NCBI GenBank assembly: GCA_020341815.1
Contig: CP070837.1
Location: 8,034 to 72,033 of the forward strand
Length of the DNA: 64,000 nucleotides
From: Candidatus Omnitrophota bacterium
Lineage (GTDB): Bacteria > Omnitrophota > Gorgyraeia > JAFGHF01
Direction of reading: 5' to 3'
Part shown: positions 1 to 64,000 of the stretch, in pieces
Layout of the letters: every line of letters starts with the position of its first letter
How positions within the stretch are numbered: position 1 is the stretch's first letter
Program-made: the position numbers and the translations under genes
The notes under the pieces: model-generated
What the model was told of the DNA's origin: nothing
What the model saw: the letters and a program-made list of their open reading frames with translations, nothing else
Database searches by the model: none

Positions 1-1250
1 CCAAAGTCCGAAAAGCTCCTACTGGTAAGATTGTAACCTGCCTCCATCTGAAGATTATAATTTATAGGCAGGGCTAACCTGTTAAAGAAGGTGTGTCTTC
101 TGATATCAGATTCCCTGCTTGAGCTGTCTGCCTCAAAAAACTCATATCCCGATTTTAAAGAAATATGCCTTGCGATGAGTTCAACTTTTTCCAATGCTTC
201 TTTTGCCCTGAAATGCAAGGGGTAAACGCTGAGTATCCTTTTATATTCGGCCTCTGCCTCTTTCCACATAGACTGATAAGAATAAATCTGGCTTACATCA
301 AACATCGCCTCTACATTTTTCGGGTCTTTTTCAATGAGCCTCTTGTAATAGGAAATGGCTCCTCTTATGCGGTTGTTCCAATAGGCCTCTTTCGCCTTCA
401 ATTCCAGCTCAATTTTTTCATTGTATTTAGTGCTTAAAATTTTCCGGTATTCCTCTTTCGATTTCTCGTATTCCCTCGCCCAGCCGAGAACACGGGCCTT
501 GCGCAACCTAACGTCTTCATCTTCTGCCGCTGCGAGAATTTCATCATAACGGCTGAGGGACTTCTGGTAATTTCCGGAATAAGCATAGATATCTGCCAGA
601 TGGCTCTTTGCCTTTATATTGCCTGGCTCCTGCCGAAGAATTTCCTTCAAAATTTCTTCGGCGCGCTCATAATTTCCCGAGTAAAGCAGGGCCTGGGCCT
701 GAAGAAACTTAAGGTTTTGCTCTTCCAGCTTTTGTTTTTTTAGCTTCTTTTTCTTCTTTTCCTTTTCCTCCTCTTTTTCTTTCTCCATGAGGTCTTCGTA
801 AATTTCCGCCGCCTCTTGCACCTTGCCTGAATACTGCATCGTTTTCGCCAGCAATAATTGCGCCTCGTAATCATCGGGGTTTTCTTTCAGGATTCTCTCA
901 GCCGTATTTTTTGCTTTCTCGAACTGGTCACTCCACATATAAGCCTCTGTCAGGGCTCGCATTATAGCGTGATCCTTAGGGTTGCTGGCGAGAATCTGGT
1001 CAAACAGCTCTATCGCTCTTTGATAACCTCCCGTCCAAAGGCGCGCATATGCCAAATCTCTTACTGCTTGCGGATGCGAAGGATTTATTGTCAGGGCTTT
1101 CTCATATAATTCTATTGCCTTTTCAAATTCACCCTTTTCAAAAAAGCGTTGCCCCCGGTGATAATTCATATCGGCCTGTTGAGTATGCTGATAAATCAAT
1201 GTCGTTACCGCGGAAATCAATAATATGAAAATAATCCAGATTATTTTCAT
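1..1250 (-). CDS. TPR-repeat protein, 3' end runs off window (N-terminal signal/TM, many TPR units, C-terminal region looks beta-rich)
   Basis: Manual reverse-complement read from ATG at 1250-1248: MKIIWIIFILLISAVTTLIY... with repeated A..Y..G..A.......L TPR-like units and a KE-rich linker. No stop before position 1, so the ORF track missed it. Confidence 0.6.
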   Translation of the reverse strand, partial: MKIIWIIFILLISAVTTLIYQHTQQADMNYHRGQRFFEKGEFEKAIELYEKALTINPSHPQAVRDLAYARLWTGGYQRAIELFDQILASNPKDHAIMRALTEAYMWSDQFEKAKNTAERILKENPDDYEAQLLLAKTMQYSGKVQEAAEIYEDLMEKEKEEEKEKKKKKLKKQKLEEQNLKFLQAQALLYSGNYERAEEILKEILRQEPGNIKAKSHLADIYAYSGNYQKSLSRYDEILAAAEDEDVRLRKARVLGWAREYEKSKEEYRKILSTKYNEKIELELKAKEAYWNNRIRGAISYYKRLIEKDPKNVEAMFDVSQIYSYQSMWKEAEAEYKRILSVYPLHFRAKEALEKVELIARHISLKSGYEFFEADSSSRESDIRRHTFFNRLALPINYNLQMEAGYNLTSRSFSDF

Positions 1251-1257
1251 TTTCTGC

Positions 1258-1998
1258 CTAAACCTCTATAGGTAAAACCCTGTAACTAACTGCATTCTTA
1301 TTCTCAAGGCCTATTTTTATAGCGTGATGCTTCTTCAAAGTATCTTTTTCCAAATCGTACATCTTTGCTCCGCCGCCTCCGGTTATAATTATATGGTAGC
1401 CATCAAGACGGCAATCCTGAAAGGCATGGATATGCGCGGCAACAATACATTCTATCTGGCTTTTATATTTATCCATTATTACCTTTAGTGCCTGCCATTC
1501 CTCACTCTTCATGCAACTGGCATGCAGGCCGGTTGAAGGAGGAACATGAAAAAAGATAAATGACTTCTTTTTTTTATTTTTCCTCAGTTCTTCCTCTAAA
1601 AAGCCAAGCTCGTTCCTGGAAAATGGCGCCGTAGAATTATTGAGACAAATAAATACTATATTTTTTGATATAACTGCATAGGAAGATGAGCCAAGAGCTT
1701 TGCGATAGTCCGGCATATCGTGATTACCACAGAGCGTAAATACAGGCACGCTTACCCTCCTGTTGCAAAAATCAATTACTTCCCGAAACTCATTCTTCGT
1801 ACCTTCGCAGACAAGGTCTCCTAATATGAAAAATAGATCTGCTTTCTTGCGCAATATCTTATCCAGCACTTTCTTGCTTTCTTTATCGAATCCGGTGCAA
1901 CCGGAATCCCCCAGCAATATGAAATTTCTAACTGTTTTTACATTAATCTCTTTCTTATTAATGCGCTGGATACCTGGTCTCAATTTGGATTCAGACAT
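1258..1998 (-). CDS. calcineurin-like metallophosphoesterase
   Basis: GDSG...ILGDLV...GNHD motifs; 8 nt downstream of the TPR gene start, so likely an operon. Confidence 0.7.
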   Translation of the reverse strand: MSESKLRPGIQRINKKEINVKTVRNFILLGDSGCTGFDKESKKVLDKILRKKADLFFILGDLVCEGTKNEFREVIDFCNRRVSVPVFTLCGNHDMPDYRKALGSSSYAVISKNIVFICLNNSTAPFSRNELGFLEEELRKNKKKKSFIFFHVPPSTGLHASCMKSEEWQALKVIMDKYKSQIECIVAAHIHAFQDCRLDGYHIIITGGGGAKMYDLEKDTLKKHHAIKIGLENKNAVSYRVLPIEV

Positions 1999-2027
1999 AT
2001 CAATAACCTTTAAGGTTATTTAACAAA

Positions 2028-2053
2028 AAGCCCCAAGATAATCCTTGAGGCTG
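2028..2053 (-). terminator. palindromic terminator hairpin (diverged copy of the AGCCTCAAGATAAATCTTGAGGCT family)
   Basis: Imperfect inverted repeat followed by a U-run on the minus strand, immediately downstream of the PPIase gene. Confidence 0.5.
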
Positions 2054-2081
2054 CGTAAAAAATTAGCTGAATAATCCTAGC

Positions 2082-2600
2082 CTATTTCAAATAGGCTCTG
2101 ATAATCTTTTGTTTTCCGGAGGCACTCTCTATTTTCTTAACCGCCTCATAGCCGGAAATAACTTCGCCGAAGATTGTATGACGCATATTAAGCCAGGGCG
2201 TCTTTACGGTCGTAATAAAAAATTGGCTGCCGTTTGTGTTTGGACCGGCATTAGCCATGGCAAGTAAGCCCGGGCGGTCAAACTTGACTTTAGCATCCAC
2301 TTCATCTTCAAAAGGCTTACCCCAGATTGAGCTCCCCCCTCTTCCTGTGCCGGTAGGGTCTCCTCCCTGAATCATGAAGTCCTTTATCACCCGGTGAAAG
2401 ACGGTTCCGTCATAATAACCTTTCTCAATCAATGCAGAGAAGTTCTCACAGGTCTTAGGTGCTATATCGGGCATCAACTTAAGCTCAATTACGCCCTGCT
2501 CGGTCTCTAAAACTACAATTTTATCCTGTGCAGCAGCATCGCTATTTGAGAAACCGCCCATTAGTCCCCCTAACAATAAAATAATCAAAAGTTTTCTCAT
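2082..2600 (-). CDS. cyclophilin-type peptidyl-prolyl cis-trans isomerase, secreted
   Basis: [22 protein letters not shown] motif. Start trimmed to M31 ([12 protein letters not shown] signal peptide), ATG at 2600. Confidence 0.8.
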
Positions 2601-2602
2601 GG

Positions 2603-2968
2603 CTATGCAGAATAGATAAGAAGCGCCCCGATAACCAAGGCAAAAAGGGCATGCGTGCGTAAAAATGCAATCGGTCTTTTTTTCCACCACTCAAGTATGG
2701 ATATGGCCTGCTCCTGGCTAATTACAAAAAGGACAATACCTTTGATAAGCGCCAAAACACCAAACAGAGTCACAAACCAGCTTACCCTGCACCCTCCGGC
2801 AGCCAGTAAAAAGATAATACCTATTATAAGACTTAAAAATGCTCCTATGCGAATCTTTTTTCCTGTTTTCCAGAAATCCACATAGGCCTTCATTATATTC
2901 GGTCTTAATAGATAGACAATTCCAAACAGCATTATAACCAATCCCAAAAGCCTAACTAATATAACCAT
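2603..2968 (-). CDS. small integral membrane protein (4 TM), function unknown
   Basis: Hydrophobic 121-aa ORF directly upstream of the PPIase gene. Confidence 0.45.
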
Positions 2969-2998
2969 AATCGCCTCCTTTTAGTCAATTATAACCTA

Positions 2999-3520
2999 TT
3001 AATGCTTCTTATACAAGCCAATTAATTCTGCCTGATCCAGTATATGGCCCTGCATGGCTCTTTCTAAGCCTTTTTTACTTATGCCTTCGGGCAGATTAAG
3101 CTCTGTATCCAGCGCATACATCTTAAAGAAATAACGATGCGTCCCCGAAGGCGGACAAGGCCCGCCGTAGTCCTTGCGGCCGAAATCGTTGCTGCCCTGA
3201 GTGCCGGGAATGCTGTTTTCTTCAATCCTGGAAATAAGCGGGATATTATACACTACCCAATGCACCCAGGTGCCCATGGGCGCATCCGGGTCATCTACAA
3301 TTAAGGCCAGGCTTCTGGCGCCAGCAGGCAACTCATCGATAATCAAGGCGGGATTAATATCCTCTCCCTGACAGGTAAATTTGGCTGGCATAACTGCATT
3401 ATGTTCGAAATCCGGACTGCTTAATTTCATCTTATTTACGCCTCCTTTCTCAATTTGAGCTTTGGCGCAAGAGCCAGATAACACAATAGCCGCAATTACC
3501 AAAAATCCTGTTATTCTCAT
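2999..3520 (-). CDS. YbhB/YbcL family PEBP (Raf kinase inhibitor-like) protein, secreted
   Basis: DDPDAPMGTWVHWVVYNIP signature; signal peptide. Confidence 0.8.
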   Translation of the reverse strand: MRITGFLVIAAIVLSGSCAKAQIEKGGVNKMKLSSPDFEHNAVMPAKFTCQGEDINPALIIDELPAGARSLALIVDDPDAPMGTWVHWVVYNIPLISRIEENSIPGTQGSNDFGRKDYGGPCPPSGTHRYFFKMYALDTELNLPEGISKKGLERAMQGHILDQAELIGLYKKH

Positions 3521-3528
3521 TGTCTTTT

Positions 3529-3768
3529 CTACTGCATAATTATATACACAAAAGCGATAATCCCCAATATAATAACCGCCGCCCCCATAATCCGGGTATT
3601 TTTTATCTCTTTTTCCATTGATATGGGCTCGATCTTCCAGTTAAAAGGCCGGTAAAGCGCTATTTGCATCTCGATAACCTGCCTGGGCCTTAAAGCCAGA
3701 TATGCTCCAAAGAGCATTGCTATAATAACTACAATAACCCGTATCCAGAAAAGACTCATTTCAACCAC
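3529..3768 (-). CDS. small membrane protein (2 TM)
   Basis: 79-aa hydrophobic ORF overlapping the response regulator start by 8 nt. Confidence 0.35.
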   Translation of the reverse strand: MVEMSLFWIRVIVVIIAMLFGAYLALRPRQVIEMQIALYRPFNWKIEPISMEKEIKNTRIMGAAVIILGIIAFVYIIMQ

Positions 3769-4144
3769 CTTCTTTATGCCTTATGGCAGTCTCAATCTTA
3801 TTGACGAGCTCTTTGACACCAGTGGGCTTAGTAATGTAATCCACGACGCCTGCCTTATAGGCCTTGAGCTTATCTGTATCTTTATCCAATGCAGAAACAA
3901 CAATTATAGGAATATTTGAGGCAAAGGCATCATCATTAAGCATCTGGCAAACCTCCACCCCTCCTATTCCCGGCATAAGTAAATCAAGCAAAATAACATT
4001 TGGCTTAAAGCTGTGGATGTGAGATATGATATCTTTTGCGTTTGCGTAAGTTGCTACTTCATAGTTTCCGGTTTTTTCCAAATTCATTTTAGTTATTTCG
4101 AGGAAATTTTCTTCATCATCAATAATCATTATTTTCTTTTTCAT
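3761..4144 (-). CDS. response regulator, receiver domain only (CheY-like)
   Basis: IIDDE...ILLDLLMPGIGG...KPT motifs. Confidence 0.8.
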   Translation of the reverse strand: MKKKIMIIDDEENFLEITKMNLEKTGNYEVATYANAKDIISHIHSFKPNVILLDLLMPGIGGVEVCQMLNDDAFASNIPIIVVSALDKDTDKLKAYKAGVVDYITKPTGVKELVNKIETAIRHKEGG

Positions 4145-4164
4145 AGTTTCTCCGACTATTTTAA

Positions 4165-5835
4165 TTATGATATCTTAAAAATTACAATAACTTTGGTGCC
4201 TTTGCCTATCTTGCTTTTTATTTCGATAATCCCTTTATGCATCTGAATGATATTCTGGGTGACCGACAGCCCCAATCCGACACCCTGGCCGATTTCCTTG
4301 GTAGTGAAAAATGGATCGAAAATCTTATTTAAATTATCTTTTGAGATTCCTATGCCTGTATCTTCTATCTCCACAATTATTACTTTTTCTCCGGCCCTAA
4401 AATGGATTCTGCCTCTTCCTCCCGGGCCTACTACACTTTTTGGCTTATCCAGGGTAAGGCAATAAGAACGGATAAACAACTCTCCCCCTTTGGGCATAGC
4501 CTGAATTGAGTTTAAAAGTAAATTGACAAAGACCTGCTCTATTTTATACTTATCCACCGAAACCTTTGGTAGATTTTCTTCTAACTCCTCAAGGACTTTT
4601 ATATTCTCTAACTTTATTTTATGGCCTATCAAAATCAGGGCACTGCCTAAAATTGAGTTTATATCTTCTGAGGTCTTCTTCAATTGCGAGGCCCTGGAAA
4701 AATCTACGAGTGTGCGTATAATATTATCGGCCCGTACAATATTGTCATCTGCGATGCGCAAGACTTCGCTAATTTCTTGTTTTGATGCGGAGGACACATT
4801 TTGTAAGAAATCGATACACTGCTTGATAGTCGCCAGTGGGTTTTTTACCTCATGAGCTACGCCGCTGGCCAGGCGTCCTAAGGCATTCATCTTTTCAGCC
4901 TGAATCAAGACATCCTGCATCTGTTCCAATTTTTTATAGGCGTTATCCAGTTCTTTTACCCTTTTCTTTTCAGACTGCGCAACTGCTGTTGCCACTGCAA
5001 GCTCTTTTTCCTTTTTCACAAGACTCCTGGTTGCTCTTAAGTCTCTGGCAATACCAACTATGCCTAAATATCCTCCTCTTTCATCGCTTAATACCGAACC
5101 GGAAAAATTGACAGGAATCTTTTTACCGCTTTTAGTTTTATAATTCATTTCATAATTTTTAACAAAGCCTTGCTTGCGCAATTTTTTCAATACTTTTTCC
5201 CTGAAGGGTAACCCTGTTTTATCTGCCAGGATAAGAGATGCCGGCCTCCCCAAAAGCTCTTTTGTCTTATAGCCTAAAAGTTGCGCCGTTGCCGGATTGA
5301 CCGTCCTTATTTTAGCCTGCGGATCCACTACAATAAGAGTAGAGGGCATGGATTTAATCACATTATCGCTGTAGCTTTTGGCTGCGGCCAAGGCCTTTTC
5401 CGCTTTTACCCGGTCGGTTACATCTTTGGAGATATGGACTAACTCCATAACGCGGCCCTTCTTATCTTTAATAGGATAAACGCTGACCTCTACGTAAAGC
5501 TCATTGCCGCGCTTGTCGAAATGCGTATGGAGTAAGCTTACAGGCCTTTTTGTCTTCAAAAGCTTACGCACCGGGCATACATCAAGGGGCGCCCGGCAGG
5601 GTTTTCCCCGCTGATGCGTAATCTTATAGCAAAAATTGCCGATTACGTCTTTGTATCTAAGCCCCAGGGCCTTTAATATTCTTTTGTTGGCCCAGATTAT
5701 TCTAAGGTCTTTGGAGAGGACTAAAATCTCATCGGTAATGTTATCCAGGGCAAGCCTTGCAATTTTTGTAATGTCTTCGCGTATTATGAAATCTTCCGAT
5801 TTATTTTTTCTGGTTTTTAATTTCTGAGCAGTCAT
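4165..5835 (-). CDS. PAS-domain sensor histidine kinase
   Basis: H-box HEVKNPLATI and HATPase_c (DTGIGI...GLGLS). N-terminal PAS regions include a Cys-rich segment. Start set at the ATG at 5835 (TAAAATG coupling with the upstream gene); the track start at 5859 is an alternative. Confidence 0.8.
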   Translation of the reverse strand: MTAQKLKTRKNKSEDFIIREDITKIARLALDNITDEILVLSKDLRIIWANKRILKALGLRYKDVIGNFCYKITHQRGKPCRAPLDVCPVRKLLKTKRPVSLLHTHFDKRGNELYVEVSVYPIKDKKGRVMELVHISKDVTDRVKAEKALAAAKSYSDNVIKSMPSTLIVVDPQAKIRTVNPATAQLLGYKTKELLGRPASLILADKTGLPFREKVLKKLRKQGFVKNYEMNYKTKSGKKIPVNFSGSVLSDERGGYLGIVGIARDLRATRSLVKKEKELAVATAVAQSEKKRVKELDNAYKKLEQMQDVLIQAEKMNALGRLASGVAHEVKNPLATIKQCIDFLQNVSSASKQEISEVLRIADDNIVRADNIIRTLVDFSRASQLKKTSEDINSILGSALILIGHKIKLENIKVLEELEENLPKVSVDKYKIEQVFVNLLLNSIQAMPKGGELFIRSYCLTLDKPKSVVGPGGRGRIHFRAGEKVIIVEIEDTGIGISKDNLNKIFDPFFTTKEIGQGVGLGLSVTQNIIQMHKGIIEIKSKIGKGTKVIVIFKIS

Positions 5836-5836
5836 T

Positions 5837-6421
5837 TTATCGCTGGGGCTCTTGGACACCCTCTTCTATATATTTAAAGAGAAATGTTGCTCTGGATAAT
5901 TTATCAAATAATATCTCTTCCTGAATAAAGGCGGGTGAGGTATCGATAAGCTTGGAAAGCCCTTCCCAGAATCCGAACCACCCCAGGGGCATAAGAATAA
6001 TTGCCATAATCTCAATAGCCAGCACGCTTAAAAACTTAAAATAGGTGGCCGTGGTTAAGAAGCCCAGAGAACAAATACCCACACCCACGAATATCGCCCC
6101 GCGAATGCGAATGCGCTTAATGATTTTCTTCTTCTGCAGAAAGCTATGGTGGAAATGCTCCTTCAGGTGGCGCGCAACCATTTGTTCGGACTCTTTATTC
6201 TTCAGGGAAATGGGGGCATAAATTACTATCACAAATTCGCCCTTTCGTGTTTCCCTGTATCGTTTTTTCAGCTCCTCAACAAAATCTCCGGAAACCGTGC
6301 GTTCATTCAAAGGCCTGGGGTCGAAATCGGAAAAGATATCATCCCAGGTGTCAATGACGACGGCTATCTCCCTTAAGTCCTGTATCCTTTGCTGTGTCTC
6401 TTTGTTAATCTTCTCTTTCAT
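5837..6421 (-). CDS. hypothetical protein with two central TM helices
   Basis: ORF with no recognisable motifs; translationally coupled to the histidine kinase. Confidence 0.4.
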   Translation of the reverse strand: MKEKINKETQQRIQDLREIAVVIDTWDDIFSDFDPRPLNERTVSGDFVEELKKRYRETRKGEFVIVIYAPISLKNKESEQMVARHLKEHFHHSFLQKKKIIKRIRIRGAIFVGVGICSLGFLTTATYFKFLSVLAIEIMAIILMPLGWFGFWEGLSKLIDTSPAFIQEEILFDKLSRATFLFKYIEEGVQEPQR

Positions 6422-6435
6422 GCCTCAAGCTCCCA

Positions 6436-6924
6436 TTATCTTGCCTGCGCAATGCCCGGCAAATACAATATATCTTCCGGCTGGAGAAACTCCAGCTCTA
6501 TGATTTTCCACTTGCCTTCTTCCTTTTTGAAATGCACTTTAAGCTTGGCCTTATCGTATTCGATAACTTCAAGACCCTGTCTCTGTCCATAAGCAAGCGC
6601 CTCTATCTCTACCAAAGCATTTTCACCTTTAATATCTATCTCTAGCTCGGTTATTTTGATAGAGATATTATCGTATTCGGCAACTAGACCCTTGCCGATA
6701 AGAAAGAGCCTGCTGCGGTCATTGCCGTATTTATCCTGATAATCGAAAGAAACATAAAAGATAGAGCGGATAAGGTCTTCTTTTTCTATGGCTCTTTTGG
6801 CCGAATAAATAAGCCGCCTCAAGCGCCCTTCTTCCCCTTCAAGAATGCTCTTTATTGCGGAAAATAAAATCAAGCCGATAAATAAAACAATTGCAGTAAC
6901 TATTATATTTTTTATCTTTCCCAT
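6436..6924 (-). CDS. membrane-anchored hypothetical protein (NTF2/SnoaL-like fold suspected)
   Basis: N-terminal TM then a beta-rich domain; weak. Confidence 0.35.
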   Translation of the reverse strand: MGKIKNIIVTAIVLFIGLILFSAIKSILEGEEGRLRRLIYSAKRAIEKEDLIRSIFYVSFDYQDKYGNDRSRLFLIGKGLVAEYDNISIKITELEIDIKGENALVEIEALAYGQRQGLEVIEYDKAKLKVHFKKEEGKWKIIELEFLQPEDILYLPGIAQAR

Positions 6925-6959
6925 TCGCTTTAAATAAGCTCGCTCCGCCTGCCAAAATC

Positions 6960-7379
6960 TTACTTTTCGAAGTCTTCATCGACCATTTTACGCATTCTTT
7001 TTTTCTCGGATCTTTTTCTTTTGTCCTGGAGCATCTTTTCTTTTGCTCTTTTTGAGCGTTTGCGCTTCTGGCGTCTTATTTTCTCTATTCTCTTTCTTTC
7101 CTCGGATAATCTCCCCAACAGACGCGCTTCAATCTTATTGGCGAGAATCCTTCTGGCTAAGAATCTGTTTAAGGCCTGGGAACGCTCACGACTGCATTTC
7201 ACCTCAATTCCGCTGGGGGTGTGTCTAAGATAGACGCAGCTTGCGGTCTTATTTACCTTCTGCCCGCCCCTTCCGCTTGAACGAATAAACTTCTCCTGAA
7301 GGTCCTGCTCGCGGATTTTCAGGGCTTCCATTTTTGCCCTTAAGGCCTCTTTTTTGGCCTTGGTTATGCCAAATTGCAT
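6960..7379 (-). CDS. arfB: alternative ribosome-rescue factor ArfB (GGQ peptidyl-tRNA hydrolase)
   Basis: SGRGGQKVNKT GGQ motif plus a very basic C-terminal tail; 139 aa. Confidence 0.8.
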   Translation of the reverse strand: MQFGITKAKKEALRAKMEALKIREQDLQEKFIRSSGRGGQKVNKTASCVYLRHTPSGIEVKCSRERSQALNRFLARRILANKIEARLLGRLSEERKRIEKIRRQKRKRSKRAKEKMLQDKRKRSEKKRMRKMVDEDFEK

Positions 7380-7406
7380 ATCTCAATTATACTCCCAAAA
7401 ACAAAC

Positions 7407-7430
7407 AGCCTCAAGATAAATCTTGAGGCT
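7407..7430 (-). terminator. palindromic terminator AGCCTCAAGATAAATCTTGAGGCT
   Basis: Perfect 10-bp stem, U-run on the minus strand; identical copy at 8170-8193. Confidence 0.6.
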
Positions 7431-7470
7431 GAAAGATATAATCAAACTCTCTATTTCCATATCTATCTAC

Positions 7471-8124
7471 TCAGTTAATTTCCAATTCCAGTTTGGATAT
7501 TAACTTATCCACTTCTTTTACAACGCGCGCAGGAAATACCTTGCTAATCTTAATCTCTTCTCTTATAGACTTAAGCAGAGACAAAAAGCGCCTGATTAAG
7601 CTCAGCTTTTTCTTCTGCCAGGCCTCCTGCGGCAGGAGCTCTTCCCGCTGCTTCATTAGTGCCGTAAGGTCCTTTTTCACCGAACGCTCATCTTTTCCGT
7701 TCTCAAAGACATTGGCTCTTAAGCGCTCGTAATCGCTTCTGTCCAGCTCCTTTTTGCTTTTGGCAAGGCGAAGGGCATTTATAGAATCGAGCGTAGGCAC
7801 CGAAGAGGCCTCCTCTCCATAATCATTCTTAAGATATGCCGACTCTTCCTGCTCAAGAAAATAATAAGACTTCAAGAGCTTAAGCGCTGTCTGCTTGCGT
7901 ATGCCGATCTCTTTTGCGGTATACTTATCAAAATTACTGTATCCCCAGTCCTTATATAGCTTATCCTTCCAGACCGAATAAAGAGTCTGGCCCAATTCTA
8001 TCCACGATGTCTTAAAATGCTTGGCATTTTTCAGAACCTGATGCCTCAATGAAGAATCATCCATATTTTCCATCAACTCTTCGATATTTCTTATCGATTT
8101 TGTCTTTACAGCACTCGTAGTCAT
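7471..8124 (-). CDS. hypothetical protein
   Basis: 217-aa ORF with no confident family assignment. Confidence 0.4.
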   Translation of the reverse strand: MTTSAVKTKSIRNIEELMENMDDSSLRHQVLKNAKHFKTSWIELGQTLYSVWKDKLYKDWGYSNFDKYTAKEIGIRKQTALKLLKSYYFLEQEESAYLKNDYGEEASSVPTLDSINALRLAKSKKELDRSDYERLRANVFENGKDERSVKKDLTALMKQREELLPQEAWQKKKLSLIRRFLSLLKSIREEIKISKVFPARVVKEVDKLISKLELEIN

Positions 8125-8169
8125 AAGTTCTCCTCCCTTTGGCTTCTAATTATACCCCACTAACAAAAA

Positions 8170-8193
8170 AGCCTCAAGATAAATCTTGAGGCT
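8170..8193 (-). terminator. palindromic terminator, identical copy
   Basis: Same 24-nt palindrome as 7407-7430, flanked by A6 and T-rich sequence. Confidence 0.6.
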
Positions 8194-8212
8194 TTATATG
8201 CCATTCTATTGC

Positions 8213-8440
8213 TTACAGCTCAAACTTCCCGGACTCTTCTTTCTTCTCTTTAGAGAATCTGCCTTTGGTGTTATCAAGAGTCCGCTGAAGGGCCGTAAAT
8301 ATCTTATCTACCTCTTCGGCAGTATATTCATAACCGGGAGAGGATAGATTGCCTATCAGCTCTATCTTCTTTATTGCGTTCGTCACCCTTTGCGAGGCCA
8401 GGCGTTTAAACTTATCGTGCTTGCTTTCAGCTTCTGCCAT
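8213..8440 (-). CDS. small hypothetical protein
   Basis: 75-aa charged ORF followed by a terminator. Confidence 0.35.
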   Translation of the reverse strand: MAEAESKHDKFKRLASQRVTNAIKKIELIGNLSSPGYEYTAEEVDKIFTALQRTLDNTKGRFSKEKKEESGKFEL

Positions 8441-8481
8441 AACTTAAACCTCCTTTTTAAAGAAACATCCTAACAAAAATT

Positions 8482-9024
8482 TTATAACCGGGGACCGCCG
8501 GAAAAACGGAAAAATAGGGAAAATATAAGCATAAGGGCTGCTACTTGAATAAGCCAGCCGATTACGCAAACCCCCACAGCTCTTCCCATGCTTTTATAAT
8601 CAAGGGCTTGCCTGACAGCAATCGCCATAGCTATAAGCATCCAGATCGAAGAGGCGAAAAATACCAGAGGCCCTATTACAGGAAGGAAGCCAAAGATACG
8701 AATTAAGCCGGCTGAACTGGAGAAGCCGATGGTGCGCAGCATTTCCCCTATATCTGCCTTGGTCTGCGGCTCAGGAAGCAGCTTGGTTCCCACTAAATAA
8801 GTCAAGAATGCCCAGATATACCAGGCCATAAGCGCAGCCATTGTGCCCATAAAAATTCCACCCAGGCCAATCCTGCCGGTGTTTCCTATGCCGGCTGCGA
8901 TACTGGAAAGCACAACAACCCCCATCGCTTGAGACATTGCTGTCTTATCCGCTTCCACCTCTTCATATAATTGAGGTTCCAGGCGGGCAGCGCGAATAAT
9001 ACGGTTTACGAAATTATTCATCAT
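8482..9024 (-). CDS. Yip1-family membrane protein
   Basis: 5-TM pattern with the conserved GG/IG-rich loops typical of Yip1 domain proteins. Confidence 0.6.
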   Translation of the reverse strand: MMNNFVNRIIRAARLEPQLYEEVEADKTAMSQAMGVVVLSSIAAGIGNTGRIGLGGIFMGTMAALMAWYIWAFLTYLVGTKLLPEPQTKADIGEMLRTIGFSSSAGLIRIFGFLPVIGPLVFFASSIWMLIAMAIAVRQALDYKSMGRAVGVCVIGWLIQVAALMLIFSLFFRFSGGPRL

Positions 9025-10117
9025 ATCCTCCTTCGTCTTGCGGAGTGAGAGCGAGCTTATGCTGCGTCTTCAACTCCTCAATCTTGTTTAAGGGCTTCTC
9101 AAGCTGCCTCTTGCGGGTTGTGGTCAGGGCCTCATATTCCTTCTGGGTATCCTCGATGCGCTTACCCAAAACCTGAAGTTTATCTGAAAACTGCTTCCAT
9201 TGCTTCTTGAAAACAGCTAATAAGGAAAGTACCTCATTGGAAGTCTTCTCCAAGGCAAAATTATCCACCGCCTGGCGGATAATAGCTAAAACCGCAAATA
9301 AAGTTATCGGCGAACAAAAGACAACCTTATTTTTTATTCCCTCATCTAAAATCGAGCTGTCCTGCTCATGTATAAAAGCATAAATCTGTTCATTGGGAAT
9401 AAATAAGAGCACATAATCCACGGTGTTCTGCTCCGGATTGATATATTCGCGCGTGGTTACCTCTTTAATCCTGGAGCGCACATCCCTTAAGAAGTCATTA
9501 CGCAATTTTGTCTTTTCCTGAGCTGAATCAACTTCAAGGAATTTCACATAGTTATCCAGGGGAAACTTGACATCCATATTCATCTTCAGTTTGCGCGGCA
9601 GAAGAAAGGTAAAGTCAGGGCGGCTGCCCGGACCCTCAATGGCCTTTTGCTTTTGATAATTGATATTCTCCACAAAGCCTGCCAGGCGCAGGACATCCTC
9701 AGCCATACGCTCACCCCACTGACCTCTTGCCTTTGTACTGGCTAAGGCCTGGCGCAAGCTATCTGTGGTCTGGGCAAGCGCCTGTGTCTGCTCACCTGCC
9801 GTTTTTAACTGGCTGGTGAGTTCCCCGAATTTCTGCTCCCTGTCCTTTTCCAGCTTCTTGATCAGCTCAGAGACGCCCTCTAATTCCGAGCCCATCCTCT
9901 CTAATTGCTGATCAATCAGGCCCTTCTTATTGTCTAATTCCTTAATAGATAATTCTCTTTCCGAACTCAGTTTCTCTTTGGCCAATCCGATAATCGTCTC
10001 GATATTTTCCCTGCGCAGGGCATCATTTTCCCGGCGCATCCACTTCAAGGCCAAAGTAGCCCCCATGCCCAGAATAAAACCAAGCAAAACTATTCCCACA
10101 ACCGCCAGCCAGCTCAT
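9014..10117 (-). CDS. rmuC: DNA recombination protein RmuC
   Basis: N-terminal TM, long coiled coil, C-terminal QWGERMAEDVLRLAGF...MDVKFPL signature. Confidence 0.85.
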   Translation of the reverse strand: MSWLAVVGIVLLGFILGMGATLALKWMRRENDALRRENIETIIGLAKEKLSSERELSIKELDNKKGLIDQQLERMGSELEGVSELIKKLEKDREQKFGELTSQLKTAGEQTQALAQTTDSLRQALASTKARGQWGERMAEDVLRLAGFVENINYQKQKAIEGPGSRPDFTFLLPRKLKMNMDVKFPLDNYVKFLEVDSAQEKTKLRNDFLRDVRSRIKEVTTREYINPEQNTVDYVLLFIPNEQIYAFIHEQDSSILDEGIKNKVVFCSPITLFAVLAIIRQAVDNFALEKTSNEVLSLLAVFKKQWKQFSDKLQVLGKRIEDTQKEYEALTTTRKRQLEKPLNKIEELKTQHKLALTPQDEGGYDE

Positions 10118-10138
10118 AACTGCTCCTACTTTTGATAT

Positions 10139-10282
10139 TTATTGAACCGAAACTCTTTTAACTTTACCCTTTTCCCAGACAACAAGAGGCCGTCCAGATT
10201 TCTTATGGCGCTCTACTACTTCTTTCACAGCTTCTCTCAAAGCAAGCATTGCTTTATCTTGTAATGATTTTCGTGTTTTCAT
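10139..10282 (-). CDS. 47-aa ORF translationally coupled downstream of the zeta-like kinase (MKTRKSLQDKAMLALREAVKEVVERHKKSGRPLVVWEKGKVKRVSVQ)
   Basis: ATG 3 nt after the stop of the upstream gene; below the ORF-track length cutoff. Confidence 0.35.
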   Translation of the reverse strand: MKTRKSLQDKAMLALREAVKEVVERHKKSGRPLVVWEKGKVKRVSVQ

Positions 10283-10285
10283 ATT

Positions 10286-10861
10286 CTACCTCATCAATGC
10301 TTCTATCTGTTCAAACAATTGCTGATCGGTAATAATAATTTGACCATTTTTCGTTTTTGCTATCAATGCAGGAATAGACCCTGCATTATTGAATAACATC
10401 CAAGAATTCAACAAAGGCTGATATAGTTTGAAAAAATTACATATTGATCTTTTAAAGCGTCTGCGCACATCTTGAACAGGAACGTTATGGCCGCCTTCTG
10501 CAACTCTATCTTTAATGCGAAATATAGCAAGCTCTGCATTTGGAATCCATAAAAAGAAAAGATGCAGTTTATATCCTTTTCTCTTTAGTTCTTTAAACAG
10601 ATTAACATAAGATTTGCCTGCGAGCGTTGATTCAAAGGCAAAATTAACTCTGGAATTGGCAAATTCATGAATCTGTTGCAAAACAAGTTTTCCTGCTTTT
10701 ATAGCTACAGCTTGCGGAGAAAATGGCGAAAGTCCTTGTGCGATTAAATCTGCATTCACAAAATTTGGGCATTTGACATAATCGGGTAGGAATTTTTTTG
10801 CAAAAGTCGTTTTTCCTGATCCATTAGGCCCTGCTATTATATAAGCATTTCTATTTTCCAT
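10286..10861 (-). CDS. zeta-toxin-like / AAA_33 P-loop kinase
   Basis: Walker A GPNGSGKTT within 15 aa of the N-terminus, about 190 aa; locally AT-rich. Confidence 0.6.
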   Translation of the reverse strand: MENRNAYIIAGPNGSGKTTFAKKFLPDYVKCPNFVNADLIAQGLSPFSPQAVAIKAGKLVLQQIHEFANSRVNFAFESTLAGKSYVNLFKELKRKGYKLHLFFLWIPNAELAIFRIKDRVAEGGHNVPVQDVRRRFKRSICNFFKLYQPLLNSWMLFNNAGSIPALIAKTKNGQIIITDQQLFEQIEALMR

Positions 10862-10893
10862 AGGTTATATTATTCTATTTTTCCAAAGTTTCG

Positions 10894-11292
10894 CTAAACT
10901 ATGCTTTGATTCTTATCAATACAAACACGCACTTTCTCAGGAATAGCCACAGGCGCAAATGAAGTATTAATACAAACAAGTATGACTTTTGCACTAACAA
11001 GAAGCTTATCCGCCCTGCGCACTTCCTGCAGAAACACTAAAGAGGCGTTTTTTATCTTCTCTATTTCGGTGACAATTTCAAGAACATCTCCATAATGGGC
11101 AGGTGCTTTATAGCTTATGGATACATCTCGCACTACAAAGCTAATTCCTTCCTCATCCAGCTTCTTTAAATCCAGGCCCTTTTCCCGCAAATATTCTGTG
11201 CGCCCTTCTTCCAGGTAATTAAGATAATTGGCGTAATAAACCACCCCTCCGGAATCAGTATCGTGATAATAAATCCTCTTATTAATCTTCAC
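10894..11292 (-). CDS. acyl-CoA thioesterase, YbgC/4HBT family
   Basis: YYHDTD...GVVYYANYLNYLEEGR hot-dog fold motif. Confidence 0.8.
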   Translation of the reverse strand: MKINKRIYYHDTDSGGVVYYANYLNYLEEGRTEYLREKGLDLKKLDEEGISFVVRDVSISYKAPAHYGDVLEIVTEIEKIKNASLVFLQEVRRADKLLVSAKVILVCINTSFAPVAIPEKVRVCIDKNQSIV

Positions 11293-11318
11293 GCCTTAGG
11301 CCTCTGCTTTGAAAACTG

Positions 11319-11495
11319 CTACCGCATCAAATCGGCAAGCTTTTCTTCAATCAATTTTTTATGTTTTTGCTCTTCCGTAAGCAAATCCGAGAGAAGATCT
11401 TTTAATTCCGGGTGATTAGCCGATAATCTCTGATATAATTCTATCGACTGCTCTTCTTTGGACAAAGCCAATTTCAAAGCCTCTGTTGGGACCAT
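11319..11495 (-). CDS. 58-aa ORF, possibly ferritin/rubrerythrin-like helix pair (MVPTEALKLALSKEEQSIELYQRLS...)
   Basis: Manual translation; short; located between the thioesterase and tRNA-His. Confidence 0.25.
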   Translation of the reverse strand: MVPTEALKLALSKEEQSIELYQRLSANHPELKDLLSDLLTEEQKHKKLIEEKLADLMR

Positions 11496-11516
11496 TTTGC
11501 CCCCTTCTTTTTAATC

Positions 11517-11590
11517 TGGGGTGGCTAACGGGATTTGAACCCGCTCTAAGAGAACCACAATCTCTCGTGCTGCCAATACACCATAGCCAC
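11517..11590 (-). tRNA. tRNA-His(GUG) with encoded G-1 and CCA
   Basis: Cloverleaf read by eye: 8-bp acceptor with extra 5' G, anticodon loop TTGTGGT, T-loop GGTTCAAATCC, 3' CCA. Confidence 0.8.
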
Positions 11591-11605
11591 CATATTTTTG
11601 ACTAT

Positions 11606-12310
11606 TTATTGTCCTATATTTGCTGCTTCCTCATATGTATCTACTTTTAATAAAGAATGTAAATTCAAAGCAGCCCAAACGGGGATATCCATCTTGATTT
11701 CTGATATCTCACCCTTTTCTCTTCTTCTGACCAGCTCTTCATAGTGTTTAATGCTTCTTCCAAAGAGCTTGTCTAAATATTTTATCAGGCTCCGGCGCTC
11801 TTGATCGGAAATAATAAACGGCAACTCTCCTTGAGGATTGTCCGACTCTGCCGGTTCAATAATCACCCAAACAGCCAGACTGCTGGTCTTTAGCGTATTA
11901 TTCCAGGCCTCACCCTGCTCCCGGGCATATTTGGAAAAAAGAGAAAGATACGCCTCTCTCGGCGGCCTATTTAAAGTCTTTATTAATTTTCCGGCAGCAG
12001 TTTCTATATTGGAAATATCCGCATATATCCCCCTTGCGGTTGCCCTGATTGCCTTATCTCTGCTCTCCAGCCAATCTTTCATAAACTCCTTCGCCTTTTG
12101 CAAACGGGGGACTTGATTGTTTAGATTGCCTAGAAGCTTTTCATATTCTACACCCTCAATACTGTAACGGGCAGCCAATTCCAGTCTATAGAGACAATTA
12201 ATCAAATCGTGCATAAACCGGTAATTCTCTGAATTTCTGGCTGCAAAGGCATTACTGGCAGACAATAAACTAAAAGCGAGGAATAATGAAATTAGCTTAT
12301 TTTTCATCAC
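11606..12310 (-). CDS. secreted hypothetical protein
   Basis: Signal peptide MMKNKLISLFLAFSLLSASNAFA; no recognisable domain. Confidence 0.45.
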   Translation of the reverse strand: MMKNKLISLFLAFSLLSASNAFAARNSENYRFMHDLINCLYRLELAARYSIEGVEYEKLLGNLNNQVPRLQKAKEFMKDWLESRDKAIRATARGIYADISNIETAAGKLIKTLNRPPREAYLSLFSKYAREQGEAWNNTLKTSSLAVWVIIEPAESDNPQGELPFIISDQERRSLIKYLDKLFGRSIKHYEELVRRREKGEISEIKMDIPVWAALNLHSLLKVDTYEEAANIGQ

Positions 12311-12334
12311 TTCACCCCCTTTTTTTCTTAAAAA

Positions 12335-12571
12335 GATGGCGTCCCCGGCACGATGCCTTCAATTCTGATAGATTATATCTTCCGTGGATACGCATTGTTT
12401 GCTCCCCGTTATTATACCAGAAAACGGCTGTCTGTAAAGGGCTATTTTGGCCTGCTTCTTTCCCGGATATACGACTATGCCCGCAACAAATGTCCTGATA
12501 AACTCCTTCTTTCTTTCCGGCTCTCCATAGCCTAATATACCCTTGAAATCATCTAAATAAGACAACATCTT
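12335..12571. repeat. 237-bp direct repeat copy 1 (att core gatggcgtccccgg plus recombinase 3' fragment)
   Basis: About 96% identical to 15744-15980. First 14 nt identical to the 3' end of tRNA-Arg at 26032-26045. Confidence 0.9.
12359..12568 (-). pseudogene. C-terminal 69-codon remnant of a large serine recombinase
   Basis: Translation MLSYLDDFKGILGYGEPERKKEFIRTFVAGIVVYPGKKQAKIALYRQPFSG... matches the last 69 aa of the recombinase at 15768-17405 with about 5 substitutions. Confidence 0.85.
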
Positions 12572-12598
12572 ATAAATAAAGAAGTTACAACGGAAAAC

Positions 12599-15433
12599 CT
12601 ATTCCTCGTAAAATATAACTTTTAATCGTATTCGATTTAAATCAATACCGCCAACATTTTCAGGCACCTGCCGGGTCATCGGACTACTGGTGTTAGCTTG
12701 CTGTGGGATTATAGGACTGCTGGGAGCTAACCCTTTTTCTTTGTCTCTTCCAGCCAATTCCATAAGCTTAGGTAATAGCTCTTTGGCTTTGAATCGGCCT
12801 AAACTTCCCTTTTTTGCTTCCTTTTCGGTAAAAATAGTGGTTATATCCGGCTCAATATCGTCAATGATTAATACTGGAACCGGATCACCGCTGTGGCTCA
12901 TTGTTGCAGTGGCGGTTGTATGATCAGCAGTAATCACAACTACTACATCATCTAATGCTTTGCTCTTTAACAAAGGACCAAAAAAGTGTTCATCAATAAG
13001 CTGAGTCACATTTACTTTTCCCTGAGCATCTCCTTTATGTCCAAATGGATCGGGACCTTTCAAATGAACGTAGAGACCGTCACTTTTTTTCAGTTGATCT
13101 TCCACTATTTGTGCAGTTTCTTTATATTCCCGAGGCAAGTCAGCTACATATCTAGGCATTTGAACTAAATTCATTCCGGCAAGTAAACCTATACCTCTTT
13201 CAACCGGCATTTGCTGTACCATTGTCCAGTTCATTCCTCCGGTTTTCTCAGAAAGCGATTTAAGAAACACATCTTTTACGCTGGGGCCGCGAAGAAGGAT
13301 TAAATTTACTGGTACACGGCCTGTTGCTCTGCGTTTTTTATTTATTTCAGAATTATCCATAATTGTGAAGATCTTTTCTACGGCCTCATTTACCAATTTA
13401 CTCAATAGCTGTGTCTTCTCTGTAGGATCTAATCTTGGTTTTACTTTTTGCACTTCATACTTGAAGCTTCCTTCAGGCAAAGATTCAGATGCGTTCTTGC
13501 TGATTTTTTTATACCGGGGGCTTGCATTGGTAACGTCAACGTCCTCAAGAGTATTAAATTTAACTGTAGGAATCCTTATGATTATTACTCCTCGATATTC
13601 TTTAGTAGCGTAAACATAAGCTTTTGCGTTGGAATAAGAAGTTAATTCAAGATTATTATTGATTTCAGCAGCGATTTCTTCAGCCTCTTCTTGAGTTAAA
13701 TCTTTTTGTGCCCGAGGATCTTCGATTTTCAGTAATTCACCTTCCTTATGTCCTGTTCCAAAGTTTAGGCGAAATACAGCATCACCCTCTTGAACATCAG
13801 CGTCAATACCTAAAGCTTCAATTATTCCTCTTCCTGGATAGTCTATATCAGGATCGTAATTCAACATAGCCATCACTGAAGGGTCTGATTCTGGAGCAAA
13901 TCCAGGTTTGATTGGGTCCATCTGCCCCATAGCTCCCTGTTGCACTAACCGAGTTAGATTAGGTAAATTTGCATATTCCAAAGGAGTTTTGCCTCCGAAT
14001 TCTTTAATTCCATATTCTCCGTCACTTACCCCGTCTAAAACAAAATAAACAATCTTTTTCTTTTGGACAAAGCTTTGGTCTTTCACGGGTGAACTCAAAT
14101 TTTCTAATTCTTCTACGCTGTCATAATTAAACCTCTCCGGATTCACGGCGAAACGACTATACGCAAGTGTAATTTCCTCATGTGAAGCCAGACTGGAAAC
14201 TGGGCTCAGTTGCATACCTTCTAGTCCAATGCCTGTTTCATCTGTGATTATCTTCGCATACCATTGTTTACCAAAGGGATCGGCTGCTGTATTAGCAGGG
14301 CTTGATATTGTCTCTACCTTTTTGAATTTAGTACCAGCGAGTATCCCCCCTGAAAAATAATGCTTCTTGGCCATATCAAATTGATAGGGGTCGTATTCCT
14401 GCTGGTAAAAGGAATATTCGCCTTCCTTGTAGGATTTGACATAGGAATCGAAGAAGTCTCTTTTGTTCCAGGGGGTTCTGGAATGAAGCCCGCTGAGGCG
14501 GCCTTGATTGATGTGGTAGTCATACATGGTGCCCTTGCCCCAGTATTTCTGCTTGAAATATTCGGCTAAGATAAGAGAGTAGTATACCTCTCTGATGGGG
14601 GCATAACGCTTTGAATAGTTGACATCGTGCTCTATGACAGGGACGATTACTTCCTTCATTGCAGAGATGGCACAATTTTGAAGGAGCTTCTCCTGTGGGC
14701 TTTGAGTTGAGGTAAGCAGAAGGCCTGCATTGTGTTGTTCTAGGTATTCTGCCTCCAGGCAGACCTTAAGGCTGGCGCTGATAATGTTGACTCTGTCGGT
14801 TCCTCTTTCCTGTAAGATGGCCTCATTAGGCACAATCCAGAGACGGGATAAAGGAAGCGTCTTGAGGTTACTTATGCCGTTTTCTGTAAGGTTTTGCCTT
14901 AATTTGGCCCAGTATCTCTGGCCTATGGGGGTACGGGGATCGGTAAAGCGGGCAGCGTCTTTTTTAAGTTTGAGGTCGGTCTCCAGAAGGACCTTCCCCA
15001 TATCGGTAGCGGTAAGCCGGGGGCTGGCAATCTTATCCGGCTGGACAGGGTTAAGGTTGACCCAGAAGTCTTCCGAAGGTAAGACAAGGCCTAAGAAGAA
15101 GTAGTTGATTAAATCTCTGGCCTTTTGTCGTAATTGTAGGGACAGGGCTGGGCCCTGTCCATTATTGCCCTCATCCAGAACAAAGTCAAAGTAGTTTGAC
15201 TTAGACTGAGGGTTGATGATAAGGCTCCTTAGGACAGGTGGATAGTATTTATCGGTTCTTGCTTCTGAATTGGCAAGAGAGACGGATTTATCCGCAGAAT
15301 AGCTTGATGAGTCCTTGTTCCTTAGGCTGGCACAGAGTAATAAGACGCTAAAGGCTATAAAGAGTACTCCGATTATGCTACAGAGCCATATCCAGAATCT
15401 GTTTTCTTTTACGTTATGTCTTTTCTTTTTCAT
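12599..15433 (-). CDS. membrane-anchored fusion protein: novel roughly 460-aa N-terminal extracytoplasmic domain plus C-terminal ApgM-like cofactor-independent phosphoglycerate mutase / metalloenzyme (alkaline phosphatase superfamily) domain
   Basis: One TM (FWIWLCSIIGVLFIAFSVLLL). C-terminal half has IVYFVLDGVSDG...GGKTPLEYANLPNLTRL...DPSVMAMLNYDP...RLNFGTGHKEG...ITADHTTATATMSHSGDPVP, the ApgM/PF01676 pattern. Start set at M24 (ATG 15433) behind an AGGAG RBS. Confidence 0.65.
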   Translation of the reverse strand: MKKKRHNVKENRFWIWLCSIIGVLFIAFSVLLLCASLRNKDSSSYSADKSVSLANSEARTDKYYPPVLRSLIINPQSKSNYFDFVLDEGNNGQGPALSLQLRQKARDLINYFFLGLVLPSEDFWVNLNPVQPDKIASPRLTATDMGKVLLETDLKLKKDAARFTDPRTPIGQRYWAKLRQNLTENGISNLKTLPLSRLWIVPNEAILQERGTDRVNIISASLKVCLEAEYLEQHNAGLLLTSTQSPQEKLLQNCAISAMKEVIVPVIEHDVNYSKRYAPIREVYYSLILAEYFKQKYWGKGTMYDYHINQGRLSGLHSRTPWNKRDFFDSYVKSYKEGEYSFYQQEYDPYQFDMAKKHYFSGGILAGTKFKKVETISSPANTAADPFGKQWYAKIITDETGIGLEGMQLSPVSSLASHEEITLAYSRFAVNPERFNYDSVEELENLSSPVKDQSFVQKKKIVYFVLDGVSDGEYGIKEFGGKTPLEYANLPNLTRLVQQGAMGQMDPIKPGFAPESDPSVMAMLNYDPDIDYPGRGIIEALGIDADVQEGDAVFRLNFGTGHKEGELLKIEDPRAQKDLTQEEAEEIAAEINNNLELTSYSNAKAYVYATKEYRGVIIIRIPTVKFNTLEDVDVTNASPRYKKISKNASESLPEGSFKYEVQKVKPRLDPTEKTQLLSKLVNEAVEKIFTIMDNSEINKKRRATGRVPVNLILLRGPSVKDVFLKSLSEKTGGMNWTMVQQMPVERGIGLLAGMNLVQMPRYVADLPREYKETAQIVEDQLKKSDGLYVHLKGPDPFGHKGDAQGKVNVTQLIDEHFFGPLLKSKALDDVVVVITADHTTATATMSHSGDPVPVLIIDDIEPDITTIFTEKEAKKGSLGRFKAKELLPKLMELAGRDKEKGLAPSSPIIPQQANTSSPMTRQVPENVGGIDLNRIRLKVIFYEE

Positions 15434-15661
15434 CAAGTCTTCTCCTTTTAAGAATTTTCCATACGCGCTTAAATAAAAAAGCCGGTAAAGTCTATAGTTC
15501 ATCTATAAACTTCGCCAGCCCCTCTCTTAAGTTGCAAAATAATTCGCATACTCCCTATTCCTATTGAGTAATTATAATAGCACAATAAGAGACAAAAATA
15601 AAGATTAATTATTATTTAGCTAATACTTTACTCCAATGATATATGATGGTGGGGCGTAAAA

Positions 15662-15695
15662 TAAAAAGGCGGGACATTTTTGTCCCGCCTTTTTA
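15662..15695. terminator. bidirectional rho-independent terminator
   Basis: AAAAAGGCGGGACATTTTTGTCCCGCCTTTTT: 8-bp GC stem flanked by A-run and T-run. Confidence 0.7.
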
Positions 15696-15743
15696 GAATC
15701 CGTAACCTCTTATAAATATTTATGTTACAAGAGTATGCGAATT

Positions 15744-15980
15744 GATGGCGTCCCCGGCACGATGCCTTCAATTCTGATAGATTATATCTTCCGTGGATAC
15801 GCATTGTTTACTCCCCGCTATTATACCAGAAAACGGCTGTCTGTAAAGGGCTATTTTGGCCTGCCTCTTCTCTGGATATACGACTATGCCCGCAACAAAT
15901 GTCCTGACAAACTCCTTCTTCCTCTCCGGCTCTCCATAGCCTAATATACCCTTGAAATCATCTAAATAAGACAACATCTT
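15744..15980. repeat. 237-bp direct repeat copy 2 (att core plus intact recombinase 3' end)
   Basis: See copy 1. Preceded by cgaatt, matching the cgaatc flank of the tRNA-Arg 3' end. Confidence 0.9.
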
Positions 15981-17405
15981 CCCTACCGCCTTATCTGCAT
16001 GGCCGTTATGGACCTTTGTTGTAAGACGGCCTTTCTCCTGATATAACTGCTGCCTTTGAAACACATATTTATTGATGATATTTACAGCGCTATCAAGCTC
16101 TATGCCCTTCTCAATGGCCTTTTTCCAGTTTTCTATCTTTAAGGATACCTCTTTTATCTCCTGATCTAACTCGCAGAGCCTCGTATCTGACCTATTTTCC
16201 GCAATTTTGACTATTTTAAGCAGTTCTTCTTTTAATTCCTTCCGCCAGGCAGAATTGTCTATCTTATTCTGTATGTAGCTTATAACAAACTCCTCAAGCT
16301 TATCTGCATCTATATCCCATCTAATACAGGCATTATTGCCATACATATTATAGCCGCCGCATCGATACCTTCTGGCTACTCTGTCTTTTCTTTTATAGCG
16401 GCTGCCCTGGAAATTAGAGCCGCACTTGCCGCATTTCATTATTCCGGTCAAAAGATAATTACTTCCCGGCCTTGTCCCGCAAGACAAGAACCTTCCGCCT
16501 ACAAAGGCCTGTCTTGTCCTGGCCTGAATCAATTCCCAAAGTTCCATGGAAATTATCGGCTGATGAGAGTTTTCTACGACAACCCACTTATCTTTAGGGT
16601 TATATTTGTGCTTGCCGTTTCGTTTATGTATATTTTCCCGGTTATACACTAAGGTTCCAATATAAACATCATTATGCAATATCCGCCAAAGGGATGATTT
16701 TGTCCACTTTTTGCCTCTTGGAGGCGCATAAGGACTTTGGTTAAGATATTCTACAATAGAGCGCACGGATAACCCCTGCTTGGCGAACATTACAAATATA
16801 GTCTTAATAACTTTAGCCTGCTGTTTATTTACGACAAGCTTTATTTTCTGGCCCTTTATGCCCTTTTCTTTGCCTTCCGGCAGAACCTCGCCTATTTTTC
16901 CGCCTTCAACAAGAGCTCTATTATAGCCGTAAGGGGGCCTCCCGCCCATCCAAAAGCCCTGTTTCGCATTATATATCTTACCTCTTAGCGTCTGCCGCCT
17001 GATATTCTTTAGATATTCTGAGGCCTCTGCGCTTTTCACAAAGTTGGTTATTGAAGTTCCTATACTGTCTTCTTTAAAACCTTCCGAGACAAAAACGACT
17101 TTCTTATCTGCTCTTTCAACTTCTACTTCCCAATAGACAGCTTCTTTGGGATTAGTGAACCTGCCCCATCTGGAGATATCATATACAAGTACATATTGAA
17201 AATCATCCTTTAATTTACAGCATTCTATCATTTTGCGAAACTGCGGGCGGCCTTCCACATTTTCGCCGCAGGCCTCTTCCGCAAAAAACTCTATCACTTT
17301 AATAGAATGCTGCTTTGCAAACAGCAATATCTTCTCTTTCTGCTGTTCTAAAGATGTCTCCTGTAAGTCAGTCGATTTTCTCAAGTAGGCAATGGCTTGC
17401 TTCAT
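15768..17405 (-). CDS. large serine recombinase (resolvase N-domain, recombinase domain, zinc ribbon, coiled coil)
   Basis: YLRKSTDLQ catalytic Ser motif, DISRWGR, GGRPPYGY, CGKCGSNF...RYRCGG zinc ribbon; 545 aa. Confidence 0.85.
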   Translation of the reverse strand: MKQAIAYLRKSTDLQETSLEQQKEKILLFAKQHSIKVIEFFAEEACGENVEGRPQFRKMIECCKLKDDFQYVLVYDISRWGRFTNPKEAVYWEVEVERADKKVVFVSEGFKEDSIGTSITNFVKSAEASEYLKNIRRQTLRGKIYNAKQGFWMGGRPPYGYNRALVEGGKIGEVLPEGKEKGIKGQKIKLVVNKQQAKVIKTIFVMFAKQGLSVRSIVEYLNQSPYAPPRGKKWTKSSLWRILHNDVYIGTLVYNRENIHKRNGKHKYNPKDKWVVVENSHQPIISMELWELIQARTRQAFVGGRFLSCGTRPGSNYLLTGIMKCGKCGSNFQGSRYKRKDRVARRYRCGGYNMYGNNACIRWDIDADKLEEFVISYIQNKIDNSAWRKELKEELLKIVKIAENRSDTRLCELDQEIKEVSLKIENWKKAIEKGIELDSAVNIINKYVFQRQQLYQEKGRLTTKVHNGHADKAVGKMLSYLDDFKGILGYGEPERKKEFVRTFVAGIVVYPEKRQAKIALYRQPFSGIIAGSKQCVSTEDIIYQN

Positions 17406-17545
17406 TAAGCTGTAACTTTCTCCCTTTCAATGACTACTCTTTTATCCTTCTGCTCTTCAAAATACTTGCTGAACATACACTCAATAATAAACTGGTTGAT
17501 TCTTTTTCCTGCTTCCGGCGGCTTCTTCTTTTCCTTGCTCTCCAT
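17405..17545 (-). CDS. 46-aa ORF overlapping the recombinase start (TAATG), possible recombination directionality / regulatory factor
   Basis: MESKEKKKPPEAGKRINQFIIECMFSKYFEEQKDKRVVIEREKVTA, AGGAG RBS upstream; below the ORF-track cutoff. Confidence 0.3.
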   Translation of the reverse strand: MESKEKKKPPEAGKRINQFIIECMFSKYFEEQKDKRVVIEREKVTA

Positions 17546-17562
17546 ACCAGGCTCTCCTTCCT

Positions 17563-17769
17563 TTACCTAACCAGATCCTTGCAACTAACGCCAAGGGCTT
17601 TGGCAAGCTCAAAAAGAGTTGTCAAATACATATTGACCCTGCCGTGTTCCACCCGGCTTATATATCCCCGGCTCAACTTGGCCTTTTTAGCCAGCTGCGC
17701 CTGTGTCAGCTTCTTCTCTGAGCGGTAATAGCGTATATTGTCCCCTATCTTCCTTCTCAGCTCTGACAT
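17563..17769 (-). CDS. XRE-family HTH transcriptional regulator
   Basis: LTQAQLAKKAKLSRGYISRVEHG HTH motif; start trimmed to M18. Confidence 0.75.
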   Translation of the reverse strand: MSELRRKIGDNIRYYRSEKKLTQAQLAKKAKLSRGYISRVEHGRVNMYLTTLFELAKALGVSCKDLVR

Positions 17770-17826
17770 AATACCTTTCCTCCTTTCATCAGTAATTACA
17801 TATGTAATGTTTGAGCACAAAAAAAT

Positions 17827-18021
17827 TTACCAGGTAATTCCCAGCGCCTTTATCTCCTTTATAGTCCTCTCCTGTTTTGGCACTGCCATCCCTAATTCCC
17901 ACCGCGCAATTGTAGTAACAGTTACAACTAATTTTCGCGCAAGTTCTTGTTGCGTCAAATCGCGTTCCTCTCTGTATCTTTTTATTGCCCGGCTAAATTT
18001 TTGCTTATCAATGGTCGTCAT
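17827..18021 (-). CDS. XRE-family HTH transcriptional regulator
   Basis: LTQQELARKLVVTVTTIARWELG HTH motif; 64 aa. Confidence 0.75.
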   Translation of the reverse strand: MTTIDKQKFSRAIKRYREERDLTQQELARKLVVTVTTIARWELGMAVPKQERTIKEIKALGITW

Positions 18022-18109
18022 CTTCTTCCTTTAATTCTTAAAGATAGCTTATCATATGTAATTACCCTTGTCAAGTGGTTTTTTTAAAGAATTTCTTTGG
18101 GAGAAAGCT

Positions 18110-18811
18110 TTATTTACGAGGACAAATAGAGCATGGAGATCTATTTGAAATACACGTATAAACGTTTATGCCATCAACTCTATGAAAATCTGCATCAATA
18201 ACAATAAAGTCATTTATGCCAGCTTCTTGCGCAATAGCAATATTAAGAGCATCTGCTGGTAAGATATTATACAGTTCTACAATATTGCACATCTTTTCGG
18301 TGACAGTCTCTGTTGTCTTCGTTTGCAGATGATCTGCTTCTAAAACGGCAATTGGAATAGCCATAATCCTCTCATAATAATATTTTAGTAAATGGTAATA
18401 CTTAGCAATTAATTCGTGATGATCTTTTAATAATTCGGATAATGGATTTTTTCTTCCTTTATCTTTATATTCTTGAATATGCCTATCATAAGGGGTAGTA
18501 AAGAAATCTACAGATTCTACTTTATTTTTCAAAATATAAAAAAAGAACTCATTCAAAACATAATTATCTGTAAATAAACAAATTTCTTCAGATTTCGCTT
18601 TTGTTTCTAAAAGAGTCAAAAAATCACTGCAAATAATATTTATTCTGGAAAAAATTTTCTCTGGAACAGGAAAAAAAGAATTGATGAGAAAAGAAGTATC
18701 TATAAAAAAGAAATCTGGAAAATTAAATCCAGATTTTTTAGTATTATTAAATTTATATATCGTCGCTGGCATAGAAGTTTTTTTTGTTATCTTTTTCAAA
18801 ATATTTCTCAT
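18110..18811 (-). CDS. long PIN-like nuclease domain protein (about 220 aa), third gene of a coupled operon
   Basis: FFFIDTSFLIN (first Asp) ... TDNYVLNEF ... DALNIAIAQEAGINDFIVIDADF (distal Asp pair), with a roughly 90-aa insertion between. Alternative start M14 at 18772. Confidence 0.5.
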   Translation of the reverse strand: MRNILKKITKKTSMPATIYKFNNTKKSGFNFPDFFFIDTSFLINSFFPVPEKIFSRINIICSDFLTLLETKAKSEEICLFTDNYVLNEFFFYILKNKVESVDFFTTPYDRHIQEYKDKGRKNPLSELLKDHHELIAKYYHLLKYYYERIMAIPIAVLEADHLQTKTTETVTEKMCNIVELYNILPADALNIAIAQEAGINDFIVIDADFHRVDGINVYTCISNRSPCSICPRK

Positions 18812-19100
18812 TATCTAAGGTAACTTGATCGGGGAAGGTAATATTCGAAATCTCACCTTTCTTTGAAGCCAATATTTTAGCTTTTGCCAAAGCTAATTTA
18901 TAGAATGATTTTAATTTATTCTTTTTTTCTTCTTTTAATTCGCTAAAAATTAAATTATCTGTTACTTTCTTTAAATAGTGCTCCAGGATTCTTTTCTTAT
19001 TAGTAAACCGCATTTCCTCTTGGCTAATCAAGACAACATCTTTATCATCCTCGATATGCCAAATTTCTAGGCCGATATCTTTCTTGAGTATTTTATGCAT
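18753..19100 (-). CDS. 115-aa hypothetical protein, middle gene of the operon
   Basis: Start at the ATG embedded in AATGCATAA (overlaps the stop of the upstream gene); the track's longer N-terminus would overlap the upstream ORF by 178 nt and is rejected. Confidence 0.45.
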   Translation of the reverse strand: MHKILKKDIGLEIWHIEDDKDVVLISQEEMRFTNKKRILEHYLKKVTDNLIFSELKEEKKNKLKSFYKLALAKAKILASKKGEISNITFPDQVTLDNEKYFEKDNKKNFYASDDI

Positions 19101-19701
19101 TTTTATTTTCTTTTTGTTTGATAAAAGCTGCCGAAAAATTCTTTGATTTTTTAATGGTATCCTTAAGATATCCAAAGCTATAACTATTAATGTGCTCCGA
19201 AAGAACTTGAAGAAAGATATCATCTGCCTTACAACGATGACATTTCTGAATATCCAAAATAATAGAATCAACTTCTCTATGCTCTGGAAAAGAAATTCTC
19301 ATACCATTCAAAATTACTTTTCCAAAGCCACTTCTTTTTTCTTCAAAAACCACTGGCAGAGCAGGATCAGTTTCAAAATCTTTCCTTGAATAATGAAATG
19401 TCATTCTTGAAAAAATAGTTATTTTTTCTGTAAAGTTTTTCTCGAAAAAGTCTGAAGTTTTTTTGAAATTCTCTATATCTTTTTTTTCGAAGCTAGGATA
19501 ATCAGGAATAGTAACGGTAAGTTGATAAGCAGTAGTAGAATTTGGTTTTTGTTCAGGCAATTCAATCAGACTAAAAAGTTCTTTCTGTACATGGATAAAG
19601 TTAGAGTATTCTTTATAAAGTCTTTTTTCTATAGCCAATTCAGTAACTAACTTGGCATAATAGAAATGCCTATTTTTTATTAAATTTATAAACTCTTGCA
19701 T
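19093..19701 (-). CDS. 202-aa hypothetical protein, first gene of the operon
   Basis: No recognisable motif; 146-bp AT-rich promoter region upstream. Confidence 0.45.
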   Translation of the reverse strand: MQEFINLIKNRHFYYAKLVTELAIEKRLYKEYSNFIHVQKELFSLIELPEQKPNSTTAYQLTVTIPDYPSFEKKDIENFKKTSDFFEKNFTEKITIFSRMTFHYSRKDFETDPALPVVFEEKRSGFGKVILNGMRISFPEHREVDSIILDIQKCHRCKADDIFLQVLSEHINSYSFGYLKDTIKKSKNFSAAFIKQKENKNA

Positions 19702-19846
19702 AGTTTGTGATATCTAATTGTAATATTTATTAACAAAAGTTATTTTAGCACAAATTTCGATAAAAGTCAATTATATTTATAATTGCCCAAATTGTCCAGA
19801 AACATAACTTATTTCCTCTTAAGCAGTTGCAACAATTCACCAATTC

Positions 19847-20638
19847 TCAAAAACCAACTTTGTATTTTTTCAGAAATAAATCTAATTCTTGTTTCTTTCC
19901 TAGTTCAAATAAATCATTATATACAGATAGGAATGTATGCATGTATTCAATTGTTAAAATCATATTTGTTATTATATTGCAATATGATGGGTCAGAAGAA
20001 AAATATGTATATTCTTCAGTACGCTTCACTTCTTGGATGATTCCAAGCATTGAGGGGTGTGAAATTAAGCAGCACATACGATATACAAGATTATATTCAT
20101 TTGACATACCAACTACTTCGGCCATTCTTTCAACGGATTTCCCCGACCAAGTAGAAAGACCATTTTTAACTTTAAAATTTACTTTATATTCTTTAACTTT
20201 AGCCAAAATTTCGGGTTCTTTTGATAGAATTGATTTCTGTAACTTTTTGCTCTCAACTTGTTTATTTGTTTTCCAATATTTCAATTGCTTTCTCATCAGT
20301 AGCCATTTGTATTCTTCAAATCTTTGAGCAAGCTCATTAGGATTTTTATTCAAAATTATATATTTTGTAGTAATCAAATTTTCTAATAGTGATCTCATAA
20401 GTATTAGGGCGCTCATACCATGACCTTCTTGGCAGAGCAAATCAATAGATTTATAATGTCTAATTGATGTATTAAATAGATATAGAAAGGTGTTCTTATA
20501 TTTTGGTATTCTGCTTGGTCGAAAGTTATTTGATGATTGATTAAAGACGATAAGTAATGTGTCTATTAAATGATATAAATTATCGGCGCATTCAAATAGT
20601 TCTTTATTTTTTTTAAGATTTTCATGTTTAAAAGCCAT
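19847..20638 (-). CDS. hypothetical protein with HEPN-like Rx6H motif (RMCCLISHPS), candidate abortive-infection-type RNase
   Basis: 263 aa; the R-x6-H-x-S motif lies in a predicted helical C-terminal region. Confidence 0.35.
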   Translation of the reverse strand: MAFKHENLKKNKELFECADNLYHLIDTLLIVFNQSSNNFRPSRIPKYKNTFLYLFNTSIRHYKSIDLLCQEGHGMSALILMRSLLENLITTKYIILNKNPNELAQRFEEYKWLLMRKQLKYWKTNKQVESKKLQKSILSKEPEILAKVKEYKVNFKVKNGLSTWSGKSVERMAEVVGMSNEYNLVYRMCCLISHPSMLGIIQEVKRTEEYTYFSSDPSYCNIITNMILTIEYMHTFLSVYNDLFELGKKQELDLFLKKYKVGF

Positions 20639-20818
20639 ATTTTTATATTCACTTCATATAATGCTTGAGATAATCTGTCTTTTTCGCATAGCTAAAAAAG
20701 TTAGATTGAGCGATTTGATAAAGGTTTAATTTATAAATATTTCACATAAAATCAGGTGACAATACCTATTTAGTAATTAAGTATTGTCCCTCGATTTGTG
20801 TCATTTTCGCTCTCTTGT

Positions 20819-21157
20819 TTAAGGTAAAGCTACTGGTACGCTAAACTTAATTCGGCTTACTGAGGAATTCTCTTTGCGGGATTCACCTTGACTGCCAAGT
20901 CCGACTGATCCAACAAAAACACCAATGCCACCTTTTGTGCCCTGTCGTTCCACTGCAGTTATTGCTACATCAAATTCAACTATAGTTACAGTTTTATGGC
21001 CGCTCATTTTCATCAGGCCTTGTTTCACAATATCTTTTGTATCCCCCCAAACACCTGGATTAATGTCGGCACCGGATGTGGATTCAGATTCCTTAGCATT
21101 TTTAATGCCTGTAATTAACTCTTCTAAGGTTTTTGACACAAAGTCACTTAAATTCAT
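20819..21157 (-). CDS. small protein resembling the Trypco2 (trypsin-co-occurring domain 2) fold
   Basis: N-terminal amphipathic helix (LEELITGIKNA) followed by Gly-rich beta hairpins VEFDVAITAVERQGTKGGIGVFVGSVGLGSQGES...IKFSVPV. Only gene in the window with a perfect AGGAGG SD at -7. Confidence 0.35.
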   Translation of the reverse strand: MNLSDFVSKTLEELITGIKNAKESESTSGADINPGVWGDTKDIVKQGLMKMSGHKTVTIVEFDVAITAVERQGTKGGIGVFVGSVGLGSQGESRKENSSVSRIKFSVPVALP

Positions 21158-21289
21158 ATGGATCCTCCTATTGAAATCTGGAAATCTGAAATCTAAAAAT
21201 CCGTATGCTTTAGATTACGGGAACATAATATTTATTTATTAGATTTTAAAGCTAATTAAGTGTTGATCCCTAGAATTTTCCGATTGGTT

Positions 21290-22381
21290 TTATTTTCCAG
21301 ATTTTGTTCGGTTATCTTGTTTGCACAACATTTGACAATTTTCTGCAACAGTCTTTCCACCTTCATGCCATGGCTTTATATGATCAGCTTCCATTCCTTC
21401 TATCTCAAAGCGTTTCTTGCATTTTACGCATTTACCTTTTTGCCTTTCATATGCTTCTCTCTTTTGTTTATCTGTGAATGCTCTAATATTCAAAAATTTC
21501 TCATTTCGGGTTAAAATATATGGATAAATTCCGGATTTCTTCGTTACTTCGTCATCTAGCATTAATTCTTTGATTTCAGTTTCCAATTTATTAGAGTTCA
21601 GTCTCTTCTTTTTGAACTCGTTATGCAGCCCGCCCCATTGCACACCACTCATTTCTCGGCGATAATTTATAAAAGTCTTTCGCACCCACTCAATCACATC
21701 TTGAAAGTATTGCCATAATTCTTCAGCATTCTGACTATGCTGATGTTTGGCCATATAATCTTCTATCTTGCCATTGTTAATCCACGAAAGTGCAGTTTCT
21801 AAATACTCTTGTCGTATTGGCGATCCACTTACTAATTGTCCCCCATCATTTGCTAGAAGGTATGCTGCACAATTTGATTTGCTAAATTTCAATTTAGCGT
21901 CGCTCAACCATGGCCCAGTATAAACTGCATTGCGTATTTCTTGATCAGTCAATTTTACACCGGCAATGTTGATAATCCTAAACCAGTCTAACCGCTCTTT
22001 GTCTGTGCCTTCGCAGAAGTAAATCATTAGTTCATAATCCAAAATTTTATCCTGCTCCTCTTTGGTTAGATTATGAAAAAAGCAGTTATTCAGTGAAAAA
22101 TCGTTATAAACATATTGTCCTATACTAATAGTGCGCTGTTGGCCGTCCAGCATTTCGTAGCCGCCATCTTCTCTGATCATCCAATACATCACATTCAGCG
22201 GAAAGCTGTTTTTGATAGTTTCTATCACGGCATTACGTTGCTTTTCCTTGTATACAAACTCACGCTGATATTTTGGACGAATATTCAATTTGCCGTCATA
22301 AGCCGTCACGCCTTCTTCAGCACTATCTTTATAATCGGCTATTACCTTACGAATTGGAATTTTATGTAGATCGATTTTCAT
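21290..22381 (-). CDS. DUF262 (ParB/Srx-like, DGQQR) domain protein with C-terminal HNH endonuclease, GmrSD/SspE-like
   Basis: MLDGQQRTISI motif; C-terminal CVKCKK...EADHIKPWHEGGKTVAENCQMLCKQDN HNH motif. Confidence 0.75.
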   Translation of the reverse strand: MKIDLHKIPIRKVIADYKDSAEEGVTAYDGKLNIRPKYQREFVYKEKQRNAVIETIKNSFPLNVMYWMIREDGGYEMLDGQQRTISIGQYVYNDFSLNNCFFHNLTKEEQDKILDYELMIYFCEGTDKERLDWFRIINIAGVKLTDQEIRNAVYTGPWLSDAKLKFSKSNCAAYLLANDGGQLVSGSPIRQEYLETALSWINNGKIEDYMAKHQHSQNAEELWQYFQDVIEWVRKTFINYRREMSGVQWGGLHNEFKKKRLNSNKLETEIKELMLDDEVTKKSGIYPYILTRNEKFLNIRAFTDKQKREAYERQKGKCVKCKKRFEIEGMEADHIKPWHEGGKTVAENCQMLCKQDNRTKSGK

Positions 22382-22382
22382 A

Positions 22383-23435
22383 TTATTTTTTCACTTTCTT
22401 GTTTTTAATTAAAATACGAGCATATATTTCTTGACCATTTATCGTAAATCTCTTTCCATAATTCGGATTATCTTTGACATACCTATCAATACCAATAATT
22501 TCAAACTGCTCGGGGTTATATTTATCAACAAATGTAATTGGAACACCCATTACACCTTTATAATCCATTGGGATATCAATGTATCTATTTATATTAATAG
22601 CATTGTAGCTATCATATTTAGGATAATCCTCTGGGCTATATTTTTTATATAAAGTTAATTCTTCATGACGTTTTGCAGTATCCAAATTTGTAAACCACAG
22701 AATACGACCCATACTTAAATATTTCACACCGTTTTCAATCTTCTTCCTTGATTCTGTTGGTATGTCATAATCCATGGGTACCTGGAACCACTTCGTGCCA
22801 CCGTTATCATAACCAAGCCACAATTTATTTTCTTTGATATAGCCGAAAATTTCTTTATAAGAAATAGCGTTCTGATCACCAAGAATCAAAAACTTCTTGT
22901 TATATTCCATTAGCTGTGCAACATATTCCCGAAACAGAGAAAAAGGCGGATTGGTTACAACTATGTCGGCTTGCTTGAGTAATTCTATACACTCATCGCT
23001 GCGGAAATCGCCATCACCTTCAAGGGGAGATGAAGTATTAACATCATGTCTTAGCAACCACTCTACATCTGTAATATCAACAGCGCCGTCGGCATTAACA
23101 TCTGAAATCTCCCTTATTTCAATTTTAAATGGCTCTTTGCCTTTCGGCTTTAACCCTTCCATTTCAAACAACAACAGCTGACCGCCCACAATTGGCGACT
23201 TAATATAGCTTGTGGTAATAAGCTTCTTTAGTTTTAGTGGTTTAAAATTAGCAGCGAAATATTTAAAAAAATTACTCTCAAAGGGATCATCGCAATTACA
23301 GTAAACAACCTTGCCACGAAATTGTTCTTTGTAGTGTCTTAGCTCTTTTTCAATATCAACGAGCTGGGTATAAAACTCATCTTTTTTTGCTTTGCTTGCC
23401 TTATGTAAGTTTTTATTTAAAGATTTAGTTCCCAT
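22383..23435 (-). CDS. N6-adenine DNA methyltransferase (FYT motif X-like ... NPPF motif IV) with embedded EF-hand/dockerin-like Ca-binding loop
   Basis: DEFYTQLV near the N-terminus, IVVTNPPFSLF catalytic motif, DVNADGAVDITD 12-residue DxNxDGxxDxxD loop; stop overlaps the start of the DUF262-HNH gene. Confidence 0.6.
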   Translation of the reverse strand: MGTKSLNKNLHKASKAKKDEFYTQLVDIEKELRHYKEQFRGKVVYCNCDDPFESNFFKYFAANFKPLKLKKLITTSYIKSPIVGGQLLLFEMEGLKPKGKEPFKIEIREISDVNADGAVDITDVEWLLRHDVNTSSPLEGDGDFRSDECIELLKQADIVVTNPPFSLFREYVAQLMEYNKKFLILGDQNAISYKEIFGYIKENKLWLGYDNGGTKWFQVPMDYDIPTESRKKIENGVKYLSMGRILWFTNLDTAKRHEELTLYKKYSPEDYPKYDSYNAININRYIDIPMDYKGVMGVPITFVDKYNPEQFEIIGIDRYVKDNPNYGKRFTINGQEIYARILIKNKKVKK

Positions 23436-23659
23436 ATTTTTATTAGGATTTGGTCCTAATTACCTAATGTTACTTTCTTCCTACTAATTCATCCAAGCTA
23501 ACCCCAAAAGCATCGGCAATCTTAACCATGGTTTGAATTGTGGGTTGCTTTGCGATACTTTGTTCGATTATGTATTTTACTTGCCTTTGTCAAGAAATTA
23601 GTATTGCGTCCCCTGATCTGCATGATTCTGCGATTCTGTAGAGGAATATCCCGTTTATC

Positions 23660-24973
23660 TTATTGCTCAATCTTACAACCCTCCTTTGACACTCTTAACC
23701 ATCCATATTTCTTTGTAAAGATATCGAGTACATCATTATTTGTAATTTCTCCCTGTTCTTTCAGATAGAGCAGATTTAATAGATCAATTGTCCTCATAAT
23801 TAACACCTTCTTTTCAACTGCTAACTTTACTTGCTCTGAATTTACTTCGCGCAATTTGTCTGCAATACTATTTGCTGATTTTATAAATGAATTCACAATT
23901 AATATAGTTGGAAATTTAGACGATTTCCCTCTGCGACCTCTATGTGAGTCTGCTTGATAAACATTAGGACTTTTAATATTTTCGTTTACTCCCTTTATTT
24001 CCAAAAGAGCTATCTCTTTATTATCTTTGTCAAGTATTGCTCTGTCTTCTATGTATTCGTCTTTTTTAGTATCTATGTTAAAGCTAAACCCTTCTTTCAA
24101 TACATCTACCACACTATCAACTAATGGATTATCACTATAACAAAGGCATCTTTTATATTTTTTATACACCTCTTTTCCTGCAAGTAGTGCCTCTATCTTA
24201 TTCTGTAATGCTACTTCTTTTTTCAAGATAGCTTCTTCTTCTTGAAACTTATAGTCGTCTACCCAAGATGGTATTTCTTGAACTAATTTCTTTGAAGTAG
24301 CCACTAAAGATGAAACGAGTTCCTTAAAAAAATGATCTATTTCGTCTATTGATGGTATCCGACACGGGATAATATAATGGCTGTCAAACAAAATGAAGCC
24401 CGCTAGAGTACGATAGCCTGCATCACAAATCTTTTTTACATACGGTTCAAAGAATGAATTATAGGAAAATTTTACCTTTGCTATGCCATAGTCTTTCAAG
24501 AATTGCAGAAATTCCCCTTTATAAGTCTTTGTAATTCCACAATCCCCACCTAAAGGATACCTATAGAAACCATCATAATTTAGAAGCAGTTTGCATAAGC
24601 CAGTCTGTTTCAGATTTAAGTCATCCTGACCTCTTATATAATCAACAAATTCTGAATGGATGAGGAAGCAAATAAATCCTCCTCTCTCGCGTAATTGTAA
24701 AGTTTGATTTCTTCTTTTTACTAATTCATCTCTCCGATATCGCAAATATTTTTGTGCATAGAGGCCATCTGTTGATTCAACACTTTCAAATGTAGACTGG
24801 AATAAAACTACGCCATTATAATCTTGAAACCTTTTAGCTGTTTCGAAAGGTTCAAAATCTATTTCAAAGTTTTTGGTTTTGATGGTTGACTGCGGAATAC
24901 TTAAGTCGAAACGCTCAATACCATATACAAGAATACGTGGTAAGGTAGAACCTTGAATTTGTTTAGCATCCAT
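23660..24973 (-). CDS. hypothetical protein with C-terminal PD-(D/E)xK nuclease-like core, candidate restriction endonuclease
   Basis: ...EDRAILDKDNKEIALLEIKG (D ... ExK spacing typical of the restriction-endonuclease fold); N-terminal 300 aa unassigned. Confidence 0.4.
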   Translation of the reverse strand: MDAKQIQGSTLPRILVYGIERFDLSIPQSTIKTKNFEIDFEPFETAKRFQDYNGVVLFQSTFESVESTDGLYAQKYLRYRRDELVKRRNQTLQLRERGGFICFLIHSEFVDYIRGQDDLNLKQTGLCKLLLNYDGFYRYPLGGDCGITKTYKGEFLQFLKDYGIAKVKFSYNSFFEPYVKKICDAGYRTLAGFILFDSHYIIPCRIPSIDEIDHFFKELVSSLVATSKKLVQEIPSWVDDYKFQEEEAILKKEVALQNKIEALLAGKEVYKKYKRCLCYSDNPLVDSVVDVLKEGFSFNIDTKKDEYIEDRAILDKDNKEIALLEIKGVNENIKSPNVYQADSHRGRRGKSSKFPTILIVNSFIKSANSIADKLREVNSEQVKLAVEKKVLIMRTIDLLNLLYLKEQGEITNNDVLDIFTKKYGWLRVSKEGCKIEQ

Positions 24974-25094
24974 TTATTTCACCTCATCTCTATGAAAACT
25001 ACAGGAAATTCTTTGGCCAGCAAAATCACATTGACTTTTATTTTACCCCTTTTTGTTGACTATAGCAAGGTAAAAGTACTTGGACAATGGAGAG

Positions 25095-25334
25095 TCATTT
25101 GGCCTTTTTAGACCAATGAAATAGGGCTATTTTGATGGAAATTGGGATTGGTTTGCCCTTTCGGGGCCTGCAATGACGTCTGAGGCGTAAAATCCAGCCC
25201 TTTGGAAACCAGATTTCCCTGCCATCAAACTCGATTAGGATGGCTTTGGGGGTTTCTTTGATGAGAAGGGCGTTTATCCAGACATATTCCGGGGGATTTA
25301 AGGCATATTTGAGCCAAAATTTGAGGCTAAACAT
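25095..25334 (-). CDS. small hypothetical protein
   Basis: 79 aa, overlaps the upstream wHTH gene by 8 nt. Confidence 0.35.
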   Translation of the reverse strand: MFSLKFWLKYALNPPEYVWINALLIKETPKAILIEFDGREIWFPKGWILRLRRHCRPRKGKPIPISIKIALFHWSKKAK

Positions 25335-25815
25335 AGGTTTTTCTTGCTTTTCTCAGGTTTCTAAGGCCTTCTTTTAGCCAATCTGGGGCAATATAAGGCT
25401 TTTCGCAAAGGGGTTTTGGCTGTTCAGTAAATTCGGATCTCCTTTTTCTGATCTTCTTAGTGGTAATTTCTTTATGGGCAGTGGCGCGGCGCTGCTTGAG
25501 CTCTATTCTGTCAACCGGAAGATCCTGGAGCTCTACCCATATCTTTGGCTTTTTGTTCTTGTGGCCGGAAACCATCCCCTTTTCAGTAGCAATCAGGCCC
25601 ATATCTTTGAGCTCTTGGCGTGCTTTGTATATTGTCGCATTGGCCAGGCCGGTGGCTTCTTTTAATGCTTTTGCTCCATAGCAGCTTCTGCCCTCTGCCC
25701 CACCTGCTAAGACATAAAGAATGTAGAGCTTGGCGGCTGAGGCGGACATTTCCTTTAAGAATCCTAATTCTTTAAGGTCCCTGTCTATCCAGCCAAATGG
25801 GTAAAGTGTTCTCAT
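25327..25815 (-). CDS. winged-helix DNA-binding protein (phage/plasmid replication-organiser or regulator type)
   Basis: LYILYVLAGGAEG...ATIYKARQELKDMGLI wHTH followed by a basic tail. Confidence 0.45.
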   Translation of the reverse strand: MRTLYPFGWIDRDLKELGFLKEMSASAAKLYILYVLAGGAEGRSCYGAKALKEATGLANATIYKARQELKDMGLIATEKGMVSGHKNKKPKIWVELQDLPVDRIELKQRRATAHKEITTKKIRKRRSEFTEQPKPLCEKPYIAPDWLKEGLRNLRKARKTYV

Positions 25816-25865
25816 AGTTTAAATATTCTATTTCAATATCTATTTAATACTTATATAGAGAGTTC

Positions 25866-25915
25866 AAATTTTGAACTATGCCCTGCTTAAAGCTGAGTTC
25901 AAAAATTGAACTATG
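25866..25915. promoter_or_regulatory. two copies of the palindromic operator GTTCAAAnnTTTGAAC-TATGC
   Basis: agttcaaattttgaactatgc and agttcaaaaattgaactatgc 24 bp apart, upstream of the wHTH gene and next to the attL side. Confidence 0.4.
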
Positions 25916-26033
25916 CTTTAAAATAAAAAAAGGGAAGCTACCCTGCACCGTATGGTACAGAACAACTTCCCTTAATTTTGGTAACCTTTTATAACTGTTT
26001 AAGTTATAAAAGTGTCCGAATCGATGGCGTCCC

Positions 26034-26304
26034 CGGTGTGATTCGAACACACGACCCTCTGCTTAGCATCCAGCATCAAGTTTCCCTGACCACTCCGAAT
26101 ACTCGGAGCTTGCTGGCCGGACTTTCTCTTGGGCGTCTCAGCCCCACCGCGTAAAGTCTCTACACTTCCCCAAAACTTTTAGGGTAGCTCGGTATTACCC
26201 AACTTGGGCGTCTACCGAATTAGCGGTGTCCACTTCATAAGTTTATTTCCCTATGAAGGCTCCTTATTGAAGGCAGATGCTCTATCCAGCTGAGCTACGG
26301 GGAC
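26034..26304 (-). tRNA. tRNA-Arg(UCU) interrupted by a 194-nt intron in the anticodon loop (exons 26270-26304 and 26034-26075)
   Basis: 5' half GTCCCCGTAGCTCAGCTGGATAGAGCATCTGCCTT and 3' half CTAAGCAGAGGGTCGTGTGTTCGAATCACACCGGGGACGCCA. They pair perfectly in acceptor (GTCCCCG/CGGGGAC) and anticodon (TCTGC/GCAGA) stems. The D-arm is that of E. coli tRNA-Arg. Confidence 0.75.
26076..26269 (-). ncRNA. group I (IC3-like) self-splicing intron candidate inside tRNA-Arg
   Basis: Contains GAAGUGUAGAGACUUUACGCGGUGGGG, closely resembling the P7/J6-7 core GAAGGUGUAGAGACUAGACGGCACCC of the Azoarcus tRNA-Ile intron as I remember it. 5' exon ends in U, intron ends in G. Possible P1 CUU/GAG. Confidence 0.55.
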
Positions 26305-26308
26305 TCAC

Positions 26309-26383
26309 TCGGGACGGGCAGATTCGAACTGCCGACCTTCTGCTCCCAAAGCAGACGCGCTAGCCAAACTGCGCTACGTCCCG
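26309..26383 (-). tRNA. tRNA-Pro(UGG), CCA not encoded
   Basis: Acceptor CGGGACG/CGTCCCG, anticodon loop TTTGGGA, T-loop TTCGAAT; 4 nt upstream of tRNA-Arg. Confidence 0.8.
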
Positions 26384-26480
26384 TTCCAAAATACTGCCAA
26401 GCTTTGTGCTTTGGCAAGACTAATGCCATATAGCACTAGTCTACTTTTAAAAATCAACCATTGAAGTATTTTGGAACGGG
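26380..26480. mobile_element. MITE-like TIR repeat, family 1, copy A
   Basis: TIRs CCCGTTCCAAAATAC / GTATTTTGGAACGGG around a central palindrome ctaatgccatatagcactag; abuts the tRNA-Pro 5' end. Confidence 0.7.
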
Positions 26481-26564
26481 ATACGTCCCCATTCTGCAGA
26501 CATACCCTCTTCCAAAATACCACCACAGTTCTCTGATTATAGCTTAAAAACGGGCCTCTGTCCA

Positions 26565-26606
26565 GAAAAAACAGGGGGCCGCAGTTAACTGCAACCCCCT
26601 TTTTTT
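26565..26606. terminator. bidirectional rho-independent terminator
   Basis: AAAAAACAGGGGGCCGCAGTTAACTGCAACCCCCTTTTTTT. Confidence 0.7.
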
Positions 26607-26630
26607 CTATTACTGGATTTTTATAACTTC

Positions 26631-27383
26631 TTACTTCTTGAATACGTTGTCCAGGAATTTCCCGGCTTTATCCTTTGCCCCAAAACCAAAAGCAATGGCG
26701 CTGGCTAAAATCAGGCCACCGAGGACAATGTCTTTGGATTTATCGGTCAGGATAGCCATAAATCCCAATTCTCTCAAGGCAAGCAGTCCGGCAACGACGA
26801 CAATGGCATATTTGGAAATATTGCCTAAGGTCTGTACCTGAGCAATTCTCATATTTCCCCCTACCACTGTGATGATGCCTGAGATGAATATTGCCAATAG
26901 AATTCCCAAAATTAGTACAAATGCAGCCGCAATCACATGTGGGATATAGGAAAGAACCTGGGCGATAAGAGGACTTGTGCTTAAACCATAGTATTCCAAA
27001 GCAGTAATTAAAGTGGCAATGATAATCAGGAAGAAAATTATCTCTGTAATCAATGCGCTCAGAGATAGTCCTACGCCGCCCTTCTTGAGAATTTCCGGAA
27101 CGCCCGCTCTTTTGGCTAATTTTTCCAGCCGAATAATCTTAAGCAATCCTTCTACTAAAGCCGCAATCCCTACAGCAACCAAGCTACCTACGAGAAGAAT
27201 AAACAGAAGCCCTACCAGCTTTGGCAAATATGCGCTCAATCTATCAAATGCGGCCCTGGCCGGCATCCATACAGCTGCGCGAAAACCGCTCTGCACAACA
27301 ATCTCCTCCTTTGCAGCAAAGGCAGGAATTACTATTGCACCCAGTAGAAAGAAAAGAAGAATGCCTGTTCCTACTTTTTTCAT
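26631..27383 (-). CDS. membrane protein with repeated conserved-TM-helix (MscS N-terminal-type) units
   Basis: Signal/TM plus repeated hydrophobic helices; 250 aa. Confidence 0.4.
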   Translation of the reverse strand: MKKVGTGILLFFLLGAIVIPAFAAKEEIVVQSGFRAAVWMPARAAFDRLSAYLPKLVGLLFILLVGSLVAVGIAALVEGLLKIIRLEKLAKRAGVPEILKKGGVGLSLSALITEIIFFLIIIATLITALEYYGLSTSPLIAQVLSYIPHVIAAAFVLILGILLAIFISGIITVVGGNMRIAQVQTLGNISKYAIVVVAGLLALRELGFMAILTDKSKDIVLGGLILASAIAFGFGAKDKAGKFLDNVFKK

Positions 27384-27496
27384 TATTTCACCCCCTTCCT
27401 AATTATAATTGACTATTATACCACAAATCTGCGCTTGGTAAAGCTTTTTTTCTAAATTATTTGTGCTGATGTCAGTTATATGATATCATAAAATCC

Positions 27497-28537
27497 ATGC
27501 AAAACAAAATAAAAAATAAAATAAATAAGGAACTCGCCCGCTCTCTATGCAATTTAGAGAAGACCTACTCTCTAAGGAAAGCCTCACCTCTTCTCTCTAA
27601 AGCTATAAAGGAGCTGGTATTAGGAAAAGGCAAAAGACTAAGACCCGCTCTTTTCATTATCGGCTATCTGGGTTTTGCCAAAACCCCTGCCGCCGGCCTC
27701 TACAAAACTGCCGTATCTTTTGAGCTGTTGCATGATTTTTTCCTTGTGCATGATGATATAGTGGATAAAGCAGACAAAAGACGGGGTAAACCCGCGATGC
27801 ACAAGAGCTTTGATAATTATTTAAAGAACGCCTCTTCCGCCAAATTCAACGGCCAGGACCTGGCAATTATTGCCGGCGATGTCCTCTATGCCCTGGCTAT
27901 AGAGAGCTTCCTTTCGATAAAAGAAGACGCGAAACTAAAGCAAAAAGCCTTACAGAACTTCCTTAAGGCTGCGATCTCGACAACCACAGGAGAGTTCATT
28001 GAGCTTTTAAGCGGCCTCAAAGGTATAGAAAAGATTTCCTCAGAGGATATATACAAAATATATGACTACAAGACTGCCCGTTATACATTTGCTTCGCCTT
28101 TATCCTGTGGGGCTATACTTGGCGGGGCAAATAAAAAAGAAATAGACAGGCTTTATCGCTACGGGATATATCTGGGCAGAGCCTTTCAGATCAAAGACGA
28201 TGTCTTAGGGATGTTTGGCGAGGAAAAGGAAACCGGAAAGCCGGCACTTACCGACCTGCAGGAAGCAAAAAAGACCATACTTCTGTGGCACGCCTACAAT
28301 AATTCAGGCAAAGAATATAAATCGGCAATTAAAAAGATTTTATCAAAAGATAAGATAGACCGCAGCGATTTATTAAAGATGCGCGAAATCATTAGCGCAT
28401 CAGGCACCCTGGATTTCGCGGGGGATGAGATTATTCATTTCACAAGGAAAGCTAAAACAATAATCAAATCTTTAAAGATGCACCCCAGATACAAGGAACT
28501 TCTCGGCAGCTATTCTCGCCAGTTGCTCACCTTATAA
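27497..28537 (+). CDS. polyprenyl diphosphate synthase (trans-isoprenyl)
   Basis: First Asp-rich motif LVHDDIVD...RRG and second FQIKDDVLG. Confidence 0.8.
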   Translation: MQNKIKNKINKELARSLCNLEKTYSLRKASPLLSKAIKELVLGKGKRLRPALFIIGYLGFAKTPAAGLYKTAVSFELLHDFFLVHDDIVDKADKRRGKPAMHKSFDNYLKNASSAKFNGQDLAIIAGDVLYALAIESFLSIKEDAKLKQKALQNFLKAAISTTTGEFIELLSGLKGIEKISSEDIYKIYDYKTARYTFASPLSCGAILGGANKKEIDRLYRYGIYLGRAFQIKDDVLGMFGEEKETGKPALTDLQEAKKTILLWHAYNNSGKEYKSAIKKILSKDKIDRSDLLKMREIISASGTLDFAGDEIIHFTRKAKTIIKSLKMHPRYKELLGSYSRQLLTL

Positions 28538-29335
28538 CTTTTCAAGGAAGTCCCCTACCCTGGCGCTGAACTCCTCACCGGCCATAAAGATGGCCTCATT
28601 ATGCCCGCCGCGCATCTGGTAAAACTCTTTAGGCTGAGGCGCAGCCTCAAATAATTTCTCACCCAGCGCAAATGGCACAATTTCATCATCGCGGCTGTGA
28701 ATGATTAATTTGGGAATGGAGATATTTTTTATCTTTGCCAGGGCATCATATTTAACGGTAATTATCCATTTTACCGGAAGATAGGGAAAGAGTTTCTTGC
28801 CCATATCACGCGCCGAAGTAAAGGCGCCTTCCGAGATTAAGGCTTTTGCAGGCACCCTGGAGACCAAATCAATAGCCACGTTTGCCCCGATGGACTTTCC
28901 GTAGACCACAATATTCTCGCGATCCACATCCGCCCTGTTTAATAGATATTCAAAGGCCGCCTGCGCATCCTGATAGAGACCCGCCTCACTCGGCGAACCC
29001 TCGCTTCTTCCATAGCCCCGATAATCAAAGATAAAGACATTGAGATTAAGCCTGCGGAATATATTTATAATTTCAATGCGGTGGCTTATATTTCCCGCAT
29101 TGCCGTGGCAGAATAACAATGTGCCCCGCGCCCCATCCGCAGACACAAACCAGCCGTTGAGCTTTACGCCCGGGGCACTTTCGAAGAAAATATCTTCGTA
29201 TTTAAGGCCGTAGTCGCTGGGCGTAATCTCGATTTTTCTTAAAGGATAATAAATGCCTTTTTTCTCAAAATACTTTAAATAGGCAAAAACAAAGAAGGCA
29301 CATACTAATATTATTGTGATAATCTGCCTGAGCAT
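28532..29335 (-). CDS. alpha/beta-hydrolase (S9/S33-like)
   Basis: GKSIGANVAI nucleophile elbow, HGNAGN oxyanion region. Confidence 0.7.
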   Translation of the reverse strand: MLRQIITIILVCAFFVFAYLKYFEKKGIYYPLRKIEITPSDYGLKYEDIFFESAPGVKLNGWFVSADGARGTLLFCHGNAGNISHRIEIINIFRRLNLNVFIFDYRGYGRSEGSPSEAGLYQDAQAAFEYLLNRADVDRENIVVYGKSIGANVAIDLVSRVPAKALISEGAFTSARDMGKKLFPYLPVKWIITVKYDALAKIKNISIPKLIIHSRDDEIVPFALGEKLFEAAPQPKEFYQMRGGHNEAIFMAGEEFSARVGDFLEKL

Positions 29336-29400
29336 TTTACTTTAAACCTCTTTACAATTATACCCCAATTTTATATAATAGTAAAGAAGGTGAATAGATA

Positions 29401-30984
29401 ATGAAGAAAACAAAAAAAACCAAGAAAACCAAAAAAGAGCCAAAGTCATCTTTTTTTATTGTAATTGCAGCTCTTGCCCTTATTATTGCAATAGCCTTTA
29501 TCTACTTAAACTTCATCTACCTGCCCCAAAAAGTAAGCTCTAAAGGACCTCTCTATCTGCAAGAGAAAACCAAAGGACAGGTTAAGGCCGAAGATATCCG
29601 CTATATTCCTTTCAAAGGGGTAAGCCTGAAAAATGTCACAATTCTCACTAAGACCAAAAAGCCTATTTTTACGATAGAGCAGGTATATTTTAATGCCCGC
29701 ATCTGGCCGCTGATTCTGCAGCAAAATCTCATCTTCCGCATTGACTTGCATCTGCCAAAAAAAGAAAGACCTCTCATCTTTAAGGGTCTTTATCAAATCA
29801 AAAAACAAGACTTAGAGGTGAATTTTAAGGCAAGAAATGACTTCTTTACCCAAAGTCAGACCATCCAGGGAACGCTTAAGTGTCTCCTGAATAAGAAAAA
29901 AAGATCCGATATAAACTTAAACATAACTTCCCGCGACCTAAATCTTCAGGGCAATCTTTATATGGAGGCGCAGGATGTGCATATCGAAAAATTATCCGCA
30001 AAAGTCTTAAACTCAAGCCTTGAACTTATCGGCGATGCCCAGAACCTTCCCGATGCCCTGCTCAATATCTACGGAAACCTTAATCTGGATTTAAAAGATC
30101 TAAAAAGCATAAAACCCGAATATACCGGCATACCTGCAAAATTGAAGCTTGAAGGCAACTGCAGGGGTGAGCTCTATATAAGCTCTGAAGCCCGTAACCC
30201 GCAAATCGGCCTAAAAATGGGTGCTGAAGAAATAAAGATTGAAGAAACTCAAGTCACGGATTTATCCCTTATATCGATAATGGAAGATAAAGAGTTTAAG
30301 CTTAATAAGCTTTATGCGAAGTCATGCGGCGGTGAAATCAATCTGCAGGGAAGCTGTAAATTGGATAAAGAAGGCCTGCCTGCCGATTTGCACTTAAATG
30401 TCTTCAATCTGGACATGCATAAGATACTTAAAGATATAACGGGCAAGGGCACGCCCGTGCACGGACGCCTGTTTACCCTGGGCCGTCTATCAGGTCCCCT
30501 TAAAACCCCCAAGAACTGCCAGGGTGATCTCTGGGTGAGCGTCTCCGGCTCCAATATACTAAAGCTGCCTCTATTTGAGGGTATAGTCAATGTGCTTCGC
30601 CTGCCTGAGCTGGGTAAAATTGAGTTTAAAGAGGCCAGCGGCAATTTCCGCATTGGGCAACAGGCAATCTCAACCGAGGATTTCAAAATAGCAAGTAGCA
30701 GCATAGTCATATATTTCAAAGGATATATGGATTTTGCCGGCAACTTATCCTTTACTATTCAACCCACTTTTTCTCAAAGTTACCTTGCCAGCACCCCGAG
30801 CGTAGGCAATATCTTAGGGATACTTATTGATTCCACAGGCACCTTCCTGGGAGAAATCGAGATGAAGGGCACCATCAAAGAGCCCCGCTATACCTTCAGG
30901 CCCATATCTATGGAGAAGCTTCTGCCTCGAGGCATAGAAGAAGGAATCAAGCAATTCTTTAAATTCAGAAAGAAAAAGGAATAA
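29401..30984 (+). CDS. AsmA-like outer-membrane biogenesis family protein (N-terminal anchor, large periplasmic domain)
   Basis: Lys-rich N-terminus, single TM, long beta-rich body; family call tentative. Confidence 0.4.
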   Translation: MKKTKKTKKTKKEPKSSFFIVIAALALIIAIAFIYLNFIYLPQKVSSKGPLYLQEKTKGQVKAEDIRYIPFKGVSLKNVTILTKTKKPIFTIEQVYFNARIWPLILQQNLIFRIDLHLPKKERPLIFKGLYQIKKQDLEVNFKARNDFFTQSQTIQGTLKCLLNKKKRSDINLNITSRDLNLQGNLYMEAQDVHIEKLSAKVLNSSLELIGDAQNLPDALLNIYGNLNLDLKDLKSIKPEYTGIPAKLKLEGNCRGELYISSEARNPQIGLKMGAEEIKIEETQVTDLSLISIMEDKEFKLNKLYAKSCGGEINLQGSCKLDKEGLPADLHLNVFNLDMHKILKDITGKGTPVHGRLFTLGRLSGPLKTPKNCQGDLWVSVSGSNILKLPLFEGIVNVLRLPELGKIEFKEASGNFRIGQQAISTEDFKIASSSIVIYFKGYMDFAGNLSFTIQPTFSQSYLASTPSVGNILGILIDSTGTFLGEIEMKGTIKEPRYTFRPISMEKLLPRGIEEGIKQFFKFRKKKE

Positions 30985-31213
30985 AATCAATAAGAACTTT
31001 CTTAAAGTCAGCGTTATATTCTTCGCTTTCTATCTGATATTTGCCGGGCACTACTTTAAGCGAATCTATCAGCCCTGGGGAACGTGCGATACGGACTTCA
31101 CTGTCTTCAAACGGGCAGCCGATGATATTGCCCAAAAAAAAGACATATACCAAAAGTCTTATCTAAGTACCGGCCGGGACTATTATAAGTATTCTCCTGC
31201 CTTCGCCGTATTT

Positions 31214-32212
31214 ATGATTCCCTTAAGCCGGCTGCACATGCATTTGTCTGTGCCCATCTGGTATTTATCCATCTTTATATTTTTTATTATCTCTATTTTC
31301 TTTATTACAAAAATCCTCACCCTTCAGGATAAGACAAAGACTCTTTCCAAGACCTTTTATTTCCTGGGGATACTGATGAGCCTGCGCTTTCTTTTAAGCG
31401 TTATCCAGCGGGTGCAAAGCGACGCCCTTGTGCTTTTTCTTTTGGCCGGATTTATCTATGCCCTTTTCCTGAAAAAAGATATTTTAGCGGGTTTTTCTTT
31501 GGCAGGCGCCTTTGCCGTCAAGCTTACCCCTTTAATATTTTTCCCTTTTCTTATCTTGCGCAAAAAGTTTAAGGCAGCTGCCTCATTCTTACTCTTTGTG
31601 CTCTTCTACGGCTTTTCCCCTGCCTTGTACCTGGGCTTTAATAAAAACCTGGAGTATCTGAAAAGTTTCCTTTTAGTGCACAGGCAAAACCCCGCAGATT
31701 ATATTATGTGGTATAAAAACCAGTCTCTCTTAAGCTGTCTTTTGAGATTTCTCACCCAGCCTTCGCAAGTCAGTATATTGAATTTAAACCCACAGGTGGT
31801 ATATATCATTTTTGCTATTCTGGCGGCATTTCTTTTTTCTCTGATTTTCATTTCCCGCAAAAAGACTCATCGCACATCCGGTTTTTCCTACCTCGCAGAT
31901 GTTTCTCTGGTCCTTATCTGCATGATTATCTTCTCACCCCTGGCCTGGAAGCACACCTTTGTGCATTTAATTATTCCGCATCTGGTTTTATTATATTACA
32001 TATTTTATCTAAACCCGCAGGATAAAATTACAAAGGTTCTGGTAATTAGCTCTTTTCTAATCAATACTATGCTTAACCCGGAAATCACCGGAAGTCTTTC
32101 TAAGATTATTCAATTATATTCAAATGTTACTTTCGGCACACTCCTGTTATATGCGGCCCTTTTAAGAGCCAGGGGAAAATATGCAGACCTTAATTATCAT
32201 TCCCACTTATAA
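31214..32212 (+). CDS. GT87/DUF2029-type polyprenol-phosphate-sugar glycosyltransferase. The annotated ATG lies inside the conserved domain; the frame is open and conserved from 30938.
   Basis: AVKLTPLIFFPFLILRKK is typical of GT87. In-frame upstream translation ...GTCDTDFTVFKRAADDIAQKKDIYQ...YYKYSPAFAVF looks like the GT87 N-terminus, but has no ATG/GTG/TTG. Confidence 0.55.
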   Translation: MIPLSRLHMHLSVPIWYLSIFIFFIISIFFITKILTLQDKTKTLSKTFYFLGILMSLRFLLSVIQRVQSDALVLFLLAGFIYALFLKKDILAGFSLAGAFAVKLTPLIFFPFLILRKKFKAAASFLLFVLFYGFSPALYLGFNKNLEYLKSFLLVHRQNPADYIMWYKNQSLLSCLLRFLTQPSQVSILNLNPQVVYIIFAILAAFLFSLIFISRKKTHRTSGFSYLADVSLVLICMIIFSPLAWKHTFVHLIIPHLVLLYYIFYLNPQDKITKVLVISSFLINTMLNPEITGSLSKIIQLYSNVTFGTLLLYAALLRARGKYADLNYHSHL

Positions 32213-32900
32213 CGAAATAGAAAACTTACAAAAGCTTACCGAAAATATTTTTCTTGTGCTTCCGCAAACCAATATTCTTGTTATCGATGACGACTCTCCT
32301 GACGGAACAGGAAGGCTCGCCCAAAGCCTGGCCGGGAAAAATCACAAAATTAAACTGATCCAGAGGGGCGGAAAATCGGGTCTGGGAAGCGCCTATATCC
32401 GGGGATTTAGATATGCCCTTGAGAATAACTATGACTTTGTCTTTGAGATGGACGCCGACTTCTCGCATAACCCGAAATACCTGCCTGAATTTCTTAAGCA
32501 GGCTACACAGTACAATCTTATCCTGGGTTCGCGTTATATTAAAGGAGGGGGTATTACAGAGTGGGGTATCCTGCGCAAGTTGATCAGTTACGCAGCCAAC
32601 CTTTACGCAAGGATAATTTTAGGTCTTCCCTATCGCGATTTAACCGGAGGGTTTAAATGCTATTCTCAAGCCGCCTTAAGGAACCTGGAATTAGATTCCA
32701 TTATCTGTGAAGGCTATGGATTTCAGATAGAAACTACTTACAGGATTTACCGCAAAGGCCTCAGCATTAAAGAAATCCCCATTGTCTTTAAAGGCAGGCG
32801 CAGAGGAAAATCAAAGATTTCCCGTAAGATCTGTTTTGAGGCATTCTGGAAGGTGCCCTTATTGCGCTTTCGGCGTATTTACCCCGAACCAAAATACTAA
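32181..32900 (+). CDS. polyprenol-phosphate mannose synthase (GT2, Dpm1/Ppm1-like)
   Basis: IIIPTYNEIENL...VIDDDSPDGT...EMDADFSHNP motifs. The last 6 codons and stop lie in the MITE. Confidence 0.8.
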   Translation: MQTLIIIPTYNEIENLQKLTENIFLVLPQTNILVIDDDSPDGTGRLAQSLAGKNHKIKLIQRGGKSGLGSAYIRGFRYALENNYDFVFEMDADFSHNPKYLPEFLKQATQYNLILGSRYIKGGGITEWGILRKLISYAANLYARIILGLPYRDLTGGFKCYSQAALRNLELDSIICEGYGFQIETTYRIYRKGLSIKEIPIVFKGRRRGKSKISRKICFEAFWKVPLLRFRRIYPEPKY

Positions 32901-32984
32901 TAACAATCAATCTTTAAAGTGAACTAGTGCCATACGGCATTAGCTTGCTATTAGTTTTGACTGTTGGAGTATTTTAGTTCGGGG
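32882..32984. mobile_element. MITE-like TIR repeat, family 1, copy B (inverted orientation)
   Basis: CCCCGAACCAAAATACT ... AGTATTTTAGTTCGGGG; sits between convergent ppm1 and rdgB and supplies both stop codons. Confidence 0.7.
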
Positions 32985-33583
32985 TTTAACTTAAAATATT
33001 TTATAATAAGTCTTTTTGCCGCCTTTAGCGCCCGGGCGCGATGGCTTATTTTATTTTTTATCTTGGGCTTGAGCTGGGCAAAGGTCTTTCCGTATTTTGG
33101 AACGATAAACACCGGGTCGTAGCCGAAGCCGTATTTTCCCTTCGGGCTAAAAGCAATCCTGCCGCGAATCTTTCCCTCCACCAGGCCGATAACTTTCGGA
33201 TAATCGCAAAGCGCCACAACACACCTGAATTGCGCGCCTCGCTCCTTCATCTTCTTGCCCTTGAGCATCTTGAGAAGCTTCCGGTTATTCCGGGCATAGG
33301 TTGCATTCTTTCCGGCAAAACGCGCAGAACGCACACCGGGTAAGCCGCCCAAGACATCTGTCTCCAGACCGGAATCATCCGCTAAGGCCGGCCTTTTAGT
33401 AAACTTAGAAACTGCCTGCGCTTTACGCAGGGCGTTTTCCCGAAAGCAACTGGCGCCTTCTTTTACTTCAGGGCAGTCAGGATACTTATTCAGCGAAACT
33501 ACCTTCACCCCCAGGCCCTTAAGGAGTTGCTTCAATTCCCTTTCCTTATCGCGGTTTTTGGTGGCAATTACTAATTCTCTCAT
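32951..33583 (-). CDS. rdgB: non-canonical purine NTP pyrophosphatase RdgB/Ham1
   Basis: [10 protein letters not shown]...DDSGLE...FGYDPVF motifs; the C-terminal about 12 aa are encoded by the MITE. Confidence 0.8.
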
Positions 33584-34302
33584 CTGCCTTTTCCCAGAAT
33601 GCGCTTCTCAGCCGCAATTAACTCCCTTATCCCCTTGGAAGCCAAATCAAGCAAATCGCGCATCTGTTTTCTGGAAAAGGGCTCTTTCTCGGCTGTGCCC
33701 TGAATTTCTACAAGCTTATCCCTACCGGTCATTACCACATTCATGTCCACAGAGGCAGATGAATCCTCCGCATAACTAAGGTCTAAGAGGAACTTGTCGT
33801 TGCATATACCCACACTGACAGCCGCCACATAATCTTTAAGCGGTAACTTATCAAACAATTTATCCTTTTGCAATTTCTCAAGGCACTGCACCAAAGCCAC
33901 GAAGCCTCCGGTAATTGAGGCCGTGCGTGTTCCTCCGTCGGCCTGCAGGACATCGCAGTCTATCCAGATAGTCCGCTCACCTAATTTATCTAATTCCGCT
34001 GCCGCTCTTAAAGAACGGCCGATAAGCCGCTGAATTTCCTGGGTACGTCCGCTGACCTTGCCAATTCTGGCCTCGCGGGGGATACGCTGAGCGCATGAAC
34101 GCGGCAACATCCCGTATTCGGCGCTGATCCAGCCCACACCCTGTCCTCTCAGGAAAGGAGGAACCCTTTCCTCTAAGGTCGCTGTGCAAGCCACCTTAGT
34201 CTTGCCTAACTCTATCAGGCAAGACCCTTCGGCATACTTGTTATAGCCGGGTTTTATCTTGAGCCGCCTTAATTTGTTGTTACTCCTGCCGCCTGCACGC
34301 AT
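33580..34302 (-). CDS. rph: ribonuclease PH
   Basis: [12 protein letters not shown] motif; 240 aa. Confidence 0.85.
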
Positions 34303-34835
34303 TATCCTGCCTTCCTTTTATATATATCCCTGCCTGCTGAATCAATTCCCACAATAAGAGGGAAGTCTTCCACCTCTAATCTATATATTGCCTCCGGGCC
34401 GAATTTTTTATAGGCTACGACCCTGGCCTTCTTTACCCTGGTGGAAAGCAGGGCCCCGCATCCTCCGATGGCCAGAAAATATACAGCCTTGTATTTCTTA
34501 ATGGCTGCTCTCACCTGAGGGCTTCTCGGGCCCTTACCAATCATCCCTTTAAGACCCACCTTCAACAAATCCAAAGTAAAATCATCCATCCGCGAGCTGG
34601 TGGTGGGGCCGCAGGAGCCGATAACTCTATCTTTTTGACGAGGGGTAGGCCCGCAGTAATAAATTACCTGATCCCTCAGGCAAATAGGCAGCTTTCTGTT
34701 ATGCCTTACGGCATCTGAAAGCTCCTGATGAGCTAAATCGCGCGCCGTATAAATAACTCCGCTTAGCGAAACCTCATCGCCGACTTTTAAGGATTTGATA
34801 CTCTTTTCTGCCAGAGGGCTGTAGATTCTCTTCAC
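34302..34835 (-). CDS. class I fumarate hydratase / Fe-S hydro-lyase beta subunit (GTG start)
   Basis: Family-typical GGCGALL region. Start codon is GTG at 34835-34833, inside the hairpin element. Confidence 0.75.
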
Positions 34836-34913
34836 CCCGCCCTTCCTTTCCTCGTAATGCCAAGGTTTCGTCCCCGTCCTTCTGATGTTTTGGAAGGGCG
34901 GGGTTCATCTTTA
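34833..34913 (-). promoter_or_regulatory. intergenic stop-hairpin-GTG module, copy 1
   Basis: UGAACCCCGCCCUUCC...GGAAGGGCGGGGUG: 12-bp GC stem between the stop of the alpha subunit and the GTG of the beta subunit, with the AGGAAGG SD inside the 3' arm. Confidence 0.6.
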
Positions 34914-35753
34914 TATCCGCCTGGAGGCGCTCCTTAAGGCGTGACAACTAATGTTTATGGCCACAGGAAGCCCGGCGATATGCGTGGGAGCTGTTAAGAC
35001 ATTTACGCCTAAGCAGGTAGTCTTTCCTCCCAAACCCATCGGGCCGATACCCAATCGATTGATTTTGTTAAGCAATTCTTTTTCTAACTTCGCTACTATT
35101 TTATCGCTATTCTTTCTCTTGAGCGGACGCAATAAGGCCTCTTTAGCTAAAGATGCCGCCCGATCGGATGTTGCGCCTATACCCACTCCGACTATAAAAG
35201 GCGGACAGGCCTCACTCCCGGCAAGCTTGACCTCTCGAATAATAAAGTCTTTAATTTTCTCTGGACCCTCGCTGGGTTTAAACATCCGGAGTGCGCTTTT
35301 GTTTTCGCAGCCAAAACCTTTTGGCAGAACAGCCAGCTCAAGGTGCGCACCCTTTACTATCTCAACAGTCACAACTGCCGGAGAAAATCCAGGAGTCGTC
35401 TTTCTCTTGAGCGGATGGGCAGTAATGGAATTGCGCAAGTAACCTTTTCTATACCCCTCTTCAACCCCTTTGTTTATTGCCTTTAAAAAGTCGCCTCCGA
35501 CAATTAATACTTCCTGTCCCAATTTCACAAAAACGCAAGGCAGGCCCGTATCCTGACAAATCGCCAGCTTAAACTTGCGCGCGCAGGCAGCATTATCCAA
35601 TAGCATCTGAAGAATGCCGCGGGCACGGGGATTGTCCTCCCGGGCCAGCGAAAGACGCAAGGCGCGCTTTACATCACTGCGCAAATTAGTATTGGCTTCA
35701 ATGCAAAGTTCGGATATGATACTCGTTATTTGGCGGGCATGAATTTTACGCAT
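34911..35753 (-). CDS. class I fumarate hydratase / Fe-S hydro-lyase alpha subunit
   Basis: CQDTGLPCVFVKLG Fe-S cluster ligand region; 280 aa. Confidence 0.8.
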   Translation of the reverse strand: MRKIHARQITSIISELCIEANTNLRSDVKRALRLSLAREDNPRARGILQMLLDNAACARKFKLAICQDTGLPCVFVKLGQEVLIVGGDFLKAINKGVEEGYRKGYLRNSITAHPLKRKTTPGFSPAVVTVEIVKGAHLELAVLPKGFGCENKSALRMFKPSEGPEKIKDFIIREVKLAGSEACPPFIVGVGIGATSDRAASLAKEALLRPLKRKNSDKIVAKLEKELLNKINRLGIGPMGLGGKTTCLGVNVLTAPTHIAGLPVAINISCHALRSASRRI

Positions 35754-35754
35754 T

Positions 35755-36429
35755 TTATTTTGCCCCTGTCATCTTATGTAATTGCGGAATAACCTTTACA
35801 CACGATAGGTAGCGCGAGCAATATTTCTCCCAGAGCCTGACCTTTGCCAGGAGGTCTTTATTCAATTCAAAAAAATTGGGCTGTAAAATCAAAGGGACCT
35901 TTTTCGCGCGCAACTTTAAGATTACCTTGAGGGCCTTCTCTAAATCTATGCGCTCGGTGGTCTGACAGATAACTACCTTAACAAATACCTCTTTCTTCAA
36001 AGCTATTTTTAGAAATTTTTGATGCTCCTGCCAATACTCAAGGCTGCCCGTAGAGCTGGGCAGCTTAAAATCCATGGCAACAATATCGATATCTTCGATA
36101 ATATGAGCCAGCTCGTCCGCCAATATGCCGTTGGTTTCTAAATAAGTGGCAATGCCGTCATATTTAACCAATCTTAAGAATTCCTTCAGAAAATCATGCT
36201 GCTGCAGCGGCTCTCCTCCCGTCAGGCAAAGCGAGTGATATGGAACCTTAAATCTCTTAACCCTATCATATAATTCTAAAGGAGTATATTTATCGTAGGC
36301 ATTTAACCGGGTATCGCAAAAGCGGCAGGCCTGCTTACAACCATAGAAACGCACAAAGACCTGAGGAGTTCCCGCATATAAACCCTCTCCCTGAAGACTG
36401 AAAAATATATCGGCAACTTTTGCTTTCAC
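35755..36429 (-). CDS. queE: 7-carboxy-7-deazaguanine synthase QueE (radical SAM), GTG start
   Basis: IFFSLQGEGLYAGTPQVFVRFYGCKQACRFCDT signature; GTG start inside hairpin element copy 2. Confidence 0.75.
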   Translation of the reverse strand: MKAKVADIFFSLQGEGLYAGTPQVFVRFYGCKQACRFCDTRLNAYDKYTPLELYDRVKRFKVPYHSLCLTGGEPLQQHDFLKEFLRLVKYDGIATYLETNGILADELAHIIEDIDIVAMDFKLPSSTGSLEYWQEHQKFLKIALKKEVFVKVVICQTTERIDLEKALKVILKLRAKKVPLILQPNFFELNKDLLAKVRLWEKYCSRYLSCVKVIPQLHKMTGAK

Positions 36430-36538
36430 CCCGCCCTTCCTTTCTTCGTAATGCCATAGTTAAATTTTACTTTTGCCAAACTATTACCTTCGCCCATATC
36501 TATTATGCAATGCGTGGTGTTTGGAAGGGCGGGGTTCA
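36427..36538 (-). promoter_or_regulatory. intergenic stop-hairpin-GTG module, copy 2
   Basis: Same 22-nt 5' and 30-nt 3' conserved arms as copy 1, with a longer variable loop. Confidence 0.6.
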
Positions 36539-37873
36539 TAAGGCCTCCCCCGCTAAATCGTATTCTAAAGTGTCGGTTATTTTCACCTTTACGAAATCAC
36601 CCGCCTTAAGCTTTTTTCCAGACTTCACATAAACGCAGCCATCGACTTCGGGCGCATCGCCTTCTGTGCGCCCCAAAAATATATTTTTATCGCTTGAGGT
36701 TTCTTCATCGATAAGAAGGCACAACTCTTTTCCCAGAAAGCCCTGATTGATTTTTGTGCAAATATCCTGCTGTAGAGAAAGGGCTTGCCTATATCGGGCT
36801 TGTTTTATTTTTTCGGGAATCTGCCGTGCAAAATTAGAGGCCCGAGTGCCTTGCTCCTGCGAATACTTAAAAAGGCCCAGCCGCTCAAATTTTACTTCAC
36901 GGATAAAGTCCAGAAGTTCAGTGAACTCTTTATCCGTCTCCCCCGGAAAACCGACCATCAGCGTCGTCCTGATAAAAACTCCGGGGATTTCTTTTCTTAT
37001 TTTTTCAATCAGGGAAAGAATCTGCCTGCGCGAGGTGCGCCGGTTCATCCTCTTGAGTATTTTATCATTTATATGTTGAATAGGCAAGTCGATATATTTA
37101 CAAACCGAAGGCTCATCCCTGATAACATCTATCAACTCGCTAGATACATGCGCCGGATGGGCATATAACAGCCTTATCCATTTGCCTTTTGCCTGGCGGG
37201 ATATTTTCCTGATGAGCTCAGGAGCTTTTCCCAGCCTCATATGCAAATCCTGCCCGTAAAGAGTGGTATCCTGCCCGATTAAATTAATTTCGCTTACCCC
37301 TTGCTCCTCAAAAAGATGCCTGGTCTCTTTAAGGATAGAGCCCATCTTTCTTGAGCGGTGCCTACCGCGCAAATCAGGAATTACGCAGTAACTGCAACGG
37401 TTATTGCAGCCTTCGGATATCTTTACATAGGCAAAGTGTTCGGGTGTAAGCAATATGCGGGGTGAGGTGTGCGTATATAGAAAATCGCTCGGTCCGAATT
37501 TGCCAAAGCTTTTCTCCGAACCTATATTTTTTACCACAGCGGCAATCTTATCGATACTGCCCACGCCCACGAAGACATCCACCTCTTTAAGCTCCGGCAA
37601 TAGTTTATCTTTATATCGCTGCGCAAGGCATCCGCATACTATAATTGCCTCTATCTTGCCTTCTTTTTTCAGCCGGCCGAGATTGAGGATTGCATCAATG
37701 GACTCTTCTTCCGCCTCGCGGATAAAGCTGCAGGTATTCACAATTGCCACATCTGCCTCTGCGACTTCATCAGAAATCCCGAAGCCGGCCTTCTTCAAAT
37801 ACCCCAGCATCACTTCACTATCCACCAGATTTCTGGCGCAACCTAAGCTAAGTATCCCTATCTTTGCTTTCAT
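36536..37873 (-). CDS. rimO: ribosomal protein S12 methylthiotransferase RimO
   Basis: SLGCARNLVDSEVMLG MTTase N-domain, CSYCVIP radical SAM, C-terminal TRAM. Confidence 0.75.
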   Translation of the reverse strand: MKAKIGILSLGCARNLVDSEVMLGYLKKAGFGISDEVAEADVAIVNTCSFIREAEEESIDAILNLGRLKKEGKIEAIIVCGCLAQRYKDKLLPELKEVDVFVGVGSIDKIAAVVKNIGSEKSFGKFGPSDFLYTHTSPRILLTPEHFAYVKISEGCNNRCSYCVIPDLRGRHRSRKMGSILKETRHLFEEQGVSEINLIGQDTTLYGQDLHMRLGKAPELIRKISRQAKGKWIRLLYAHPAHVSSELIDVIRDEPSVCKYIDLPIQHINDKILKRMNRRTSRRQILSLIEKIRKEIPGVFIRTTLMVGFPGETDKEFTELLDFIREVKFERLGLFKYSQEQGTRASNFARQIPEKIKQARYRQALSLQQDICTKINQGFLGKELCLLIDEETSSDKNIFLGRTEGDAPEVDGCVYVKSGKKLKAGDFVKVKITDTLEYDLAGEAL

Positions 37874-37890
37874 CCTTATCCATCCGTGTA

Positions 37891-37920
37891 TAAAAATGAA
37901 AAATCGGGGCTTCCCCCGAC
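37891..37920 (-). terminator. rho-independent terminator downstream of rodZ
   Basis: UCGGGG-cuuc-CCCCGA followed by UUUUUCAUUUUU on the minus strand. Confidence 0.6.
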
Positions 37921-37954
37921 ACTGTCAACTCTTAACTGTCAACTGTTAACTAAA

Positions 37955-38785
37955 TTATTTTCCCTCAATCCCCTCGCGGGTAACCACAAGGGCCCTCTTA
38001 ACCTGGGCCTTCTTCAGGTCAACAGGATTTCCGTTAAGGGATACCTCTATTACTTCAGGTTTTCCTATACGTAACTCTATCCTGTCTTTGGCCCGCCAGC
38101 GTTCGGTCTTTCCTTTATATAGGGTCTTCTCAAATACGGCCTGCTCATCGGTTTTTACCCGCATCCAGCAGTTGTCAAGGGTCTTGACCTCCAGAATTAA
38201 ATCTTCCGCTTGAGGTAAAACTACGGGTACTGCCTTTACTTCGATCTTGGGCTTGACCTTAGGCTTTTCGATTTCCTTGGCTATCTGCTGTTTACCTTCA
38301 GTAGAACGAGAGATATTTTTCAAGACAAAGCGAAAATAAAAAACAAAAGCAAATGAAAAAACTATAATCAAAACTCCTCTTATAATCGAAACGGGTTTAA
38401 GCTGGGGAATCTTCCTGCTCTGAGGTTTTTTATCCGAAACAGCCGTAACAGGGCTGGCGGCAACAACAGAAGCAACGGGGTGAGTAAACTGATTGACTTC
38501 TTTTTTCTGGTCATCTTTGGAAATATTTTTGGGTGCCTCTTTGGGCTCATCTTTCCGGGCCTCATTGGTATATTCTCTAAGCAGTTGCTCGCTATCCAAC
38601 CCCAAATACCGGGCATAGGTTTTTAAAAATCCTTTTATATAGATAGGACTTAACAAACTATCTGCCCTGTCTTCCTCCAGGGCCTGCAGGATATTGTGAT
38701 GAATCTTGGTATCCTTATAGACTTCATCTAAAGAGATTCTTTTCTCCTGCCTTGCCTTTTTTAACTTTTCGCCTACGCTCTGCAT
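37955..38785 (-). CDS. rodZ: cytoskeleton protein RodZ (HTH, TM, C-terminal DUF4115)
   Basis: N-terminal HTH LSLDEVYKDTKIHHNILQALE, central TM, Pro/Lys-rich linker. Confidence 0.7.
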   Translation of the reverse strand: MQSVGEKLKKARQEKRISLDEVYKDTKIHHNILQALEEDRADSLLSPIYIKGFLKTYARYLGLDSEQLLREYTNEARKDEPKEAPKNISKDDQKKEVNQFTHPVASVVAASPVTAVSDKKPQSRKIPQLKPVSIIRGVLIIVFSFAFVFYFRFVLKNISRSTEGKQQIAKEIEKPKVKPKIEVKAVPVVLPQAEDLILEVKTLDNCWMRVKTDEQAVFEKTLYKGKTERWRAKDRIELRIGKPEVIEVSLNGNPVDLKKAQVKRALVVTREGIEGK

Positions 38786-41022
38786 TATTCTCTGCTCTCC
38801 ACTTCCTCTTCCGCACCTATCTCCTGATTGAGATTTGTTTTATCGTCTATAAGGATCTCCCGCGGCTTGGAGCCCCGATAAGGGCCGACCACGCCTTCTT
38901 CTTCCATCATATCAATCAGGCGGGCAGCGCGCGTATAACCCAGGCCCAATCTCCTCTGCAGCATAGAAACAGAGGCCTGCTTTGTCTGCAGTATTACCTT
39001 TACGGCCTCATCAAAGAGGTCGTCCTTTTCCATTTTTCTGGAAAAGCTGCTCTTTTTCTCCTGTGCATCCATAAGCTCCTGATTATAAAGCGGGGGTTTC
39101 TGCGCTTTTATAAAATTCACTATTCTTTCCAGCTCGCTGTCAAAAATCAAAGAACCCTGGGCGCGCACAGGTTTATGCTGTCCGGGCTTCAAAAAAAGCA
39201 AATCCCCTTTACCTAAAAGTTTGTCCGCACCATTCATATCCAGAACAGTGCGTGAATCGACGCGCGAGGCAACGCGAAATGAAATGCGCGCAGGAAAGTT
39301 TGCCTTAATTACTCCGGTTACCACATCTACCGAGGGCCTCTGGGTGGCCAAAATCAGATGAATACCCACTGCCCGGGAAAGCTGGGCCAAGCGTGTTATG
39401 GCCCCCTCTACCTGCTGCTGGGCCACTACCATCAAATCGGCTAATTCATCAATAATTACCACTATGTAGGGCATCCTTGTAACCGCAGAGTCCGCAAAAT
39501 CATCCGCAAAGTCCGCAGAAACTTCTTCTTTGCGCTCTTTGCCTTTCTCTGTGCTCTTTGCGTTTGCAATTTTTTCATTATAGAGGTCGATATTTCTTGC
39601 CCCTATTTTGGCCAGCAATTTATAACGCTCCTCCATTTCACTCACCACCCAGGCCAGAGCAGAAGAGACCTTCTTTGGATTTGTCAAGACAGGACAAAGC
39701 AGGTGCGGCAAGCCATTAAACATAGCCAGCTCCACCATCTTAGGGTCAACCATAAGGAACTTTATCTCATCAGGCGAGGCATTGAAAATAAGACTGGTGA
39801 TGATGCTGTTCATACAAACCGTCTTGCCGGAACCGGTAGTGCCGGCAATCAAAAGGTGCGGCATATCCGCCAGATCCGCAACCAGGGGCTGGCCGGATAT
39901 ATCTTTGCCCAGACATAAGGTAAGCTTGGAAGAAGCCTGCTGAAACTCTGCCGACTCCAGGATTTCTCTGAGATAGACTATGGCACTTTTACTATTGGGC
40001 ACCTCAACACCCACTCGGGATTTTCCGGGAATAGGGGCCACAATACGCACGCTGGAGGCCTTCATCGCCAGGGCAATATCATCGCTCAACTCTACAATGC
40101 GGTGAATCTTTACTCCCGGGGCGGGCTCCAGCTCATATCTGGTAATTACAGGCCCCGGACTGACCTGAGTTACCCTGGTCTCAACATTAAAGTCCCGCAG
40201 GGTAGCCTCAAGTATGTGTGAACTGGCCTGCAAATCATCCTTAATCTGTCTTTCTTCCAATGGAGGAGGTGAATCCAGTAAATCCAGCCCGGGAAATTTA
40301 TAATCGGCAGAAACTCTTTCTACGGGAACCCTTCGCTCAAGCGGCTTTTTGACAACGGGCGGCTTGACTATTTTGGGCTTGGGTATCTTGGGCTTATCTA
40401 TTTTCAAGACAGGCTTATCTATCTTTATCTTTTTAACGGAGGAGACAATCTTTTCTTTAAATACACGCTTCTTAAGAAAAAGAAATAAATTGAATAACCT
40501 GTTCCCCAGCCATTTAAAAAACGGCAAAATCAAAAACTCCGTAGAGACAAATGAAGAAAGAATAGTTAAGCCTAAGGAAATGATCAATGTCCCGGCGCGG
40601 CCAAAATATTTAATCACGAATCCTCCCGCCGCCGTACCGAGCAAACCCGCCCTCTGGAATTTAAGCACCTCATCCTGCGCTCCAAACAAGCTGAGTAAAA
40701 CCGTCGAAGACACAAGCAAAATTGCCGCACCCGATAGCCTGATATAAAGCTTAAGCGGCGGTCTTTGCAGAAAGCGCACCCAGGCCCAGGCCAAACTCAG
40801 CGAACACAAAATATATGCGGCTGCGCCCAAAAACATAAACAGGCCCTCGGCCATATATGCGCCGACAACGCCGATGAGGTTTTTTACCGGGATATTGGGA
40901 TGGGAGGTGCGAAATGAGGTATCCTGGGGATGATAGGAGATTAAACTTAAGAGAATAAAAATGGCAAAGGCTATCAGGCATAATGCCTTTATTTTATCTA
41001 CCAGGGACTGCCCTATTTTCAT
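38785..41022 (-). CDS. ftsK: DNA translocase FtsK
   Basis: 4-TM N-domain, Walker A GTTGSGKTV, gamma domain at the C-terminus. Confidence 0.9.
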   Translation of the reverse strand: MKIGQSLVDKIKALCLIAFAIFILLSLISYHPQDTSFRTSHPNIPVKNLIGVVGAYMAEGLFMFLGAAAYILCSLSLAWAWVRFLQRPPLKLYIRLSGAAILLVSSTVLLSLFGAQDEVLKFQRAGLLGTAAGGFVIKYFGRAGTLIISLGLTILSSFVSTEFLILPFFKWLGNRLFNLFLFLKKRVFKEKIVSSVKKIKIDKPVLKIDKPKIPKPKIVKPPVVKKPLERRVPVERVSADYKFPGLDLLDSPPPLEERQIKDDLQASSHILEATLRDFNVETRVTQVSPGPVITRYELEPAPGVKIHRIVELSDDIALAMKASSVRIVAPIPGKSRVGVEVPNSKSAIVYLREILESAEFQQASSKLTLCLGKDISGQPLVADLADMPHLLIAGTTGSGKTVCMNSIITSLIFNASPDEIKFLMVDPKMVELAMFNGLPHLLCPVLTNPKKVSSALAWVVSEMEERYKLLAKIGARNIDLYNEKIANAKSTEKGKERKEEVSADFADDFADSAVTRMPYIVVIIDELADLMVVAQQQVEGAITRLAQLSRAVGIHLILATQRPSVDVVTGVIKANFPARISFRVASRVDSRTVLDMNGADKLLGKGDLLFLKPGQHKPVRAQGSLIFDSELERIVNFIKAQKPPLYNQELMDAQEKKSSFSRKMEKDDLFDEAVKVILQTKQASVSMLQRRLGLGYTRAARLIDMMEEEGVVGPYRGSKPREILIDDKTNLNQEIGAEEEVESRE

Positions 41023-41030
41023 TTTTTATC

Positions 41031-43148
41031 CTACTTTGCCGGAGAGGCCGCCTGCTTAATGCTTAGATTGATCCTGCCCTGCTCGTCAATGGCAATAAGC
41101 TTGACCTTGACTTCCTGGCCGACCTTTACTACATCTTCTACGTTTTTCACAAACTTGTCTGCCAGCTCCGAGACGTGTATCAATCCTTCCTTCTTTGGCA
41201 GGAACTCACAGAAGGCGCCAAAGTTCATCACCTTTTTTATTTTGCCGGTGTAAACCTTTCCTACCTCCGGTTCCTCCGTCAGGCCATTAATATAATCTAT
41301 TGCCTTTTGCATAGCCGCTTCCTCTAAGGCAGAGATAATCACCCGACCGTCATCTTCTATATCAATAGTAGCTCCTGTATCCTGAATAATCTTGCGAATA
41401 GTTTTTCCGCCCGGGCCGATGACTTCCCCGATTTTAGCGGTGTCTATTTTAATTACATGAATCTTGGGGGCATATTTGGAAATAGTGCTTCTGGGCTGAC
41501 TGATTACCTCAGATATTTTATCCAGGATAATCATCCTGGCTTTTTTGGCCTCAGTCAATATCTGGGTAATAAGCTGAGGGCTTATCCCCTCTATTTTGAT
41601 ATCTACCTGAATAGCGGTAATACCGTCTCTGGTCCCTGTAACCTTAAAATCGGTATCTCCGAAATGGTCCTCCAGCCCTAAGATGTCAGTCAAAATAGCT
41701 GCTTTATTTCCTTCCTTTATCAGTCCCATGGCCACTCCGGCAACCGCTGCTTTAATCGGCACACCGGCATCCATTAAAGCCAAAGTCCCGGCGCAAACCG
41801 TAGCCATGCTGGAGGAGCCGTTAGACTCTAAGATCTCCGAAACCACGCGCACCGTATAGGGAAACTTCTCCTTGGAGGGCATCACCGGCTTTAAAGCCCG
41901 CTCAGCCAGGGCGCCATGGCCGATCTCGCGCCGGCCCGGGCCTCTAATCGGACGGATTTCTCCCACGCTGAAAGGAGGAAAGCTGTAGTGTAACATAAAA
42001 TTCTTGAACATCTCTCCTTCTAAGGCCTCTACCATCTGCTCATCCGAGCGGCTGCCCAATGTAGTCACCGAAAGACTCTGGGTTTCCCCCCGGGTAAACA
42101 GCCCGGAACCATGCGTCCTGGGAAGGGCGCCGGCCTTGCAACTGATGGGACGGATCTCATCATAACCTCGTTCTCCGATACGCACCTTTTTCTCTAATAC
42201 CAGCTTTCGCACCTGTTGCTTCATTGCCTCACTTAAGGTCGTCTTTATATCCTGCTCGGTATAAGCGGCTTCATCGGTGAGTAATTTTTCTATCAAGCTC
42301 TTAATCAGGAGCTCGGTCTTCTCCAGCCTCTTTTCCCTGTTGGCAATCTCAAAAATCTGCTCTATCTCACCAAGGGAGAGTTTCTCCACCTTCTTCATAA
42401 GCTCCGGGTCAATCTTTTTAAGTTCCAGGGTACGGGCAGGGTGAGTTAAGTGCGGCTTTACCTTCTTCTGCAAGCCCTGTTGCAACTTAATAATCTCCTG
42501 CAAATCTTTCCGGGCAAAGTTGATAGCCTCGGTAACAGTCTCTTCCGGCACCTCATTTGCCCCGGCCTCCAGCATAACCACGCCTTCTTCCGTAGCGGCA
42601 ATCACCAGATCCAGGCTACTCTTATCTAATTGGGCGTAAGTTGGATTGATGACGAACTCATCGTCAATTTTACCGACACGGACAGCGCCTATCGGCCCGC
42701 CAAAAGGAGGATTTTTGCCAAAGGCAATATTGGCCAGCATAAGGGCGGAAGACGCCCCCACCATGGCCAGGACATCCGGGTCGTTTTCTCCATCGCTGGA
42801 GAGGACAATAGCCATTACCTGAACCTCATTAAAAAGGCCCTTGGGAAACAGCGGCCGGATAGGCCGGTCAATGAGCCTGGCGCTTAAAATCTCTTTTTCC
42901 GAAGGACGCCCCTCTCTCTTAAAGAACCCGCCCGGGATTTTACCTGCGGCGTAGGTCTTCTCCTGATATTCCACAAATAAAGGGAAAAAACTGGCTTCTT
43001 CTCTGGGTTCATCCGATATTACCGCAGTCACCAAAACTACTGTGCCGCCGTACTGGACGGTAACTGCTCCATCGGCCTGTTTGGCTACCTCTCCTGTTTC
43101 AATAACCAGGTTTTCCCCGCCTAATTTTAATTCTACTTTCTCTAACAT
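41031..43148 (-). CDS. pnp: polyribonucleotide nucleotidyltransferase (PNPase)
   Basis: Two RNase PH domains, KH and S1 C-terminus; 705 aa. Confidence 0.9.
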
Positions 43149-43156
43149 ATCTCCTC

Positions 43157-43426
43157 TTACTTTCTAAGCTTGAGTCTTTTAATCAGCTTTTCGTATTCTT
43201 CTTCATCTTCTTTCTTAAGATACTCCAAGAGCTTTCTACGCTGATTTATCAGGCGCAGGAGCCCCTGTCTTGAGTGGTGGTCTTTCTTGTGGACCTTGAA
43301 ATGCTCCACAAGGGCATTGATTCTTTCTGTAAGCAGGGCAATCTGCACAGAAGAAGAACCGGTATCTCTCTCATGCATCTTATAATCATGAATTAATTTT
43401 TCTTTCTTGTCTCTCAGCAAGCCCAT
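43157..43426 (-). CDS. rpsO: 30S ribosomal protein S15
   Basis: [25 protein letters not shown]. Confidence 0.9.
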
Positions 43427-43469
43427 ATTCTTTCGAAACCTCCTTTTTCGACTTAAAGCACTGATACAA

Positions 43470-44135
43470 CTACCTTGGATATCCTATCGGAATAACATAC
43501 AAAGGCTGTTCTTTATCCGGCAACTGCAATACTGCCTTTACCGCCTGATCATCAAAGGCACCCACAGGCACAGAACCCAGCCCCAGAGCAACCGCCTGCA
43601 AATGGACGTTCTGGGCTATGTGTCCCACTTCTATATCTGTATAACGCTCACCGCGCGAGCCGTAATGCGAGGTAATCCTTTCATAAACTGCCGCAATTAC
43701 AATACTCACCGGGGCCTGGGCAACAAAACCCTGACCCAGACAAGCCGCAGCCAGCTGACTGCGCATGTCTTTCGGTAAAAGCTGCTCTAACTTATGCCCC
43801 CGGGGTAAGTAGTGAAATAATCCATCGCTCTTGACGATGTAAATCTCCATCGGATAACGCGCACCTGCCGAAGGCGCGGCCCGATAGCCGCTTTCAGTTT
43901 CGGTAATCCCCTGAGCCGACCAAAGCAGCTGTCCGATCTGCGCAAGCGTCAGCTCTTGCGGCCTAAAGCTGCGCTTTGACCTTCTCTGCACTATGGCCTC
44001 TTCCAGCGAAATCTCTCCTTCGAGGCGGGGAACAGGTAAAGATATATTCTTTTCCATCGTCTCTAACTCTTGAGCTTCTGCCGAAGGGACTCCCAGCGCA
44101 AATCCAAGCAATATAACTGTAAAAAGATACCTCAT
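43470..44135 (-). CDS. nitroreductase-fold (SagB-type dehydrogenase-like) protein with signal peptide
   Basis: GARYPMEIY and nitroreductase-like C-terminus; start trimmed to MRYLF. Confidence 0.55.
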
Positions 44136-44243
44136 TTTATAGACCAGGATTATAGCACATATCAACTAAAATTGCAATCTTTATTTAAGATTGACTGCTG
44201 GGGTCTCTTATGTTAAGATGGAGGTTCAAAATAAGGAGATGAA

Positions 44244-44960
44244 GTGGAGAACCCCCGGGTTTCCATCGTTATACCTGTTTATAATGAAGAAGAAAATATC
44301 CCTCTATTACTTGAAGGCATAGCTCAAGTAATGGACGGACGCACCGAACCCTGGGAGCTGATTATTATCGATGACGGAAGCACGGATAACAGCCTTGAAG
44401 TTTTAAAGACGCTGGCTGATAAGTATCCTCCTCTGCGCATCATCAGGTTTCAAAAAAACAGCGGCCAAAGCGCCGGTTTCGATGCCGGATTCAAGCTGGC
44501 CAGGGCCGAGACAGTAGTTACTCTGGATGCCGATTTGCAATATGACCCCCGTGACATCCCCCGCCTGTTAGAAGGATTAAAGGATTATGATGTAGTCTGC
44601 GGCCGGCGCAGGAAGAGGCTTGACCCCTGGCTCAAACGCGTCTCTACCAAAATAGCCAACGCCGTCAGGAATAAGCTCAGCGGAGAAAATATAAAAGACA
44701 CCGGCTGCTCCCTCAAGGCTTTCAAAAGGTCTTTTCTCGTAAATCTAAAAATGTATAAAGGCATGCACAGATTTCTGCCTACTCTGTTAAAAATGCAGGG
44801 TGCTAAAGTTACCGAAGTTGAGGTAACCCACCTGCCGCGAAAGTTCGGCCGTTCAAAATACAATATCAGAAATCGCCTGTTCCGCTCCTTTCTGGATTTA
44901 TTATTTGTTGCCTGGATGAAAAAACGTAACCTGGATTATAAAATGGAGGTTATCCGATGA
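44244..44960 (+). CDS. GT2 polyprenol-phosphate glycosyltransferase (ArnC/GtrB-like)
   Basis: VSIVIPVYNEEENI...IIIDDGSTDNS...DADLQYDP. Confidence 0.8.
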   Translation: MENPRVSIVIPVYNEEENIPLLLEGIAQVMDGRTEPWELIIIDDGSTDNSLEVLKTLADKYPPLRIIRFQKNSGQSAGFDAGFKLARAETVVTLDADLQYDPRDIPRLLEGLKDYDVVCGRRRKRLDPWLKRVSTKIANAVRNKLSGENIKDTGCSLKAFKRSFLVNLKMYKGMHRFLPTLLKMQGAKVTEVEVTHLPRKFGRSKYNIRNRLFRSFLDLLFVAWMKKRNLDYKMEVIR

Positions 44961-45220
44961 ATCTCTGGATTCTTTTAGGTCTCTTTGCCCAATTTCTTTT
45001 CTTCATGCGTTTTTTTGTGCAGTGGATAGTATCGGAGAAAAAGAAAGAAAGCACTATCCCTGAATCTTTCTGGTATTTCAGCATTGCCGGAAGCCTTCTG
45101 CTTCTGATATACTCTATCTACAGAAAGGATATAGTTTTTATCCTCGGGCAAAGCGTAGGTTCATTCATATATATGCGTAACCTGATATTAATTCATAGAA
45201 AAGGAAAAGTTTCCGTTTAA
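44957..45220 (+). CDS. lipid-A-biosynthesis N-terminal-domain (LAB_N) small membrane protein
   Basis: 87 aa, 3 TM, FMRFFVQWIVSEK motif; typical partner of ArnC-like GT2. Confidence 0.6.
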   Translation: MNLWILLGLFAQFLFFMRFFVQWIVSEKKKESTIPESFWYFSIAGSLLLLIYSIYRKDIVFILGQSVGSFIYMRNLILIHRKGKVSV

Positions 45221-45221
45221 T

Positions 45222-46892
45222 ATGCTTAAAAGACAATTATCTCAGCGCCGGGGCATGCTTTTATTTGTCCTGGTAATTTTTTCTCTGGCTGCGCTCTTTG
45301 TGAACCTGGAAAAAAGGAGCTTCTGGGAGCCGGATGAAGGAAGATATGCCGAGATATCCCGGGAAATGCTGGAGTCCGGCGACTGGCTTACCCCCCGCCT
45401 AAACTATATTAAACATCTGGATAAGCCTCCTATTACCTATTGGCTTATCGGCTCTTCTTTCAGGCTCTTCGGGCAGAACGAATTTGCCGGACACCTGCCG
45501 CTGGTTATTCTGGCCTTTGCAGGAGTGTTGGCCGTTTATTCCTTAGCCAAAGAGACGCAAGGTGCACGCACAGCATTCCTTTCGGCAATTATCTTAATCA
45601 GTACCCTGGGTTATCCAGCCTTGGCGCGGGTGCTTTCCACCGACATAATACTTAGTTCTTTCTGTCTCTTTTCTTATCTATTTTTTGTGCGAAAAAAATA
45701 TTTTCTCTTTTATCTTTCGCTGGCCTTGGGTTTCATGACTAAAGGGCCGATAATCCTTTTGCTTGTGCTTCTGCCCATCTTTATCTTTCTCATCTATACA
45801 AAACAAACATATATCTTTAAAGAAATGCGCCTTGTGTCTGGAGCAGTCATCTTTGCGGTCGTGGGACTGCCCTGGTTCATCTATCAAATACTTATTCACA
45901 AAGGCCTCAGTTACAATTGGCTCATGCAGCAAACTGTAAGCAGGATAGCCACCAGAGGCGAAGAACCCTTCTATTTCTTCGTTCCAGTATTAATCGGACT
46001 TTTCTTCCCCTGGATATTTTTCTTAAGCCCGGCCCTAAAAAGGTATCTCTCTTTCAAAAGGACATCGTTCGATAAAGAAAAGACATGGACCCTGCTTCTT
46101 TTCCTCTGGTTCCTGGTACCTTTTATTTTCTTCTCCTGTATCGGCAAAAAGCTGGTTCCCTATATTCTGCCGCTTTTGGCACCTCTGGCGGTAATAACGG
46201 GCCGTCTCTGGGATGAGACTATGGATAATCCCGCAATATTATCGGAGAAGTTTTTTTCTGTTTCCTATTATATCTTCCTATCGTGTAAGTCAATTATGTT
46301 AATAGCAATGCTCACTTTTCTCTATCGGGGCATTGATTACCAGCTCGATATCCCTGCGGCCCGTCCAAATATAATCGCGCTTTGCATAATATTGGCGGGT
46401 TCAATAACAGCAAGCGTATCTTTCTTCCGCCTAAAAAAACCTCAAGCGCTTTTCTGGACTGTAGCCTTAACTTCTGCGCTTTTCTTCCATACGGCAATAG
46501 ATGTACTGCCTAAGATAGAGGCGGATATCAGTAAATCCGTAAAGCCTCTGGCTCTAAAGATTAAGCAAGACTTAACACCAGAAGACAAAATAGTTAACTA
46601 CCGCTGCTTCCTGAAGAGCCTACCCTTTTATCTTTCTCGCCGCACAATAGTCATTGAGCGAAGCCGCCACTTAGACTTTGAAGAAAATGAGCACTGGCAG
46701 GATTATCTGCTCAAGGACAAAAATGACCTTTACAGGCTTTTATCTTCCAGAAAGACGCGCATCTTCTGCATTACCTATACCTGGGAATTTGAGAAGATTA
46801 AGGCGGAATATTCCGGGCGGATTTATTTATTGGGTAAGGCAGGAAAATATGTGCTCTTCAGCAATCAAATGAGGCCCAAACTTACGGAATAA
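45222..46892 (+). CDS. GT39/ArnT-family polyprenol-phosphate-sugar:glycosyltransferase (PMT_2)
   Basis: EPDEGRYAEISREML...KPPITYW motif; 12+ TM. Confidence 0.75.
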   Translation: MLKRQLSQRRGMLLFVLVIFSLAALFVNLEKRSFWEPDEGRYAEISREMLESGDWLTPRLNYIKHLDKPPITYWLIGSSFRLFGQNEFAGHLPLVILAFAGVLAVYSLAKETQGARTAFLSAIILISTLGYPALARVLSTDIILSSFCLFSYLFFVRKKYFLFYLSLALGFMTKGPIILLLVLLPIFIFLIYTKQTYIFKEMRLVSGAVIFAVVGLPWFIYQILIHKGLSYNWLMQQTVSRIATRGEEPFYFFVPVLIGLFFPWIFFLSPALKRYLSFKRTSFDKEKTWTLLLFLWFLVPFIFFSCIGKKLVPYILPLLAPLAVITGRLWDETMDNPAILSEKFFSVSYYIFLSCKSIMLIAMLTFLYRGIDYQLDIPAARPNIIALCIILAGSITASVSFFRLKKPQALFWTVALTSALFFHTAIDVLPKIEADISKSVKPLALKIKQDLTPEDKIVNYRCFLKSLPFYLSRRTIVIERSRHLDFEENEHWQDYLLKDKNDLYRLLSSRKTRIFCITYTWEFEKIKAEYSGRIYLLGKAGKYVLFSNQMRPKLTE

Positions 46893-46921
46893 AATGACGT
46901 AAGTTTGTTGGCCGAATATGA

Positions 46922-47026
46922 CCCCGTACCAAAAATACTTCAACAGTCAAAACTAAAAGCAAACTAATGCTATATGGCACTAGTTCACTTTTAAAAATCA
47001 ACCGTTGTTAGTATTTTGGTACGGGG
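46922..47026. mobile_element. MITE-like TIR repeat, family 1, copy C1
   Basis: CCCCGTACCAAAAATACT...AGTATTTTGGTACGGGG; between the GT39 gene and the rnpB 3' end. Confidence 0.7.
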
Positions 47027-47085
47027 TTAATTCGCACAGCGACTTATGTTCACTAGTGTTCCATAAGTCGTGTGTTCATTAAAGA

Positions 47086-47536
47086 GAGTAGAGCTATAAG
47101 CCGAGTTCTGTATTTGACGGCCATCCATCTAGTTTTGCCGTTACCGACAAAATCAATAGCGGTCAACCCGAAAGTGCTGACGAACCGGGTGAAGCTCGTT
47201 GCCATATAAGCATCCCTTCCTATTTAACCTTTCTCCGCGTAGAGATTACCTCTTTTCACCCTCTGCCCAGAAAAATTTTTCTGGATGAGTTGTTGTCTCT
47301 GTGGCTCTAATCCTATCCCGAACCAAAATACTTCAACAGTCAAAACTAAAAGCAAACTAATGCTATATGGCATTAGTTATGCCAAAAGTATAAAACTTAG
47401 CAGTATTTTGGTTCGGGACGATGGGCGTTACCCACTACGCTCACCCTTTGGAGCTCGGACTTTCCTCTCCCCCTGCTGTTTCGTTTTGCTTCGCAAAAGC
47501 GAAACAAAACGACAGGGGCAGCGACCATCCGCTCTA
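47086..47536 (-). ncRNA. rnpB: RNase P RNA (bacterial type A) carrying a MITE insertion in P9
   Basis: Minus-strand read: P1 AGAGAGUAGAGC/GCUCUACUCUCU, CR-I GGAAAGUCCGAGCUCC, P8 GUGGGUAACGCCCAU, CAGAGGGUGAAA...GGUAAUCUCUAC (CR-II/III), ACAGAACUCGGCUUAUAG (CR-V). Confidence 0.8.
47317..47417. mobile_element. MITE-like TIR repeat, family 1, copy C2, inserted inside rnpB
   Basis: CCCGAACCAAAATACT...AGTATTTTGGTTCGGG lying between P8 and the P10/11 strand, i.e. replacing/extending P9. Confidence 0.7.
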
Positions 47537-47554
47537 CTCTCTTACAAAGAACAA

Positions 47555-47986
47555 TTAATTTGATTTCAGGCTCGTATCAATTCTTGAATCAATGGCCTCG
47601 TTGGCAAGCCTGTCGGCCTCTTTATTTTCTTCCCGTTTGATTTGTCTTATTCTTAATCTATCGAAGCCTGTCTTCAAATGCAAAAATTGCTCATAATATG
47701 TTTTCAAATTGGAATTCTTAACCCTGTATTCCCGGTTCAATTGCTTAACCAGAAGTTCGCTGTCCGAATAGACCGCCACTTCACGAAGTCCAAGGATAAG
47801 GGCCTCCTGCAAGGCATAGATAAGGGCCGTATATTCGGCGGCATTATTGGAAAGCTCACCGATATATTTATAAAGCTGTTTTATCTTGCGGTTTTCTCCG
47901 TCCTTAATCACTATACCTATCCCTGCTTCTCCGGGATTGCCGCGGGCAGCTCCGTCAATATAAATAAAACACTCTTTTGCTTGCAT
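47555..47986 (-). CDS. rnhA: ribonuclease HI
   Basis: IYIDGAARGNPGEAGIG...NNAAEYTALIYAL...TDSELLV. Confidence 0.85.
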   Translation of the reverse strand: MQAKECFIYIDGAARGNPGEAGIGIVIKDGENRKIKQLYKYIGELSNNAAEYTALIYALQEALILGLREVAVYSDSELLVKQLNREYRVKNSNLKTYYEQFLHLKTGFDRLRIRQIKREENKEADRLANEAIDSRIDTSLKSN

Positions 47987-47989
47987 AAT

Positions 47990-48700
47990 TTACTCCGGAT
48001 AATATAAAAGACGGGCACAAAACTCACACGTCACTATTTTATCTTTCATTCTGACTTCGTTAATTATCTGGGGAGGTAAAACCCGATGGCATCCCCCGCA
48101 GGACTCACCAGAAAGCGCAACCAGGGCCAGGCCCTCCTTGGCTTTAAGTATTCTCTCATAGCGGCTCAAGAGGCTTTTTTCCACATTAGAGCTAACTTGT
48201 GTTCTTTCTTTCTCCAGGGAAGAGAGCTTCTGTTCTATTGCTTTAATCTCCTGGTCTATTTTTATCGTCTCCTCTTTTAATTTTTTCTCCTCAAGGGCCA
48301 ATTTTTCCTTTTCTTCGGTAGTCTCTGCTTTAATTTTATCTATTTTCTCCATCCACTGCAATATATCATCTTCCAAAACGGCATTATCCGCTTTTAAACC
48401 GGCAATTTCTTTCTGTAAAGAGAGATATTCCTTATTAGTCTTGACTTGCAAGAGTTGTGTTTGATACTTTTTAATCTCTTTCTCCTTGGTCTCCATTTCC
48501 ATTTCGTGCTCTTTTCTTTTTAATTGCGCGGACTTAAGCTCCTCTCCTTTATCCTTCAGAGTTTTTTCCTTCTGGGCAAAGGCTTCTTTCAAGGCCTCCT
48601 TTTCTGCCGGCTTAGAGGACTTCTCATCCTTTAGCCTGTAGATTTCGCCGTCAATTTCCTGCAGTTTAATTAAAGTATTGATATGTTCCTGAACCATCAT
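47990..48700 (-). CDS. zinc-ribbon coiled-coil protein (DUF164/COG1579)
   Basis: Long coiled coil and C-terminal CGGCHRVLPPQ...CEFCARLLY zinc ribbon. Confidence 0.7.
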   Translation of the reverse strand: MMVQEHINTLIKLQEIDGEIYRLKDEKSSKPAEKEALKEAFAQKEKTLKDKGEELKSAQLKRKEHEMEMETKEKEIKKYQTQLLQVKTNKEYLSLQKEIAGLKADNAVLEDDILQWMEKIDKIKAETTEEKEKLALEEKKLKEETIKIDQEIKAIEQKLSSLEKERTQVSSNVEKSLLSRYERILKAKEGLALVALSGESCGGCHRVLPPQIINEVRMKDKIVTCEFCARLLYYPE

Positions 48701-48824
48701 TTAGTCGCTCGTATCTAGTCGCTAGTCGCTTGTATTTAATATCTCGTTAAAAACTCTTTATTTAATTATTAAATCTTTTATTTTTCTATTTTTACTAGAT
48801 ACTAAATACTATATACTAGCGACT
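48701..48824. mobile_element. TAGTCGCT-type TIR element, empty copy X1
   Basis: tagtcgctcgtatctagtcgctagtcgcttgtat ... actagatactaaatactatatactagcgact inverted repeats around an AT-rich 60-bp core. Confidence 0.6.
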
Positions 48825-48829
48825 TATAA

Positions 48830-48904
48830 TGGTGGGCCCACAAGGATTCGAACCTTGAACCAACAGATTATGAGTCTGCTGCTCTGCCGTTGAGCTATGA
48901 GCCC
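48830..48904 (-). tRNA. tRNA-Met (CAU anticodon; elongator or Ile2-lysidine type not resolved)
   Basis: GGGCTCATAGCTCAACGG...CTCATAA...GGTTCGAATCC...CCA. Confidence 0.75.
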
Positions 48905-48920
48905 TGTGTCTGTAACTCTC

Positions 48921-49664
48921 TTAGGATTGAATTTTCCAGTTTTTTATGTAATGCCCTTTATTATCTATACTTTGCCAGTCGTCTCCCAAGGAAATATTTG
49001 AATGATTTTCGAGCAATATTTTAGGTCTTAATGATTTACCCATTCCTTCCAGAACCTTAAATTCACAACCTTCCACATCAATTTTGATTAAATCCGGGCG
49101 TATCTTTTCTTTTTCAATAAAACTATCGAGCCTCGTTACCCTGACCTCTGTTTTCATAGAATTTTTTAGAGAATTATGGGGTGCTAAAGTTGCGCTATAA
49201 AGATGCTCTAAAGGTTCTTCGTAAAACTCTCCAACTCCGTCATAATCAGAAACAGCTACCTCAAGACACTGAATATTAAAATTGTTAAGCATACAGTTAG
49301 CGCGGAGTTTTTTTATAACTCTTGGCACAGGTTCGAAGGCATATACAGAAGCTTTAGGATTTACTGCTTTGGCAATAAGCGAAAAAATACCTGTATTTGC
49401 CCCAATGTCTAAAATAACATCTGCTTCCTGACACATCTCAGCCCAAACCTTCATCTCTTTTGAAAGTCCCCGCCAAAATAGTTCATTCTCACAAAGATAT
49501 CCAAAATGATGGATATAAAAATGGTTCTTTTTTATTTTTACTTTGAATTTCCCTTTAAAATGAAGGTGTCTATAAACAAATTCGGGAAGTAGATGCCTCA
49601 AGATTTTAAACATTATTCTCCAATTATTTTTATTTCGAATTCTTATTATCTGGTGGGCCGCCAA
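48921..49664 (-). CDS. FkbM-family SAM-dependent methyltransferase
   Basis: ILDIGANTGIFSLI motif I; 247 aa. Confidence 0.7.
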   Translation of the reverse strand: MAAHQIIRIRNKNNWRIMFKILRHLLPEFVYRHLHFKGKFKVKIKKNHFYIHHFGYLCENELFWRGLSKEMKVWAEMCQEADVILDIGANTGIFSLIAKAVNPKASVYAFEPVPRVIKKLRANCMLNNFNIQCLEVAVSDYDGVGEFYEEPLEHLYSATLAPHNSLKNSMKTEVRVTRLDSFIEKEKIRPDLIKIDVEGCEFKVLEGMGKSLRPKILLENHSNISLGDDWQSIDNKGHYIKNWKIQS

Positions 49665-49716
49665 ATTGCCTGGCGAGCCTCACCATCTCGCCCGCCATTT
49701 TTGATGGCGAGGTGGA

Positions 49717-49793
49717 TGGTGGGCGTAAGAGGATTCGAACCTCTGATCTCCACAATGTGAGTGTGGCGCTTTAACCAGCTAAGCCATACGCCC
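49717..49793 (-). tRNA. tRNA-Val(CAC)
   Basis: GGGCGTATGGCTTAGCTGG...CTCACAT...GGTTCGAATCC...CCA. Confidence 0.75.
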
Positions 49794-49947
49794 ATGGCAC
49801 TGAAACCACTGAATCAAATCTGAAACCTCTGAGAAATAACTCAGTGACTTCAGTGTCCCAATCTCAGTGGTTTCAGTGATAAAAAAAGGGTAAATCCTAA
49901 ACAAGGTATTTTAGCATAGGATTTATCCCTTGTCCATAAAAAGTATC

Positions 49948-51531
49948 TTACAGGTATCTTCTCTCCTGACCTAATCCCAAATCAAGAAAGTTCTTTAAGC
50001 GGCGGCTGCGAGTGGGATGCCTGAGCTTGCGCAGGGCCTTGGCCTCAATCTGCCTGACCCGCTCACGGGTTACTTTAAAAATGCCTCCCACCTCTTCCAG
50101 GGTGCGCGAATAACCGTCGCCCACGCCAAAACGAAGCTGAAGCACCTTTCTTTCCCGCTCCGTAAGCGAAGTCAATACATCTTCCATTTCCGATTTAAGC
50201 ATAGAATAGGCGGTGGCATTGGCCGGAGAAACCGCGCTTTTGTCTTCGATGAAATCACCGAAATGGGTATCTCCTTCATCCCCCACAGGTGTCTGAAGGG
50301 ATATAGGCTCCTGAGCAATCTTTAAGACTCCTCGCACCTTCTCTACCGGCATATCCATCTGGCGGGCGACCTCTTCCGGAGCCGGCTCTCTTCCCTTTTC
50401 CTGCACCAGGGCGCGGGAAATACGGATGAGCCTGTTGATAGTCTCGGTCATATGCACGGGGATACGGATAGTCCTGGCCTGGTCGGCAATGGAACGGGTA
50501 ATTGCTTGCCTGATCCACCAGGTAGCATAGGTGCTGAATTTATAGCCCCGGCGGTAATCATATTTGTCCACCGCCTTCATCAGGCCGATATTGCCTTCCT
50601 GAATTAAATCCAGGAAGGATAATCCCCGATTAGTGTACTTCTTGGCAATGCTTACCACCAGACGCAGGTTTGCCTCCACCAGGGCCTTTTTTGCCTTATT
50701 GAATTTATTTTGTTTGGTCCTGATTAATCTTATCTTTTCTTTTATTTTGGGAAGCGGCAAGCCGAATTCTTTTATAATCCTCTTTTTCTTCTGGATTAAA
50801 GCGCCGATTTTTCCTCTTATTTTCTTTCTGCGCAGGCGCTTAATCTCTGAATCTATCTCTTTTATCTGGTGAAAGCTGGATTTTATTCTTGCAGCAACTT
50901 CTTCGATTACTGAAGTTATTAAATCGAATTGCCAGAGCAAAGAGGCAATATTCTCCTGTTTTCTTGTCGCCCTTAACTTGGAAACCAAAACGGAGAGTTT
51001 CTTTAAGAGCTTCTCGCGATTCAAGCTGGGCTCCTCCCTTACCGCCTCCTCTAAATTAAACTCGCCCTTAAGAATCTTATTGGCTACATTCAGAACTTCG
51101 CCCTTCGCCCGCAGGCAATCAAATACCGCCTGGCGAAAATTGTGCTCTGCGGCCTCTATCTCCTTGGCCAACCTCAACTCCTCCTCCCGGGAAACAAGGG
51201 GAATCTGTCCCATCTGGCGCAGATACATCCTCACTGGGTCATCCATTCGTCCCAGACGGGGCAAACTTTCAGGCTTTGCCTTCACACCAGGCTCTTCCTC
51301 AGCGGGAGGGGCTTTTTCCGGCTCCGGCTTTGTCTCCTGGGCAACAATCTCTATGTTTTCGTTACCCAGCATAGCCAGTATCTCGTCTATCTCCTCGGAA
51401 GAAACTATATTCTCAGGCAAGATATCATTTACCTCTTCATAGGTGAGACACCCCTTCTGCCTGCCGGCAGCAACAAGCTTCTCCAGCTGCTTTATTTTCG
51501 TTCCCTTTCGATTGCGTGATTCTTTTTTCAT
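49948..51531 (-). CDS. rpoD: RNA polymerase sigma-70 RpoD
   Basis: Regions 1.2 through 4 ([32 protein letters not shown]). Confidence 0.9.
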
Positions 51532-53300
51532 TTCTTCGCACCCCGGCTTTTAACTAAATGATTGTACTGACTAATCAATTCCGCAAGTTTATCTTTATGT
51601 CCCCAGCCCTGGATAAGCTTGATTTGCCTTTGTAATTTATTTAACTTATTTTTCCAGCTATCCTTTTTTATCCGTCCGATACAGTCGCTTAAGCACTTGG
51701 CGCGGTCGATAAGCTTATGATTATCTGCGCATGCCCGGGAAATCAGCTGACGCGCCTCTTCAATCTCTAGATGAGTTATCAATTTTCCCGCTGAGATAGG
51801 CTCACCCTGAATGTGTAAATGATAAACTATTCTCATTGCCTCTCTGATGCGCAAATCCTGAAAGTCTTCCAGCGCAAGATGTTTCCTGATTTCGGAAACG
51901 GCGGTTTCATCTTCCAGTAAAATCTTCAAAAGCATCTCCTCAGCCGCAGGGCTCACAATGCGACTTTTCTGAACGGGACCGGCGGTATAATAGCCAAAGT
52001 CCTTTTTGACTTTTTTCAGCTCCGCCAGAATCCACTCCTCTCCCAGAGATTTTTCTCCCTTGGAGAAGGCCTCAGCCAGTCGCTTTACATAAGCGCTCCT
52101 GCGAATGGCATTTTGCACCCGGCGGATAGTCGGAAGCATCTCGGCTGCAATGCCCACCTTTCCTTCCACTGTGCCTAAATCATACTTCTGGGTAAGTAAA
52201 TTGAGTTTATAATCAAAAAGGTCCATCCCCTCGGTAATTTTTTTCTGCAAACTCTCCTTTCCGAATTTGCGCAGGAAGCTGTCCGGGTCCTCATTCTTAG
52301 GTAAAGCGACAATCTTTATACCCATATTCTGCTCAATAAGCAAATCCAGGCTGCGCAAGCTGGCTAACTCTCCAGCACGGTCGGCGTCAAAAATCATAAC
52401 TACATTTTTCGTGTGACGCCCGAGCAGCTTCAATTGCTGCAGAGTAAGGGCCGTACCCAGGGAAGCGACGACATTGCCGATACCGCTTTGATAAACCGTA
52501 AGTAAATCGATATAACCTTCCACAATAATGCAGCAGTTTTCTTTTTTTATCTCTTCCCTGGCGAAGTTCAGCCCGTAGAGATGATTGCTTTTGCTGTATA
52601 CAGGGGTCTCGGGAGAATTAAGATATTTAGGCAAAGCCTCATCAAGGACCCGGCCGCCGAAAGCTACAATACGTGAGCGGCTGTCAAAGATGGGAAATAT
52701 TATCCTCTGCCTGAACCTGTCATAGTAAGGACCTTTTTCTTTACGCAGGATTAATCCTGACTTTTCTAAAAGCTCCTCCCGAATGCCCCTGGCGCGCATA
52801 AACTTTAACAGGCCGTTATCAAAAGGGGCAAAGCCCAATCTAAAGGTAAGGGCGGTCTTGGCCTGAAAGCCCCTTTTCTTCAGGTATTCCAAGGCCGCGC
52901 GAGCCTTTTCTTTCTTCAAATTCTCCTGATACCATGAAGCGGCCATCTCATTCAGCTGAAAAAGGTCGTGTGTCTGCTTCTGCTGCCGAGCCGCACCTGA
53001 AGAGACAGGAAGCTTAACCCCGGTTTTATCCGCCAGCATCCGCACTACCTGCGGAAACTCAAGCCCCTCATGCTTCATAATAAAATTAAACACGTTCCCT
53101 CCGGCACCGCAGCCAAAACAATGGAATATGCCTTTATCAGGACTGATCATAAAGGAAGGGGTCTTTTCCTGATGAAAAGGGCAAAGCGCCTTAAAGTTCC
53201 TTCCAGCGGCTTTGAGGGGAATATACTGAGCAATAATCTCTGCGATATTGCATTTATCGCGGATTTCATCAATTATACTGTCGGAAAAAAGAACAGGCAT
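51528..53300 (-). CDS. dnaG: DNA primase DnaG
   Basis: [11 protein letters not shown] zinc finger, TOPRIM EGYIDLL...DADRAG. Confidence 0.9.
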
Positions 53301-53392
53301 CTATCTCCTTCTAGCACTGAAATCACTGAAAATTAGCCACTGAAATCACTGAAGTTTTATTCAGTGTTCTCAGTATTATTATTTCAGTGCTC

Positions 53393-54352
53393 TCAGTGTT
53401 TCCTTCTTATCCGTTTAAATCCGGAACACTCGATAATATTTAACTTTTGCCTCTTTTCCAGCTTGTCCAGCAAAAGATTAAGGCCCAGGGAATCGCTGCC
53501 GATGTGCCCGGCGATAATTACATTGATGTGCTCGGCCCTTACTTTGCGAAAATGCTCTTCGCTCAGATGCATAGCCACTATGGTGCCGATACCTGCGGTG
53601 GCGAGTTTCTGGAAAATGTCTTTGGAGCCCTCGGTGCCTCCGGTCATATCTACAAAGATTTTTCCCGCCTGGCGCTTCGGCTCTCCCACAATGATGCGCG
53701 GTCCGGCCTTTTCCTTAAAAGCCTGACGATATTCGGCAATACCTTTTAAGATATCCAGGACATCGCCCAGACTATCGGGTTTTTTCCTATCCATCAACTT
53801 CTGCAGATAGGAAGCTACATGATTATCGGCTACAGTATGACAGCACATAAAGCCGAGCTTAAGAAGCCGCGCCATATCTACGGAGCGGCTGTGATTGGCC
53901 GGCATAACCTTTCTTTTGACCTCGGCGATGCGCTCGGCCATCAAAGACTCGGCAACGCTGATAGGCACGCCTAAATCTTTGAGAATCTCCGAATGAATAT
54001 CCATCACCTCGGTAAGCCCTGCCAAGGCCTTGCCTTCGGGATGATGCGACATAACTAAATCTATTTTTTCACCCTGCTGGTTAAGCCTGTCTGCCAGCAA
54101 TAACTCCGCGCCCTCTATATCGATCCCCAGCAAGATAGTCTTTACCTTTTGTGCGGGCGAGCCGCAGAGTATCCTTGTATCGCTGTAGGGATTCCAAAGC
54201 CGCTCTGCGTCAAACTCCTCTTTTGCCTTTTTATTAAGTTGCCGATAACGCTTTTTAAGTCTGGCTAAGTTTCTGGTGGCTACCGACTTACCCCGGGGGT
54301 CGGCAGATATCCCCTCCTTTACCACAAACTCGTAGATATCCTTAAGTGTCAA
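53393..54352 (-). CDS. Nif3-like dinuclear metal center protein
   Basis: Nif3/YqfO architecture with an inserted PII-like domain; conserved yqfO-dnaG-sigA synteny. Confidence 0.6.
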   Translation of the reverse strand: MTLKDIYEFVVKEGISADPRGKSVATRNLARLKKRYRQLNKKAKEEFDAERLWNPYSDTRILCGSPAQKVKTILLGIDIEGAELLLADRLNQQGEKIDLVMSHHPEGKALAGLTEVMDIHSEILKDLGVPISVAESLMAERIAEVKRKVMPANHSRSVDMARLLKLGFMCCHTVADNHVASYLQKLMDRKKPDSLGDVLDILKGIAEYRQAFKEKAGPRIIVGEPKRQAGKIFVDMTGGTEGSKDIFQKLATAGIGTIVAMHLSEEHFRKVRAEHINVIIAGHIGSDSLGLNLLLDKLEKRQKLNIIECSGFKRIRRKH

Positions 54353-54921
54353 TTCTGACTCCTTTCGTTCCCTGCATCCTTAGGGCTGAATTTAATTATA
54401 AAGTCCAAGACACGGGGCGTTATCTCTTTTAGATAAGCGCCGGAAAATGATTTCTCTTCTATGCTTTCTCTGAAATACTCAACAGGAAGCATGGTCAGGG
54501 CAAAAAGAAAGAGGCTGGCAAAAATGAGACTGCGAGCCAGCCCCAAAATAAGACCACCCCACATTTGTAATCCGCCAAAGATCTCAAGATGCAGCAGCTT
54601 AAACAGAATCACTCTAACTATTTTAAACGCAATAAGTAAGGCAAAAAATATGGCTAAAAAAGAGATGAAATTGGCTATTTGGATAGGAAGAAACGAACAA
54701 AAGGACAAGCTTGCCCCCACCCTACTATAATGCAGCAGAGATAAGACAGACGCGGCAATCATTCCCGCGGTTTTGAAAAGTTCAACTGAAAATCCCTGAC
54801 TAAAACCGACGTAACCCCCTCTAACTAAAAGGATTGCGACAATCAGGTCCACCCAGTTCATTTCAAATAAAAAGTCTAAATTCATCTTAATAAACACAAA
54901 AAGTTTTTGTAAGTATACCAT
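54349..54921 (-). CDS. cvpA: CvpA-family membrane protein
   Basis: 4-TM colicin V production protein pattern. Confidence 0.6.
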   Translation of the reverse strand: MVYLQKLFVFIKMNLDFLFEMNWVDLIVAILLVRGGYVGFSQGFSVELFKTAGMIAASVLSLLHYSRVGASLSFCSFLPIQIANFISFLAIFFALLIAFKIVRVILFKLLHLEIFGGLQMWGGLILGLARSLIFASLFLFALTMLPVEYFRESIEEKSFSGAYLKEITPRVLDFIIKFSPKDAGNERSQN

Positions 54922-55044
54922 ACAAACAGCCCAAAGTCAAGGCCACGTAACGAGTTAATTCACCCCTGCCGCAACAAAAATAAAAAGAAGCTTGCATAAT
55001 CTTGGAAAGTATGGTACATTACACATCGTTAATATCAACTATCA

Positions 55045-55314
55045 ATGGAGGCAGCAATGTCAAGAATTTGCGCAATCTGCGGAAAAAGACCTTTTGCCGG
55101 AAGAAGCATTACCCGCCGCGGTATGGCCAAGAAAAAAGGCGGCGTGGGTAGAAAAATTACCGGCATCAGTAAACGTATCTTTGCCCCTAATCTGCAAAGA
55201 ATCAAAGCTATTGTAAAGGGAACGGTAAAACGAATCTACGTCTGCACCAGATGTCTTAAGGCCGGCAAGGTACAAAAACCCAGTCGCTCGTATCCAGTCG
55301 ATAGTATTCAGTAA
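55045..55314 (+). CDS. rpmB: 50S ribosomal protein L28 with repeat-derived C-terminal extension
   Basis: MSRICAICGKRP...FAPNLQRIKAI...VCTRCLKAGKVQK, then 11 extra residues encoded by element X2. Confidence 0.8.
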   Translation: MEAAMSRICAICGKRPFAGRSITRRGMAKKKGGVGRKITGISKRIFAPNLQRIKAIVKGTVKRIYVCTRCLKAGKVQKPSRSYPVDSIQ

Positions 55315-55445
55315 CTAGTATTCCGTATCTCGTATTTCGTATATAGTATTTCGTTAAAAGCTTTTTTGTTCAATTCTTAAATCTTTTACTTTATATTTTA
55401 CTAAATACAAGATACTAGCGACGAGCGACTAGATACTAACGACTG
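55282..55445. mobile_element. TAGTCGCT-type TIR element, empty copy X2
   Basis: Inverted gtcgctcgtatccagtcgatagtat... / ...gatactagcgacgagcgactagatac around an AT-rich core; overlaps the rpmB and recJ stop codons. Confidence 0.6.
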
Positions 55446-57133
55446 ATTTTTACGTCCTCGAGTTTCAGCTGAATAGAAAAATTTCCCTGCCAGTTATTTA
55501 CAGAAGGTGCATAAGCTAAAGATACAGTCTCGCCCGCTTCAAGCTCAGGAAAATTTCCCTTCTTGTTATAACCTATCGCTTCACAGGTAAGCTTTCCGTC
55601 TGTAACCCAAAATTTTATATGATTGCCTGCGACTATAGATACCTTAGACTTAACCTTGAGTCCCGATGAGCAGATTAAAGGCTCAGGATTATCCGCTCCG
55701 AAAGGCGAAAGGCTATTCAATTCATTAATCAAATTTTCGCTTAAACTGGAAAGAAGGATTTCGGCATCTATTTCCAAGGCAGGCACCAGATCTTCCGGCA
55801 GGAGCATCTCTTTGGTTACTCTATTGATTGTCCGAAAAAAGTCGCTGAATCTGGTTTTTTTCAGCTTTAACCCGCAGGCGCGCCTGTGGCCGCCGTATTC
55901 CTCAAGTAAATCCTTGCATTTCCTTAAGGCCTCCAAAAGATGAAAATTGCCGATTGAACGGCCTGAACCCCTCCCAAACTCATCTTCCAGGCTCATCATA
56001 ATTGTCGGACGCATGTAGCGCTCCACCAGGCGCGAGGCCACGATGCCGATTACCCCCCGATGCCAATGCGGCGCGCCCAGGACAATTATACTGTGTTCCT
56101 TAAAATTGATTTGGCTCTCTACCTGCTCGATGGCTTCCTGAAGGGTGCGGCTCTCAATCCTCTGCCTGAGGCGATTCCCCTGGTTAAGCTTTTGGGCAAG
56201 GGTTCGAGCCTCAAGCTCTGTCCTGGCTAAAAGCAGGCGCAGGGAATCCTCAGGGCTGCCCAGCCTTCCGCTGGCATTTATTCTCGGCCCCAGAATAAAG
56301 CCGATATGCCTGGCGTTAAGGGTTCGATTATCCAGGCCGGAGACCTCCATCAGGGCCACCAGGCCCAATTTCCTGGTCTGGCTTAAGCTGGAGAGGCCGT
56401 GCTTGACAAAAACCCTGTTCTCCCCTGTAAGAGGAACGACATCGCCCACAGTGCCCAGGGCAATAATATCCAGATGATTATCCAGGACGGCCTTTTGATT
56501 ATCCATAAGGGCACAAGCCAGCTTTGCCGCCAGCCCCACCCCGGCCATATACTTATAAGGATAGGAGCAGTCTTTCTGTAAAGGATTGATAATCGCCCAG
56601 GCTGCTTTAGGCAGGGAGCCTTCTTTGGGCTGGTGATGGTCACAGACAATGGTATCGATGCCTGAACTTTTCAGGTAGGTTATCTCTTTATCGGCCGAGA
56701 TTCCGCAATCAACCGTAATCAAGAGGCCAACGCCCTTAGCCTTGGCCTCTTTGGCACCTTTTTCATTCAAGCCGTAGCCTTCTTCAAGGCGATTGGGAAG
56801 ATAGTGCAAGGCGCGCGCGCCCATCTCGCCCAGCACGGAAATCAAAAGGGCTACACTGGTGACACCGTCAATATCGTAATCGCCCCAGACCATAATCTTC
56901 TCATCGCTGCTAATAGCCTTTTTAATCCTGGCTACCGCCTTTTTCATCCCTTTGAGAAGGAAGGGCGAATGCAGGCCGGTCAAACTGCAACTCAGGAAGC
57001 TCTCCGCCTCTTTTACGCCGGAAACTCCGCGATTAATCAGGATCTGGGCCAAGATTTCGGATACCCTCAAGGCCCGGCTGATTTCCTTACGCAGGCGGCT
57101 ATTGGAACGCCTGATGTTCCAGATTTTTTCCAT
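55436..57133 (-). CDS. recJ: single-stranded-DNA-specific exonuclease RecJ
   Basis: DHH (GDYDIDGVTS...DHH) and DHHA1 domains; start trimmed to MEKIWNI so it no longer overlaps secDF. Confidence 0.85.
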   Translation of the reverse strand: MEKIWNIRRSNSRLRKEISRALRVSEILAQILINRGVSGVKEAESFLSCSLTGLHSPFLLKGMKKAVARIKKAISSDEKIMVWGDYDIDGVTSVALLISVLGEMGARALHYLPNRLEEGYGLNEKGAKEAKAKGVGLLITVDCGISADKEITYLKSSGIDTIVCDHHQPKEGSLPKAAWAIINPLQKDCSYPYKYMAGVGLAAKLACALMDNQKAVLDNHLDIIALGTVGDVVPLTGENRVFVKHGLSSLSQTRKLGLVALMEVSGLDNRTLNARHIGFILGPRINASGRLGSPEDSLRLLLARTELEARTLAQKLNQGNRLRQRIESRTLQEAIEQVESQINFKEHSIIVLGAPHWHRGVIGIVASRLVERYMRPTIMMSLEDEFGRGSGRSIGNFHLLEALRKCKDLLEEYGGHRRACGLKLKKTRFSDFFRTINRVTKEMLLPEDLVPALEIDAEILLSSLSENLINELNSLSPFGADNPEPLICSSGLKVKSKVSIVAGNHIKFWVTDGKLTCEAIGYNKKGNFPELEAGETVSLAYAPSVNNWQGNFSIQLKLEDVKISR

Positions 57134-57137
57134 TTTT

Positions 57138-59303
57138 TTATCTTTTTCTATGCCAATCGACAAGGATGGGGCTGGCCACAAAAATTGACGAATAGGTACC
57201 CACGATTATGCCCACTAAAAGCACAAAGGCAAAATCGTTGATTACCGCTCCTCCTAAGAAAAACAGGGCCAGGACCACCAGAAGCGTGGTCAAAGAGGTA
57301 AGCAGGGTTCGGCTTAAGGTCTGATTGATGCTGGCATTGATGATTTCCTCGTAGCTTGCCTTGCGCATCAGCCGCATATCTTCGCGAATGCGGTCAAAGA
57401 CGACAATGGTGTCGTTGATGGAATAGCCCACTACGGTCAAAAGCGCAGCGATTACCGGAAGAGAGAACTCTCGTCCGGTAAAGCTCAATGCCCCGGCGGC
57501 GATTAAGACATCGTGAAAAAGCGCCGCAATAGCCGCAATGGCAAAACGAAATTCAAAACGAAAAGAGATATAGATACAGATACCGATTAAAGCAAATATC
57601 AAAGCGCGGATTGCCCTCTTGGTCAAATCCTTACCCACCGACGGCCCCACCTTCTCTATGCGCAAGATTTCAAAGGGGTTTCCGGCAAAGGCGCTTTTGA
57701 ACTTATCGATAATCTTATTCTCCGCATCGGCGTAAGTCCTGATTAAGATATTCCTTTTGTCCTTATATTGTTGAATGGGAGAGTCACCCAGATCTATCTC
57801 TTTTAACGCTGTCCTTGCCTCATCAGTCGAAATAGGCTTCTCAAAACGAAACTCCTGAAGCGAGCCTCCGGAGAAATCTATCCCTAAGTTTTCCTTGCCG
57901 CGCGTGCCCAGGCTGATTAACCCGACAATAATCAAGACTATGGAAATCACATAGGCGGCCTTTCTTTTGCCGATAACATTAAAATGAGGGCCTCTTATAA
58001 ACTGCAGCATAGGCAGGCTCTTCAATACCTTCCCCAGAGAAAGAATATCAAAGATAACCCGTCCCACCACCAAAGCCGTAAACATACTGGCTAAAATACC
58101 GATGCTCAAGGTGGTGGCAAAGCCCTTTACCGGCCCGGTGCCAAATTGAAAAAGGATAAAGGCGGCAATAAGGGTGGTAACATTGGCATCTAAAATAGTT
58201 AAAAAGGCCTTTTGGTAGCCGTTTGAGATAGCCAGGCGCAGGCTCTTTCCCAGCTTCAATTCCTCTCTTATTCTCTCAAAAATGAGCACATTGGCATCAA
58301 CGGCCATGCCTATGGTCAGGACAATTCCGGCAATGCCGGGAAGGGTCAAGGCCGCGCCCAGGCGCGGATACGAAAGCACACCCAGTATAATCACCAGATT
58401 CAGGCAAAGGGCAAAATTGGCAATCAGCCCGGCCCATAAATAATATCCGCCCATAAACACCAAAACCAGGACTGCCCCTACAATAATCGACTCAATCCCC
58501 TTCCTTATAGAGTCCTCTCCCAGGGCCGCCCCGACGGTCCTTTCCTCTTCAACTTGTATGGGTGCAGGAAGCGCTCCTGTACGCAGGACCAAAGATAAAT
58601 CTGCGGCCTCATCTTCGCTGAAGCGTCCGGTAATCTGACCCTTGCCTCCGGGTATCTGGCTCTGGATAACCGGAGCGCTCTTTACCTTGCCGTCTAAGAC
58701 TATAGCCAATCTCTTGCCGATATTATTTTTGGTCAGGCGGGAAAAGGTGCGCGCCCCTTTGGAATTCAAGCTAAAGCTGACATAAGGGTTAATCTCCATC
58801 GAACCCCACTCCACACGGGCATCGACAAGACTATCCCCCATAAGCGAGGCATCCTTCTCCAGAAGCAGGGGCCTCTTGTCCAGATATTTCAGCTCATATC
58901 CGGCCGGGACATTCCCATCCAAGGCTGCGGTAAGCTTTCCTTCTTCTTCGTTAACTAATTTAAACTCCAGGTGCGCCGTCTGCTTGATAATCTGCAGCGC
59001 CCTGTCTCTGTCGGTAACCCCGGGCAGCTGAACCACGATATGGTCTCTGCCCTGCTTCTGAATCAGCGGCTCACTCACTCCGAACTGGTCGATACGATTG
59101 CGGATTATTTCTATAGCCCGATCGGTAGCATCAGCCCTTACCTCCTGGGGCACCTTCTCGATATCCACTTTCAGGATAAGATGCATCCCGCCTTTTAAGT
59201 CCAGCCCTAACTTTACCTTCTCCTGCGGCGGATAGGCCATCCAGAAGGCCCAGCCCACCACACAAACTACCAACAGGGCCTTCCATTTTAGATTCTTAAT
59301 CAT
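57138..59303 (-). CDS. secDF: protein translocase subunit SecDF (fused)
   Basis: SecD periplasmic domain then two 6-TM blocks; 721 aa. Confidence 0.9.
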   Translation of the reverse strand: MIKNLKWKALLVVCVVGWAFWMAYPPQEKVKLGLDLKGGMHLILKVDIEKVPQEVRADATDRAIEIIRNRIDQFGVSEPLIQKQGRDHIVVQLPGVTDRDRALQIIKQTAHLEFKLVNEEEGKLTAALDGNVPAGYELKYLDKRPLLLEKDASLMGDSLVDARVEWGSMEINPYVSFSLNSKGARTFSRLTKNNIGKRLAIVLDGKVKSAPVIQSQIPGGKGQITGRFSEDEAADLSLVLRTGALPAPIQVEEERTVGAALGEDSIRKGIESIIVGAVLVLVFMGGYYLWAGLIANFALCLNLVIILGVLSYPRLGAALTLPGIAGIVLTIGMAVDANVLIFERIREELKLGKSLRLAISNGYQKAFLTILDANVTTLIAAFILFQFGTGPVKGFATTLSIGILASMFTALVVGRVIFDILSLGKVLKSLPMLQFIRGPHFNVIGKRKAAYVISIVLIIVGLISLGTRGKENLGIDFSGGSLQEFRFEKPISTDEARTALKEIDLGDSPIQQYKDKRNILIRTYADAENKIIDKFKSAFAGNPFEILRIEKVGPSVGKDLTKRAIRALIFALIGICIYISFRFEFRFAIAAIAALFHDVLIAAGALSFTGREFSLPVIAALLTVVGYSINDTIVVFDRIREDMRLMRKASYEEIINASINQTLSRTLLTSLTTLLVVLALFFLGGAVINDFAFVLLVGIIVGTYSSIFVASPILVDWHRKR

Positions 59304-59314
59304 CGGCGTATACC

Positions 59315-61169
<1,855 letters not shown>

Positions 61170-61173
<4 letters not shown>

Positions 61174-62177
61174 ATTATCAACATGGCATCGCCATAGGAG
61201 AAAAATCTATATTTTCTCTCGATTGCCTGCCTGTATGCCTCGAATAGCAACTCTTTCCCCGCAAAGGCACTCACCAGCATTAGAAGCGTGGATTTGGGAA
61301 AATGAAAATTGGTCAGAAGGCAATCTACCGCCTTGAAATCATAAGGGGGATAGATAAATAAATCCGTCCAGCCCTCTCTGCCGCTGGCACTTTCCAAAAC
61401 ACGCACGGATGTCGTGCCTACGGCAAGGACCCTGCCGCCTTGTCTGCGCGTAGCGTTAATTGTCTTTTTTGTTTCTTCAGGCAGGATAAAATATTCCTTG
61501 TGCATTTTATGCCTGCTCAAATCCTCACTCTTGACAGGGGCGAATGTTCCGTAATTGATATGCAAAGTCAGATAAACCACATTTACGCCTTTGGCCCGGA
61601 TATCCTCTAAAACTTCCTTAGTGAAATGCAATCCTGCCGTAGGAGCGGCAGTGGCACCTTCAACTTCTGCATAAACCGTCTGGTATCTTTCTGCATCTGA
61701 CTCTACAGGCTCTCTTTTGATATACGGGGGAAGCGGCACTCTGCCAAACTCACGCCAGATGTCCCGACCGCTAAACTTTACAATCTTACTCATCCCTTGG
61801 TCGCTCAGCACCGTAGCAGATGAGCTGCCGTTATTAAACACTATTTTCATACCCGTGGTTAATTTTTTTGCGGGGCGGGCTAAAACGCGATACGTATTAT
61901 CGGATAAGTCTTCCTGAAAAAATACCTCCTGTCTGCCGCCGGCTGTGCTTTGTCTTCTGCCAATCAGCCTGGCGCAAATTACCCGCGTATTATTCAAAAC
62001 CAGGCAGTCCCCGGGTAAAAGATAGTCAAGGATATCCTGAAAATGCCCGTGCCTAATCCTTTTTTTGGCCCGCTCCAGGACTAACAGCCGCGAGTCCTGC
62101 CTCCGGACTAAAGGATATTGGGCAATCAGCTCTTTAGGTAAGTGATAATCAAAATCAGAAAGTCTCATAATCTGCAC
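61170..62177 (-). CDS. queA: S-adenosylmethionine:tRNA ribosyltransferase-isomerase
   Basis: LSDFDYHLPKELIAQYP...TAGLHFT. Confidence 0.9.
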
Positions 62178-63309
62178 TGAAATCCTTAATCTTGCTCTCC
62201 GGATAATAATAATTCAGAATCTGTTCGCTGTTGAAACCTTCCCTGGCCATAAAGAAGCTCCCCCACTGGCACATCCCTACGCCGTGACCCCAGCCGTAAC
62301 CTTCAAAATAGGCCTGTCTTTTTTTAATCTCTACCGTAAAGTTTGTGCTTTTGATAATGTTGGGCCCTACGGCTAAACGAAAGCGGTTGCCGCCGACTTT
62401 GATTTTGCCGCGCGTGGAAGTTATCTCAAGCTCGGTAATTCGGCTGGAGATATCTTTATCTACAATCTCCATGGACTTAATCAAGCCTACCTTAAATCCC
62501 GCTTTCTCCAGGGCCTCCTCCATATCCTGCAGGGAAACCTTTTTTTTCCAGTGAAAATGCGGCGAGCGCCGGCAGAACTGACACTCCCTTCCCTTCAAAG
62601 GGGTTAAATTAATATTCCAGAGCTTACCGGCCTCCTCCGTATATCCGGCGCAGGTGGCATGATAAAAGCTGGAGAAAAGTTTATTACTATAAGTCAAAAC
62701 CTTATTTTTGGTGTATTTGACTGCCCTTGAGGTCCTGCCTCTCTCCGAGGTCCTTCCGCCATAGACCTGGGAATAGATAGTCGAGACAAGGTCGTAGTCC
62801 TGTTTTGCATTAACCTTGGCCTGATGCAAGGCAAAGGTGCGCGAGACAATCGCCTGGGCCTTAAGGGCCTCCATCGGCCACCAGGGGGCTACCTCATGGT
62901 AAAGCACGCCACGAATATATTCTTCCACATCCAGGTGATTGACTACCAGAAGTTTATTATTGCTCTGGCGGATGATATCGATTGCCCCTCTGAATCTGCG
63001 GTTGTTGAGATAAATTGAAGGACTCTTATCGGGTTGAATCCTTACGCCGTAAATCTTGAAATTCTGCTCTCCAATATTAATCCCTCCCTCGGCAAGCGAA
63101 ACCTTCGTATGCCAGAGGCGCTTGCCCTTATAAAGCTCTTCGTTTGTGTTTAAGGCCAGGACACGATAGGCAGAGCGAACGGAAAGGTCGGCTTCGGCAG
63201 CATCCTTGATTACGGCTACGCGCACCAGATGCGACTCAGCCCGGCTTATCGAAGGGAAAAAAGCTAAAGAAAAAAATAATATTAAAGCAATTTTTAGATA
63301 TCTCATCAT
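62155..63309 (-). CDS. SpoIID/LytB domain protein
   Basis: Signal peptide and SpoIID amidase-enhancer domain (HATCAGYTE). Confidence 0.7.
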   Translation of the reverse strand: MMRYLKIALILFFSLAFFPSISRAESHLVRVAVIKDAAEADLSVRSAYRVLALNTNEELYKGKRLWHTKVSLAEGGINIGEQNFKIYGVRIQPDKSPSIYLNNRRFRGAIDIIRQSNNKLLVVNHLDVEEYIRGVLYHEVAPWWPMEALKAQAIVSRTFALHQAKVNAKQDYDLVSTIYSQVYGGRTSERGRTSRAVKYTKNKVLTYSNKLFSSFYHATCAGYTEEAGKLWNINLTPLKGRECQFCRRSPHFHWKKKVSLQDMEEALEKAGFKVGLIKSMEIVDKDISSRITELEITSTRGKIKVGGNRFRLAVGPNIIKSTNFTVEIKKRQAYFEGYGWGHGVGMCQWGSFFMAREGFNSEQILNYYYPESKIKDFSADYETF

Positions 63310-63389
63310 ATAAAAATAAAACCTAGCGCAATAAGAACTAGGCCTATGAAAATCAACACCCTGCCTAGATTAGCCGGCATATCTCTTAT

Positions 63390-64000
63390 TTAAAACAATT
63401 CCTTCCGGCCCTTATTCAGGTGGCTGTGCCCCAGCTCGGTTACTTCTCTGCCGCGGGAGGTGCGCTTGATGTAGCCGATTTTCAGGAGAAACGGCTCCAC
63501 TATATCTACAATGGTATCGCTTTCCTCATTCAGGGTGGCAGCCAATGACTCGATACCTACAGGCCCGCCATTATAATAATCGATGATTACCTTAAGCACC
63601 CTGCGGTCTATATTGTCCAGGCCGACTCCGTCCACCCCCTGGGCATCAAGGGCTGCGCAGGCAACTTCTTTACTCAAATGCCCTCCGGCCTTCACCTGGG
63701 CATAGTCCCTCGCCCGGCGCAAAAGACGATTGGCTACGCGAGGCGTGCCCCGGGAGCGCCGGGCAATCTCATAGGCGCCTTCTTCATCCAGAGAAATATT
63801 CAAAATCTTCGCCGAGCGCCTGAGTATCTCTATAATCTCTTCGCAATTATAGAAATCGAAATGGAAAAATATCCCGAACCGGCTGCGCAAAGGCGCTGTA
63901 AGCAGTCCGGCGCGCGTGGTTGCCCCTATCAGGGTAAAGCGCTTGAGATTAAATTTAATCGTCTTGGCATAAGGGCCCTTATCGATTACAAAATCTATCT
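63390..64000 (-). CDS. ruvB: Holliday junction helicase RuvB, C-terminal part (5' end beyond the window)
   Basis: RGTPRVANRLLRRARD...winged-helix C-domain; frame open to 64000. Confidence 0.85.
   Translation of the reverse strand, partial: IDFVIDKGPYAKTIKFNLKRFTLIGATTRAGLLTAPLRSRFGIFFHFDFYNCEEIIEILRRSAKILNISLDEEGAYEIARRSRGTPRVANRLLRRARDYAQVKAGGHLSKEVACAALDAQGVDGVGLDNIDRRVLKVIIDYYNGGPVGIESLAATLNEESDTIVDIVEPFLLKIGYIKRTSRGREVTELGHSHLNKGRKELF

Follow-up and report, generated by a model that had tools for sequence, protein, structure and literature searches.

Positions 12335–26036 of the window (the whole 64,000-nt stretch of DNA analysed) probably comprise two related integrative islands in tandem. 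Their target is the 3′ end of a tRNA-Arg(UCU) gene that contains an intron, and the probable inserting enzyme is a large serine recombinase (LSR) of a clade that is specialised in tRNA 3′ ends. The islands are arranged head-to-tail; one is intact and carries a restriction–modification (R-M) system, and the other is decayed. The array works like the SCC elements and the ssrA islands of Dehalococcoides, and belongs to neither.

The target gene lies on the minus strand, as do all the features described below except where stated. tRNA-Pro(UGG) (26309–26383; ARAGORN, and 67.6 bits with the Rfam tRNA model) is located directly upstream of the target tRNA-Arg, and the two are probably in one transcription unit. 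The 5′ exon of tRNA-Arg(UCU) (26270–26304), read directly, ends at U34. It is followed by a group I-like intron of 203 nt (26067–26269), which interrupts the anticodon loop after U34 and before C35, and then by the 3′ exon (26025–26066), whose T-arm makes up the B arm of the attachment site. Because this insert splits the gene, neither ARAGORN nor Rfam calls a tRNA-Arg in the intact window; when the insert is deleted, ARAGORN recognises a tRNA-Arg(tct) of 77 nt. The intron is assigned from its sequence and helices. A uridine precedes the 5′ splice site, the last nucleotide is G, and helices P2 to P9, including the P3/P7 pseudoknot, are perfectly paired throughout. It has no match in Rfam even at E ≤ 10. 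An intron splitting the tRNA-Arg had not been mentioned in the sequence-only reading of this DNA.

The 14-mer GATGGCGTCCCCGG occurs exactly three times in the window, always on the plus strand, where none is expected (100 shuffles). As proposed in that reading it comprises the last 12 nt of tRNA-Arg(UCU), including CCA, plus 2 nt of flank, the tRNA 3′ end being at 26025 on the minus strand. Two copies are at the positions given earlier (12335–12348 and 15744–15757), while the third is at 26023–26036 rather than 26032–26045, and thus segment 1 ends at 26022 and not at 26031. Copy A (26023–26036) is the left junction of element 1 (tRNA–core–P′1). Copy B (15744–15757) is an internal junction (P1–core–P′2), where the right end of element 1 is the left end of element 2. 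Copy C (12335–12348) is the distal junction (P2–core–B′) with the chromosome. Copies B and C have 237 nt in common, with 228/237 identities (96.2%, against the approximately 96% claimed), of which the first 66 nt are identical. The cgaatY flank had been attributed to copies B and C; alignment places it at A and B, within 56 nt that are 84% identical, and copy C is followed by unique chromosomal sequence. Sharing of this flank by A and B, and not by B and C, is the pattern predicted by a tandem array. The P′ arm is common to A and B, the recombinase-side P arm is common to B and C, and only C has a chromosomal flank, which is the anatomy of two related elements integrated in series at one tRNA 3′ end. 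Serial integration by an LSR, as first suggested, is supported by this anatomy, and the LSR is the only recombinase in the island. The order in which elements 1 and 2 were integrated we can infer rather than observe. The chromosomal flank B′ (11606–12334) holds a gene for a 233-aa secreted-type protein, its ribosome binding site and ATG beginning 27 nt away from the core.

The sequence comes from a metagenome-assembled genome, many of the relatives' assemblies break just past the recombinase gene, and Logan contigs break at the repeat edges, so the tandem might be an artefact in which assembly has chained two strain alleles of a single tRNA. This is extremely unlikely. Junctions A and B share only the 14-nt core, which is shorter than any assembler k-mer, and reads must therefore span P1–core–P′2. 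Moreover, copy C and its flank are reproduced at 100% identity in an independent Logan contig (SRR14739666; L045), including 9 differences private to this copy, and the P1–core–P′2 type of internal junction is found in several unrelated samples.

Element 1 (segment 1, 15758–26022) is an intact 10.3-kb island comprising a backbone, R-M cargo and a recombinase of 545 aa. Starting from the tRNA, the P′1 arm (25981–26022) consists of TCGATTCGGACAC with a conserved hairpin (25986–26012), and corresponds to the arm at 15702–15757. An arm of this type also follows tRNA-Glu in L004 and L026; L043 has the arm and lacks the hairpin. About 50 nt past the restored tRNA end there is a strong intrinsic-terminator-like hairpin with a T-run (25930–25973; 20 pairs, then TTTTTATTTT). 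Two direct repeats of 22 nt (25860–25916, no strand assigned), each with the palindrome GTTCAAA(T/A)TTTGAAC, are situated upstream of the first backbone gene and may be operator-like. That gene (25327–25815) encodes a 162-aa protein with a weak winged-helix signal, whose profile matches are confined to weak ones with HTH and replication-initiator N-terminal families; it is conserved beside the P′ arm in L004 and L026 with 60–64% identity. The second backbone gene (25095–25334) encodes a 79-aa protein modelled as a small β-barrel (AF2 pLDDT 83.7), for which comparison of the predicted structure gave no informative fold match. It has 37 relatives, and homologues adjoin the P′ arm in L004, L014, L015, L025, L026, L042, L043 and L049. 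In a circular form the 79-aa gene would be near the recombinase gene across attP; in between, judging from the window, come the 162-aa gene and non-coding DNA of about 200 nt. Control of direction, if any, might be exercised by one small backbone protein.

The cargo block (18110–24973; Pfam, PADLOC, NCBIfam and PHROGs) had been described as an AT-rich defence set, and this is borne out: GC content is 0.27–0.36 over 18–24.5 kb, versus 0.42–0.46 in the flanks. The block begins with a 437-aa ORF (23660–24973) that has no family assignment in these four collections, and continues with an EcoRI-like N6A methylase (22383–23435), a type II nuclease combining GmrSD_N and HNH (21290–22381), a 112-aa ORF, a DUF5677 gene (19847–20638), a 202-aa ORF and a PIN-like gene (18110–18811). 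Two small Cro/CI-type HTH_3 genes of 64 and 85 aa (17563–18021; Pfam HTH_3 1.7e-12 and 7.7e-13) lie directly upstream of the recombinase gene, and an HTH_3 gene is equally placed in L047 and L048.

The recombinase gene (15768–17405) ends 10 nt from copy B, as had been noted. Its 545-aa product has the full set of Resolvase, Recombinase and Zn_ribbon_recom domains, with the conserved residues S11, R9, D76, R79 and R82 and four cysteines, and matches PHROG 95 (integrase, 5e-95) and SprA in the PDB (1e-15). The best NCBIfam match is CcrB, which scores 121.6 bits where the cutoff is 900, and there is no CcrA-like partner in the island. Judged from these residues and domains the enzyme may be active at present. 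It is the sole recombinase carried by the islands; profile searches reveal no tyrosine integrase in the window element or in any sampled relative (L015, L026, L043, L047, L048 and L049). The stop codon is overlapped by the P1 arm (15758–15790; CAGAATTGA-N10), the recombinase-side half-site of attP, which is conserved in homologues and forms a dyad with the P′ arm.

Element 2 (segment 2, 12349–15743) has decayed to two ends and one gene. From the left end, the P′2 arm (TCAATTCGCATAC with a hairpin) is followed by a terminator-like hairpin with a T-run, GGCGGGAC...GTCCCGCC (together 15660–15743). Then comes the single cargo gene (12599–15502) recognised previously, encoding 967 aa, in which an Omnitrophota-specific N-terminal module, also present in >100 other Omnitrophota proteins, is fused to a full ApgM-type phosphoglycerate mutase (TIGR00306, 325 bits, residues 483–913, with support from Pfam). 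The P2 arm (12359–12571) is the remnant of a recombinase gene, whose last 69 codons (12359–12568) adjoin copy C, again as had been read; it is 94% identical in amino acid and 96% in nucleotide sequence to the 3′ end of the intact gene. The absence of backbone genes, a GC content of 0.40–0.45 that matches the genome, a cargo gene from a family typical of the host lineage, and the 96% identity of the B/C repeat versus about 79% between the two P′ arms would all fit a single integration, in which segment 2 was never independent and arose when the right end of element 1 was duplicated locally, the copy capturing or flanking a gene of the chromosome. Such an origin is nonetheless improbable. Junction B has a complete family-type P′ arm, in which both the variant of the conserved hairpin and the terminator are its own, and because P′2 is distinct from P′1 it was not copied from element 1. 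In addition, an intact element accompanied by a one-gene mini-element with a short recombinase remnant and core recurs independently in L048 and L014.

The window was compared with about 50 related Omnitrophota loci. Across the family the recombinase gene is linked to a tRNA end; this link is observed directly, as are the anatomy, the position of the dyad centre and the lack of any other recombinase. Most homologues with readable downstream sequence have a tRNA 3′-end fragment ≤20 nt past the stop codon. GGGG(ACG/TCA/TCG/CTA)CCA is found within about 20 nt of the stop in 14 of 18 readable loci, one without the final CCA, and only twice elsewhere in about 278 kb of loci; an insertion of about 97 nt in L009/L010 shifts it to about 120 nt from the stop. 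L047 and L048 are two further cases of a tRNA fragment beside the recombinase gene. An adjacent fragment is lacking in L019, L020/L021 and L049 and at the intact copy of L014. The link holds in both the 70–86% and the approximately 52% identity clades. In four loci (L004, L026, L043 and L049) the recombinase gene has a tRNA-Glu(UUC) on its upstream side, and this is followed directly by a family-type P′ arm in the first three and by a similar arm (CCTATTCTGACA) in L049. L015 begins within a tRNA and extends for 11.6 kb to its right junction, where it stops. Nucleotide homology terminates at the CCA in L012/L011, in L022/L024 and between L047 and the window (to position 15745), and L047, the closest homologue (86%), shares the Arg-type core and is set in other chromosomal surroundings. 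Comparable arrays are present in L002, L009/L010, L014, L025, L042 and L048, with a decayed tRNA-distal unit in L014 and L048; L014 and L015 have one chromosomal flank in common and differ by a distal remnant of 2.1 kb. The cargo varies and for the most part concerns defence, and the composition is deviant.

Reconstruction of attP gives a dyad that has the dinucleotide at tRNA positions 65/66 as its centre. The dyad centre is the dinucleotide before GGGG in seven of eight sites, with a summed score of 108 versus 74 for the next centre, and the same dinucleotide forms the left edge of the identity between tRNA and fragment in the window and in L015. Four types of dinucleotide are seen, all non-palindromic. 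The window dyad by itself is of modest significance (63/2000 shuffles), and the family members are not independent. These alignments point to crossover at positions 65/66, the probable dinucleotide in copy A being the CC at 26035–26036; CC is at 15756–15757 in copy B and at 12347–12348 in copy C.

In the mechanism that we propose, the attP of the circular element, YCAGARTTGA-N10-[NN]-GGGGACGCCA-TCRATTC, would overlap the recombinase stop codon and bind one LSR dimer, with another on attB. The latter would consist of the tRNA T-arm, a central dinucleotide in which one base closes the T-stem and the next opens the acceptor 3′ strand, and that strand together with CCA and flank. Both sites would be cut at this dinucleotide (CC, tRNA positions 65/66), the two cuts being staggered by 2 nt, and subunit rotation and religation would follow. 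The resident tRNA 3′ of position 66 would then be element DNA, which would explain why the element carries an exact copy of the last 10–12 nt of the tRNA and, after it, a hairpin and terminator of its own; the displaced original end would stay at the far junction beside the recombinase gene. The tRNA-side junction would retain the B half-site in full, the central dinucleotide and, from the other half-site, the inner 10 bp. It would therefore still be a usable target, and a second element could insert there or at the distal junction to generate an array. Canonical LSRs are not known to accept attL or attR as a partner for attP, so formation of the array would need a relaxed choice of sites, as with Ccr. 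The element 1 recombinase could at best mobilise element 2 in cis, alone or together with element 1. The likeness to accretion and cis-mobilisable elements (CIMEs) suggests the same possibility; at ICESt1/ICESt3-type sites, too, a recombinase-less unit with functional-looking att sites lies beside an intact element at one target. Those systems involve tyrosine integrases and conjugative elements, unlike the array in the window.

It is unlikely that the array is instead a fixed fossil, recording past integrations by a recombinase or at sites now inactive. Neither an empty attB nor a circular junction was recovered for the source species, for which Logan contigs from the same sample break at the repeats; element 2 is plainly decayed; and conjugation and capsid genes for transfer are absent, as are the relatives from viral contigs. 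Against this, the recombinase reading frame is undisrupted and preserves every invariant residue, and over 66 nt the P arms of junctions B and C show no difference. Close relatives differ in both cargo and locus, which argues for recent mobility of the family.

tRNA 3′ ends are the textbook target of tyrosine integrases, and a tRNA 3′ end with direct repeats of at least 14 nt is their classic signature (PMC4383910). Insertion by another enzyme, with the LSR a passenger resolvase or invertase, is nevertheless very improbable, whether that enzyme were a cryptic tyrosine integrase (such as the 437-aa ORF, which is unassigned and close to the tRNA-side junction), Xer of the host or a trans-acting integrase. 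Even at E ≤ 1 the 437-aa ORF gives no Phage_integrase signal, and it is missing from all related elements; the six sampled ones lack a tyrosine integrase. Family-wide, the LSR gene alone keeps a fixed distance from the tRNA fragment, and the dyad at its stop codon has a non-palindromic central dinucleotide, as in LSR attP sites. The array differs from tyrosine-integrase islands of the Islander/TIGER type (PMC4383910), with which it shares a restored tRNA gene and displaced 3′ fragment as boundaries, an integrase gene at one end and tandem arrangement. Here there is a serine nucleophile, a proposed 2-nt staggered double-strand cut, a dyad attP and no arm-type sites, and the block of identity is just long enough to rebuild the tRNA end.

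The earlier comparison with SCC holds for mechanism and not for membership. Ccr-type enzymes are the nearest curated family, and SCC/SCCmec likewise integrate at a conserved gene's 3′ end and leave that gene active, have direct repeats flanking each unit and accrete serially into composite arrays that include recombinase-less units. However, the CcrB score is far below the cutoff for an orthologue, SCC has a CcrA/CcrB pair, an rlmH target and resistance cargo, and the window has a single recombinase, a tRNA target, defence cargo and an Omnitrophota host. The closest published precedent, absent from the sequence-only reading, is the Dehalococcoides ssrA islands (DsiB/DsiA; McMurdie et al. 2011, PMC3146451). 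By description these have a CcrB-like serine recombinase of about 540 aa at one end, target the 3′ part of a tRNA-like gene and restore its end, are flanked by short direct repeats of that end, and occur several in tandem downstream of the target with variable cargo, some without recombinase genes. They differ in having tmRNA (ssrA) rather than a tRNA as target, in phylum, and in a module that adds a second, small serine recombinase (DsiA) and RecF-, ParB- and Mom-like genes, for which no counterpart is seen in the window. That a tRNA target is unusual for serine recombinases, as had been remarked, agrees with the literature (PMC4383910, PMC7192596). TIGER predicted 14 serine-integrase islands at t(m)RNA genes (14 of 297; Mageeney et al. 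2020, PMC7192596), with the caution that proof by experiment is needed. Both sets of evidence for LSR elements at such genes are computational; those 14 are given as a count only, whereas here a whole clade is described with its att anatomy and probable crossover.

The island region is organised about three copies of a 14-nt core, GATGGCGTCCCCGG, all on the + strand of the window, where none would be expected by chance (0 in 100 shuffles). Copy A (26023–26036) lies at the side of a tRNA-Arg gene, copy B (15744–15757) is internal and copy C (12335–12348) is distal. The sequence-only reading had described three repeats in the same orientation, consisting of the last 12 nt of tRNA-Arg plus 2 nt of flank, and this stands except for the position of copy A, which had been placed 9 nt away at 26032–26045. 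ARAGORN and Rfam both call tRNA-His, tRNA-Pro, tRNA-Met and tRNA-Val in the window. Neither gives a call for tRNA-Arg on the intact window sequence, because the gene is split by an insertion. The tRNA-Arg(UCU) is read on the minus strand at 26304–26025, interrupted after U34 by a 203-nt insert (26269–26067). Once the insert is removed, ARAGORN recognises a 77-nt tRNA-Arg(tct) whose acceptor stem is perfect, and it is this spliced form that bears out the composition of the core.

Read in the orientation of the tRNA, the three junctions differ in the sequences that adjoin the core. At junction A the T-arm of the tRNA passes through the core into P′1, where P′ denotes the element arm at the end away from the recombinase and P that on the recombinase side. 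Junction B comprises P1 (the 3′ end of the recombinase gene), core and P′2, and junction C comprises P2 (within a recombinase remnant), core and the chromosomal flank B′. An intact tRNA is located at one end and its cognate 3′ fragment at the other, in the same orientation. This is the pattern of two related elements integrated serially at one site, i.e. element 1 next to the tRNA (15758–26022, 10.3 kb) and the distal element 2 (12349–15743, 3.4 kb). From copies B and C the similarity continues as a 237-nt repeat formed by the 3′ end of the recombinase gene, in which 228/237 nucleotides are identical, including the first 66. As had been proposed, the 545-aa recombinase gene stops 10 nt from copy B, and a 69-codon remnant of it (12359–12568) abuts copy C. 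The flank cgaatY had been assigned to B and C; it is actually common to A and B, where a repeat search aligns 15702–15757 with 25981–26036 (56 nt, 84%). Past the core at copy C the sequence is unique, with a ribosome binding site and the start of a chromosomal gene. Window 12571–11546 is reproduced at 100% identity by an independent Logan contig, from run SRR14739666. Copy C is therefore real, as are its private differences, and it is unlikely that the tandem array is an artefact of assembly.

The tRNA-side end of element 1 is formed by the P′ arm with its conserved hairpin. A strong terminator-like hairpin lies at 25973–25930. On the same side are two genes, whose products are a 162-aa protein that gives a weak winged-helix signal and a protein of 79 aa. 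The latter is a small beta-barrel in the predicted structure (pLDDT 83.7), for which structure comparison gave no informative structural neighbour; its gene would be expected to lie close to the recombinase gene across attP in a circular form. The remainder of the element contains an unannotated 437-aa ORF, an EcoRI-like methylase (PADLOC MTase_II, 1.2e-126), a type II nuclease with GmrSD_N and HNH domains (PADLOC REase_II, 8.5e-130), a DUF5677 gene, a PIN-like ORF, two small HTH_3 genes and the recombinase (15768–17405, minus strand). PADLOC scored nothing in the cargo beyond the restriction–modification pair. The GC content is 0.27–0.36 across the cargo of element 1, compared with 0.42–0.46 outside. 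The backbone here is taken up by the large serine recombinase (LSR), the small HTH_3 genes, the 79-aa beta-barrel protein and the 162-aa wHTH-like protein. Between the island terminator and the 162-aa gene there are two palindromic 22-nt direct repeats (25860–25916, from the repeat search), each with GTTCAAA(T/A)TTTGAAC, that look like operators for an element-encoded repressor.

Element 2 comprises a P′ arm, which has a hairpin and terminator of its own, a single 967-aa gene, and the recombinase remnant. Its cargo is host-like in appearance, as would be anticipated had the segment arisen by local duplication. We consider that origin unlikely, as junction B carries a complete P′ arm of the family type that differs from P′1, and a comparable layout is found in L014 and L048. 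The 967-aa gene (12599–15502, minus strand) encodes a ∼450-aa N-terminal module that belongs to no Pfam family, followed by a complete ApgM-type phosphoglycerate mutase. The module is common to >100 large Candidatus Omnitrophota proteins, each with a different enzyme fused (methyltransferases, CheB, kinases, PGK, phosphoesterases and glycosyltransferases), with several paralogues per genome. Its appearance is that of a targeting or scaffold domain specific to the lineage. At the exact point of truncation of the recombinase remnant, 12564–12590 is 81% identical to the hairpin of the element 2 P′ arm (15704–15730). The match may be fortuitous, the DNA being AT-rich, or may record the origin of the deletion.

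The 545-aa protein, encoded on a 1.55-Mb contig of a Candidatus Omnitrophota metagenome-assembled genome, is a large serine recombinase with a distant likeness to Ccr. It has Resolvase (PF00239, 1.4e-18), Recombinase (PF07508, 5.1e-28) and Zn_ribbon_recom (PF13408, 2.8e-14) domains, with the four conserved zinc-ribbon cysteines and a helical insert at 380–470. R9, S11, D76, R79 and R82 are invariant across 21 homologues. It matches PHROG 95 'integrase' at 5e-95, and its best solved relative is SprA of SPbeta (1e-15). Among curated families CcrB scores best, with 121.6 bits by NCBIfam against a cutoff of 900, and CcrA (70.7 bits, cutoff 700) and CcrC (69.3 bits, cutoff 900) are likewise below cutoff. 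It is the only Resolvase-domain gene of the island, and a paralogue (P0003, 78% identical) is present on the same contig. On the basis of its sequence the protein is predicted to recombine attP with attB. The islands might instead have been inserted by a hidden tyrosine integrase, for which the 437-aa ORF was considered; it has no family or PDB match and is not conserved in relatives. No ORF of this island or of the elements in the related loci L015, L026 and L043 has a Phage_integrase match, and there is no tyrosine integrase among the precomputed Pfam matches for the called genes of L047–L049. Insertion by such an enzyme is therefore unlikely.

The attP site of the serine recombinase was rebuilt as P arm, core and P′ arm. 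The rebuilt sites are imperfect palindromes of the form GARTTGA-N10-NN-N10-TCRATTC. In an unbiased scan of all possible centres the best dyad centre is the dinucleotide just 5′ of GGGG in 7/8 attP sites, with a summed score of 108 compared with 74 for the next-best centre; the sites are from mutually related family members, and this evidence for the dyad is not independent. For the dyad of the window attP alone, 63/2000 shuffles were equal or better. The central dinucleotide corresponds to tRNA positions 65/66, i.e. the last base of the T-stem and the first base of the acceptor 3′ strand. The window has CC here and other sites have GT, CT or TT, in all cases non-palindromic and identical in the cognate tRNA. 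In both the window and L015 the identity between tRNA and fragment starts exactly at this dinucleotide, and the core (14 bp in the window and 12–18 bp across the family) lies inside the tRNA gene.

These features suggest that strand exchange would occur at the central dinucleotide, by the 2-nt staggered cut of a serine recombinase at the dyad centre. Everything in the resident tRNA 3′ of position 66 would then be element DNA after integration, so that the element would have to reproduce the acceptor 3′ strand, the discriminator base and CCA exactly, and would then add its own hairpin and terminator; this would explain the long core. The empty attB is predicted to have the junction ...GTTCGAATCACACCGGGGACGCCATCTTTTTAAGAAAAAAAGG, and the circle of element 1 the junction ...AATTGAAGGCATCGTGCCGGGGACGCCATCGATTCGGACACTTTTATAAC. 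The outer TCRATTC motif was compared between the B′ flanks and P′. Only ∼51% of positions match by hand count in an AT-rich background, which is not convincing, and equivalence of the right half-sites is therefore not claimed. The idea that the zinc-ribbon motif is shifted by 5 bp from attP to attB was also rejected, as the T-loop-like motif is displaced by ∼9–10 bp instead.

Homologues of the recombinase were gathered from genome and metagenome contigs and by exact look-up, and comprise sequences of 70–86% identity together with a clade at ∼52%. A tRNA-type 3′ end lies past the recombinase stop codon in 14/18 loci with readable downstream sequence (two scans), as GGGGACGCCA, GGGGTCACCA, GGGGTCGCCA or GGGGCTACCA; one of the 14 is without the final CCA. 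The fragment is ≤∼20 nt from the stop codon in 12 of these loci, and ∼120 nt away in L009 and L010, which have an insertion of ∼97 nt. Two further loci beyond the 18, L047 and L048, also have a tRNA fragment, while in ∼278 kb of loci the motif occurs elsewhere only twice. No adjacent tRNA fragment is found for the intact copy in L014 or for L019, L020/L021 and L049. At the opposite end, tRNA-Glu(UUC) is located upstream of the recombinase gene in L004, L026, L043 and L049; it is followed directly by the conserved P′ arm in the first three, and by a similar arm (CCTATTCTGACA) in L049. One contig, L015, starts inside a tRNA and has the right junction at its end, 11.6 kb on. In the pairs L012/L011 and L022/L024 the boundary of homology falls exactly at CCA. 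The closest homologue, L047, aligns to the window with 83.4% identity over 1811 nt, ending at window 15745. It has the same Arg-type core (cgtgCCGGGGACGCCA) with different chromosomal genes adjoining.

Homologues of the 79-aa gene are located beside the P′ arm in eight loci and those of the 162-aa gene likewise in two, and the HTH_3 gene just upstream of the recombinase is also found in L047 and L048. The cargo of the relatives is variable and mostly defensive, with AbiEi/AbiEii, a DEAD/MZB helicase, a PLD nuclease, an AAA_15 ATPase, a C5 methylase, an AlwI restriction–modification system and a LexA-like repressor; L047 carries histidine kinases instead. No relatives of the recombinase were found in IMG/VR viral contigs, so that a reading of the islands as prophages is without support. 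The ∼97-nt insertion (10725–10822 in L009, also in L010) lies in the last recombinase codons before the P arm, is flanked by a duplication of ATGTG, and resembles a miniature transposable element. In L049 a homologue of the 79-aa gene directly follows the recombinase gene with no tRNA core between, and immediately upstream of the target tRNA-Glu are gyrB and gyrA (522–8424 and 10001–11843), each with a LAGLIDADG intein. Many metagenome contigs (L002, L009, L012, L015, L022 and others) end 100–300 nt past the recombinase stop codon, which would fit assembly graphs branching at an att repeat or at strain-variable junctions.

Arrays are recurrent in the family. Internal P–core–P′ junctions resembling window copy B are present in L002, L009/L010, L014, L025, L042 and L048. 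The layout of the window is repeated in L048, where a unit of 1.3 kb comes after an intact element and holds one gene, a P arm of only 44 nt and a second core. L014 and L015 have a common chromosomal flank (97% identity); what sets them apart is a distal remnant of 2.1 kb that holds two extra cores. The order is the same in L014, L048 and the window, with the intact element proximal and the decayed one distal. The tRNA-side junction would retain the central dinucleotide, with the complete B half-site on one side and, on the other, the inner 10 bp of the second half-site, and because of this would still be attB-like. A second element could thus enter there, placing the newest element next to the tRNA, which matches the observed order. 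Alternatively it could enter the distal junction, giving the same final order, and the data fit both routes. Canonical serine integrases disfavour array-forming reactions, and array formation in this clade would need a relaxed choice of site, like that of Ccr and DsiB. The sites of element 2 look intact, with 66 nt of its P arm the same as in P1, and the recombinase of element 1 could move it in cis. The array might on the other hand be a fossil, and neither the empty attB nor an attP circle was found in exact-protein look-ups of flanking and island genes. These look-ups gave just three short Logan contigs (L001, L045 and L046, all from SRR14739666), which match the window at 100% and end at repeat edges or inside the island. 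Given the intact recombinase gene with its invariant residues, the 66-nt identity of the P arms and the different cargo that close relatives carry at different loci, we regard a fossil as unlikely.

LSR elements typically have a common attB/attP core of 2–12 bp inside a protein-coding gene. The present system is like them in its domain set, catalytic residues and imperfect inverted-repeat attP around a non-palindromic dinucleotide that is also in attB, and differs in having a 14-bp core in a tRNA gene. Serine integrases of M. abscessus use 5–8-bp cores inside ORFs (PMC8092301), and a large LSR survey analysed protein-coding targets only, with tRNA never mentioned (preprint 10.1101/2021.11.05.467528). 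That a tRNA target is unusual for a serine recombinase had been remarked from the sequence, and agrees with the literature: Islander (2014) held that serine integrases were not known to target tRNA genes (PMC4383910), and TIGER (2020) predicted use of t(m)RNA genes for 14/297 serine-integrase islands, with the remark that this had not been reported before and called for experimental proof (PMC7192596). The likeness to SCC drawn in the sequence-only reading holds for the flanking direct repeats and composite tandem arrays and fails for membership, as there is no CcrAB or CcrC orthologue (all three scores being under cutoff) and SCC targets the 3′ end of rlmH (orfX), where the target here is tRNA-Arg(UCU). 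The closest precedent is provided by the ssrA islands of Dehalococcoides, in which a 540-aa CcrB-like recombinase occurs with a 20-bp repeat of the 3′ end of tmRNA; the islands are tandem, some without recombinase genes (PMC3146451). Their DsiB, compared by description, is CcrB-like as is the 545-aa recombinase (PMC3146451). Their target is tmRNA, whereas tRNA-Arg and tRNA-Glu are used here, and searches of the window and its relatives found no tmRNA. They also have a six-gene module in which DsiB is accompanied by a small serine recombinase, DsiA; no second serine recombinase is present here. The system works like the ssrA islands and SCC and belongs to neither. With tyrosine-integrase tRNA islands it has in common the intact tRNA and cognate 3′ fragment, and differs in the absence of a tyrosine recombinase gene.

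A tRNA integration site is regarded as a hallmark of tyrosine integrases. As a tentative joint reading, possible rather than probable, this may be the first comparatively documented LSR clade whose natural attB is the 3′ end of a tRNA gene (tRNA-Glu and tRNA-Arg), with crossover at 65/66 and replacement of the acceptor 3′ strand. One attB half-site would lie largely within the sequence carried by attP, making the products substrate-like and hence re-targetable, array-building and possibly reversible without a dedicated directionality factor. The LSR would have converged on the lifestyle of a tyrosine integrase while keeping its own chemistry, with a conserved tRNA arm already present in many bacteria as its landing pad. 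If so, tRNA targets can be preferred independently of the mechanics of tyrosine recombinases, which bears on an open question in PMC7192596. Island finders of the Islander type require a tyrosine integrase (PMC4383910), and current pipelines would miss such islands; those here are doubly missed because the target tRNA is intron-split and uncalled. Serine integrases are favoured tools of genome engineering, and diverse bacteria would already contain a neutral landing site for an LSR whose attB is a conserved tRNA T-arm and acceptor end. The recurrent arrays would provide a natural system in which to study how LSR directionality rules come to be relaxed, as in SCC, and the loci document a family of small defence islands in Omnitrophota, a little-studied phylum.

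The 203-nt insert (26067–26269, minus strand) lies in the anticodon loop of tRNA-Arg(UCU) (26025–26304), after U34. It has U at −1 and a terminal G, and helices P2–P9, including the P3/P7 pseudoknot, were drawn by hand in canonical order, all perfectly paired; J8/7 is AAGAGAA. The insert can thus be drawn as a putative group I intron, an assignment that leans partly on what we take to be the IC3 motif GUGUAGAGACU. A 261-nt search found no match to the Rfam group I family (Intron_gpI) at E ≤ 10, where chance matches to YrlA and PyrR208 were the only ones returned. The position after U34 is that of the classical tRNA-Leu(UAA) intron. The classical bacterial tRNA-Arg(CCU) intron is located after position 36 (preprint 10.1101/2020.01.27.920355). 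In the neighbouring tRNA-Pro, the 5′ end and leader form an inverted repeat with sequence ∼80 nt upstream (26379–26404/26456–26481; 26 nt, 85%), and there is a further GTATTTTGGAACGGGA-like copy at 26466–26487; these may be a leader structure or a relic tRNA fragment.

Follow-up and report, generated by a model that had tools for sequence, protein, structure and literature searches.

Archaeal-type ApgM enzymes (TIGR00306; PF10143 plus PF01676; PDB 2ZKT, 3IDD, 3KD8) are leaderless proteins of about 410-440 aa that belong to the same two-domain fold family as the C-terminal payload of the fusion protein described here, and the two have in common the catalytic Ser, six metal ligands and the motifs LDGxxD, xSDxx, DxxGH, DH and HSGDPVP. 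They differ in that the payload lies inside a 944-aa protein that is predicted to be exported, is at most 44% identical to any relative, fails the equivalog phosphoglycerate mutase models and, compared with its 45 closest homologues, has altered residues in the motifs DRRxGR, TNTDPAY, RDAGD and HDGD. The ApgM-family fold also serves phosphoryl or phosphonyl transfer to non-glycerate substrates, as in the phosphonoformyl transferase PhpG (NF038358) and a proposed homoserine kinase (TIGR02535). However, these enzymes are cytoplasmic and encoded in biosynthetic clusters, unlike the fusion protein, and the payload scores of 293 and 197 bits against the two models are far under the respective cutoffs of 545 and 446. 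Exported PhoA-type enzymes of the alkaline-phosphatase superfamily work outside the cytoplasm with a metal-activated Ser/Thr nucleophile and a phospho-enzyme intermediate. By analogy they may offer a model of how the payload works, although they form another branch of the superfamily, to which the payload has no sequence-level membership.

Omnitrophota are host-dependent nanobacteria that occur widely and are for the most part uncultured; attachment and predation are thought to be mediated by their surface and secreted proteins. From this phylum, long or giant exported multi-enzyme proteins have been described as 'Archaeovorins' (bioRxiv 10.1101/2023.11.21.568195; 10.64898/2026.06.07.730766). 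According to the accessible portions of these preprints, Archaeovorins resemble the N-module family considered below in occurring in Omnitrophota, in carrying a signal peptide or TM anchor and in having divergent cytoplasm-type domains (NUDIX, PPDK_N, HATPase_c, HEAT) that are predicted to be extracellular; the same portions neither define the N-module and its GGID motif nor list ApgM among the domains. The fusion protein is unlike Archaeovorins in being short (944 aa), in having a single payload and in being borne on a mobile element.

Polymorphic toxins and effectors (LXG, Rhs, CdiA) join a conserved N-terminal trafficking domain to a variable C-terminal domain. The N-module family is similar in its conserved N-terminal module, its variable downstream domains and its many paralogues per genome, but differs in having a conserved C-terminal motif or domain beyond the payload, in payloads that are mostly not classical toxins, and in the absence of adjacent immunity genes and conserved secretion neighbours from the 80 loci inspected. 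With respect to mobility, tandem accretion of elements at a tRNA 3' end can leave a recombinase-less, att-flanked remnant of the cis-mobilisable-element type.

On balance, we think that the fusion protein is probably an exported member of the Omnitrophota N-module family, whose payload, a diverged ApgM-type phosphatase or phosphotransferase, acts extracytoplasmically and not on phosphoglycerate but on some other substrate, and whose gene resides on the remnant of a serine-recombinase element.

The fusion gene and its predicted topology

The window, i.e. the whole 64,000-nt stretch of DNA analysed, comes from a metagenome-assembled genome (MAG), and all features below lie on its minus strand unless stated otherwise. 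The ORF list and translation identify a real ORF of 944 aa (CDS 12599..15433, stop codon 12599-12601) within a frame that is open without interruption over 12599-15502. A GGAG sequence at 15442-15445 lies 8 nt 5' of the ATG at 15433, and the closest homologues begin at the equivalent position with the same K/R-rich stretch and, after it, a hydrophobic segment containing W-x-W; judged by sequence, this ATG is the credible start of the fusion gene. The public record of the protein (P0001) comprises the last 800 aa only, and among the 5.8 billion protein clusters of the database searched the protein is found as a singleton. Codon composition breaks sharply, exactly at the boundary of the N-module, with GC3 dropping very low after codon 357.

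Residues 13-37 (15323..15397; FWIWLCSIIGVLFIAFSVLLLCA, preceded by MKKKRHNVKENR) form a hydrophobic signal-anchor, which is the only stretch of the protein with a Kyte-Doolittle 19-mer value above 1.6 and whose N-terminal flank contains 6 K/R and 1 D/E. A hydrophobic segment is likewise found at the N-terminus of 137 of the 144 N-module family proteins with complete N-termini, and in many members it is a classic signal peptide with the end ...GFAQV. The fusion protein would be Sec-exported and, its N-terminal anchor remaining uncleaved, tethered in the inner membrane, with the ApgM domain predicted to be extracytoplasmic. In the full-length AlphaFold2 (AF2) model (pTM 0.53), there is no confident arrangement of the domains relative to one another.

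The N-module and its Omnitrophota family

The conserved N-module occupies residues ~58-366 (14336..15262) and is recognized in alignments by FWVNL, TDxGKxLLExDLxLKK, WIVP, LKV, LRQ[IV]YxSLILA and YFSGG. A profile of this module of ~310 residues matches 8,179 representative proteins (sequence clusters); among the 150 matches listed, which range in length from 410 to 7,391 aa, the match is always N-terminal. At least 596 loci are present in species-representative genomes, with several paralogues per genome, and nearly all of the 80 loci kept for inspection are labelled Omnitrophota. The family is thus very large and is seen almost only in this phylum. The N-module of the fusion protein is 24-56% identical over its whole length to those of 11 independent family members, with 39 invariant columns, and scores 445 bits with a local HMM, the profile of which includes the fusion protein itself. 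Its AF2 model is confident (pLDDT 84, pTM 0.84). Neither sequence searches of the N-terminal region against Pfam, NCBIfam and PDB nor Foldseek searches of the model against PDB and BFVD gave a match.

Family members share a common layout, in which a signal peptide or anchor and the N-module are followed by a variable payload, SSP-rich linkers and a C-terminal GGID(L/F) motif. The fusion protein has this layout throughout, with the N-module directly after the anchor. Residues 367-455 (14069..14335), with SSPA at 377 and SSPV at 447, make up a low-confidence linker of ~90 residues (pLDDT <50 for residues 361-455 in the full-length AF2 model); SSP is enriched 6.5-fold in the regions following the N-module across the family. 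The tail, residues 900-944 (12602..12736), contains SSPI905, SSPM916 and the family motif VGGIDLNRIRLKVIFYEE, in which GGIDL928 corresponds to 12638-12652. In nearly all complete members, GGID[LFM] lies ~106-140 residues before the end and starts a C-terminal domain of that size. In contrast, the fusion protein has no such domain: its GGIDL is 17 residues from the end, as in P0002 and P0004/L005, and its 45-residue tail aligns with those of P0002 and P0004. On the basis of their sequences, these three proteins are assigned to a short-tailed, TM-anchored subfamily.

The payloads themselves are diverse. Among 45 other members, Peptidase_M3, PPDK_N, NUDIX, aldose epimerase, protein kinase, APH, deaminase, methyltransferase, M23, ankyrin and HATPase_c domains occur sporadically, and ten other members have no credible Pfam domain. 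An ApgM payload is absent from all 236 other members, within which scope the payload of the fusion protein is unique. Because the N-module heads a huge family with interchangeable payloads, the fusion protein is one payload variant of that family and not a one-off fusion.

These results bear on an earlier note made from the sequence alone. The anatomy that it described, with one N-terminal TM helix, an unannotated N-terminal half and an ApgM C-terminal domain, is borne out by the Kyte-Doolittle profile and by matches to PF10143, PF01676, TIGR00306 and 2zkt, and the extracytoplasmic placement that it proposed agrees with the topology predicted from the hydrophobic segment and its positive N-flank. 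Its 'novel 460-aa domain' lacks a match in Pfam, NCBIfam and PDB, and neither sequence nor Foldseek comparison links it to a family of defined function; but the module proper spans only residues ~58-366 and is followed by the ~90-residue linker. Far from being an orphan, it is the hallmark of a family of at least 8,179 representative clusters. The note had proposed looking for the same fusion in other genomes and for its association with serine-recombinase elements: no other case is found among the 236 other members, and a serine-recombinase match, itself weak, is present near only one of the 80 family loci.

From their position and the signal peptides, the N-module and GGID motif may form an export or display scaffold. 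An alternative explanation, modelled on polymorphic toxin and effector systems, is that the N-module and GGID tail direct secretion or delivery into a host or prey cell, where the ApgM domain would act on cytoplasmic metabolites. This explanation would account for the conserved ends and variable middles of the family and for a set of payloads made up mostly of cytoplasmic metabolic enzymes (PPDK_N, NUDIX, kinases, deaminase, methyltransferase, M3 peptidase); such cytoplasm-type payloads would fit delivery into host cells at least as well as periplasmic action. The family is also found almost only in Omnitrophota, which are described as host-dependent or predatory and, in the accessible portions of the Archaeovorin preprints (bioRxiv 10.1101/2023.11.21.568195; 10.64898/2026.06.07.730766), have long exported proteins with similar domains. 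However, no immunity, chaperone or secretion gene is conserved as a neighbour around the 80 family loci, no delivery machinery is linked to the fusion gene, the anchor of the subfamily looks uncleaved, and the C-terminal domain of ~110-135 residues seen in mainstream members is missing. The latter two features favour retention in the membrane of the producing cell, and we regard delivery into another cell as rather unlikely for this protein, even though the evidence on location itself fits a surface, periplasmic or host-delivered position alike.

The ApgM-type domain

Pfam, NCBIfam and PDB alignments place an ApgM-type (cofactor-independent phosphoglycerate-mutase-like) metalloenzyme domain at residues 456-899 (12737..14068). 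This C-terminal domain matches PF10143 (E = 9e-34, 117 bits, cutoff 21.5) and PF01676 (E = 1e-28, 101 bits, cutoff 24.3), and its best PDB matches are archaeal iPGMs, including 2zkt (E = 3e-51). It is modelled by AF2 with pLDDT >90. The motifs on which the ApgM assignment had first been made (LDGVSD, GGKTPLEYANLPN, SDPSVMAMLNYDP, TADHTT and HSGDPVP) are all present. When the domain is aligned with 2zkt, 3idd and 45 homologues, the nucleophile Ser516 and the six metal ligands D467, D795, H799, D837, H838 and H847 prove to be kept, in line with the expectation of the earlier note; we take this catalytic set to be equivalent to Asp12/Ser62/Asp403/His407/Asp444/His445/His462 in Bacillus iPGM numbering. 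The nearest relatives of the domain are standalone proteins, and the best 119 other matches are 416-458 aa long. All 22 homologues whose N-termini were inspected begin directly at the LDG motif and have no leader; the fusion protein departs from this leaderless form of ~400-450 aa.

Among the 45 closest homologues, 113 positions reach a conservation of 85% or more; of these, the domain retains 82 and departs at 31. DRRxGR, which 21 of the 22 inspected homologues carry, reads DPRAQK, with two of its three arginines replaced. Of the positions altered by R573P, G576Q, R577K, D638S, D716G, G718S and D800K, most show no variation among the 45 homologues (100% conservation) and none falls below 96%, and the position of G525N is invariant or nearly so. 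From their motif position and invariance, the altered residues presumably line the substrate pocket. FRxNF, R574, R715 and other family residues are conserved. Since the payload is unique in its family and has lost invariant residues, phosphoryl transfer or hydrolysis on a non-phosphoglycerate substrate outside the cytoplasm would be expected.

The domain passes TIGR00306 (apgM) just above the cutoff (325.4 vs 320 bits) and all of its catalytic residues are present, so a genuine mutase interconverting 2PG and 3PG has to be considered, tethered to the membrane and supplying or complementing glycolysis or converting host-derived phosphoglycerate at the envelope. The archaeal iPGMs as best PDB matches and the conserved FRxNF, R574 and R715 point the same way. 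All three iPGM equivalog models are nevertheless missed by a wide margin (NF003104, 289 vs 489 bits; NF003242, 202 vs 426; NF003160, 200 vs 468), and the domain has lost residues that do not vary among the 45 closest relatives, including R573, R577, D638 and D800. In addition, the substrate is cytoplasmic whereas the predicted topology is extracytoplasmic, and NCBI names the nearest homologues only 'alkaline phosphatase family protein'. We therefore consider a true phosphoglycerate mutase improbable.

It is more doubtful still that the payload is catalytically dead or its gene decaying, either as a passenger of a degenerate element or as a domain kept for binding or structure. A singleton in a decaying element could be on its way to loss, and the absence of the element's recombinase, the 31 altered positions and the very low GC3 past codon 357 are consistent with this explanation. 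Against it, 944 codons are intact behind a ribosome-binding site, all seven catalytic residues are kept in a domain no more than 44% identical to any relative, this domain is modelled with high confidence, and the family-typical tail downstream of it is intact.

Tandem elements at a tRNA gene

Relatives of the fusion gene sit among housekeeping genes. In contrast to this ordinary chromosomal location, the fusion gene lies between two att sites whose core is common to an integration target, the 3' end of a tRNA gene (26025..26304) with a 203-nt insertion in its anticodon loop. This gene was found by ARAGORN with introns allowed and was missed by the default scan. The 14-nt core CCGGGGACGCCATC occurs three times and delimits two elements, A and B, in tandem: at attL (26023..26036), where it comprises the tRNA 3' end plus TC and is followed by the element-A left arm; at the junction of the recombinase end of element A with element B (15744..15757), which is attP-like within the series; and at attR (12335..12348), the right end of element B, with unrelated chromosomal sequence beyond.

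Element A (15744..26022, about 10.3 kb), a complete defence-island element, carries a low-GC defence cargo, consisting of PIN-like, DUF5677, GmrSD+HNH and EcoRI-type methylase genes, two HTH genes and a small ORF, along with an intact large serine recombinase of 545 aa (15768..17405; PF00239, PF07508, PF13408). Among relatives of this recombinase, conservation stops at ...CCA, and the far side is occupied by defence cargo. The last 213 nt of the recombinase gene and the 24 nt downstream constitute copy A (15744-15980) of a 237-nt direct repeat, which is 96% identical to copy B (9 differing positions). Copy B (12335..12571) is a second serine-recombinase remnant with a tRNA-mimic end; the remnant comprises the last 70 codons (12359-12571), with 94% amino acid identity to the intact recombinase.

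Element B (12335..15743, 3,409 nt) consists of a left arm, a terminator, the fusion gene, the recombinase remnant and the right core. The left (P'-type) arm (15700..15743; AATTCGCATACTCTTGTAACATAAATATTTATAAGAGGTTACGG) is homologous to that of element A, i.e. to the post-attL sequence 25980-26022, and to the L085/L086 junction. A terminator-like hairpin (15662..15695, not assigned to a strand), made of a 15-nt inverted repeat without mismatches and bordered by A and T runs, separates the arm from the fusion gene. At the deletion junction lies a 27-nt sequence, TTGTAACTTCTTTATTTATAAGATGTT (12564..12590), 22 of whose 27 positions are like the element-B left arm and whose right part equals recombinase codons 476-478. 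The fusion gene had been described as the sole cargo of a second element. It is indeed the only intact gene of the 3.4-kb att-bounded element B, next to a large serine recombinase, but this recombinase belongs to element A. Element B has no intact recombinase of its own, and we infer that it would be movable only in trans, by its neighbour's recombinase acting on its ends.

The arrangement is like tandem accretion in its three directly repeated att cores, homologous arms, one intact recombinase and regenerated tRNA 3' end. It is unlike the usual cases in that the enzyme is a large serine recombinase and not a tyrosine integrase, and that the remnant keeps the last 70 codons of its own recombinase gene. 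An assembly artefact, in the fusion or in its repeat-flanked context, can hardly be the explanation. In its favour are the MAG origin of the sequence, the frequent ending of contigs with related recombinases near the recombinase 3' end, and the 237-nt repeat, by which an assembler could be misled. Against it, the ApgM domain could have come to lie between the N-module and the SSP/GGIDL tail by chimerism only through two exact joins, both in frame; the repeat copies differ at 9 positions; and the att sites, three in number, make up a coherent series of attL, attP-like and attR.

Proposed function

As an exported phosphatase or phosphotransferase, the payload would be a two-metal enzyme of the alkaline-phosphatase superfamily that still forms a phospho-serine intermediate. 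Water, or an acceptor that is not glycerate, would then receive the phosphoryl group, and it is from this transfer that the phosphatase or phosphotransferase role would follow. In this host-dependent bacterium, the targets of the payload would be phosphorylated compounds, either periplasmic or located at the surface of the cell. The repurposed activity on a surface substrate that had been suggested for the domain is plausible in light of these sequence features.

Implications for the Omnitrophota secretome

We also advance, as a tentative possibility, that the N-module and GGID(L/F) module represent an undescribed, almost Omnitrophota-only export or display system that brings hundreds of often cytoplasm-type enzyme payloads to the envelope or into host cells. 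On this view, the ApgM variant, which lies on a mobile remnant and shows a codon break where the module ends, would be a case in which payload swapping and horizontal spread within that system have been caught. At the insertion-bearing tRNA gene, the tandem serine-recombinase elements illustrate cleanly how accretion leaves behind a remnant with one gene, mobilisable in trans.

At least 8,000 sequence clusters of exported proteins, whose payloads are exchangeable, have one unannotated N-module in common, and the profile, boundary motifs and predicted fold of this module, the fold having no known relative, offer a handle for cataloguing the Omnitrophota secretome. The ApgM member offers the easiest way into the family because the chemistry of its payload is well understood and assays are simple. 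Should this payload prove to act on a new substrate outside the cytoplasm, the iPGM branch of the alkaline-phosphatase superfamily would span a wider range of functions.

Start and membrane anchor of the fusion gene

The fusion gene lies in an ORF that is open throughout from 15502 to 12599 on the minus strand, according to the ORF list and the translation. Starting at the ATG at 15433, it encodes 944 residues. The earlier note had used this ORF and start, and both are upheld by a GGAG 8 nt upstream and by the same start in the closest homologues; every motif that the note quoted was found in the translation. The same protein is present in NCBI as JSV30_00160 (P0001), on a 1.55-Mb contig of an Omnitrophota metagenome-assembled genome, where it is annotated as 800 aa. 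The public annotation begins at an internal Met that is residue 145 in the 944-aa reading (the difference being 15001-15433, minus strand), and so leaves out the anchor and the initial third of the N-module. The only hydrophobic segment of the protein spans residues 13-37, in agreement with the single N-terminal TM helix described previously, and MKKKRHNVKENR (6 K/R) stands just before it. By the positive-inside rule, this K/R-rich flank predicts a cytoplasmic N-terminus with the remainder of the protein outside. The linkers at residues 361-455 and 901-934 have pLDDT below 50 in a full-length AF2 model built from alignment A4.

The N-module heads a large Omnitrophota family

That the N-terminal half has no recognisable match is borne out by the databases searched: there was no Pfam or NCBIfam match at E <= 1, and a profile of the N-terminal part had no match among PDB sequences at E <= 10. 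The AF2 model of the N-module (pLDDT 84, pTM 0.84) consists of three beta-hairpins against long helices, and Foldseek found no neighbour for it in PDB (best E = 0.12, TM 0.10) or BFVD. Likewise, Pfam reported no match over the N-module of 55 other family members, and full-text literature searches retrieved no account of the module or of the GGID motif. The domain had been called novel, and it is indeed unannotated; it is, however, no orphan, since it heads a very large family almost confined to one phylum. A word-indexed search with residues 1-470 returned 14 relatives only, from Omnitrophota or unlabelled metagenomes, which have about 310 residues in common and diverge completely beyond them, several sharing the ...VGGIDLxxI... 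tail of the query. A profile from alignment A1, scored against 1.84 billion representative proteins, matched 8,179 representatives at E <= 1e-3 and 6,890 at E <= 1e-30. In all 150 listed matches the similarity begins at residues ~2-69, with protein lengths of 410-7,391 aa. A single peptide pattern located at least 596 loci in species-representative genomes, and of the 80 loci retained almost all carry the label Omnitrophota, a genome having several paralogues. The bins of a few contigs (L078, CAYHWL010000109.1; L009, L017, L019, L066) include 'Methanosarcinales archaeon', 'uncultured Planctomycetales' and 'Deltaproteobacteria'; these are probably mis-binned Omnitrophota, and for the Methanosarcinales bin a physical link to a host is conceivable.

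Across these loci and the representatives, family proteins share an architecture in five parts: a signal peptide or anchor (present in 137 of 144 complete N-termini); the N-module, with YFSGG at its end; a variable region, from ~100 to over 7,000 residues long; Ser-Ser-Pro-rich linkers; and GGID[LFM], usually followed by a C-terminal domain of ~106-140 residues. The query belongs with the family members P0002 and P0004 to a subgroup that has a long W-x-W hydrophobic anchor, not a cleavable-looking signal peptide, and in which the protein ends 17 residues past GGIDL. After the N-module, Ser-Ser-Pro occurs 182 times against 28 expected, a 6.5-fold excess (P0002-P0157, L005-L084), frequently no more than 30 residues before the GGID motif. 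The N-module end motif YFSGG(I/V) resembles GGID, and reads YFSGGIDF in a few members. Together, the excess and this likeness at the module boundaries suggest that these boundaries may carry processing or modification sites.

Variable payloads and codon composition

In the variable region of 45 other members, Pfam domains are sporadic: Peptidase_M3, PPDK_N with PEP-utilizers, NUDIX, aldose 1-epimerase, protein kinase, APH, cytidine deaminase, methyltransferases, Peptidase_M23, ankyrin, HEAT, HATPase_c and DUF218. Ten other members gave no credible Pfam match. Two preprints on long or giant exported proteins of Omnitrophota report NUDIX, PPDK_N, HATPase_c and HEAT_2 domains in proteins predicted to be mostly extracellular (bioRxiv 10.1101/2023.11.21.568195; 10.64898/2026.06.07.730766), and the payloads of the N-module family overlap with these domains. 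The same fusion was sought elsewhere, and no second ApgM-like region was found among 236 other family members. The 119 top-ranking relatives of residues 456-944 (the query's own record aside) are all standalone proteins of 416-458 aa. The 22 N-termini inspected all open directly at the LDG motif and hence lack a leader. Named relatives come from Brocadiales, Dictyoglomus, Nitrosopumilaceae and Omnitrophota, and identity to the 45 relatives aligned is 36-44%.

Along the fusion gene, GC3 falls abruptly at codon 357 (window about 14363), where the N-module ends in YFSGG: it is about 0.55 up to this change point and about 0.30 past it (log-likelihood gain 27.7). GC3 of the N-module is also above that of the rest in 53 other family genes (L001-L098), by a mean of 0.08 and a maximum of 0.20, often with the change point at the same boundary. 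The step of about 0.25 in the query is the largest seen, and is suggestive of a payload that may have been replaced at the module boundary. It was not accepted as proof of recent payload capture, because many other family genes show a weaker drop of the same kind. The step is therefore characteristic of the family, and is consistent with a conserved head joined to a body that evolves fast or is exchanged.

The design of the fusion protein and its family can be likened in logic to that of polymorphic effectors, and it is conceivable, if rather unlikely, that the protein is an effector delivered into a host cell. When the neighbours of the 80 family loci were checked for a conserved secretion, immunity or processing gene, only scattered housekeeping genes were found.

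An ApgM-like domain with altered motifs

The assignment of the C-terminal part to an ApgM / PF01676-type domain was confirmed by PF10143 (E = 9e-34), PF01676 (E = 1e-28), TIGR00306 apgM (325.4 bits, cutoff 320) and the archaeal cofactor-independent phosphoglycerate mutases 2zkt, 3idd and 3kd8 (E = 3e-51 to 5e-41). AF2 models the domain with pLDDT above 90. Judged by domain models and catalytic residues, it belongs to the ApgM subfamily. Among positions conserved in at least 85% of the 45 closest homologues, the query keeps 82 of 113 and has changed 31. Those kept include D467 (LDG), the nucleophile S516 (ESD, aligned to GSD of 2zkt and 3idd), D795 and H799 (PDPFGH), D837 and H838 (ADH) and H847 (HSGDPVP); none of the catalytic Ser and metal ligands is absent on alignment with 2zkt, 3idd and the 45 homologues. 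Several of the 31 changed positions show little or no variation among the relatives: DRRxGR is replaced by DPRAQK (R573P, G576Q, R577K), TNTDPAY by TNASPRY (D638S), RDAGD by RGPSV (D716G, G718S) and HDGD by HKGD (D800K), with further changes at G525N, A553V and P722V. Substrate contact of the changed residues is assumed because of their invariance and their position in motifs, and we infer from this pattern that phosphoryl transfer through a phospho-serine intermediate may be retained while substrate recognition is altered.

A true phosphoglycerate mutase would fit the apgM model score and the archaeal structures; the three iPGM equivalog models all failed, by about 200 bits or more, as did the PhpG and 'homoserine kinase' models, and we regard this explanation as improbable. 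Since the equivalog, conserved-motif and architecture tests failed, the domain is named ApgM-like, not phosphoglycerate mutase. A dead or decaying gene, to which the changes at near-invariant positions might point, is a poorer explanation still, given here beside an open frame and a full set of catalytic residues.

Tandem elements at a tRNA gene

Directly upstream of the fusion gene is an intact large serine recombinase (15768-17405, minus strand; Resolvase, Recombinase and Zn_ribbon_recom domains), itself preceded by a small ORF (46 aa) and, before that, two HTH genes. Relatives of the recombinase occur on 12 metagenome contigs at 69-86% identity, their small-ORF/recombinase core being preceded by a weakly similar HTH gene; a scan of viral contigs gave no match. 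Upstream of this core the relatives have defence genes, namely a restriction endonuclease and, on contigs L085, L087 and L088, the R subunit of a type I restriction system, reverse transcriptase, DUF6933 and SIR2-like genes. The window resembles them, with a different set of defence genes: its low-GC 18-25 kb region (GC 0.28-0.35) encodes PIN-like, DUF5677, GmrSD_N+HNH nuclease and EcoRI-type adenine methylase genes together with several unknown ORFs.

The last 70 recombinase codons plus 24 nt form a 237-nt direct repeat (15744-15980 and 12335-12571; 96% identical, 9 differences), whose second copy lies just past the fusion gene. Conservation among the recombinase relatives ends at ...GGGGWCRCCA, 21-24 nt past the stop codon, and for this reason the fusion gene was first placed outside the element. 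The integration target of the serine-recombinase elements is a tRNA gene with a 203-nt insertion in its anticodon loop (26025-26304, minus strand), which ARAGORN found with introns allowed and missed by default. It is called Ser(gct); its variable arm is short, so that both the identity and the exact insertion point are tentative. Rfam detected no group I intron in it at E <= 0.1. It adjoins a tRNA-Pro (26309-26383), and a YrlA-like Rfam match over both tRNAs is sub-threshold (29.7 bits, gathering score 69). The insertion-bearing tRNA ends in CCGGGGACGCCA; TC and then GATTCGGACACTTTTATAACTTAAACAGTTATAAAAGGTTACC come next, and this last sequence, at attL, is homologous to 15743-15700, which follows the recombinase end. 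What had looked like a hairpin past the recombinase stop codon mimics the tRNA 3' end.

A 14-nt core, CCGGGGACGCCATC, is present in three direct copies: attL (26023-26036), between the tRNA and an element left arm; an attP-like junction (15744-15757), between the recombinase end and a left arm; and attR (12335-12348), between the end of a recombinase remnant and the chromosome. The presence of this core and of a homologous left arm at the tRNA 3' end, ~10 kb upstream, shows that two elements lie in tandem. The defence cargo and the intact recombinase belong to element A (15744-26022, about 10.3 kb). Element B (12335-15743, 3,409 nt) comprises a left arm, a perfect, terminator-like inverted repeat (15662-15695), the fusion gene and the recombinase remnant. 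Two earlier readings were dropped on this att core and left-arm evidence: that the fusion gene lies outside the recombinase element, and that the 237-nt repeat reflects a Campbell-type insertion or an assembly artefact. Sequence on both sides of the ApgM domain is family-typical (N-module and SSP linker upstream; an SSP...GGIDL tail downstream that aligns with P0002 and P0004), making chimeric assembly unlikely, and we give an assembly artefact hardly any credence.

The description of the fusion gene as the sole cargo of its element thus stands in substance, the element being bounded by att sites; element B nevertheless lacks a recombinase of its own, and could presumably move only through its neighbour's enzyme. 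An association with serine-recombinase elements does not extend to the family at large: only one of 80 loci has even a weak recombinase match within 6 kb, and the relatives are located among housekeeping genes.

At the deletion junction in element B, the 27-nt sequence 12564-12590 is identical at 22 of 27 positions to left-arm sequence 15704-15730 (minus strand). The former includes recombinase codons 476-478 in its right part and the latter is part of the element-B left arm, so that two TTGTAAC-N7-TTTATAAGA-N-GTT copies flank the fusion gene exactly, with no further copies in the window. A third copy of a 19-mer, at 19024-19042, is in an unrelated coding context and was taken as chance. A strong sigma-70-like promoter match at 12411-12438 (minus strand; TTTACA, 16-nt spacer, TG-extended TATAAT, 11/12), with its equivalent at 15820-15847 (minus strand), sits in the duplicated recombinase 3' end and points downstream of the element end. 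On two contigs with recombinase relatives (L085, 7630-7720; L086, 3969-4060), a ~95-nt insertion near the stop codon alters the last residues and moves the tRNA-mimic end; beyond lie left-arm-like sequence, a hairpin and XRE-HTH and HipA-like genes, in what looks like another tandem or attP-like junction. The first chromosomal gene past element B (11606-12310, minus strand) encodes 234 aa with a classic signal peptide, MKNKLISLFLAFSLLSASNAFA, and no Pfam match, and is followed by a tRNA-His (11517-11590).

Relation to known systems and proposed working

Accretion of elements at a tRNA gene is of a known kind, and elements A and B have the same arrangement, here with a serine recombinase. The overall protein is similar to the long exported multi-enzyme proteins already known from Omnitrophota, and the libraries and literature searched contained no description of the N-module/GGID frame. 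It is possible, and we put it forward tentatively, that the two conserved family ends represent an export or display system particular to the phylum, with swappable payloads.

We somewhat favour the view that the fusion protein is an exported, anchored ApgM-like enzyme acting on a phosphoester outside the cytoplasm. Sec would insert it so that most of the protein lies beyond the cytoplasmic membrane, and the N-module would serve as the common scaffold or targeting part of the family. The ApgM domain, on a flexible tether and with two divalent metals bound, would accept a phosphoryl group on Ser516 from a phosphoester and then transfer it to water or a non-glycerate acceptor. Phosphorylated compounds would thereby be processed at the envelope, which is a reasonable role in a host-dependent bacterium of reduced metabolism.

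Follow-up and report, generated by a model that had tools for sequence, protein, structure and literature searches.

An island-borne gene beside a PIN operon in a Candidatus Omnitrophota genome belongs to the uncharacterised DUF5677 family and should be annotated as such

Aditi is a validated anti-phage system in which DUF5677 is the only recognisable domain. As Millman et al. reportedly described it in 2022, the system consists of two genes, DitA and DitB. Residues 276-427 of DitA match the Pfam family PF18928 (HHpred, 99%; PMC13092281 supplement, DefensePredictor), and the same supplement names an E. coli DUF5677 domain-containing protein among the novel defence genes it predicts. The Pfam family nearest to DUF5677, DUF6988, occurs in a newly validated DefensePredictor system (PMC13092281). 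DUF5677 is also statistically enriched beside serine recombinases, and the sole stand-alone DUF5677 ORF tested in that work, from E. faecalis, was not among the five of nine that gave defence (bioRxiv 10.1101/2025.10.07.681051).

Here we compare these systems with a locus in a window of 64,000 nucleotides (the whole stretch of DNA that was analysed) from a Candidatus Omnitrophota bacterium. A first-pass annotation had described a 263-aa HEPN-like protein in this window, possibly a stand-alone Abi-type RNase or a fourth component of the three-gene PIN operon next to it. The ORF itself is confirmed and lies on the minus strand:

19847-20638, minus strand: single-domain DUF5677 (PF18928) gene, an ATG-to-stop ORF of 263 aa (Pfam, public gene calls, AF2)

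Public gene calls reproduce the gene and its neighbours, and an identical protein is public as JSV30_00200, "hypothetical protein", from a Candidatus Omnitrophota MAG. Residues 51-202 match PF18928 with E=1.1e-25 and 91.1 bits, against a gathering cutoff of 27.1, and the alignment spans model positions 4-157 of 166. The gene belongs to a known but uncharacterised family, and DUF5677 protein is the annotation it should carry, in place of HEPN RNase or PIN-system subunit. Other collections add little: NCBIfam gives no match for the protein, its sole PADLOC match is a weak one to the candidate PDC-S52, and PHROGs returns a weak match to an unannotated family. Its 263 residues include 9 Arg and 6 His, and at pI 9.3 it is a basic protein, while the DUF5677 family median is neutral (pI 7.3).

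The gene sits on a 10.3-kb island bounded by a 56-nt direct repeat whose two copies are 84% identical. The boundaries are:

15702-15757, no strand: left att-like direct repeat, 84% identical to 25981-26036, ending in GATGGCGTCCCCGG, the tRNA 3' acceptor strand
25981-26036, no strand: right att-like direct repeat, overlapping the 3' end of an intron-containing tRNA at 26025-26304
15768-17405, minus strand: large serine recombinase at the left island end, just inside the left repeat (Pfam Resolvase, Recombinase, Zn_ribbon_recom)

GC content is 28-36% over the cargo (18-25 kb) and 42-48% in the flanks. The cargo comprises two XRE-type HTH ORFs, the PIN operon, the DUF5677 gene, a 112-aa ORF, a type II R-M pair and a 437-aa protein. 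The DUF5677 gene is cargo of a serine-recombinase island integrated at a tRNA 3' end, and is one of several independent modules carried there.

Some details of this island are worth recording in their own right. Homology between att sites as long as 56 nt is unusual for a serine integrase. Each repeat copy contains the final ~14 nt of the split tRNA and, downstream, a hairpin in which both sides have changed with the stem preserved. The tRNA gene (26025-26304, minus strand) is split by a 203-nt intervening sequence in its anticodon loop and is missed by default ARAGORN and by Rfam. ARAGORN in intron mode calls it Ser(GCT). Should splicing follow the group-I rules, with U preceding the 5' splice site and G closing the intron, the anticodon would read UCU (Arg), in keeping with the D-arm and the shortness of the variable arm. 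Judged by eye, the insert looks like the small IC3 tRNA introns (e.g. GUGUAGAGACU), and Rfam Intron_gpI gives no match at E<=1. Among the cargo, two abutting minus-strand genes (21290-22381 and 22383-23435) encode an adenine methylase of the EcoRI type (Pfam E=1e-138) and a protein of GmrSD_N(DUF262)+HNH architecture. The full length of the latter matches a PADLOC type II REase model (E=8.5e-130), and the pair looks like an R-M system with a nuclease architecture usual in modification-dependent enzymes. The 437-aa protein (23660-24973, minus strand) has no Pfam, PADLOC or NCBIfam match, and the 112-aa protein (20819-21157, minus strand) has only a sub-threshold match to Trypco2 (E=0.029).

We collected relatives of the DUF5677 protein with an exhaustive phmmer (HMMER) search of 1.84 billion cluster representatives. 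At E<=1e-3 there are 461 representative relatives (13 of them at E<=1e-30, the best 46% identical), and nearly all are stand-alone proteins of 250-300 aa. A word-indexed homologue search returned only 2 proteins when queried with the single protein and 5 when queried with a 136-sequence alignment. That alignment, in which mean column identity is 16% and every sequence matches PF18928, is the basis of the conservation counts given here. R82 is invariant (136/136) and H194 nearly so (135/136), followed by W164 (134/136), L68 (133/136), Y182 (131/136), G72 (123/136), Y186 (115/136) and S165 (111/136). Position 190 is S or C in 133 of the 136 sequences. E86 occurs in 108, with N or D in 26 more, and R106 in 91. 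All of R82, H194, W164, Y182, L68 and G72 (family frequency 123-136/136) are present in the window protein, and R82, W164, Y182 and H194 are retained in all 16 related-locus proteins; Motif 1, listed below, likewise persists throughout the related loci. The conserved residues fall largely into three stretches:

20381-20425, minus strand: Motif 1, G72-E86, consensus GxGxDAxxLxRSLxE, at the H3-H4 hairpin turn and start of helix 74-96, carrying R82 and E86
20141-20149, minus strand: W164-S165-G166 loop motif (alignment conservation)
20057-20095, minus strand: Motif 2, Y182-H194, YxxxYxxx[SC]xxxH, on helix 179-193 with H194 at its C-terminal end (alignment, DSSP, DCA)

Within the alignment it is the set R82, E86, R106, W164, Y182 and H194, and not a chance R-x6-H, that is conserved. 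In some members a short N-terminal module, HTH_17 (four cases) or SEC-C zinc (two cases), replaces the first two helices, and a weak HicB-like match is found in the same place. We found no relatives in plasmid and phage collections (tblastn with the window protein, the family consensus and a typical member as queries), and none among viral contigs in two scans.

AF2 run with the alignment predicts an all-alpha protein of 13 helices and one small hairpin (pLDDT 95.9, pTM 0.92), and the core alone (residues 44-248) is modelled at pLDDT 96.1. By DSSP, one of the helices spans residues 179-193, with H194 directly after its end. Foldseek finds no significant match for either model in the PDB and nothing significant in BFVD; the best matches have E-values of 0.6-1.0 and TM scores below 0.4. 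Nor did PDB sequences give anything meaningful with the protein or profile queries. The models show the window protein with a confidently predicted, compact all-alpha fold without solved relatives.

Next to the gene, on the same strand and downstream, lies the three-gene PIN operon, as the first-pass annotation had it; its first gene starts at 19701, after a spacer of 145 nt. Two features bear on how these genes are transcribed:

19742-19798, minus strand: two sigma-70-like promoter matches in the 145-nt spacer, ahead of the PIN operon (sequence match)
20749-20797, minus strand: terminator-like hairpin after the upstream 112-aa gene, a 24-nt inverted repeat followed by UUUUAU

The promoter matches are TGGACA-17-TATAAT (11/12) and TTGACT-17-TAAAAT with an extended -10 TG (10/12), in a region where the total of promoter-like sites is not above shuffle expectation. 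With such sites in the spacer, the PIN operon can be transcribed on its own. The hairpin folds at -21 kcal/mol (z=-5.4, with none of 200 shuffles as stable) and would separate the 112-aa gene from the DUF5677 transcript. No terminator is predicted after the DUF5677 stop codon, so read-through into the PIN operon is possible, though not required.

We examined 24 related loci, 15 from reference genomes and 9 from metagenomes, mostly from Omnitrophota, Planctomycetota and Actinomycetota. Homologues of the 202-aa, 115-aa and PIN proteins occur at none of the 24. Other island genes have no homologues at these loci either, except for a distantly related serine recombinase in L016, and no neighbour gene is conserved across clades. 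A toxin-antitoxin partner of type II or III was likewise not found: the 112-aa gene is hairpin-separated and absent from the related loci, and neither flank of the DUF5677 gene holds a tandem-repeat antitoxin-like RNA.

The neighbours that homologues do have are varied. The closest homologue, at 47% identity, lies on a similar low-GC island in Planctomycetia (L001/L016, 44-14566). That island carries an AlwI REase, a Gabija-like OLD-ATPase with a UvrD helicase, and then a same-strand row of five genes: a 342-aa protein without assignment, a papain-like protease (Peptidase_C1), DUF5677, Lipase_3 and a PLD/DrmC-like protein. Further downstream, at 13043-14566, there is a serine recombinase. Together with the window island, this recombinase-bearing island fits the reported enrichment of DUF5677 beside serine recombinases.

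Other homologues have housekeeping company. The lar genes serve the nickel-pincer cofactor pathway, and in three Actinomycetota MAGs a DUF5677 homologue stands among larE-like (PP-loop), larB-like (AIRC) and larC (Ni_insertion) genes in the order larE-larB-X-larC, with stop and start codons that overlap or abut and all conserved residues kept:

L013 6271-10049: lar-operon DUF5677 locus
L014 6325-10034: lar-operon DUF5677 locus
L015 6258-10013: lar-operon DUF5677 locus

On two metagenome contigs (L022 5802-12889 and L024 2055-7643) the order is dnaK (Hsp70)-DUF5677-clpB on one strand, and these homologues keep R82, E86, R106, W164, Y182 and H194, with A or G at position 187. Further distant homologues, again with every conserved residue, adjoin uvrC, a radical-SAM SPL-like gene or a Na+/H+ exchanger. 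A common position, with a secreted low-complexity repeat protein downstream, is found at nine Omnitrophota loci. The repeat proteins are Ser/Ala/Asn-rich, 822-1055 aa long and without a family match (L002 9312-12479, L008 9231-11978, also L004, L006, L007 and L012), and a second secreted protein, Pro/Thr/Ala-rich, follows them. We considered this downstream neighbour as a functional partner and rejected it, as it is a secreted low-complexity Ser/Ala/Asn repeat protein.

Links to defence run through the family. The PADLOC DitA model is matched by 10 of the 136 members (best E=5.4e-7), PDC-S52 by 13 (best E=5.6e-7) and DUF6988 by 15. These profile matches show the window protein to share homology, of a transitive and sequence-level kind, with the C-terminal domain of Aditi DitA. 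DitB has no PADLOC match among the seven neighbouring island proteins.

How might such a protein act? We applied mean-field DCA to the 136-sequence alignment (Meff 136, low power), ranking pairs at least 7 residues apart. The strongest inter-helix signal belongs to the H3-H4 hairpin (15 of the top 130 pairs) and the second to H4-H10 (9 pairs), where the couplings are E86-S193 (rank 8), E86-Y186, E86-C190 and M75/M81-C190. F107-P195 ranks third and Y151 is also coupled to P195; R82-H194 ranks about 50, a near-invariant pair and so uninformative. The conserved residues also follow i, i+4 stripes (R82-E86-x90-Y93 and Y182-Y186-S190-H194), and these stripes and couplings together suggest that the conserved polar residues converge around H194. 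Helix 74-96 probably packs against helix 179-193, and R82, E86, R106, W164, Y182/Y186/S-C190/H194 probably form one site.

A set of two Arg, a Glu, Tyr and His without a metal-ligand cluster is what one sees in metal-independent phosphoryl-transfer enzymes such as HEPN RNases, and it is this likeness that leads us to propose a chemistry. The site formed by R82/E86/R106/W164/Y182/Y186/S-C190/H194 would bind a phosphate-bearing substrate (RNA or a nucleotide) and cleave or modify it metal-independently, with H194 as general acid/base and R82 and R106 stabilising the phosphate. The DUF5677 protein would then be a latent single-gene effector of the abortive-infection type, HEPN-RNase-like in function and not demonstrably HEPN. 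A HEPN-like metal-independent nuclease mechanism at the R82/E86/H194 site is our best guess, drawn by analogy and held with low confidence.

Our preferred reading joins these strands: the gene is autonomous, single-domain DUF5677 cargo of the island, outside the PIN operon, and acts as a phosphate-site effector. Taken jointly, we give this a little less than an even chance. Autonomy is argued by the lack of any island-gene homologue at the 24 loci (the one distant recombinase aside), the lack of a neighbour conserved across clades, the hairpin upstream and the promoter-like sites downstream. The link to defence is argued by the R-M pair next door, the defence-rich island of the closest homologue, the DitA and PDC-S52 matches and the recombinase enrichment, and the window protein is probably defence-related. 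Its pI of 9.3 counts for an effector and the neutral family median against one. Also counting against the effector proposal are the failed defence test of the E. faecalis ORF and the lack of an adjacent antitoxin-like gene or repeat RNA, the lack of relatives in the plasmid, phage and viral-contig collections, and the low power (Meff 136) of the DCA from which the clustering of R82 and H194 is drawn. To our knowledge no activity has ever been shown for DUF5677, which we weigh on the same side. Many homologues with all the conserved residues are found in housekeeping settings, which makes for a poor fit with a toxin.

A bolder and more tentative version of the effector reading is possible, in which DUF5677 is an unrecognised catalytic domain, either a novel all-alpha fold or a radically rearranged HEPN with a relocated Arg, and its active site is a composite of Arg, Glu, Tyr and His. 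Aditi, through DitA, and stand-alone single-gene defence cassettes like this one would then have their effector in common, and the same chemistry would have been recruited into the lar and dnaK-clpB operons.

The HEPN reading of the first-pass annotation was built on the spacing of an Arg and a His within RMCCLISHPS (residues 187-196), taken as the signature of HEPN RNases:

20057-20080, minus strand: the R187-x6-H194 of the first-pass annotation, residues 187-194, within Motif 2

The stretch does lie in a helical region, with helix 179-193 in the model and H194 immediately after it, and its His has turned out to be the key conserved histidine of the family. The motif as a whole is a different matter. 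Among 20,000 shuffles of the protein, 47% contain at least one R-x4-6-H and 19% an exact R-x6-H, a chance level at which the motif carries no weight as a signal. Position 187 is R in only 51 of the 136 homologues and K in 29, and an R-x4-6-H ending at the conserved His is found in 52; homologues from other clades that keep R82, E86, R106, W164, Y182 and H194 have W, A or G there. Position 188 is hydrophobic (L/I/M/Y/F) in 110 of 136, whereas in HEPN proteins the residue after the motif Arg is typically N, D or H (PMC3710099).

Profiles and structures point the same way. The window protein matches no HEPN-clan Pfam family, and among the 136 homologues the only such match is to DUF4145 (2 members, E=0.012); the family consensus has no HEPN-clan match in Pfam even at E<=10, and no HepT/DUF86 protein was found in the 379 kb of DNA examined. 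HEPN entries appear only in the noise of the Foldseek results (Csm6 6tug at E 2.3, AbiV 9bj7 at E 4.1 and 4nqf at E 3.4, TM<=0.39). The first-pass annotation had held that its reading would fall if structure prediction did not give a HEPN core; with two models at pLDDT ~96 and no significant HEPN neighbour for them in Foldseek, that reading goes unsupported by its own standard. It fails most tests, indeed each one applied other than the placing of the His at a helix end, and the window protein is not demonstrably HEPN. What survives of the stand-alone Abi-type HEPN RNase is that the gene stands alone and lies among defence genes on a mobile island; the HEPN assignment does not survive.

The protein could nonetheless be a genuine but very divergent HEPN-superfamily RNase, with its catalytic Arg moved to helix 2 (R82), which we think unlikely. 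Immediately after helix 179-193 comes H194, and in the DCA positions 186, 190 and 193 are coupled to E86 of helix 74-96. In the core-helix assignment that we infer, helices 46-70 and 74-96 would make up the first alpha-hairpin, E86 would supply the acidic residue of helix 2, residues 97-178 would form the insert that separates helices 2 and 3, and helix 179-193 would serve as core helix 3, with the catalytic His at its end. [quoted passage not shown] In AbiV relatives neither R nor H is strictly conserved (AbiV paper). R or K stands 4-6 residues before the His in 60% of members, 2 members match DUF4145 (E=0.012) and one matches Csm6 (0.0085), the zinc-motif fusions parallel RAZR (ZnF+DUF4145), and the Foldseek noise does include Csm6, AbiV and 4nqf. 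Yet no profile or structural match to any HEPN is significant (Foldseek E>2, TM<=0.39), the motif stands at chance level, R187 is followed by a hydrophobic residue and not by N/D/H, and the helix-2 pair is R-x3-E where E-x3-[KR] is described for HEPN.

A non-catalytic role is the other alternative with some claim on the data. Here DUF5677 would be a sensor, adaptor or regulatory module in which the conserved R/E/W/Y/H residues form a binding pocket for a ligand, nucleic acid or protein (a phage trigger, for example) and which signals to other factors. This we regard as doubtful. Within Aditi, DUF5677 makes up the C-terminal part of DitA, which has a second protein, DitB, as its partner, and the one stand-alone ORF that was tested gave no defence alone; fusions are to small DNA- or zinc-binding modules (HTH_17 four times, SEC-C twice) rather than to sensors; and the family occurs inside housekeeping operons with its conserved residues retained. 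But in the window and at most loci there is no conserved partner to signal to, and an invariant Arg/His/Glu/Tyr set at a mean column identity of 16% (136 sequences) is more typical of catalysis.

That the protein has no defence role at all, being a housekeeping or stress-related protein and a mere passenger on the island, seems to us quite improbable. Homologues do lie between dnaK and clpB, in the lar operon and beside core genes such as uvrC, a chromosomal position beside the surface repeat protein is common to nine Omnitrophota loci, and plasmid or phage copies were not found in the collections searched. However, both the window copy and the homologue closest to it reside on islands of low GC that bear recombinases and are dense in defence genes, the family is tied to DitA and PDC-S52 and enriched beside serine recombinases, and DefensePredictor scores an E. 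coli member as a defence gene.

Scarcely credible, finally, is the suggestion that DUF5677 is a co-transcribed fourth component of the three-gene PIN system: the shared strand, the 145-nt spacer and the missing terminator after its stop codon would permit this, but with no 202-aa, 115-aa or PIN homologue at any of the 24 related loci, and two strong promoter-like sites of the operon's own in the spacer, the suggestion is already largely refuted by the lack of co-occurrence.

For the window alone, the result of this work is mostly corrective of the HEPN and PIN-subunit labels. Beyond it, the conserved residues, the confident fold and a stand-alone mobile copy together make a list of mutagenesis targets for Aditi-type domains.

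With the preferred reading of an autonomous DUF5677 effector in hand, we return to the known systems. With the DUF5677 family (PF18928) the window protein shares a full-length domain match and R82, E86, W164, Y182 and H194; it differs in coming from a divergent Omnitrophota/Planctomycetota sub-clade, whose identity to everything else found does not exceed 48%, and in carrying S76 and C190 at positions that in the family are D and mostly S, respectively. With Aditi it shares the domain, PF18928 being the C-terminal domain of DitA, but it has no match to DitA as such (E>1) and lacks the N-terminal ~275 aa, consisting of the DUF5677 domain only. PDC-S52 and DUF6988 are weakly matched over a hairpin motif at residues 54-90 (E=0.0046 and E=0.034); only this N-terminal hairpin aligns, the families are distinct, and DUF6988 belongs to the third gene of a three-gene unit. 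With HEPN RNases (AbiV, RAZR/DUF4145, HepT, Csm6) no homology is detectable by sequence profile or Foldseek, the motif Arg is not conserved, its neighbour is hydrophobic, and the invariant Arg of DUF5677 (R82) lies 112 residues upstream of the His. Yet these enzymes, like the window protein, are all-alpha and often stand alone in defence islands. In them a core helix ends in a key His, a conserved acidic residue lies on an earlier helix and the core helices are separated by large insertions, a layout that the window protein may share. Some HEPN families tolerate loss or relocation of the Arg, and HEPN RNases remain the best functional analogy for the window protein.

Follow-up and report, generated by a model that had tools for sequence, protein, structure and literature searches.

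The question raised by this locus is which of its genes act together in restriction-modification (R-M). Three co-directional ORFs follow one another on the minus strand and code for a 437-aa protein with a D...ExK motif, an N6-adenine methyltransferase (MTase) and a DUF262-HNH protein. They were initially annotated as a single composite module, to be read either as a type II R-M system with an extra DUF262-HNH effector or as a three-component system in which methylation protects self DNA from the DUF262-HNH nuclease. For all three genes the domain assignments were confirmed, and the numerous full-length homologues of each show that these ORFs are real genes and not chance reading frames. The three-component reading was dropped in favour of a simple two-gene cassette that is very common; the present locus is in itself an ordinary case of it, a further copy carried by a small integrative island.

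Organization of the locus

Coordinates are those of the window, i.e. the whole 64-kb stretch of DNA that was analysed. The features are as follows:

15702..26036, no strand: low-GC integrated island of 10.3 kb carrying all the genes below, recognized by direct repeats, GC content and recombinase
21290-22381, minus strand: DUF262-HNH nuclease, 363 aa, predicted restriction component
22382..22385, minus strand: MTase stop codon (TAA) and 1-nt spacer before the nuclease ATG, sequence AAAAAATAATATGAAA
22383-23435, minus strand: EcoRI-family N6-adenine MTase, 350 aa, predicted modification component
23470..23670, minus strand: remnant of a decayed, controller-like XRE-type HTH gene that precedes the MTase, interrupted by an in-frame TGA and with its N-terminal half scrambled
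23660-24973, minus strand: gene of the 437-aa protein

Imperfect direct repeats of 56 nt (15702-15757 and 25981-26036; family D1, 84% identity) mark both ends of the island, which displays a GC content of 0.28-0.36 against 0.42-0.48 outside and contains a large serine recombinase gene at 15768-17405. The repeat on the right coincides in part with the 3' end of a tRNA gene, whose intron matched no Rfam family.

An overlap between the MTase stop and the DUF262-HNH start was initially described. At this junction the sequence is AAA TAA T ATG, with a 1-nt spacer and no overlap, and the nuclease is probably translationally coupled to the MTase. The inclusion of the 437-aa gene in one composite module did not survive either, since this gene lies 224 nt upstream of the MTase-nuclease pair and is separated from it by the broken HTH gene. 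No sigma-70-like promoter and no terminator were found in the 224-nt gap, so that read-through transcription from the 437-aa gene is possible; in the promoter and terminator scan of the region, counts were no better than those in shuffled sequence.

The translation of the HTH remnant ends in QPTIQTMVKIADAFGVSLDELVGRK followed by a stop, and this half matched positions 34-55 of the HTH_3 profile (8e-5). Intact HTH_3 genes were found upstream in 4-5 of the related loci (see below); those of L083, L088, L092 and L095 code for 69 aa (1.9e-14) and end 2-5 nt before the MTase start. The regulator found ahead of the MTase in some relatives has decayed here. A C-protein regulated R-M system was considered and rejected, as only this remnant with its in-frame stop precedes the MTase.

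The EcoRI-family methylase

Judging from its sequence, the 350-aa protein is an EcoRI-family (gamma-class) N6-adenine DNA MTase, in agreement with the initial annotation. Residues 9-346 matched PF13651 of Pfam with 1e-138 (462.8 bits for a gathering cut-off of 26.4), the PADLOC MTase_II profile was matched with 1.2e-126, and the catalytic NPPF motif occupies residues 161-164 (context VVTNPPFS). End-to-end comparison with genuine M.EcoRI, taken as the E. coli plasmid gene adjoining the "type-2 restriction enzyme EcoRI", gave 49% identity by tblastn and 53% by MAFFT. Such an identity, around 50% over the full length, makes GAATTC or an AATT-core sequence a plausible site, and we consider GAATTC or a related AATT-core sequence as the likely target of the enzyme. 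Family members may differ from GAATTC, as Campylobacter homologues of this MTase family methylate RAATTY.

Site counts were compared with this expectation. GAATTC occurred 10 times in the window for 17.2 expected (observed/expected 0.58), a mild and non-significant under-representation, and the ratio was 0.89 when pooled over 80 related loci. Depletion of GATC (observed/expected 0.35), GTAC and CTAG was observed in the window, yet this is a host-wide signal that is absent inside the island. Over the 80 pooled loci, no palindrome was consistently depleted.

The DUF262-HNH nuclease

The 363-aa protein is composed of an N-terminal GmrSD_N/DUF262 domain (ParB/Srx-like; PF03235, 4.6e-17) and a C-terminal zinc-finger HNH domain (PF01844, 7e-12). 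The LDGQQRT motif is intact at residues 78-84, as is the HNH with its DH...N...N motif and four cysteines. D79, Q81, Q82, R83, D333, H334, N348, N357, C318, C321, C349 and C353 were invariant or nearly so in 37 homologues. The architecture was initially compared to that of GmrSD and SspE; this applies to the DUF262 domain with its DGQQR motif but not to the C-terminus, which is a classical HNH of the PF01844 type instead of a DUF1524 domain (PF07510 had no match in the protein by Pfam).

The whole nuclease (residues 1-363) matched the PADLOC profile PDLC03418 REase_II ("Type II restriction enzyme") from positions 1 to 372 of 372 with 8.5e-130, as would a Type II restriction endonuclease (REase). 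The REase_II profiles of PADLOC presumably derive from REBASE sequences; Oliveira et al. (2014) retrieved Type II REases by BLAST and not by HMMs. Searches of Pfam, NCBIfam and PADLOC recorded no helicase or ATPase domain in the protein, and a Type III system (Mod and Res) was rejected for want of an SF2 helicase Res subunit.

No solved structure matched the DUF262 part, and the sequence profile retrieved neither BrxU nor SspE. Only homologues of more than 82% identity went into the AlphaFold2 modelling of the nuclease; the resulting poor model (pLDDT 57.9) lends no structural support to a DNA-reading domain.

Linkage, distribution and divergence of the pair

Relatives of the nuclease were present in at least 579 species genomes, the best 80 of which (79-91% identical, each from a different species) were retained for examination of their surroundings. 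The MTase gene was found directly upstream and on the same strand in 78 of these 80 loci. Spacing could be compared in 72 of them: 1 nt was the commonest value (38/72) and true overlap occurred in 8/72. One relative (L027) displayed a nuclease gene without adjacent MTase. Plasmids carried the pair too, with nuclease identities as low as about 36%; among them were conjugative plasmids and a 7.5-kb Ligilactobacillus plasmid with four annotated genes (MerR regulator, MTase, DUF262 protein and Rep). The pair was further encountered in a Flavobacterium phage, and its cultured carriers include Ligilactobacillus agilis La3 (pLa3_1), Macrococcoides canis, Aeromonas caviae Aero21 and Variovorax sp. SRS16. 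This recurrence points to the methylase and DUF262-HNH pair as the functional unit, which would be a very widespread two-gene R-M cassette. As in Type II systems, MTase and nuclease are encoded by separate adjacent genes, which here have the same orientation and lie 1 nt apart.

Nuclease relatives occurred across bacteria of the candidate phyla radiation (CPR), Omnitrophota and other phyla, and were abundant in the first two, which are lineages whose defence systems have received little study.

Among the 80 closest relatives, a set chosen by nuclease similarity, the nuclease was more conserved than its own MTase (median identity 83% against 63%), a difference that we claim for this 79-91% clade and not for the whole family. 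Purifying selection acts on both genes, whose synonymous sites were saturated (pS about 0.78); dN amounted to 0.11 in the nuclease and 0.29 in the MTase. At the deeper divergence of the plasmid copies, nuclease and MTase were about equally diverged from the copy in the window.

The 437-aa neighbour

The 437-aa protein had no match in Pfam, PADLOC, NCBIfam or PHROG, and belongs to a family of about 2000 cluster representatives in a profile search. Its D...ExK motif, which the initial annotation had already pointed out, proved genuine: D310, E325 and K327 (D310...E325-x-K327) were invariant across 30 homologues of 32-60% identity. The AlphaFold2 model (pLDDT 90.6) combines an alpha/beta domain at the N-terminus with a coiled coil and, at the C-terminus, a PD-(D/E)xK-like domain, for which Foldseek returned weak fold matches to the FokI cleavage domain (probability 0.95, E 0.1, TM about 0.2) and to EcoO109I (E 0.12).

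Yet no homologue of this protein occurred within 10 kb of the pair in any of the 80 loci and, conversely, none of five contexts of 437-aa homologues contained an EcoRI-family MTase or a DUF262 gene. Both readings that include the 437-aa protein are therefore ruled out, be it a type II R-M system to which DUF262-HNH adds an extra effector, or a system of three components. From the second, one part can be retained, namely that self DNA is most likely shielded by methylation against the DUF262-HNH nuclease, given the conserved pairing. By gene context, the 437-aa protein appears as an independent neighbour, a chance next cargo gene on the island without a role in R-M, and probably represents an autonomous nuclease carried by mobile elements.

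Proposed mechanism and alternative explanations

We consider it quite probable that the 10.3-kb island carries a self-contained two-gene R-M cassette, in which the MTase would protect the host and DUF262-HNH would cut unmethylated DNA. The EcoRI-family MTase would methylate the site adenine on host DNA, the site being probably GAATTC or an AATT-core sequence. The DUF262-HNH protein would act as the restriction endonuclease, its HNH domain cutting DNA devoid of that methylation and presumably being blocked by it. The invariant DGQQR pocket suggests that NTP binding or hydrolysis at the ParB/Srx-like DUF262 domain may gate cleavage, as in BrxU, GmrSD and SspE.

The characterised DUF262 nucleases GmrSD and BrxU attack modified DNA, a polarity opposite to the proposed one. 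That DUF262-HNH nucleases come without a paired MTase, as was initially assumed, is true of GmrSD, BrxU and SspE but not of the present subfamily, with its MTase in 78/80 loci and its assignment to Type II REases by PADLOC. One may wonder whether MTase-linked DUF262-HNH enzymes form an unnamed and mechanistically distinct class, blocked by modification and with a DGQQR NTPase switch gating the HNH, a view that we put forward tentatively and with more doubt than confidence. Such a class would stand apart both from classical Type II enzymes, which need Mg2+ only, and from the helicase-driven Types I and III. A multi-step NTPase-gated mechanism would explain why the 80 closest loci have kept about 80-90% nuclease identity in spite of saturated synonymous divergence, while their MTases drifted to about 50-60%.

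The same invariant NTP-binding motif and unusually strong nuclease constraint would also fit a multi-step sensor-effector following the logic of SspE, where DUF262 senses m6A on self DNA and thereby licenses NTPase-driven nicking or cleavage of an unmarked invader; the system would then be modification-sensing and not classical Type II. The precedent is SspABCD-SspE, in which sensing of the self modification by DUF262 leads to NTPase activity and nicking (PMC10952713). We nevertheless find this unlikely: the C-terminal nuclease is a classical HNH and not the DUF1524 of SspE, the nuclease profile missed both SspE and BrxU among solved structures, PADLOC groups the protein with Type II REases, and the simple M-then-R order and small-plasmid carriage are typical of ordinary R-M. 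The DUF262 domain shared with GmrSD and BrxU, and the one relative whose nuclease lacks an adjacent MTase, could further be taken to indicate a GmrSD-type Type IV enzyme beside a functionally unrelated MTase (an orphan or one acting at another site). This is very improbable, since the MTase is tightly linked not only in the 78 loci but also in relatives of about 36% identity, the DUF1524 domain is lacking, and an m6A-dependent nuclease co-transcribed with an m6A MTase would be self-destructive. As for a three-component system, or a PD-(D/E)xK REase and MTase with DUF262-HNH as accessory effector, it can invoke the co-directional and adjacent genes with possible read-through across the gap, as well as the invariant D...ExK and FokI-like C-terminal fold of the 437-aa protein. 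It is scarcely credible in view of the reciprocal non-linkage recorded above (0/80 and 0/5) and of the decayed regulator gene lying between the 437-aa gene and the pair.

Comparison with known systems

The self-contained two-gene cassette shares its methylase family with the EcoRI system. Over its full length the MTase is homologous to M.EcoRI, with the common motifs DEFYTQ, CDDP, NPPFSLFREY and GVMGVPITF, but its partner is a 363-aa DUF262-HNH protein instead of the 277-aa PD-(D/E)xK R.EcoRI, and the gene order is M then R instead of R then M.

With GmrSD and BrxU, the nuclease has in common an N-terminal DUF262 domain with DGQQR followed by a His-Me-finger nuclease on a single polypeptide (PMC4619093). 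It differs by its classical zinc-finger HNH (theirs is DUF1524), by its much shorter size and by its consistent linkage to a cognate MTase, which implies modification-blocked and not modification-dependent cleavage. A DUF262 domain of the GmrS-like type, known from enzymes acting against modified DNA or sensing it, thus also fronts a nuclease partnered with an M.EcoRI-like m6A methylase. Among the named defence proteins of PADLOC, the best DUF262 matches were Menshen NsnA (2.3e-25) and PD-T4-2_A (1.6e-11); this similarity was confined to residues 29-159 of the nuclease, and neither an NsnB/C-like nor an OLD-family partner is present here.

Full-text searches found no report of an EcoRI-family MTase with DUF262-HNH as a system or named enzyme, and the literature searched yielded no biochemical or genetic data for the family. 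The pairing is absent from the GmrSD phylogenomics paper (PMC4619093), the Menshen paper and the domain review (PMC10952713). The family is catalogued, as a PADLOC Type II REase, but apparently uncharacterised.

Cooperation of a DUF262 nuclease with a modification enzyme has its closest precedent in SspABCD-SspE, where a module modifying self DNA is likewise associated with a DUF262-nuclease effector (PMC10952713). The activity of SspE depends on self modification. The present pair differs by m6A formation by a single MTase instead of phosphorothioation by SspABCD, and by an HNH nuclease domain instead of the DUF1524 of SspE; no Ssp component was matched by PADLOC among the ten island proteins scanned.

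KpnI, Hpy99I and PacI are Type II restriction enzymes of the HNH type. The nuclease resembles them by its HNH (beta-beta-alpha-Me) domain with zinc-binding cysteines, by its separate MTase and, through its PADLOC label REase_II, by its classification. These enzymes are not known to contain a ParB/Srx-like NTP-binding domain, and the DGQQR pocket found here suggests an involvement of NTP that is not a Type II property. Should the enzyme indeed need NTP, Type II would no longer be sharply separated from the restriction types that depend on NTP.

The methyltransferase-nuclease pair

Three ORFs of 437, 350 and 363 aa, all oriented on the minus strand, had been joined by the initial annotation into one composite restriction module. 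Two of them form a tight pair:

22383-23435, minus strand: EcoRI-family N6-adenine methyltransferase (MTase), 350 aa (PF13651, PADLOC MTase_II, NPPF)
21290-22381, minus strand: DUF262-HNH nuclease, 363 aa (GmrSD_N/DUF262 and HNH PF01844)

The proposed N6-adenine type of the MTase was borne out, since residues 9-346 matched PF13651 (Pfam, 1e-138), PADLOC MTase_II matched at 1.2e-126 and the catalytic NPPF motif was found. In the Pfam scan, the 363-aa protein displayed GmrSD_N/DUF262 (4.6e-17, motif LDGQQRT) and a classical zinc-finger HNH (PF01844, 7e-12), and DUF1524 was absent. Its description as GmrSD/SspE-like thus held for the DUF262 domain, but not beyond, given the missing DUF1524 and the presence of a cognate MTase. 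Residues D79, Q81, Q82, R83, D333, H334, N348, N357 and four cysteines were invariant in an alignment of 37 homologues; because DGQQR, HNH and cysteine residues are all preserved, the gene is not a decayed pseudogene, a possibility that had been raised. PADLOC profile PDLC03418 ('REase_II') matched the nuclease over its full length (8.5e-130). The MTase stop does not overlap the nuclease start, as had been claimed: the junction reads AAA TAA T ATG, i.e. a 1-nt spacer.

Distribution and linkage

Relatives of the DUF262-HNH protein number in the thousands: 8000 candidates were scored, and the 120 listed were 82-93% identical to the window nuclease. With one genome scanned per species, relatives were recorded in at least 579 species, among them Patescibacteria, Omnitrophota, Gammaproteobacteria, Bacteroidota, Planctomycetota, Elusimicrobiota and others; the best 80 of these loci, with nucleases 79-91% identical to the window copy, were kept. 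In 78 of the 80, the gene directly upstream, in the same orientation, encoded an EcoRI-family MTase; one of the two loci without it is truncated by a contig end. At locus L027, an intact DUF262-HNH gene (984-2090, 85% identical) is preceded by a DnaJ-domain gene and has no adjacent EcoRI-family MTase; either the MTase lies elsewhere in that genome or the nuclease is solitary.

Among the 72 loci having a complete MTase ORF, the spacer was 1 nt in 38, the genes overlapped by 1, 4 or 11 nt in eight, and an insertion of 350-1900 nt parted them in 19 (within L023-L095). Inserted genes encoded a recurrent ~200-aa T5orf172 (GIY-YIG-like) protein, RhuM-family and DUF2130 proteins and an AAA_15/AAA_21 ATPase, and the junction resembles an insertion hotspot for embedded cargo.

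Outside the 80 loci, the pair was found with nuclease identity as low as ~36%. It is carried by conjugative plasmids, by a Flavobacterium phage and by plasmids of very small size; one of these, from Ligilactobacillus, measures 7.5 kb and has four annotated genes, which encode Rep, a MerR regulator and the MTase and DUF262 protein. Linkage in 78/80 loci, the plasmid and phage pairs and the PDLC03418 match together identify the predicted functional unit as a self-contained two-gene restriction-modification (R-M) cassette, with the DUF262-HNH protein as its putative restriction component.

Conservation of the two partners

In the 73 sequences with both genes, drawn from the 80 loci chosen by nuclease similarity, median pairwise identity was 82.6% for the nuclease versus 63.0% for the MTase, and the nuclease was the better-conserved partner in 98.6% of pairs. 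Synonymous sites were saturated for both genes (pS ~0.78), so the high nuclease identity reflects purifying selection over long divergence rather than recent spread. Within this clade (L019-L098), the nuclease (dN 0.11) evolves ~2.6 times more slowly than the MTase (dN 0.29). Ordinarily the opposite is seen, with Type II REases too divergent for good alignment (PMC4176335). At the deeper divergence of plasmid copies, both proteins were ~45-60% identical to those of the window. Pairwise identities of nuclease and MTase were nearly uncorrelated across the 80-loci clade (r = 0.13), which hints at MTase alleles being shuffled against a conserved nuclease.

Proposed mode of action

From the M-then-R linkage one would expect methylation by the MTase to shield self DNA from the HNH nuclease; a nuclease requiring m6A would be lethal to any host that also expressed an m6A MTase. 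In BrxU and SspE, NTP is bound by the DGQQR pocket (PMC10952713), which is invariant here; by analogy, nucleotide binding probably matters for this nuclease as well, which, if real, would be atypical of a Type II enzyme. An SspE-like scheme, where the self mark is sensed and then licenses attack on unmarked DNA, seems improbable next to simple protection by methylation.

The 437-aa protein

23660-24973, minus strand: 437-aa protein, no Pfam, PADLOC, NCBIfam or PHROGs match, invariant D...ExK

The D...ExK motif previously noticed in this protein proved genuine: D310, E325 and K327, as well as G328, Q340, D342, H344 and R345, were invariant in 30 homologues (32-60% identity). C102, in the N-terminal domain, is also an invariant cysteine of the family. 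Its link to the pair did not survive comparison. No homologue occurred within 10 kb in any of the 80 pair-bearing loci (tblastn, E <= 1e-3), and both the EcoRI-family MTase and the DUF262 gene were missing from all five contexts of 437-aa homologues examined. These counts speak against a three-component system and lend no support to a type II R-M with an extra DUF262-HNH effector; judged from gene neighbourhoods, the 437-aa protein is a bystander to the pair.

The positions of homologues varied: beside recombinases and a PLD-family gene, next to a primase/terminase element or among housekeeping genes; the family (P0121-P0302) occurs at mobile-element edges. A profile search with a cut-off of E <= 1e-3 gave ~2000 cluster representatives (385 at E <= 1e-30), nearly all 420-460 aa long, indicating a sizeable, unannotated, single-architecture family, for which Pfam has no model. 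A confident AlphaFold2 model (pLDDT 90.6) placed a long helical stretch between N-terminal and C-terminal alpha/beta domains. Weak Foldseek matches linked the N-terminal domain to class-I glutamine-amidotransferase-like folds (E 6e-4, low TM-score) and the C-terminal one to EcoO109I and the FokI cleavage domain (prob 0.95, E 0.1). The protein is read as a putative stand-alone PD-(D/E)xK nuclease borne by mobile elements.

Island setting and lost regulator

All three genes belong to a 10.3-kb integrative island, whose GC content is low (0.28-0.36 versus 0.42-0.48 outside):

15702-15757 and 25981-26036: 56-nt imperfect direct repeats (84% identity), island bounds
15768-17405: large serine recombinase, at one end of the island
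18110-18811, minus strand: 233-aa protein, weak C-terminal PIN match (3e-4, below gathering score)
19847-20638, minus strand: DUF5677 protein (1.1e-25)
26025-26304, minus strand: tRNA gene with a 203-nt intervening sequence in the anticodon loop (ARAGORN, intron-permitting mode)

Besides the PIN-like and DUF5677 proteins, the island carries two XRE HTH genes and several unknown ORFs, along with the R-M pair and the 437-aa gene as two independent cargoes. Insertion occurred at the 3' end of the tRNA gene, which the right-hand repeat overlaps. Standard ARAGORN missed this interrupted tRNA and the intron-permitting mode called Ser-GCT; in our own reading, splice sites after U and after G would give an Arg-UCU anticodon loop instead. 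Rfam matched no group I intron or other family in the intervening sequence.

Contrary to the single-module view, 224 nt separate the 437-aa gene from the pair, and this gap holds the remnant of an XRE-type HTH gene. Its C-terminal half (...QPTIQTMVKIADAFGVSLDELVGRK*) retained an HTH_3 match (8e-5), the frame is interrupted by an in-frame TGA and no HTH resemblance is left in the N-terminal half. At four related loci (L083, L088, L092 and L095), an intact 69-aa HTH_3 gene (1.9e-14) stops 2-5 nt ahead of the MTase start, which marks the window cassette, on sequence grounds, as a copy that has lost its upstream regulator. Scanning the gap revealed no sigma-70-like promoter or terminator, counts not differing from those of shuffled sequence and hence being neutral on co-transcription.

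Recognition site

Over its full length, the window MTase shared 49% (tblastn) or 53% (MAFFT) identity with that of E. coli plasmid pMB5823_5, a genuine M.EcoRI since the adjoining gene is annotated 'type-2 restriction enzyme EcoRI'. M.EcoRI displayed a median 51% identity to the 73 DUF262-linked MTases, themselves at a median of 63% and a minimum of 49%; it is thus roughly as near to them as their most divergent members are to each other. This likeness makes GAATTC, or an AATT-core site, the best guess. GAATTC was mildly depleted in the window (10 observed versus 17.2 expected), the ratio pooled over related loci was 0.89, and no palindrome was consistently avoided across carriers in these pooled loci.

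GATC was scarce in the whole window (84 observed versus 242 expected, ratio 0.35, z ~ -10) and outside the island (0.28); GTAC and CTAG were also low in the window (~0.45). The GATC depletion points to a host lineage long exposed to GATC-targeting restriction, unrelated to the island.

Comparison with known systems

GmrSD, BrxU and SspE carry a DUF1524 nuclease domain, whereas the window protein lacks it and has a cognate MTase. A search of the PDB with the nuclease-family profile retrieved only HNH domains (4H9D at 2.7e-4 and McrA 6GHC), not BrxU or SspE. On these three grounds, the predicted nuclease is no member of GmrSD, BrxU or SspE. Full-text literature searches found no description of an EcoRI-family MTase paired with DUF262-HNH, and the pairing is absent from the systems named in a review of DUF262 defence (GmrSD, BrxU, SspE, Menshen, Dazbog and PD-T4-2; PMC10952713). 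By its operational outline the predicted pair fits Type II R-M, where PADLOC files the nuclease. The locus is one more copy of a very common, database-catalogued R-M family that seems to lack biochemical characterisation; what makes it modestly noteworthy is the strongly conserved nuclease and a mechanism that may be NTP-gated.
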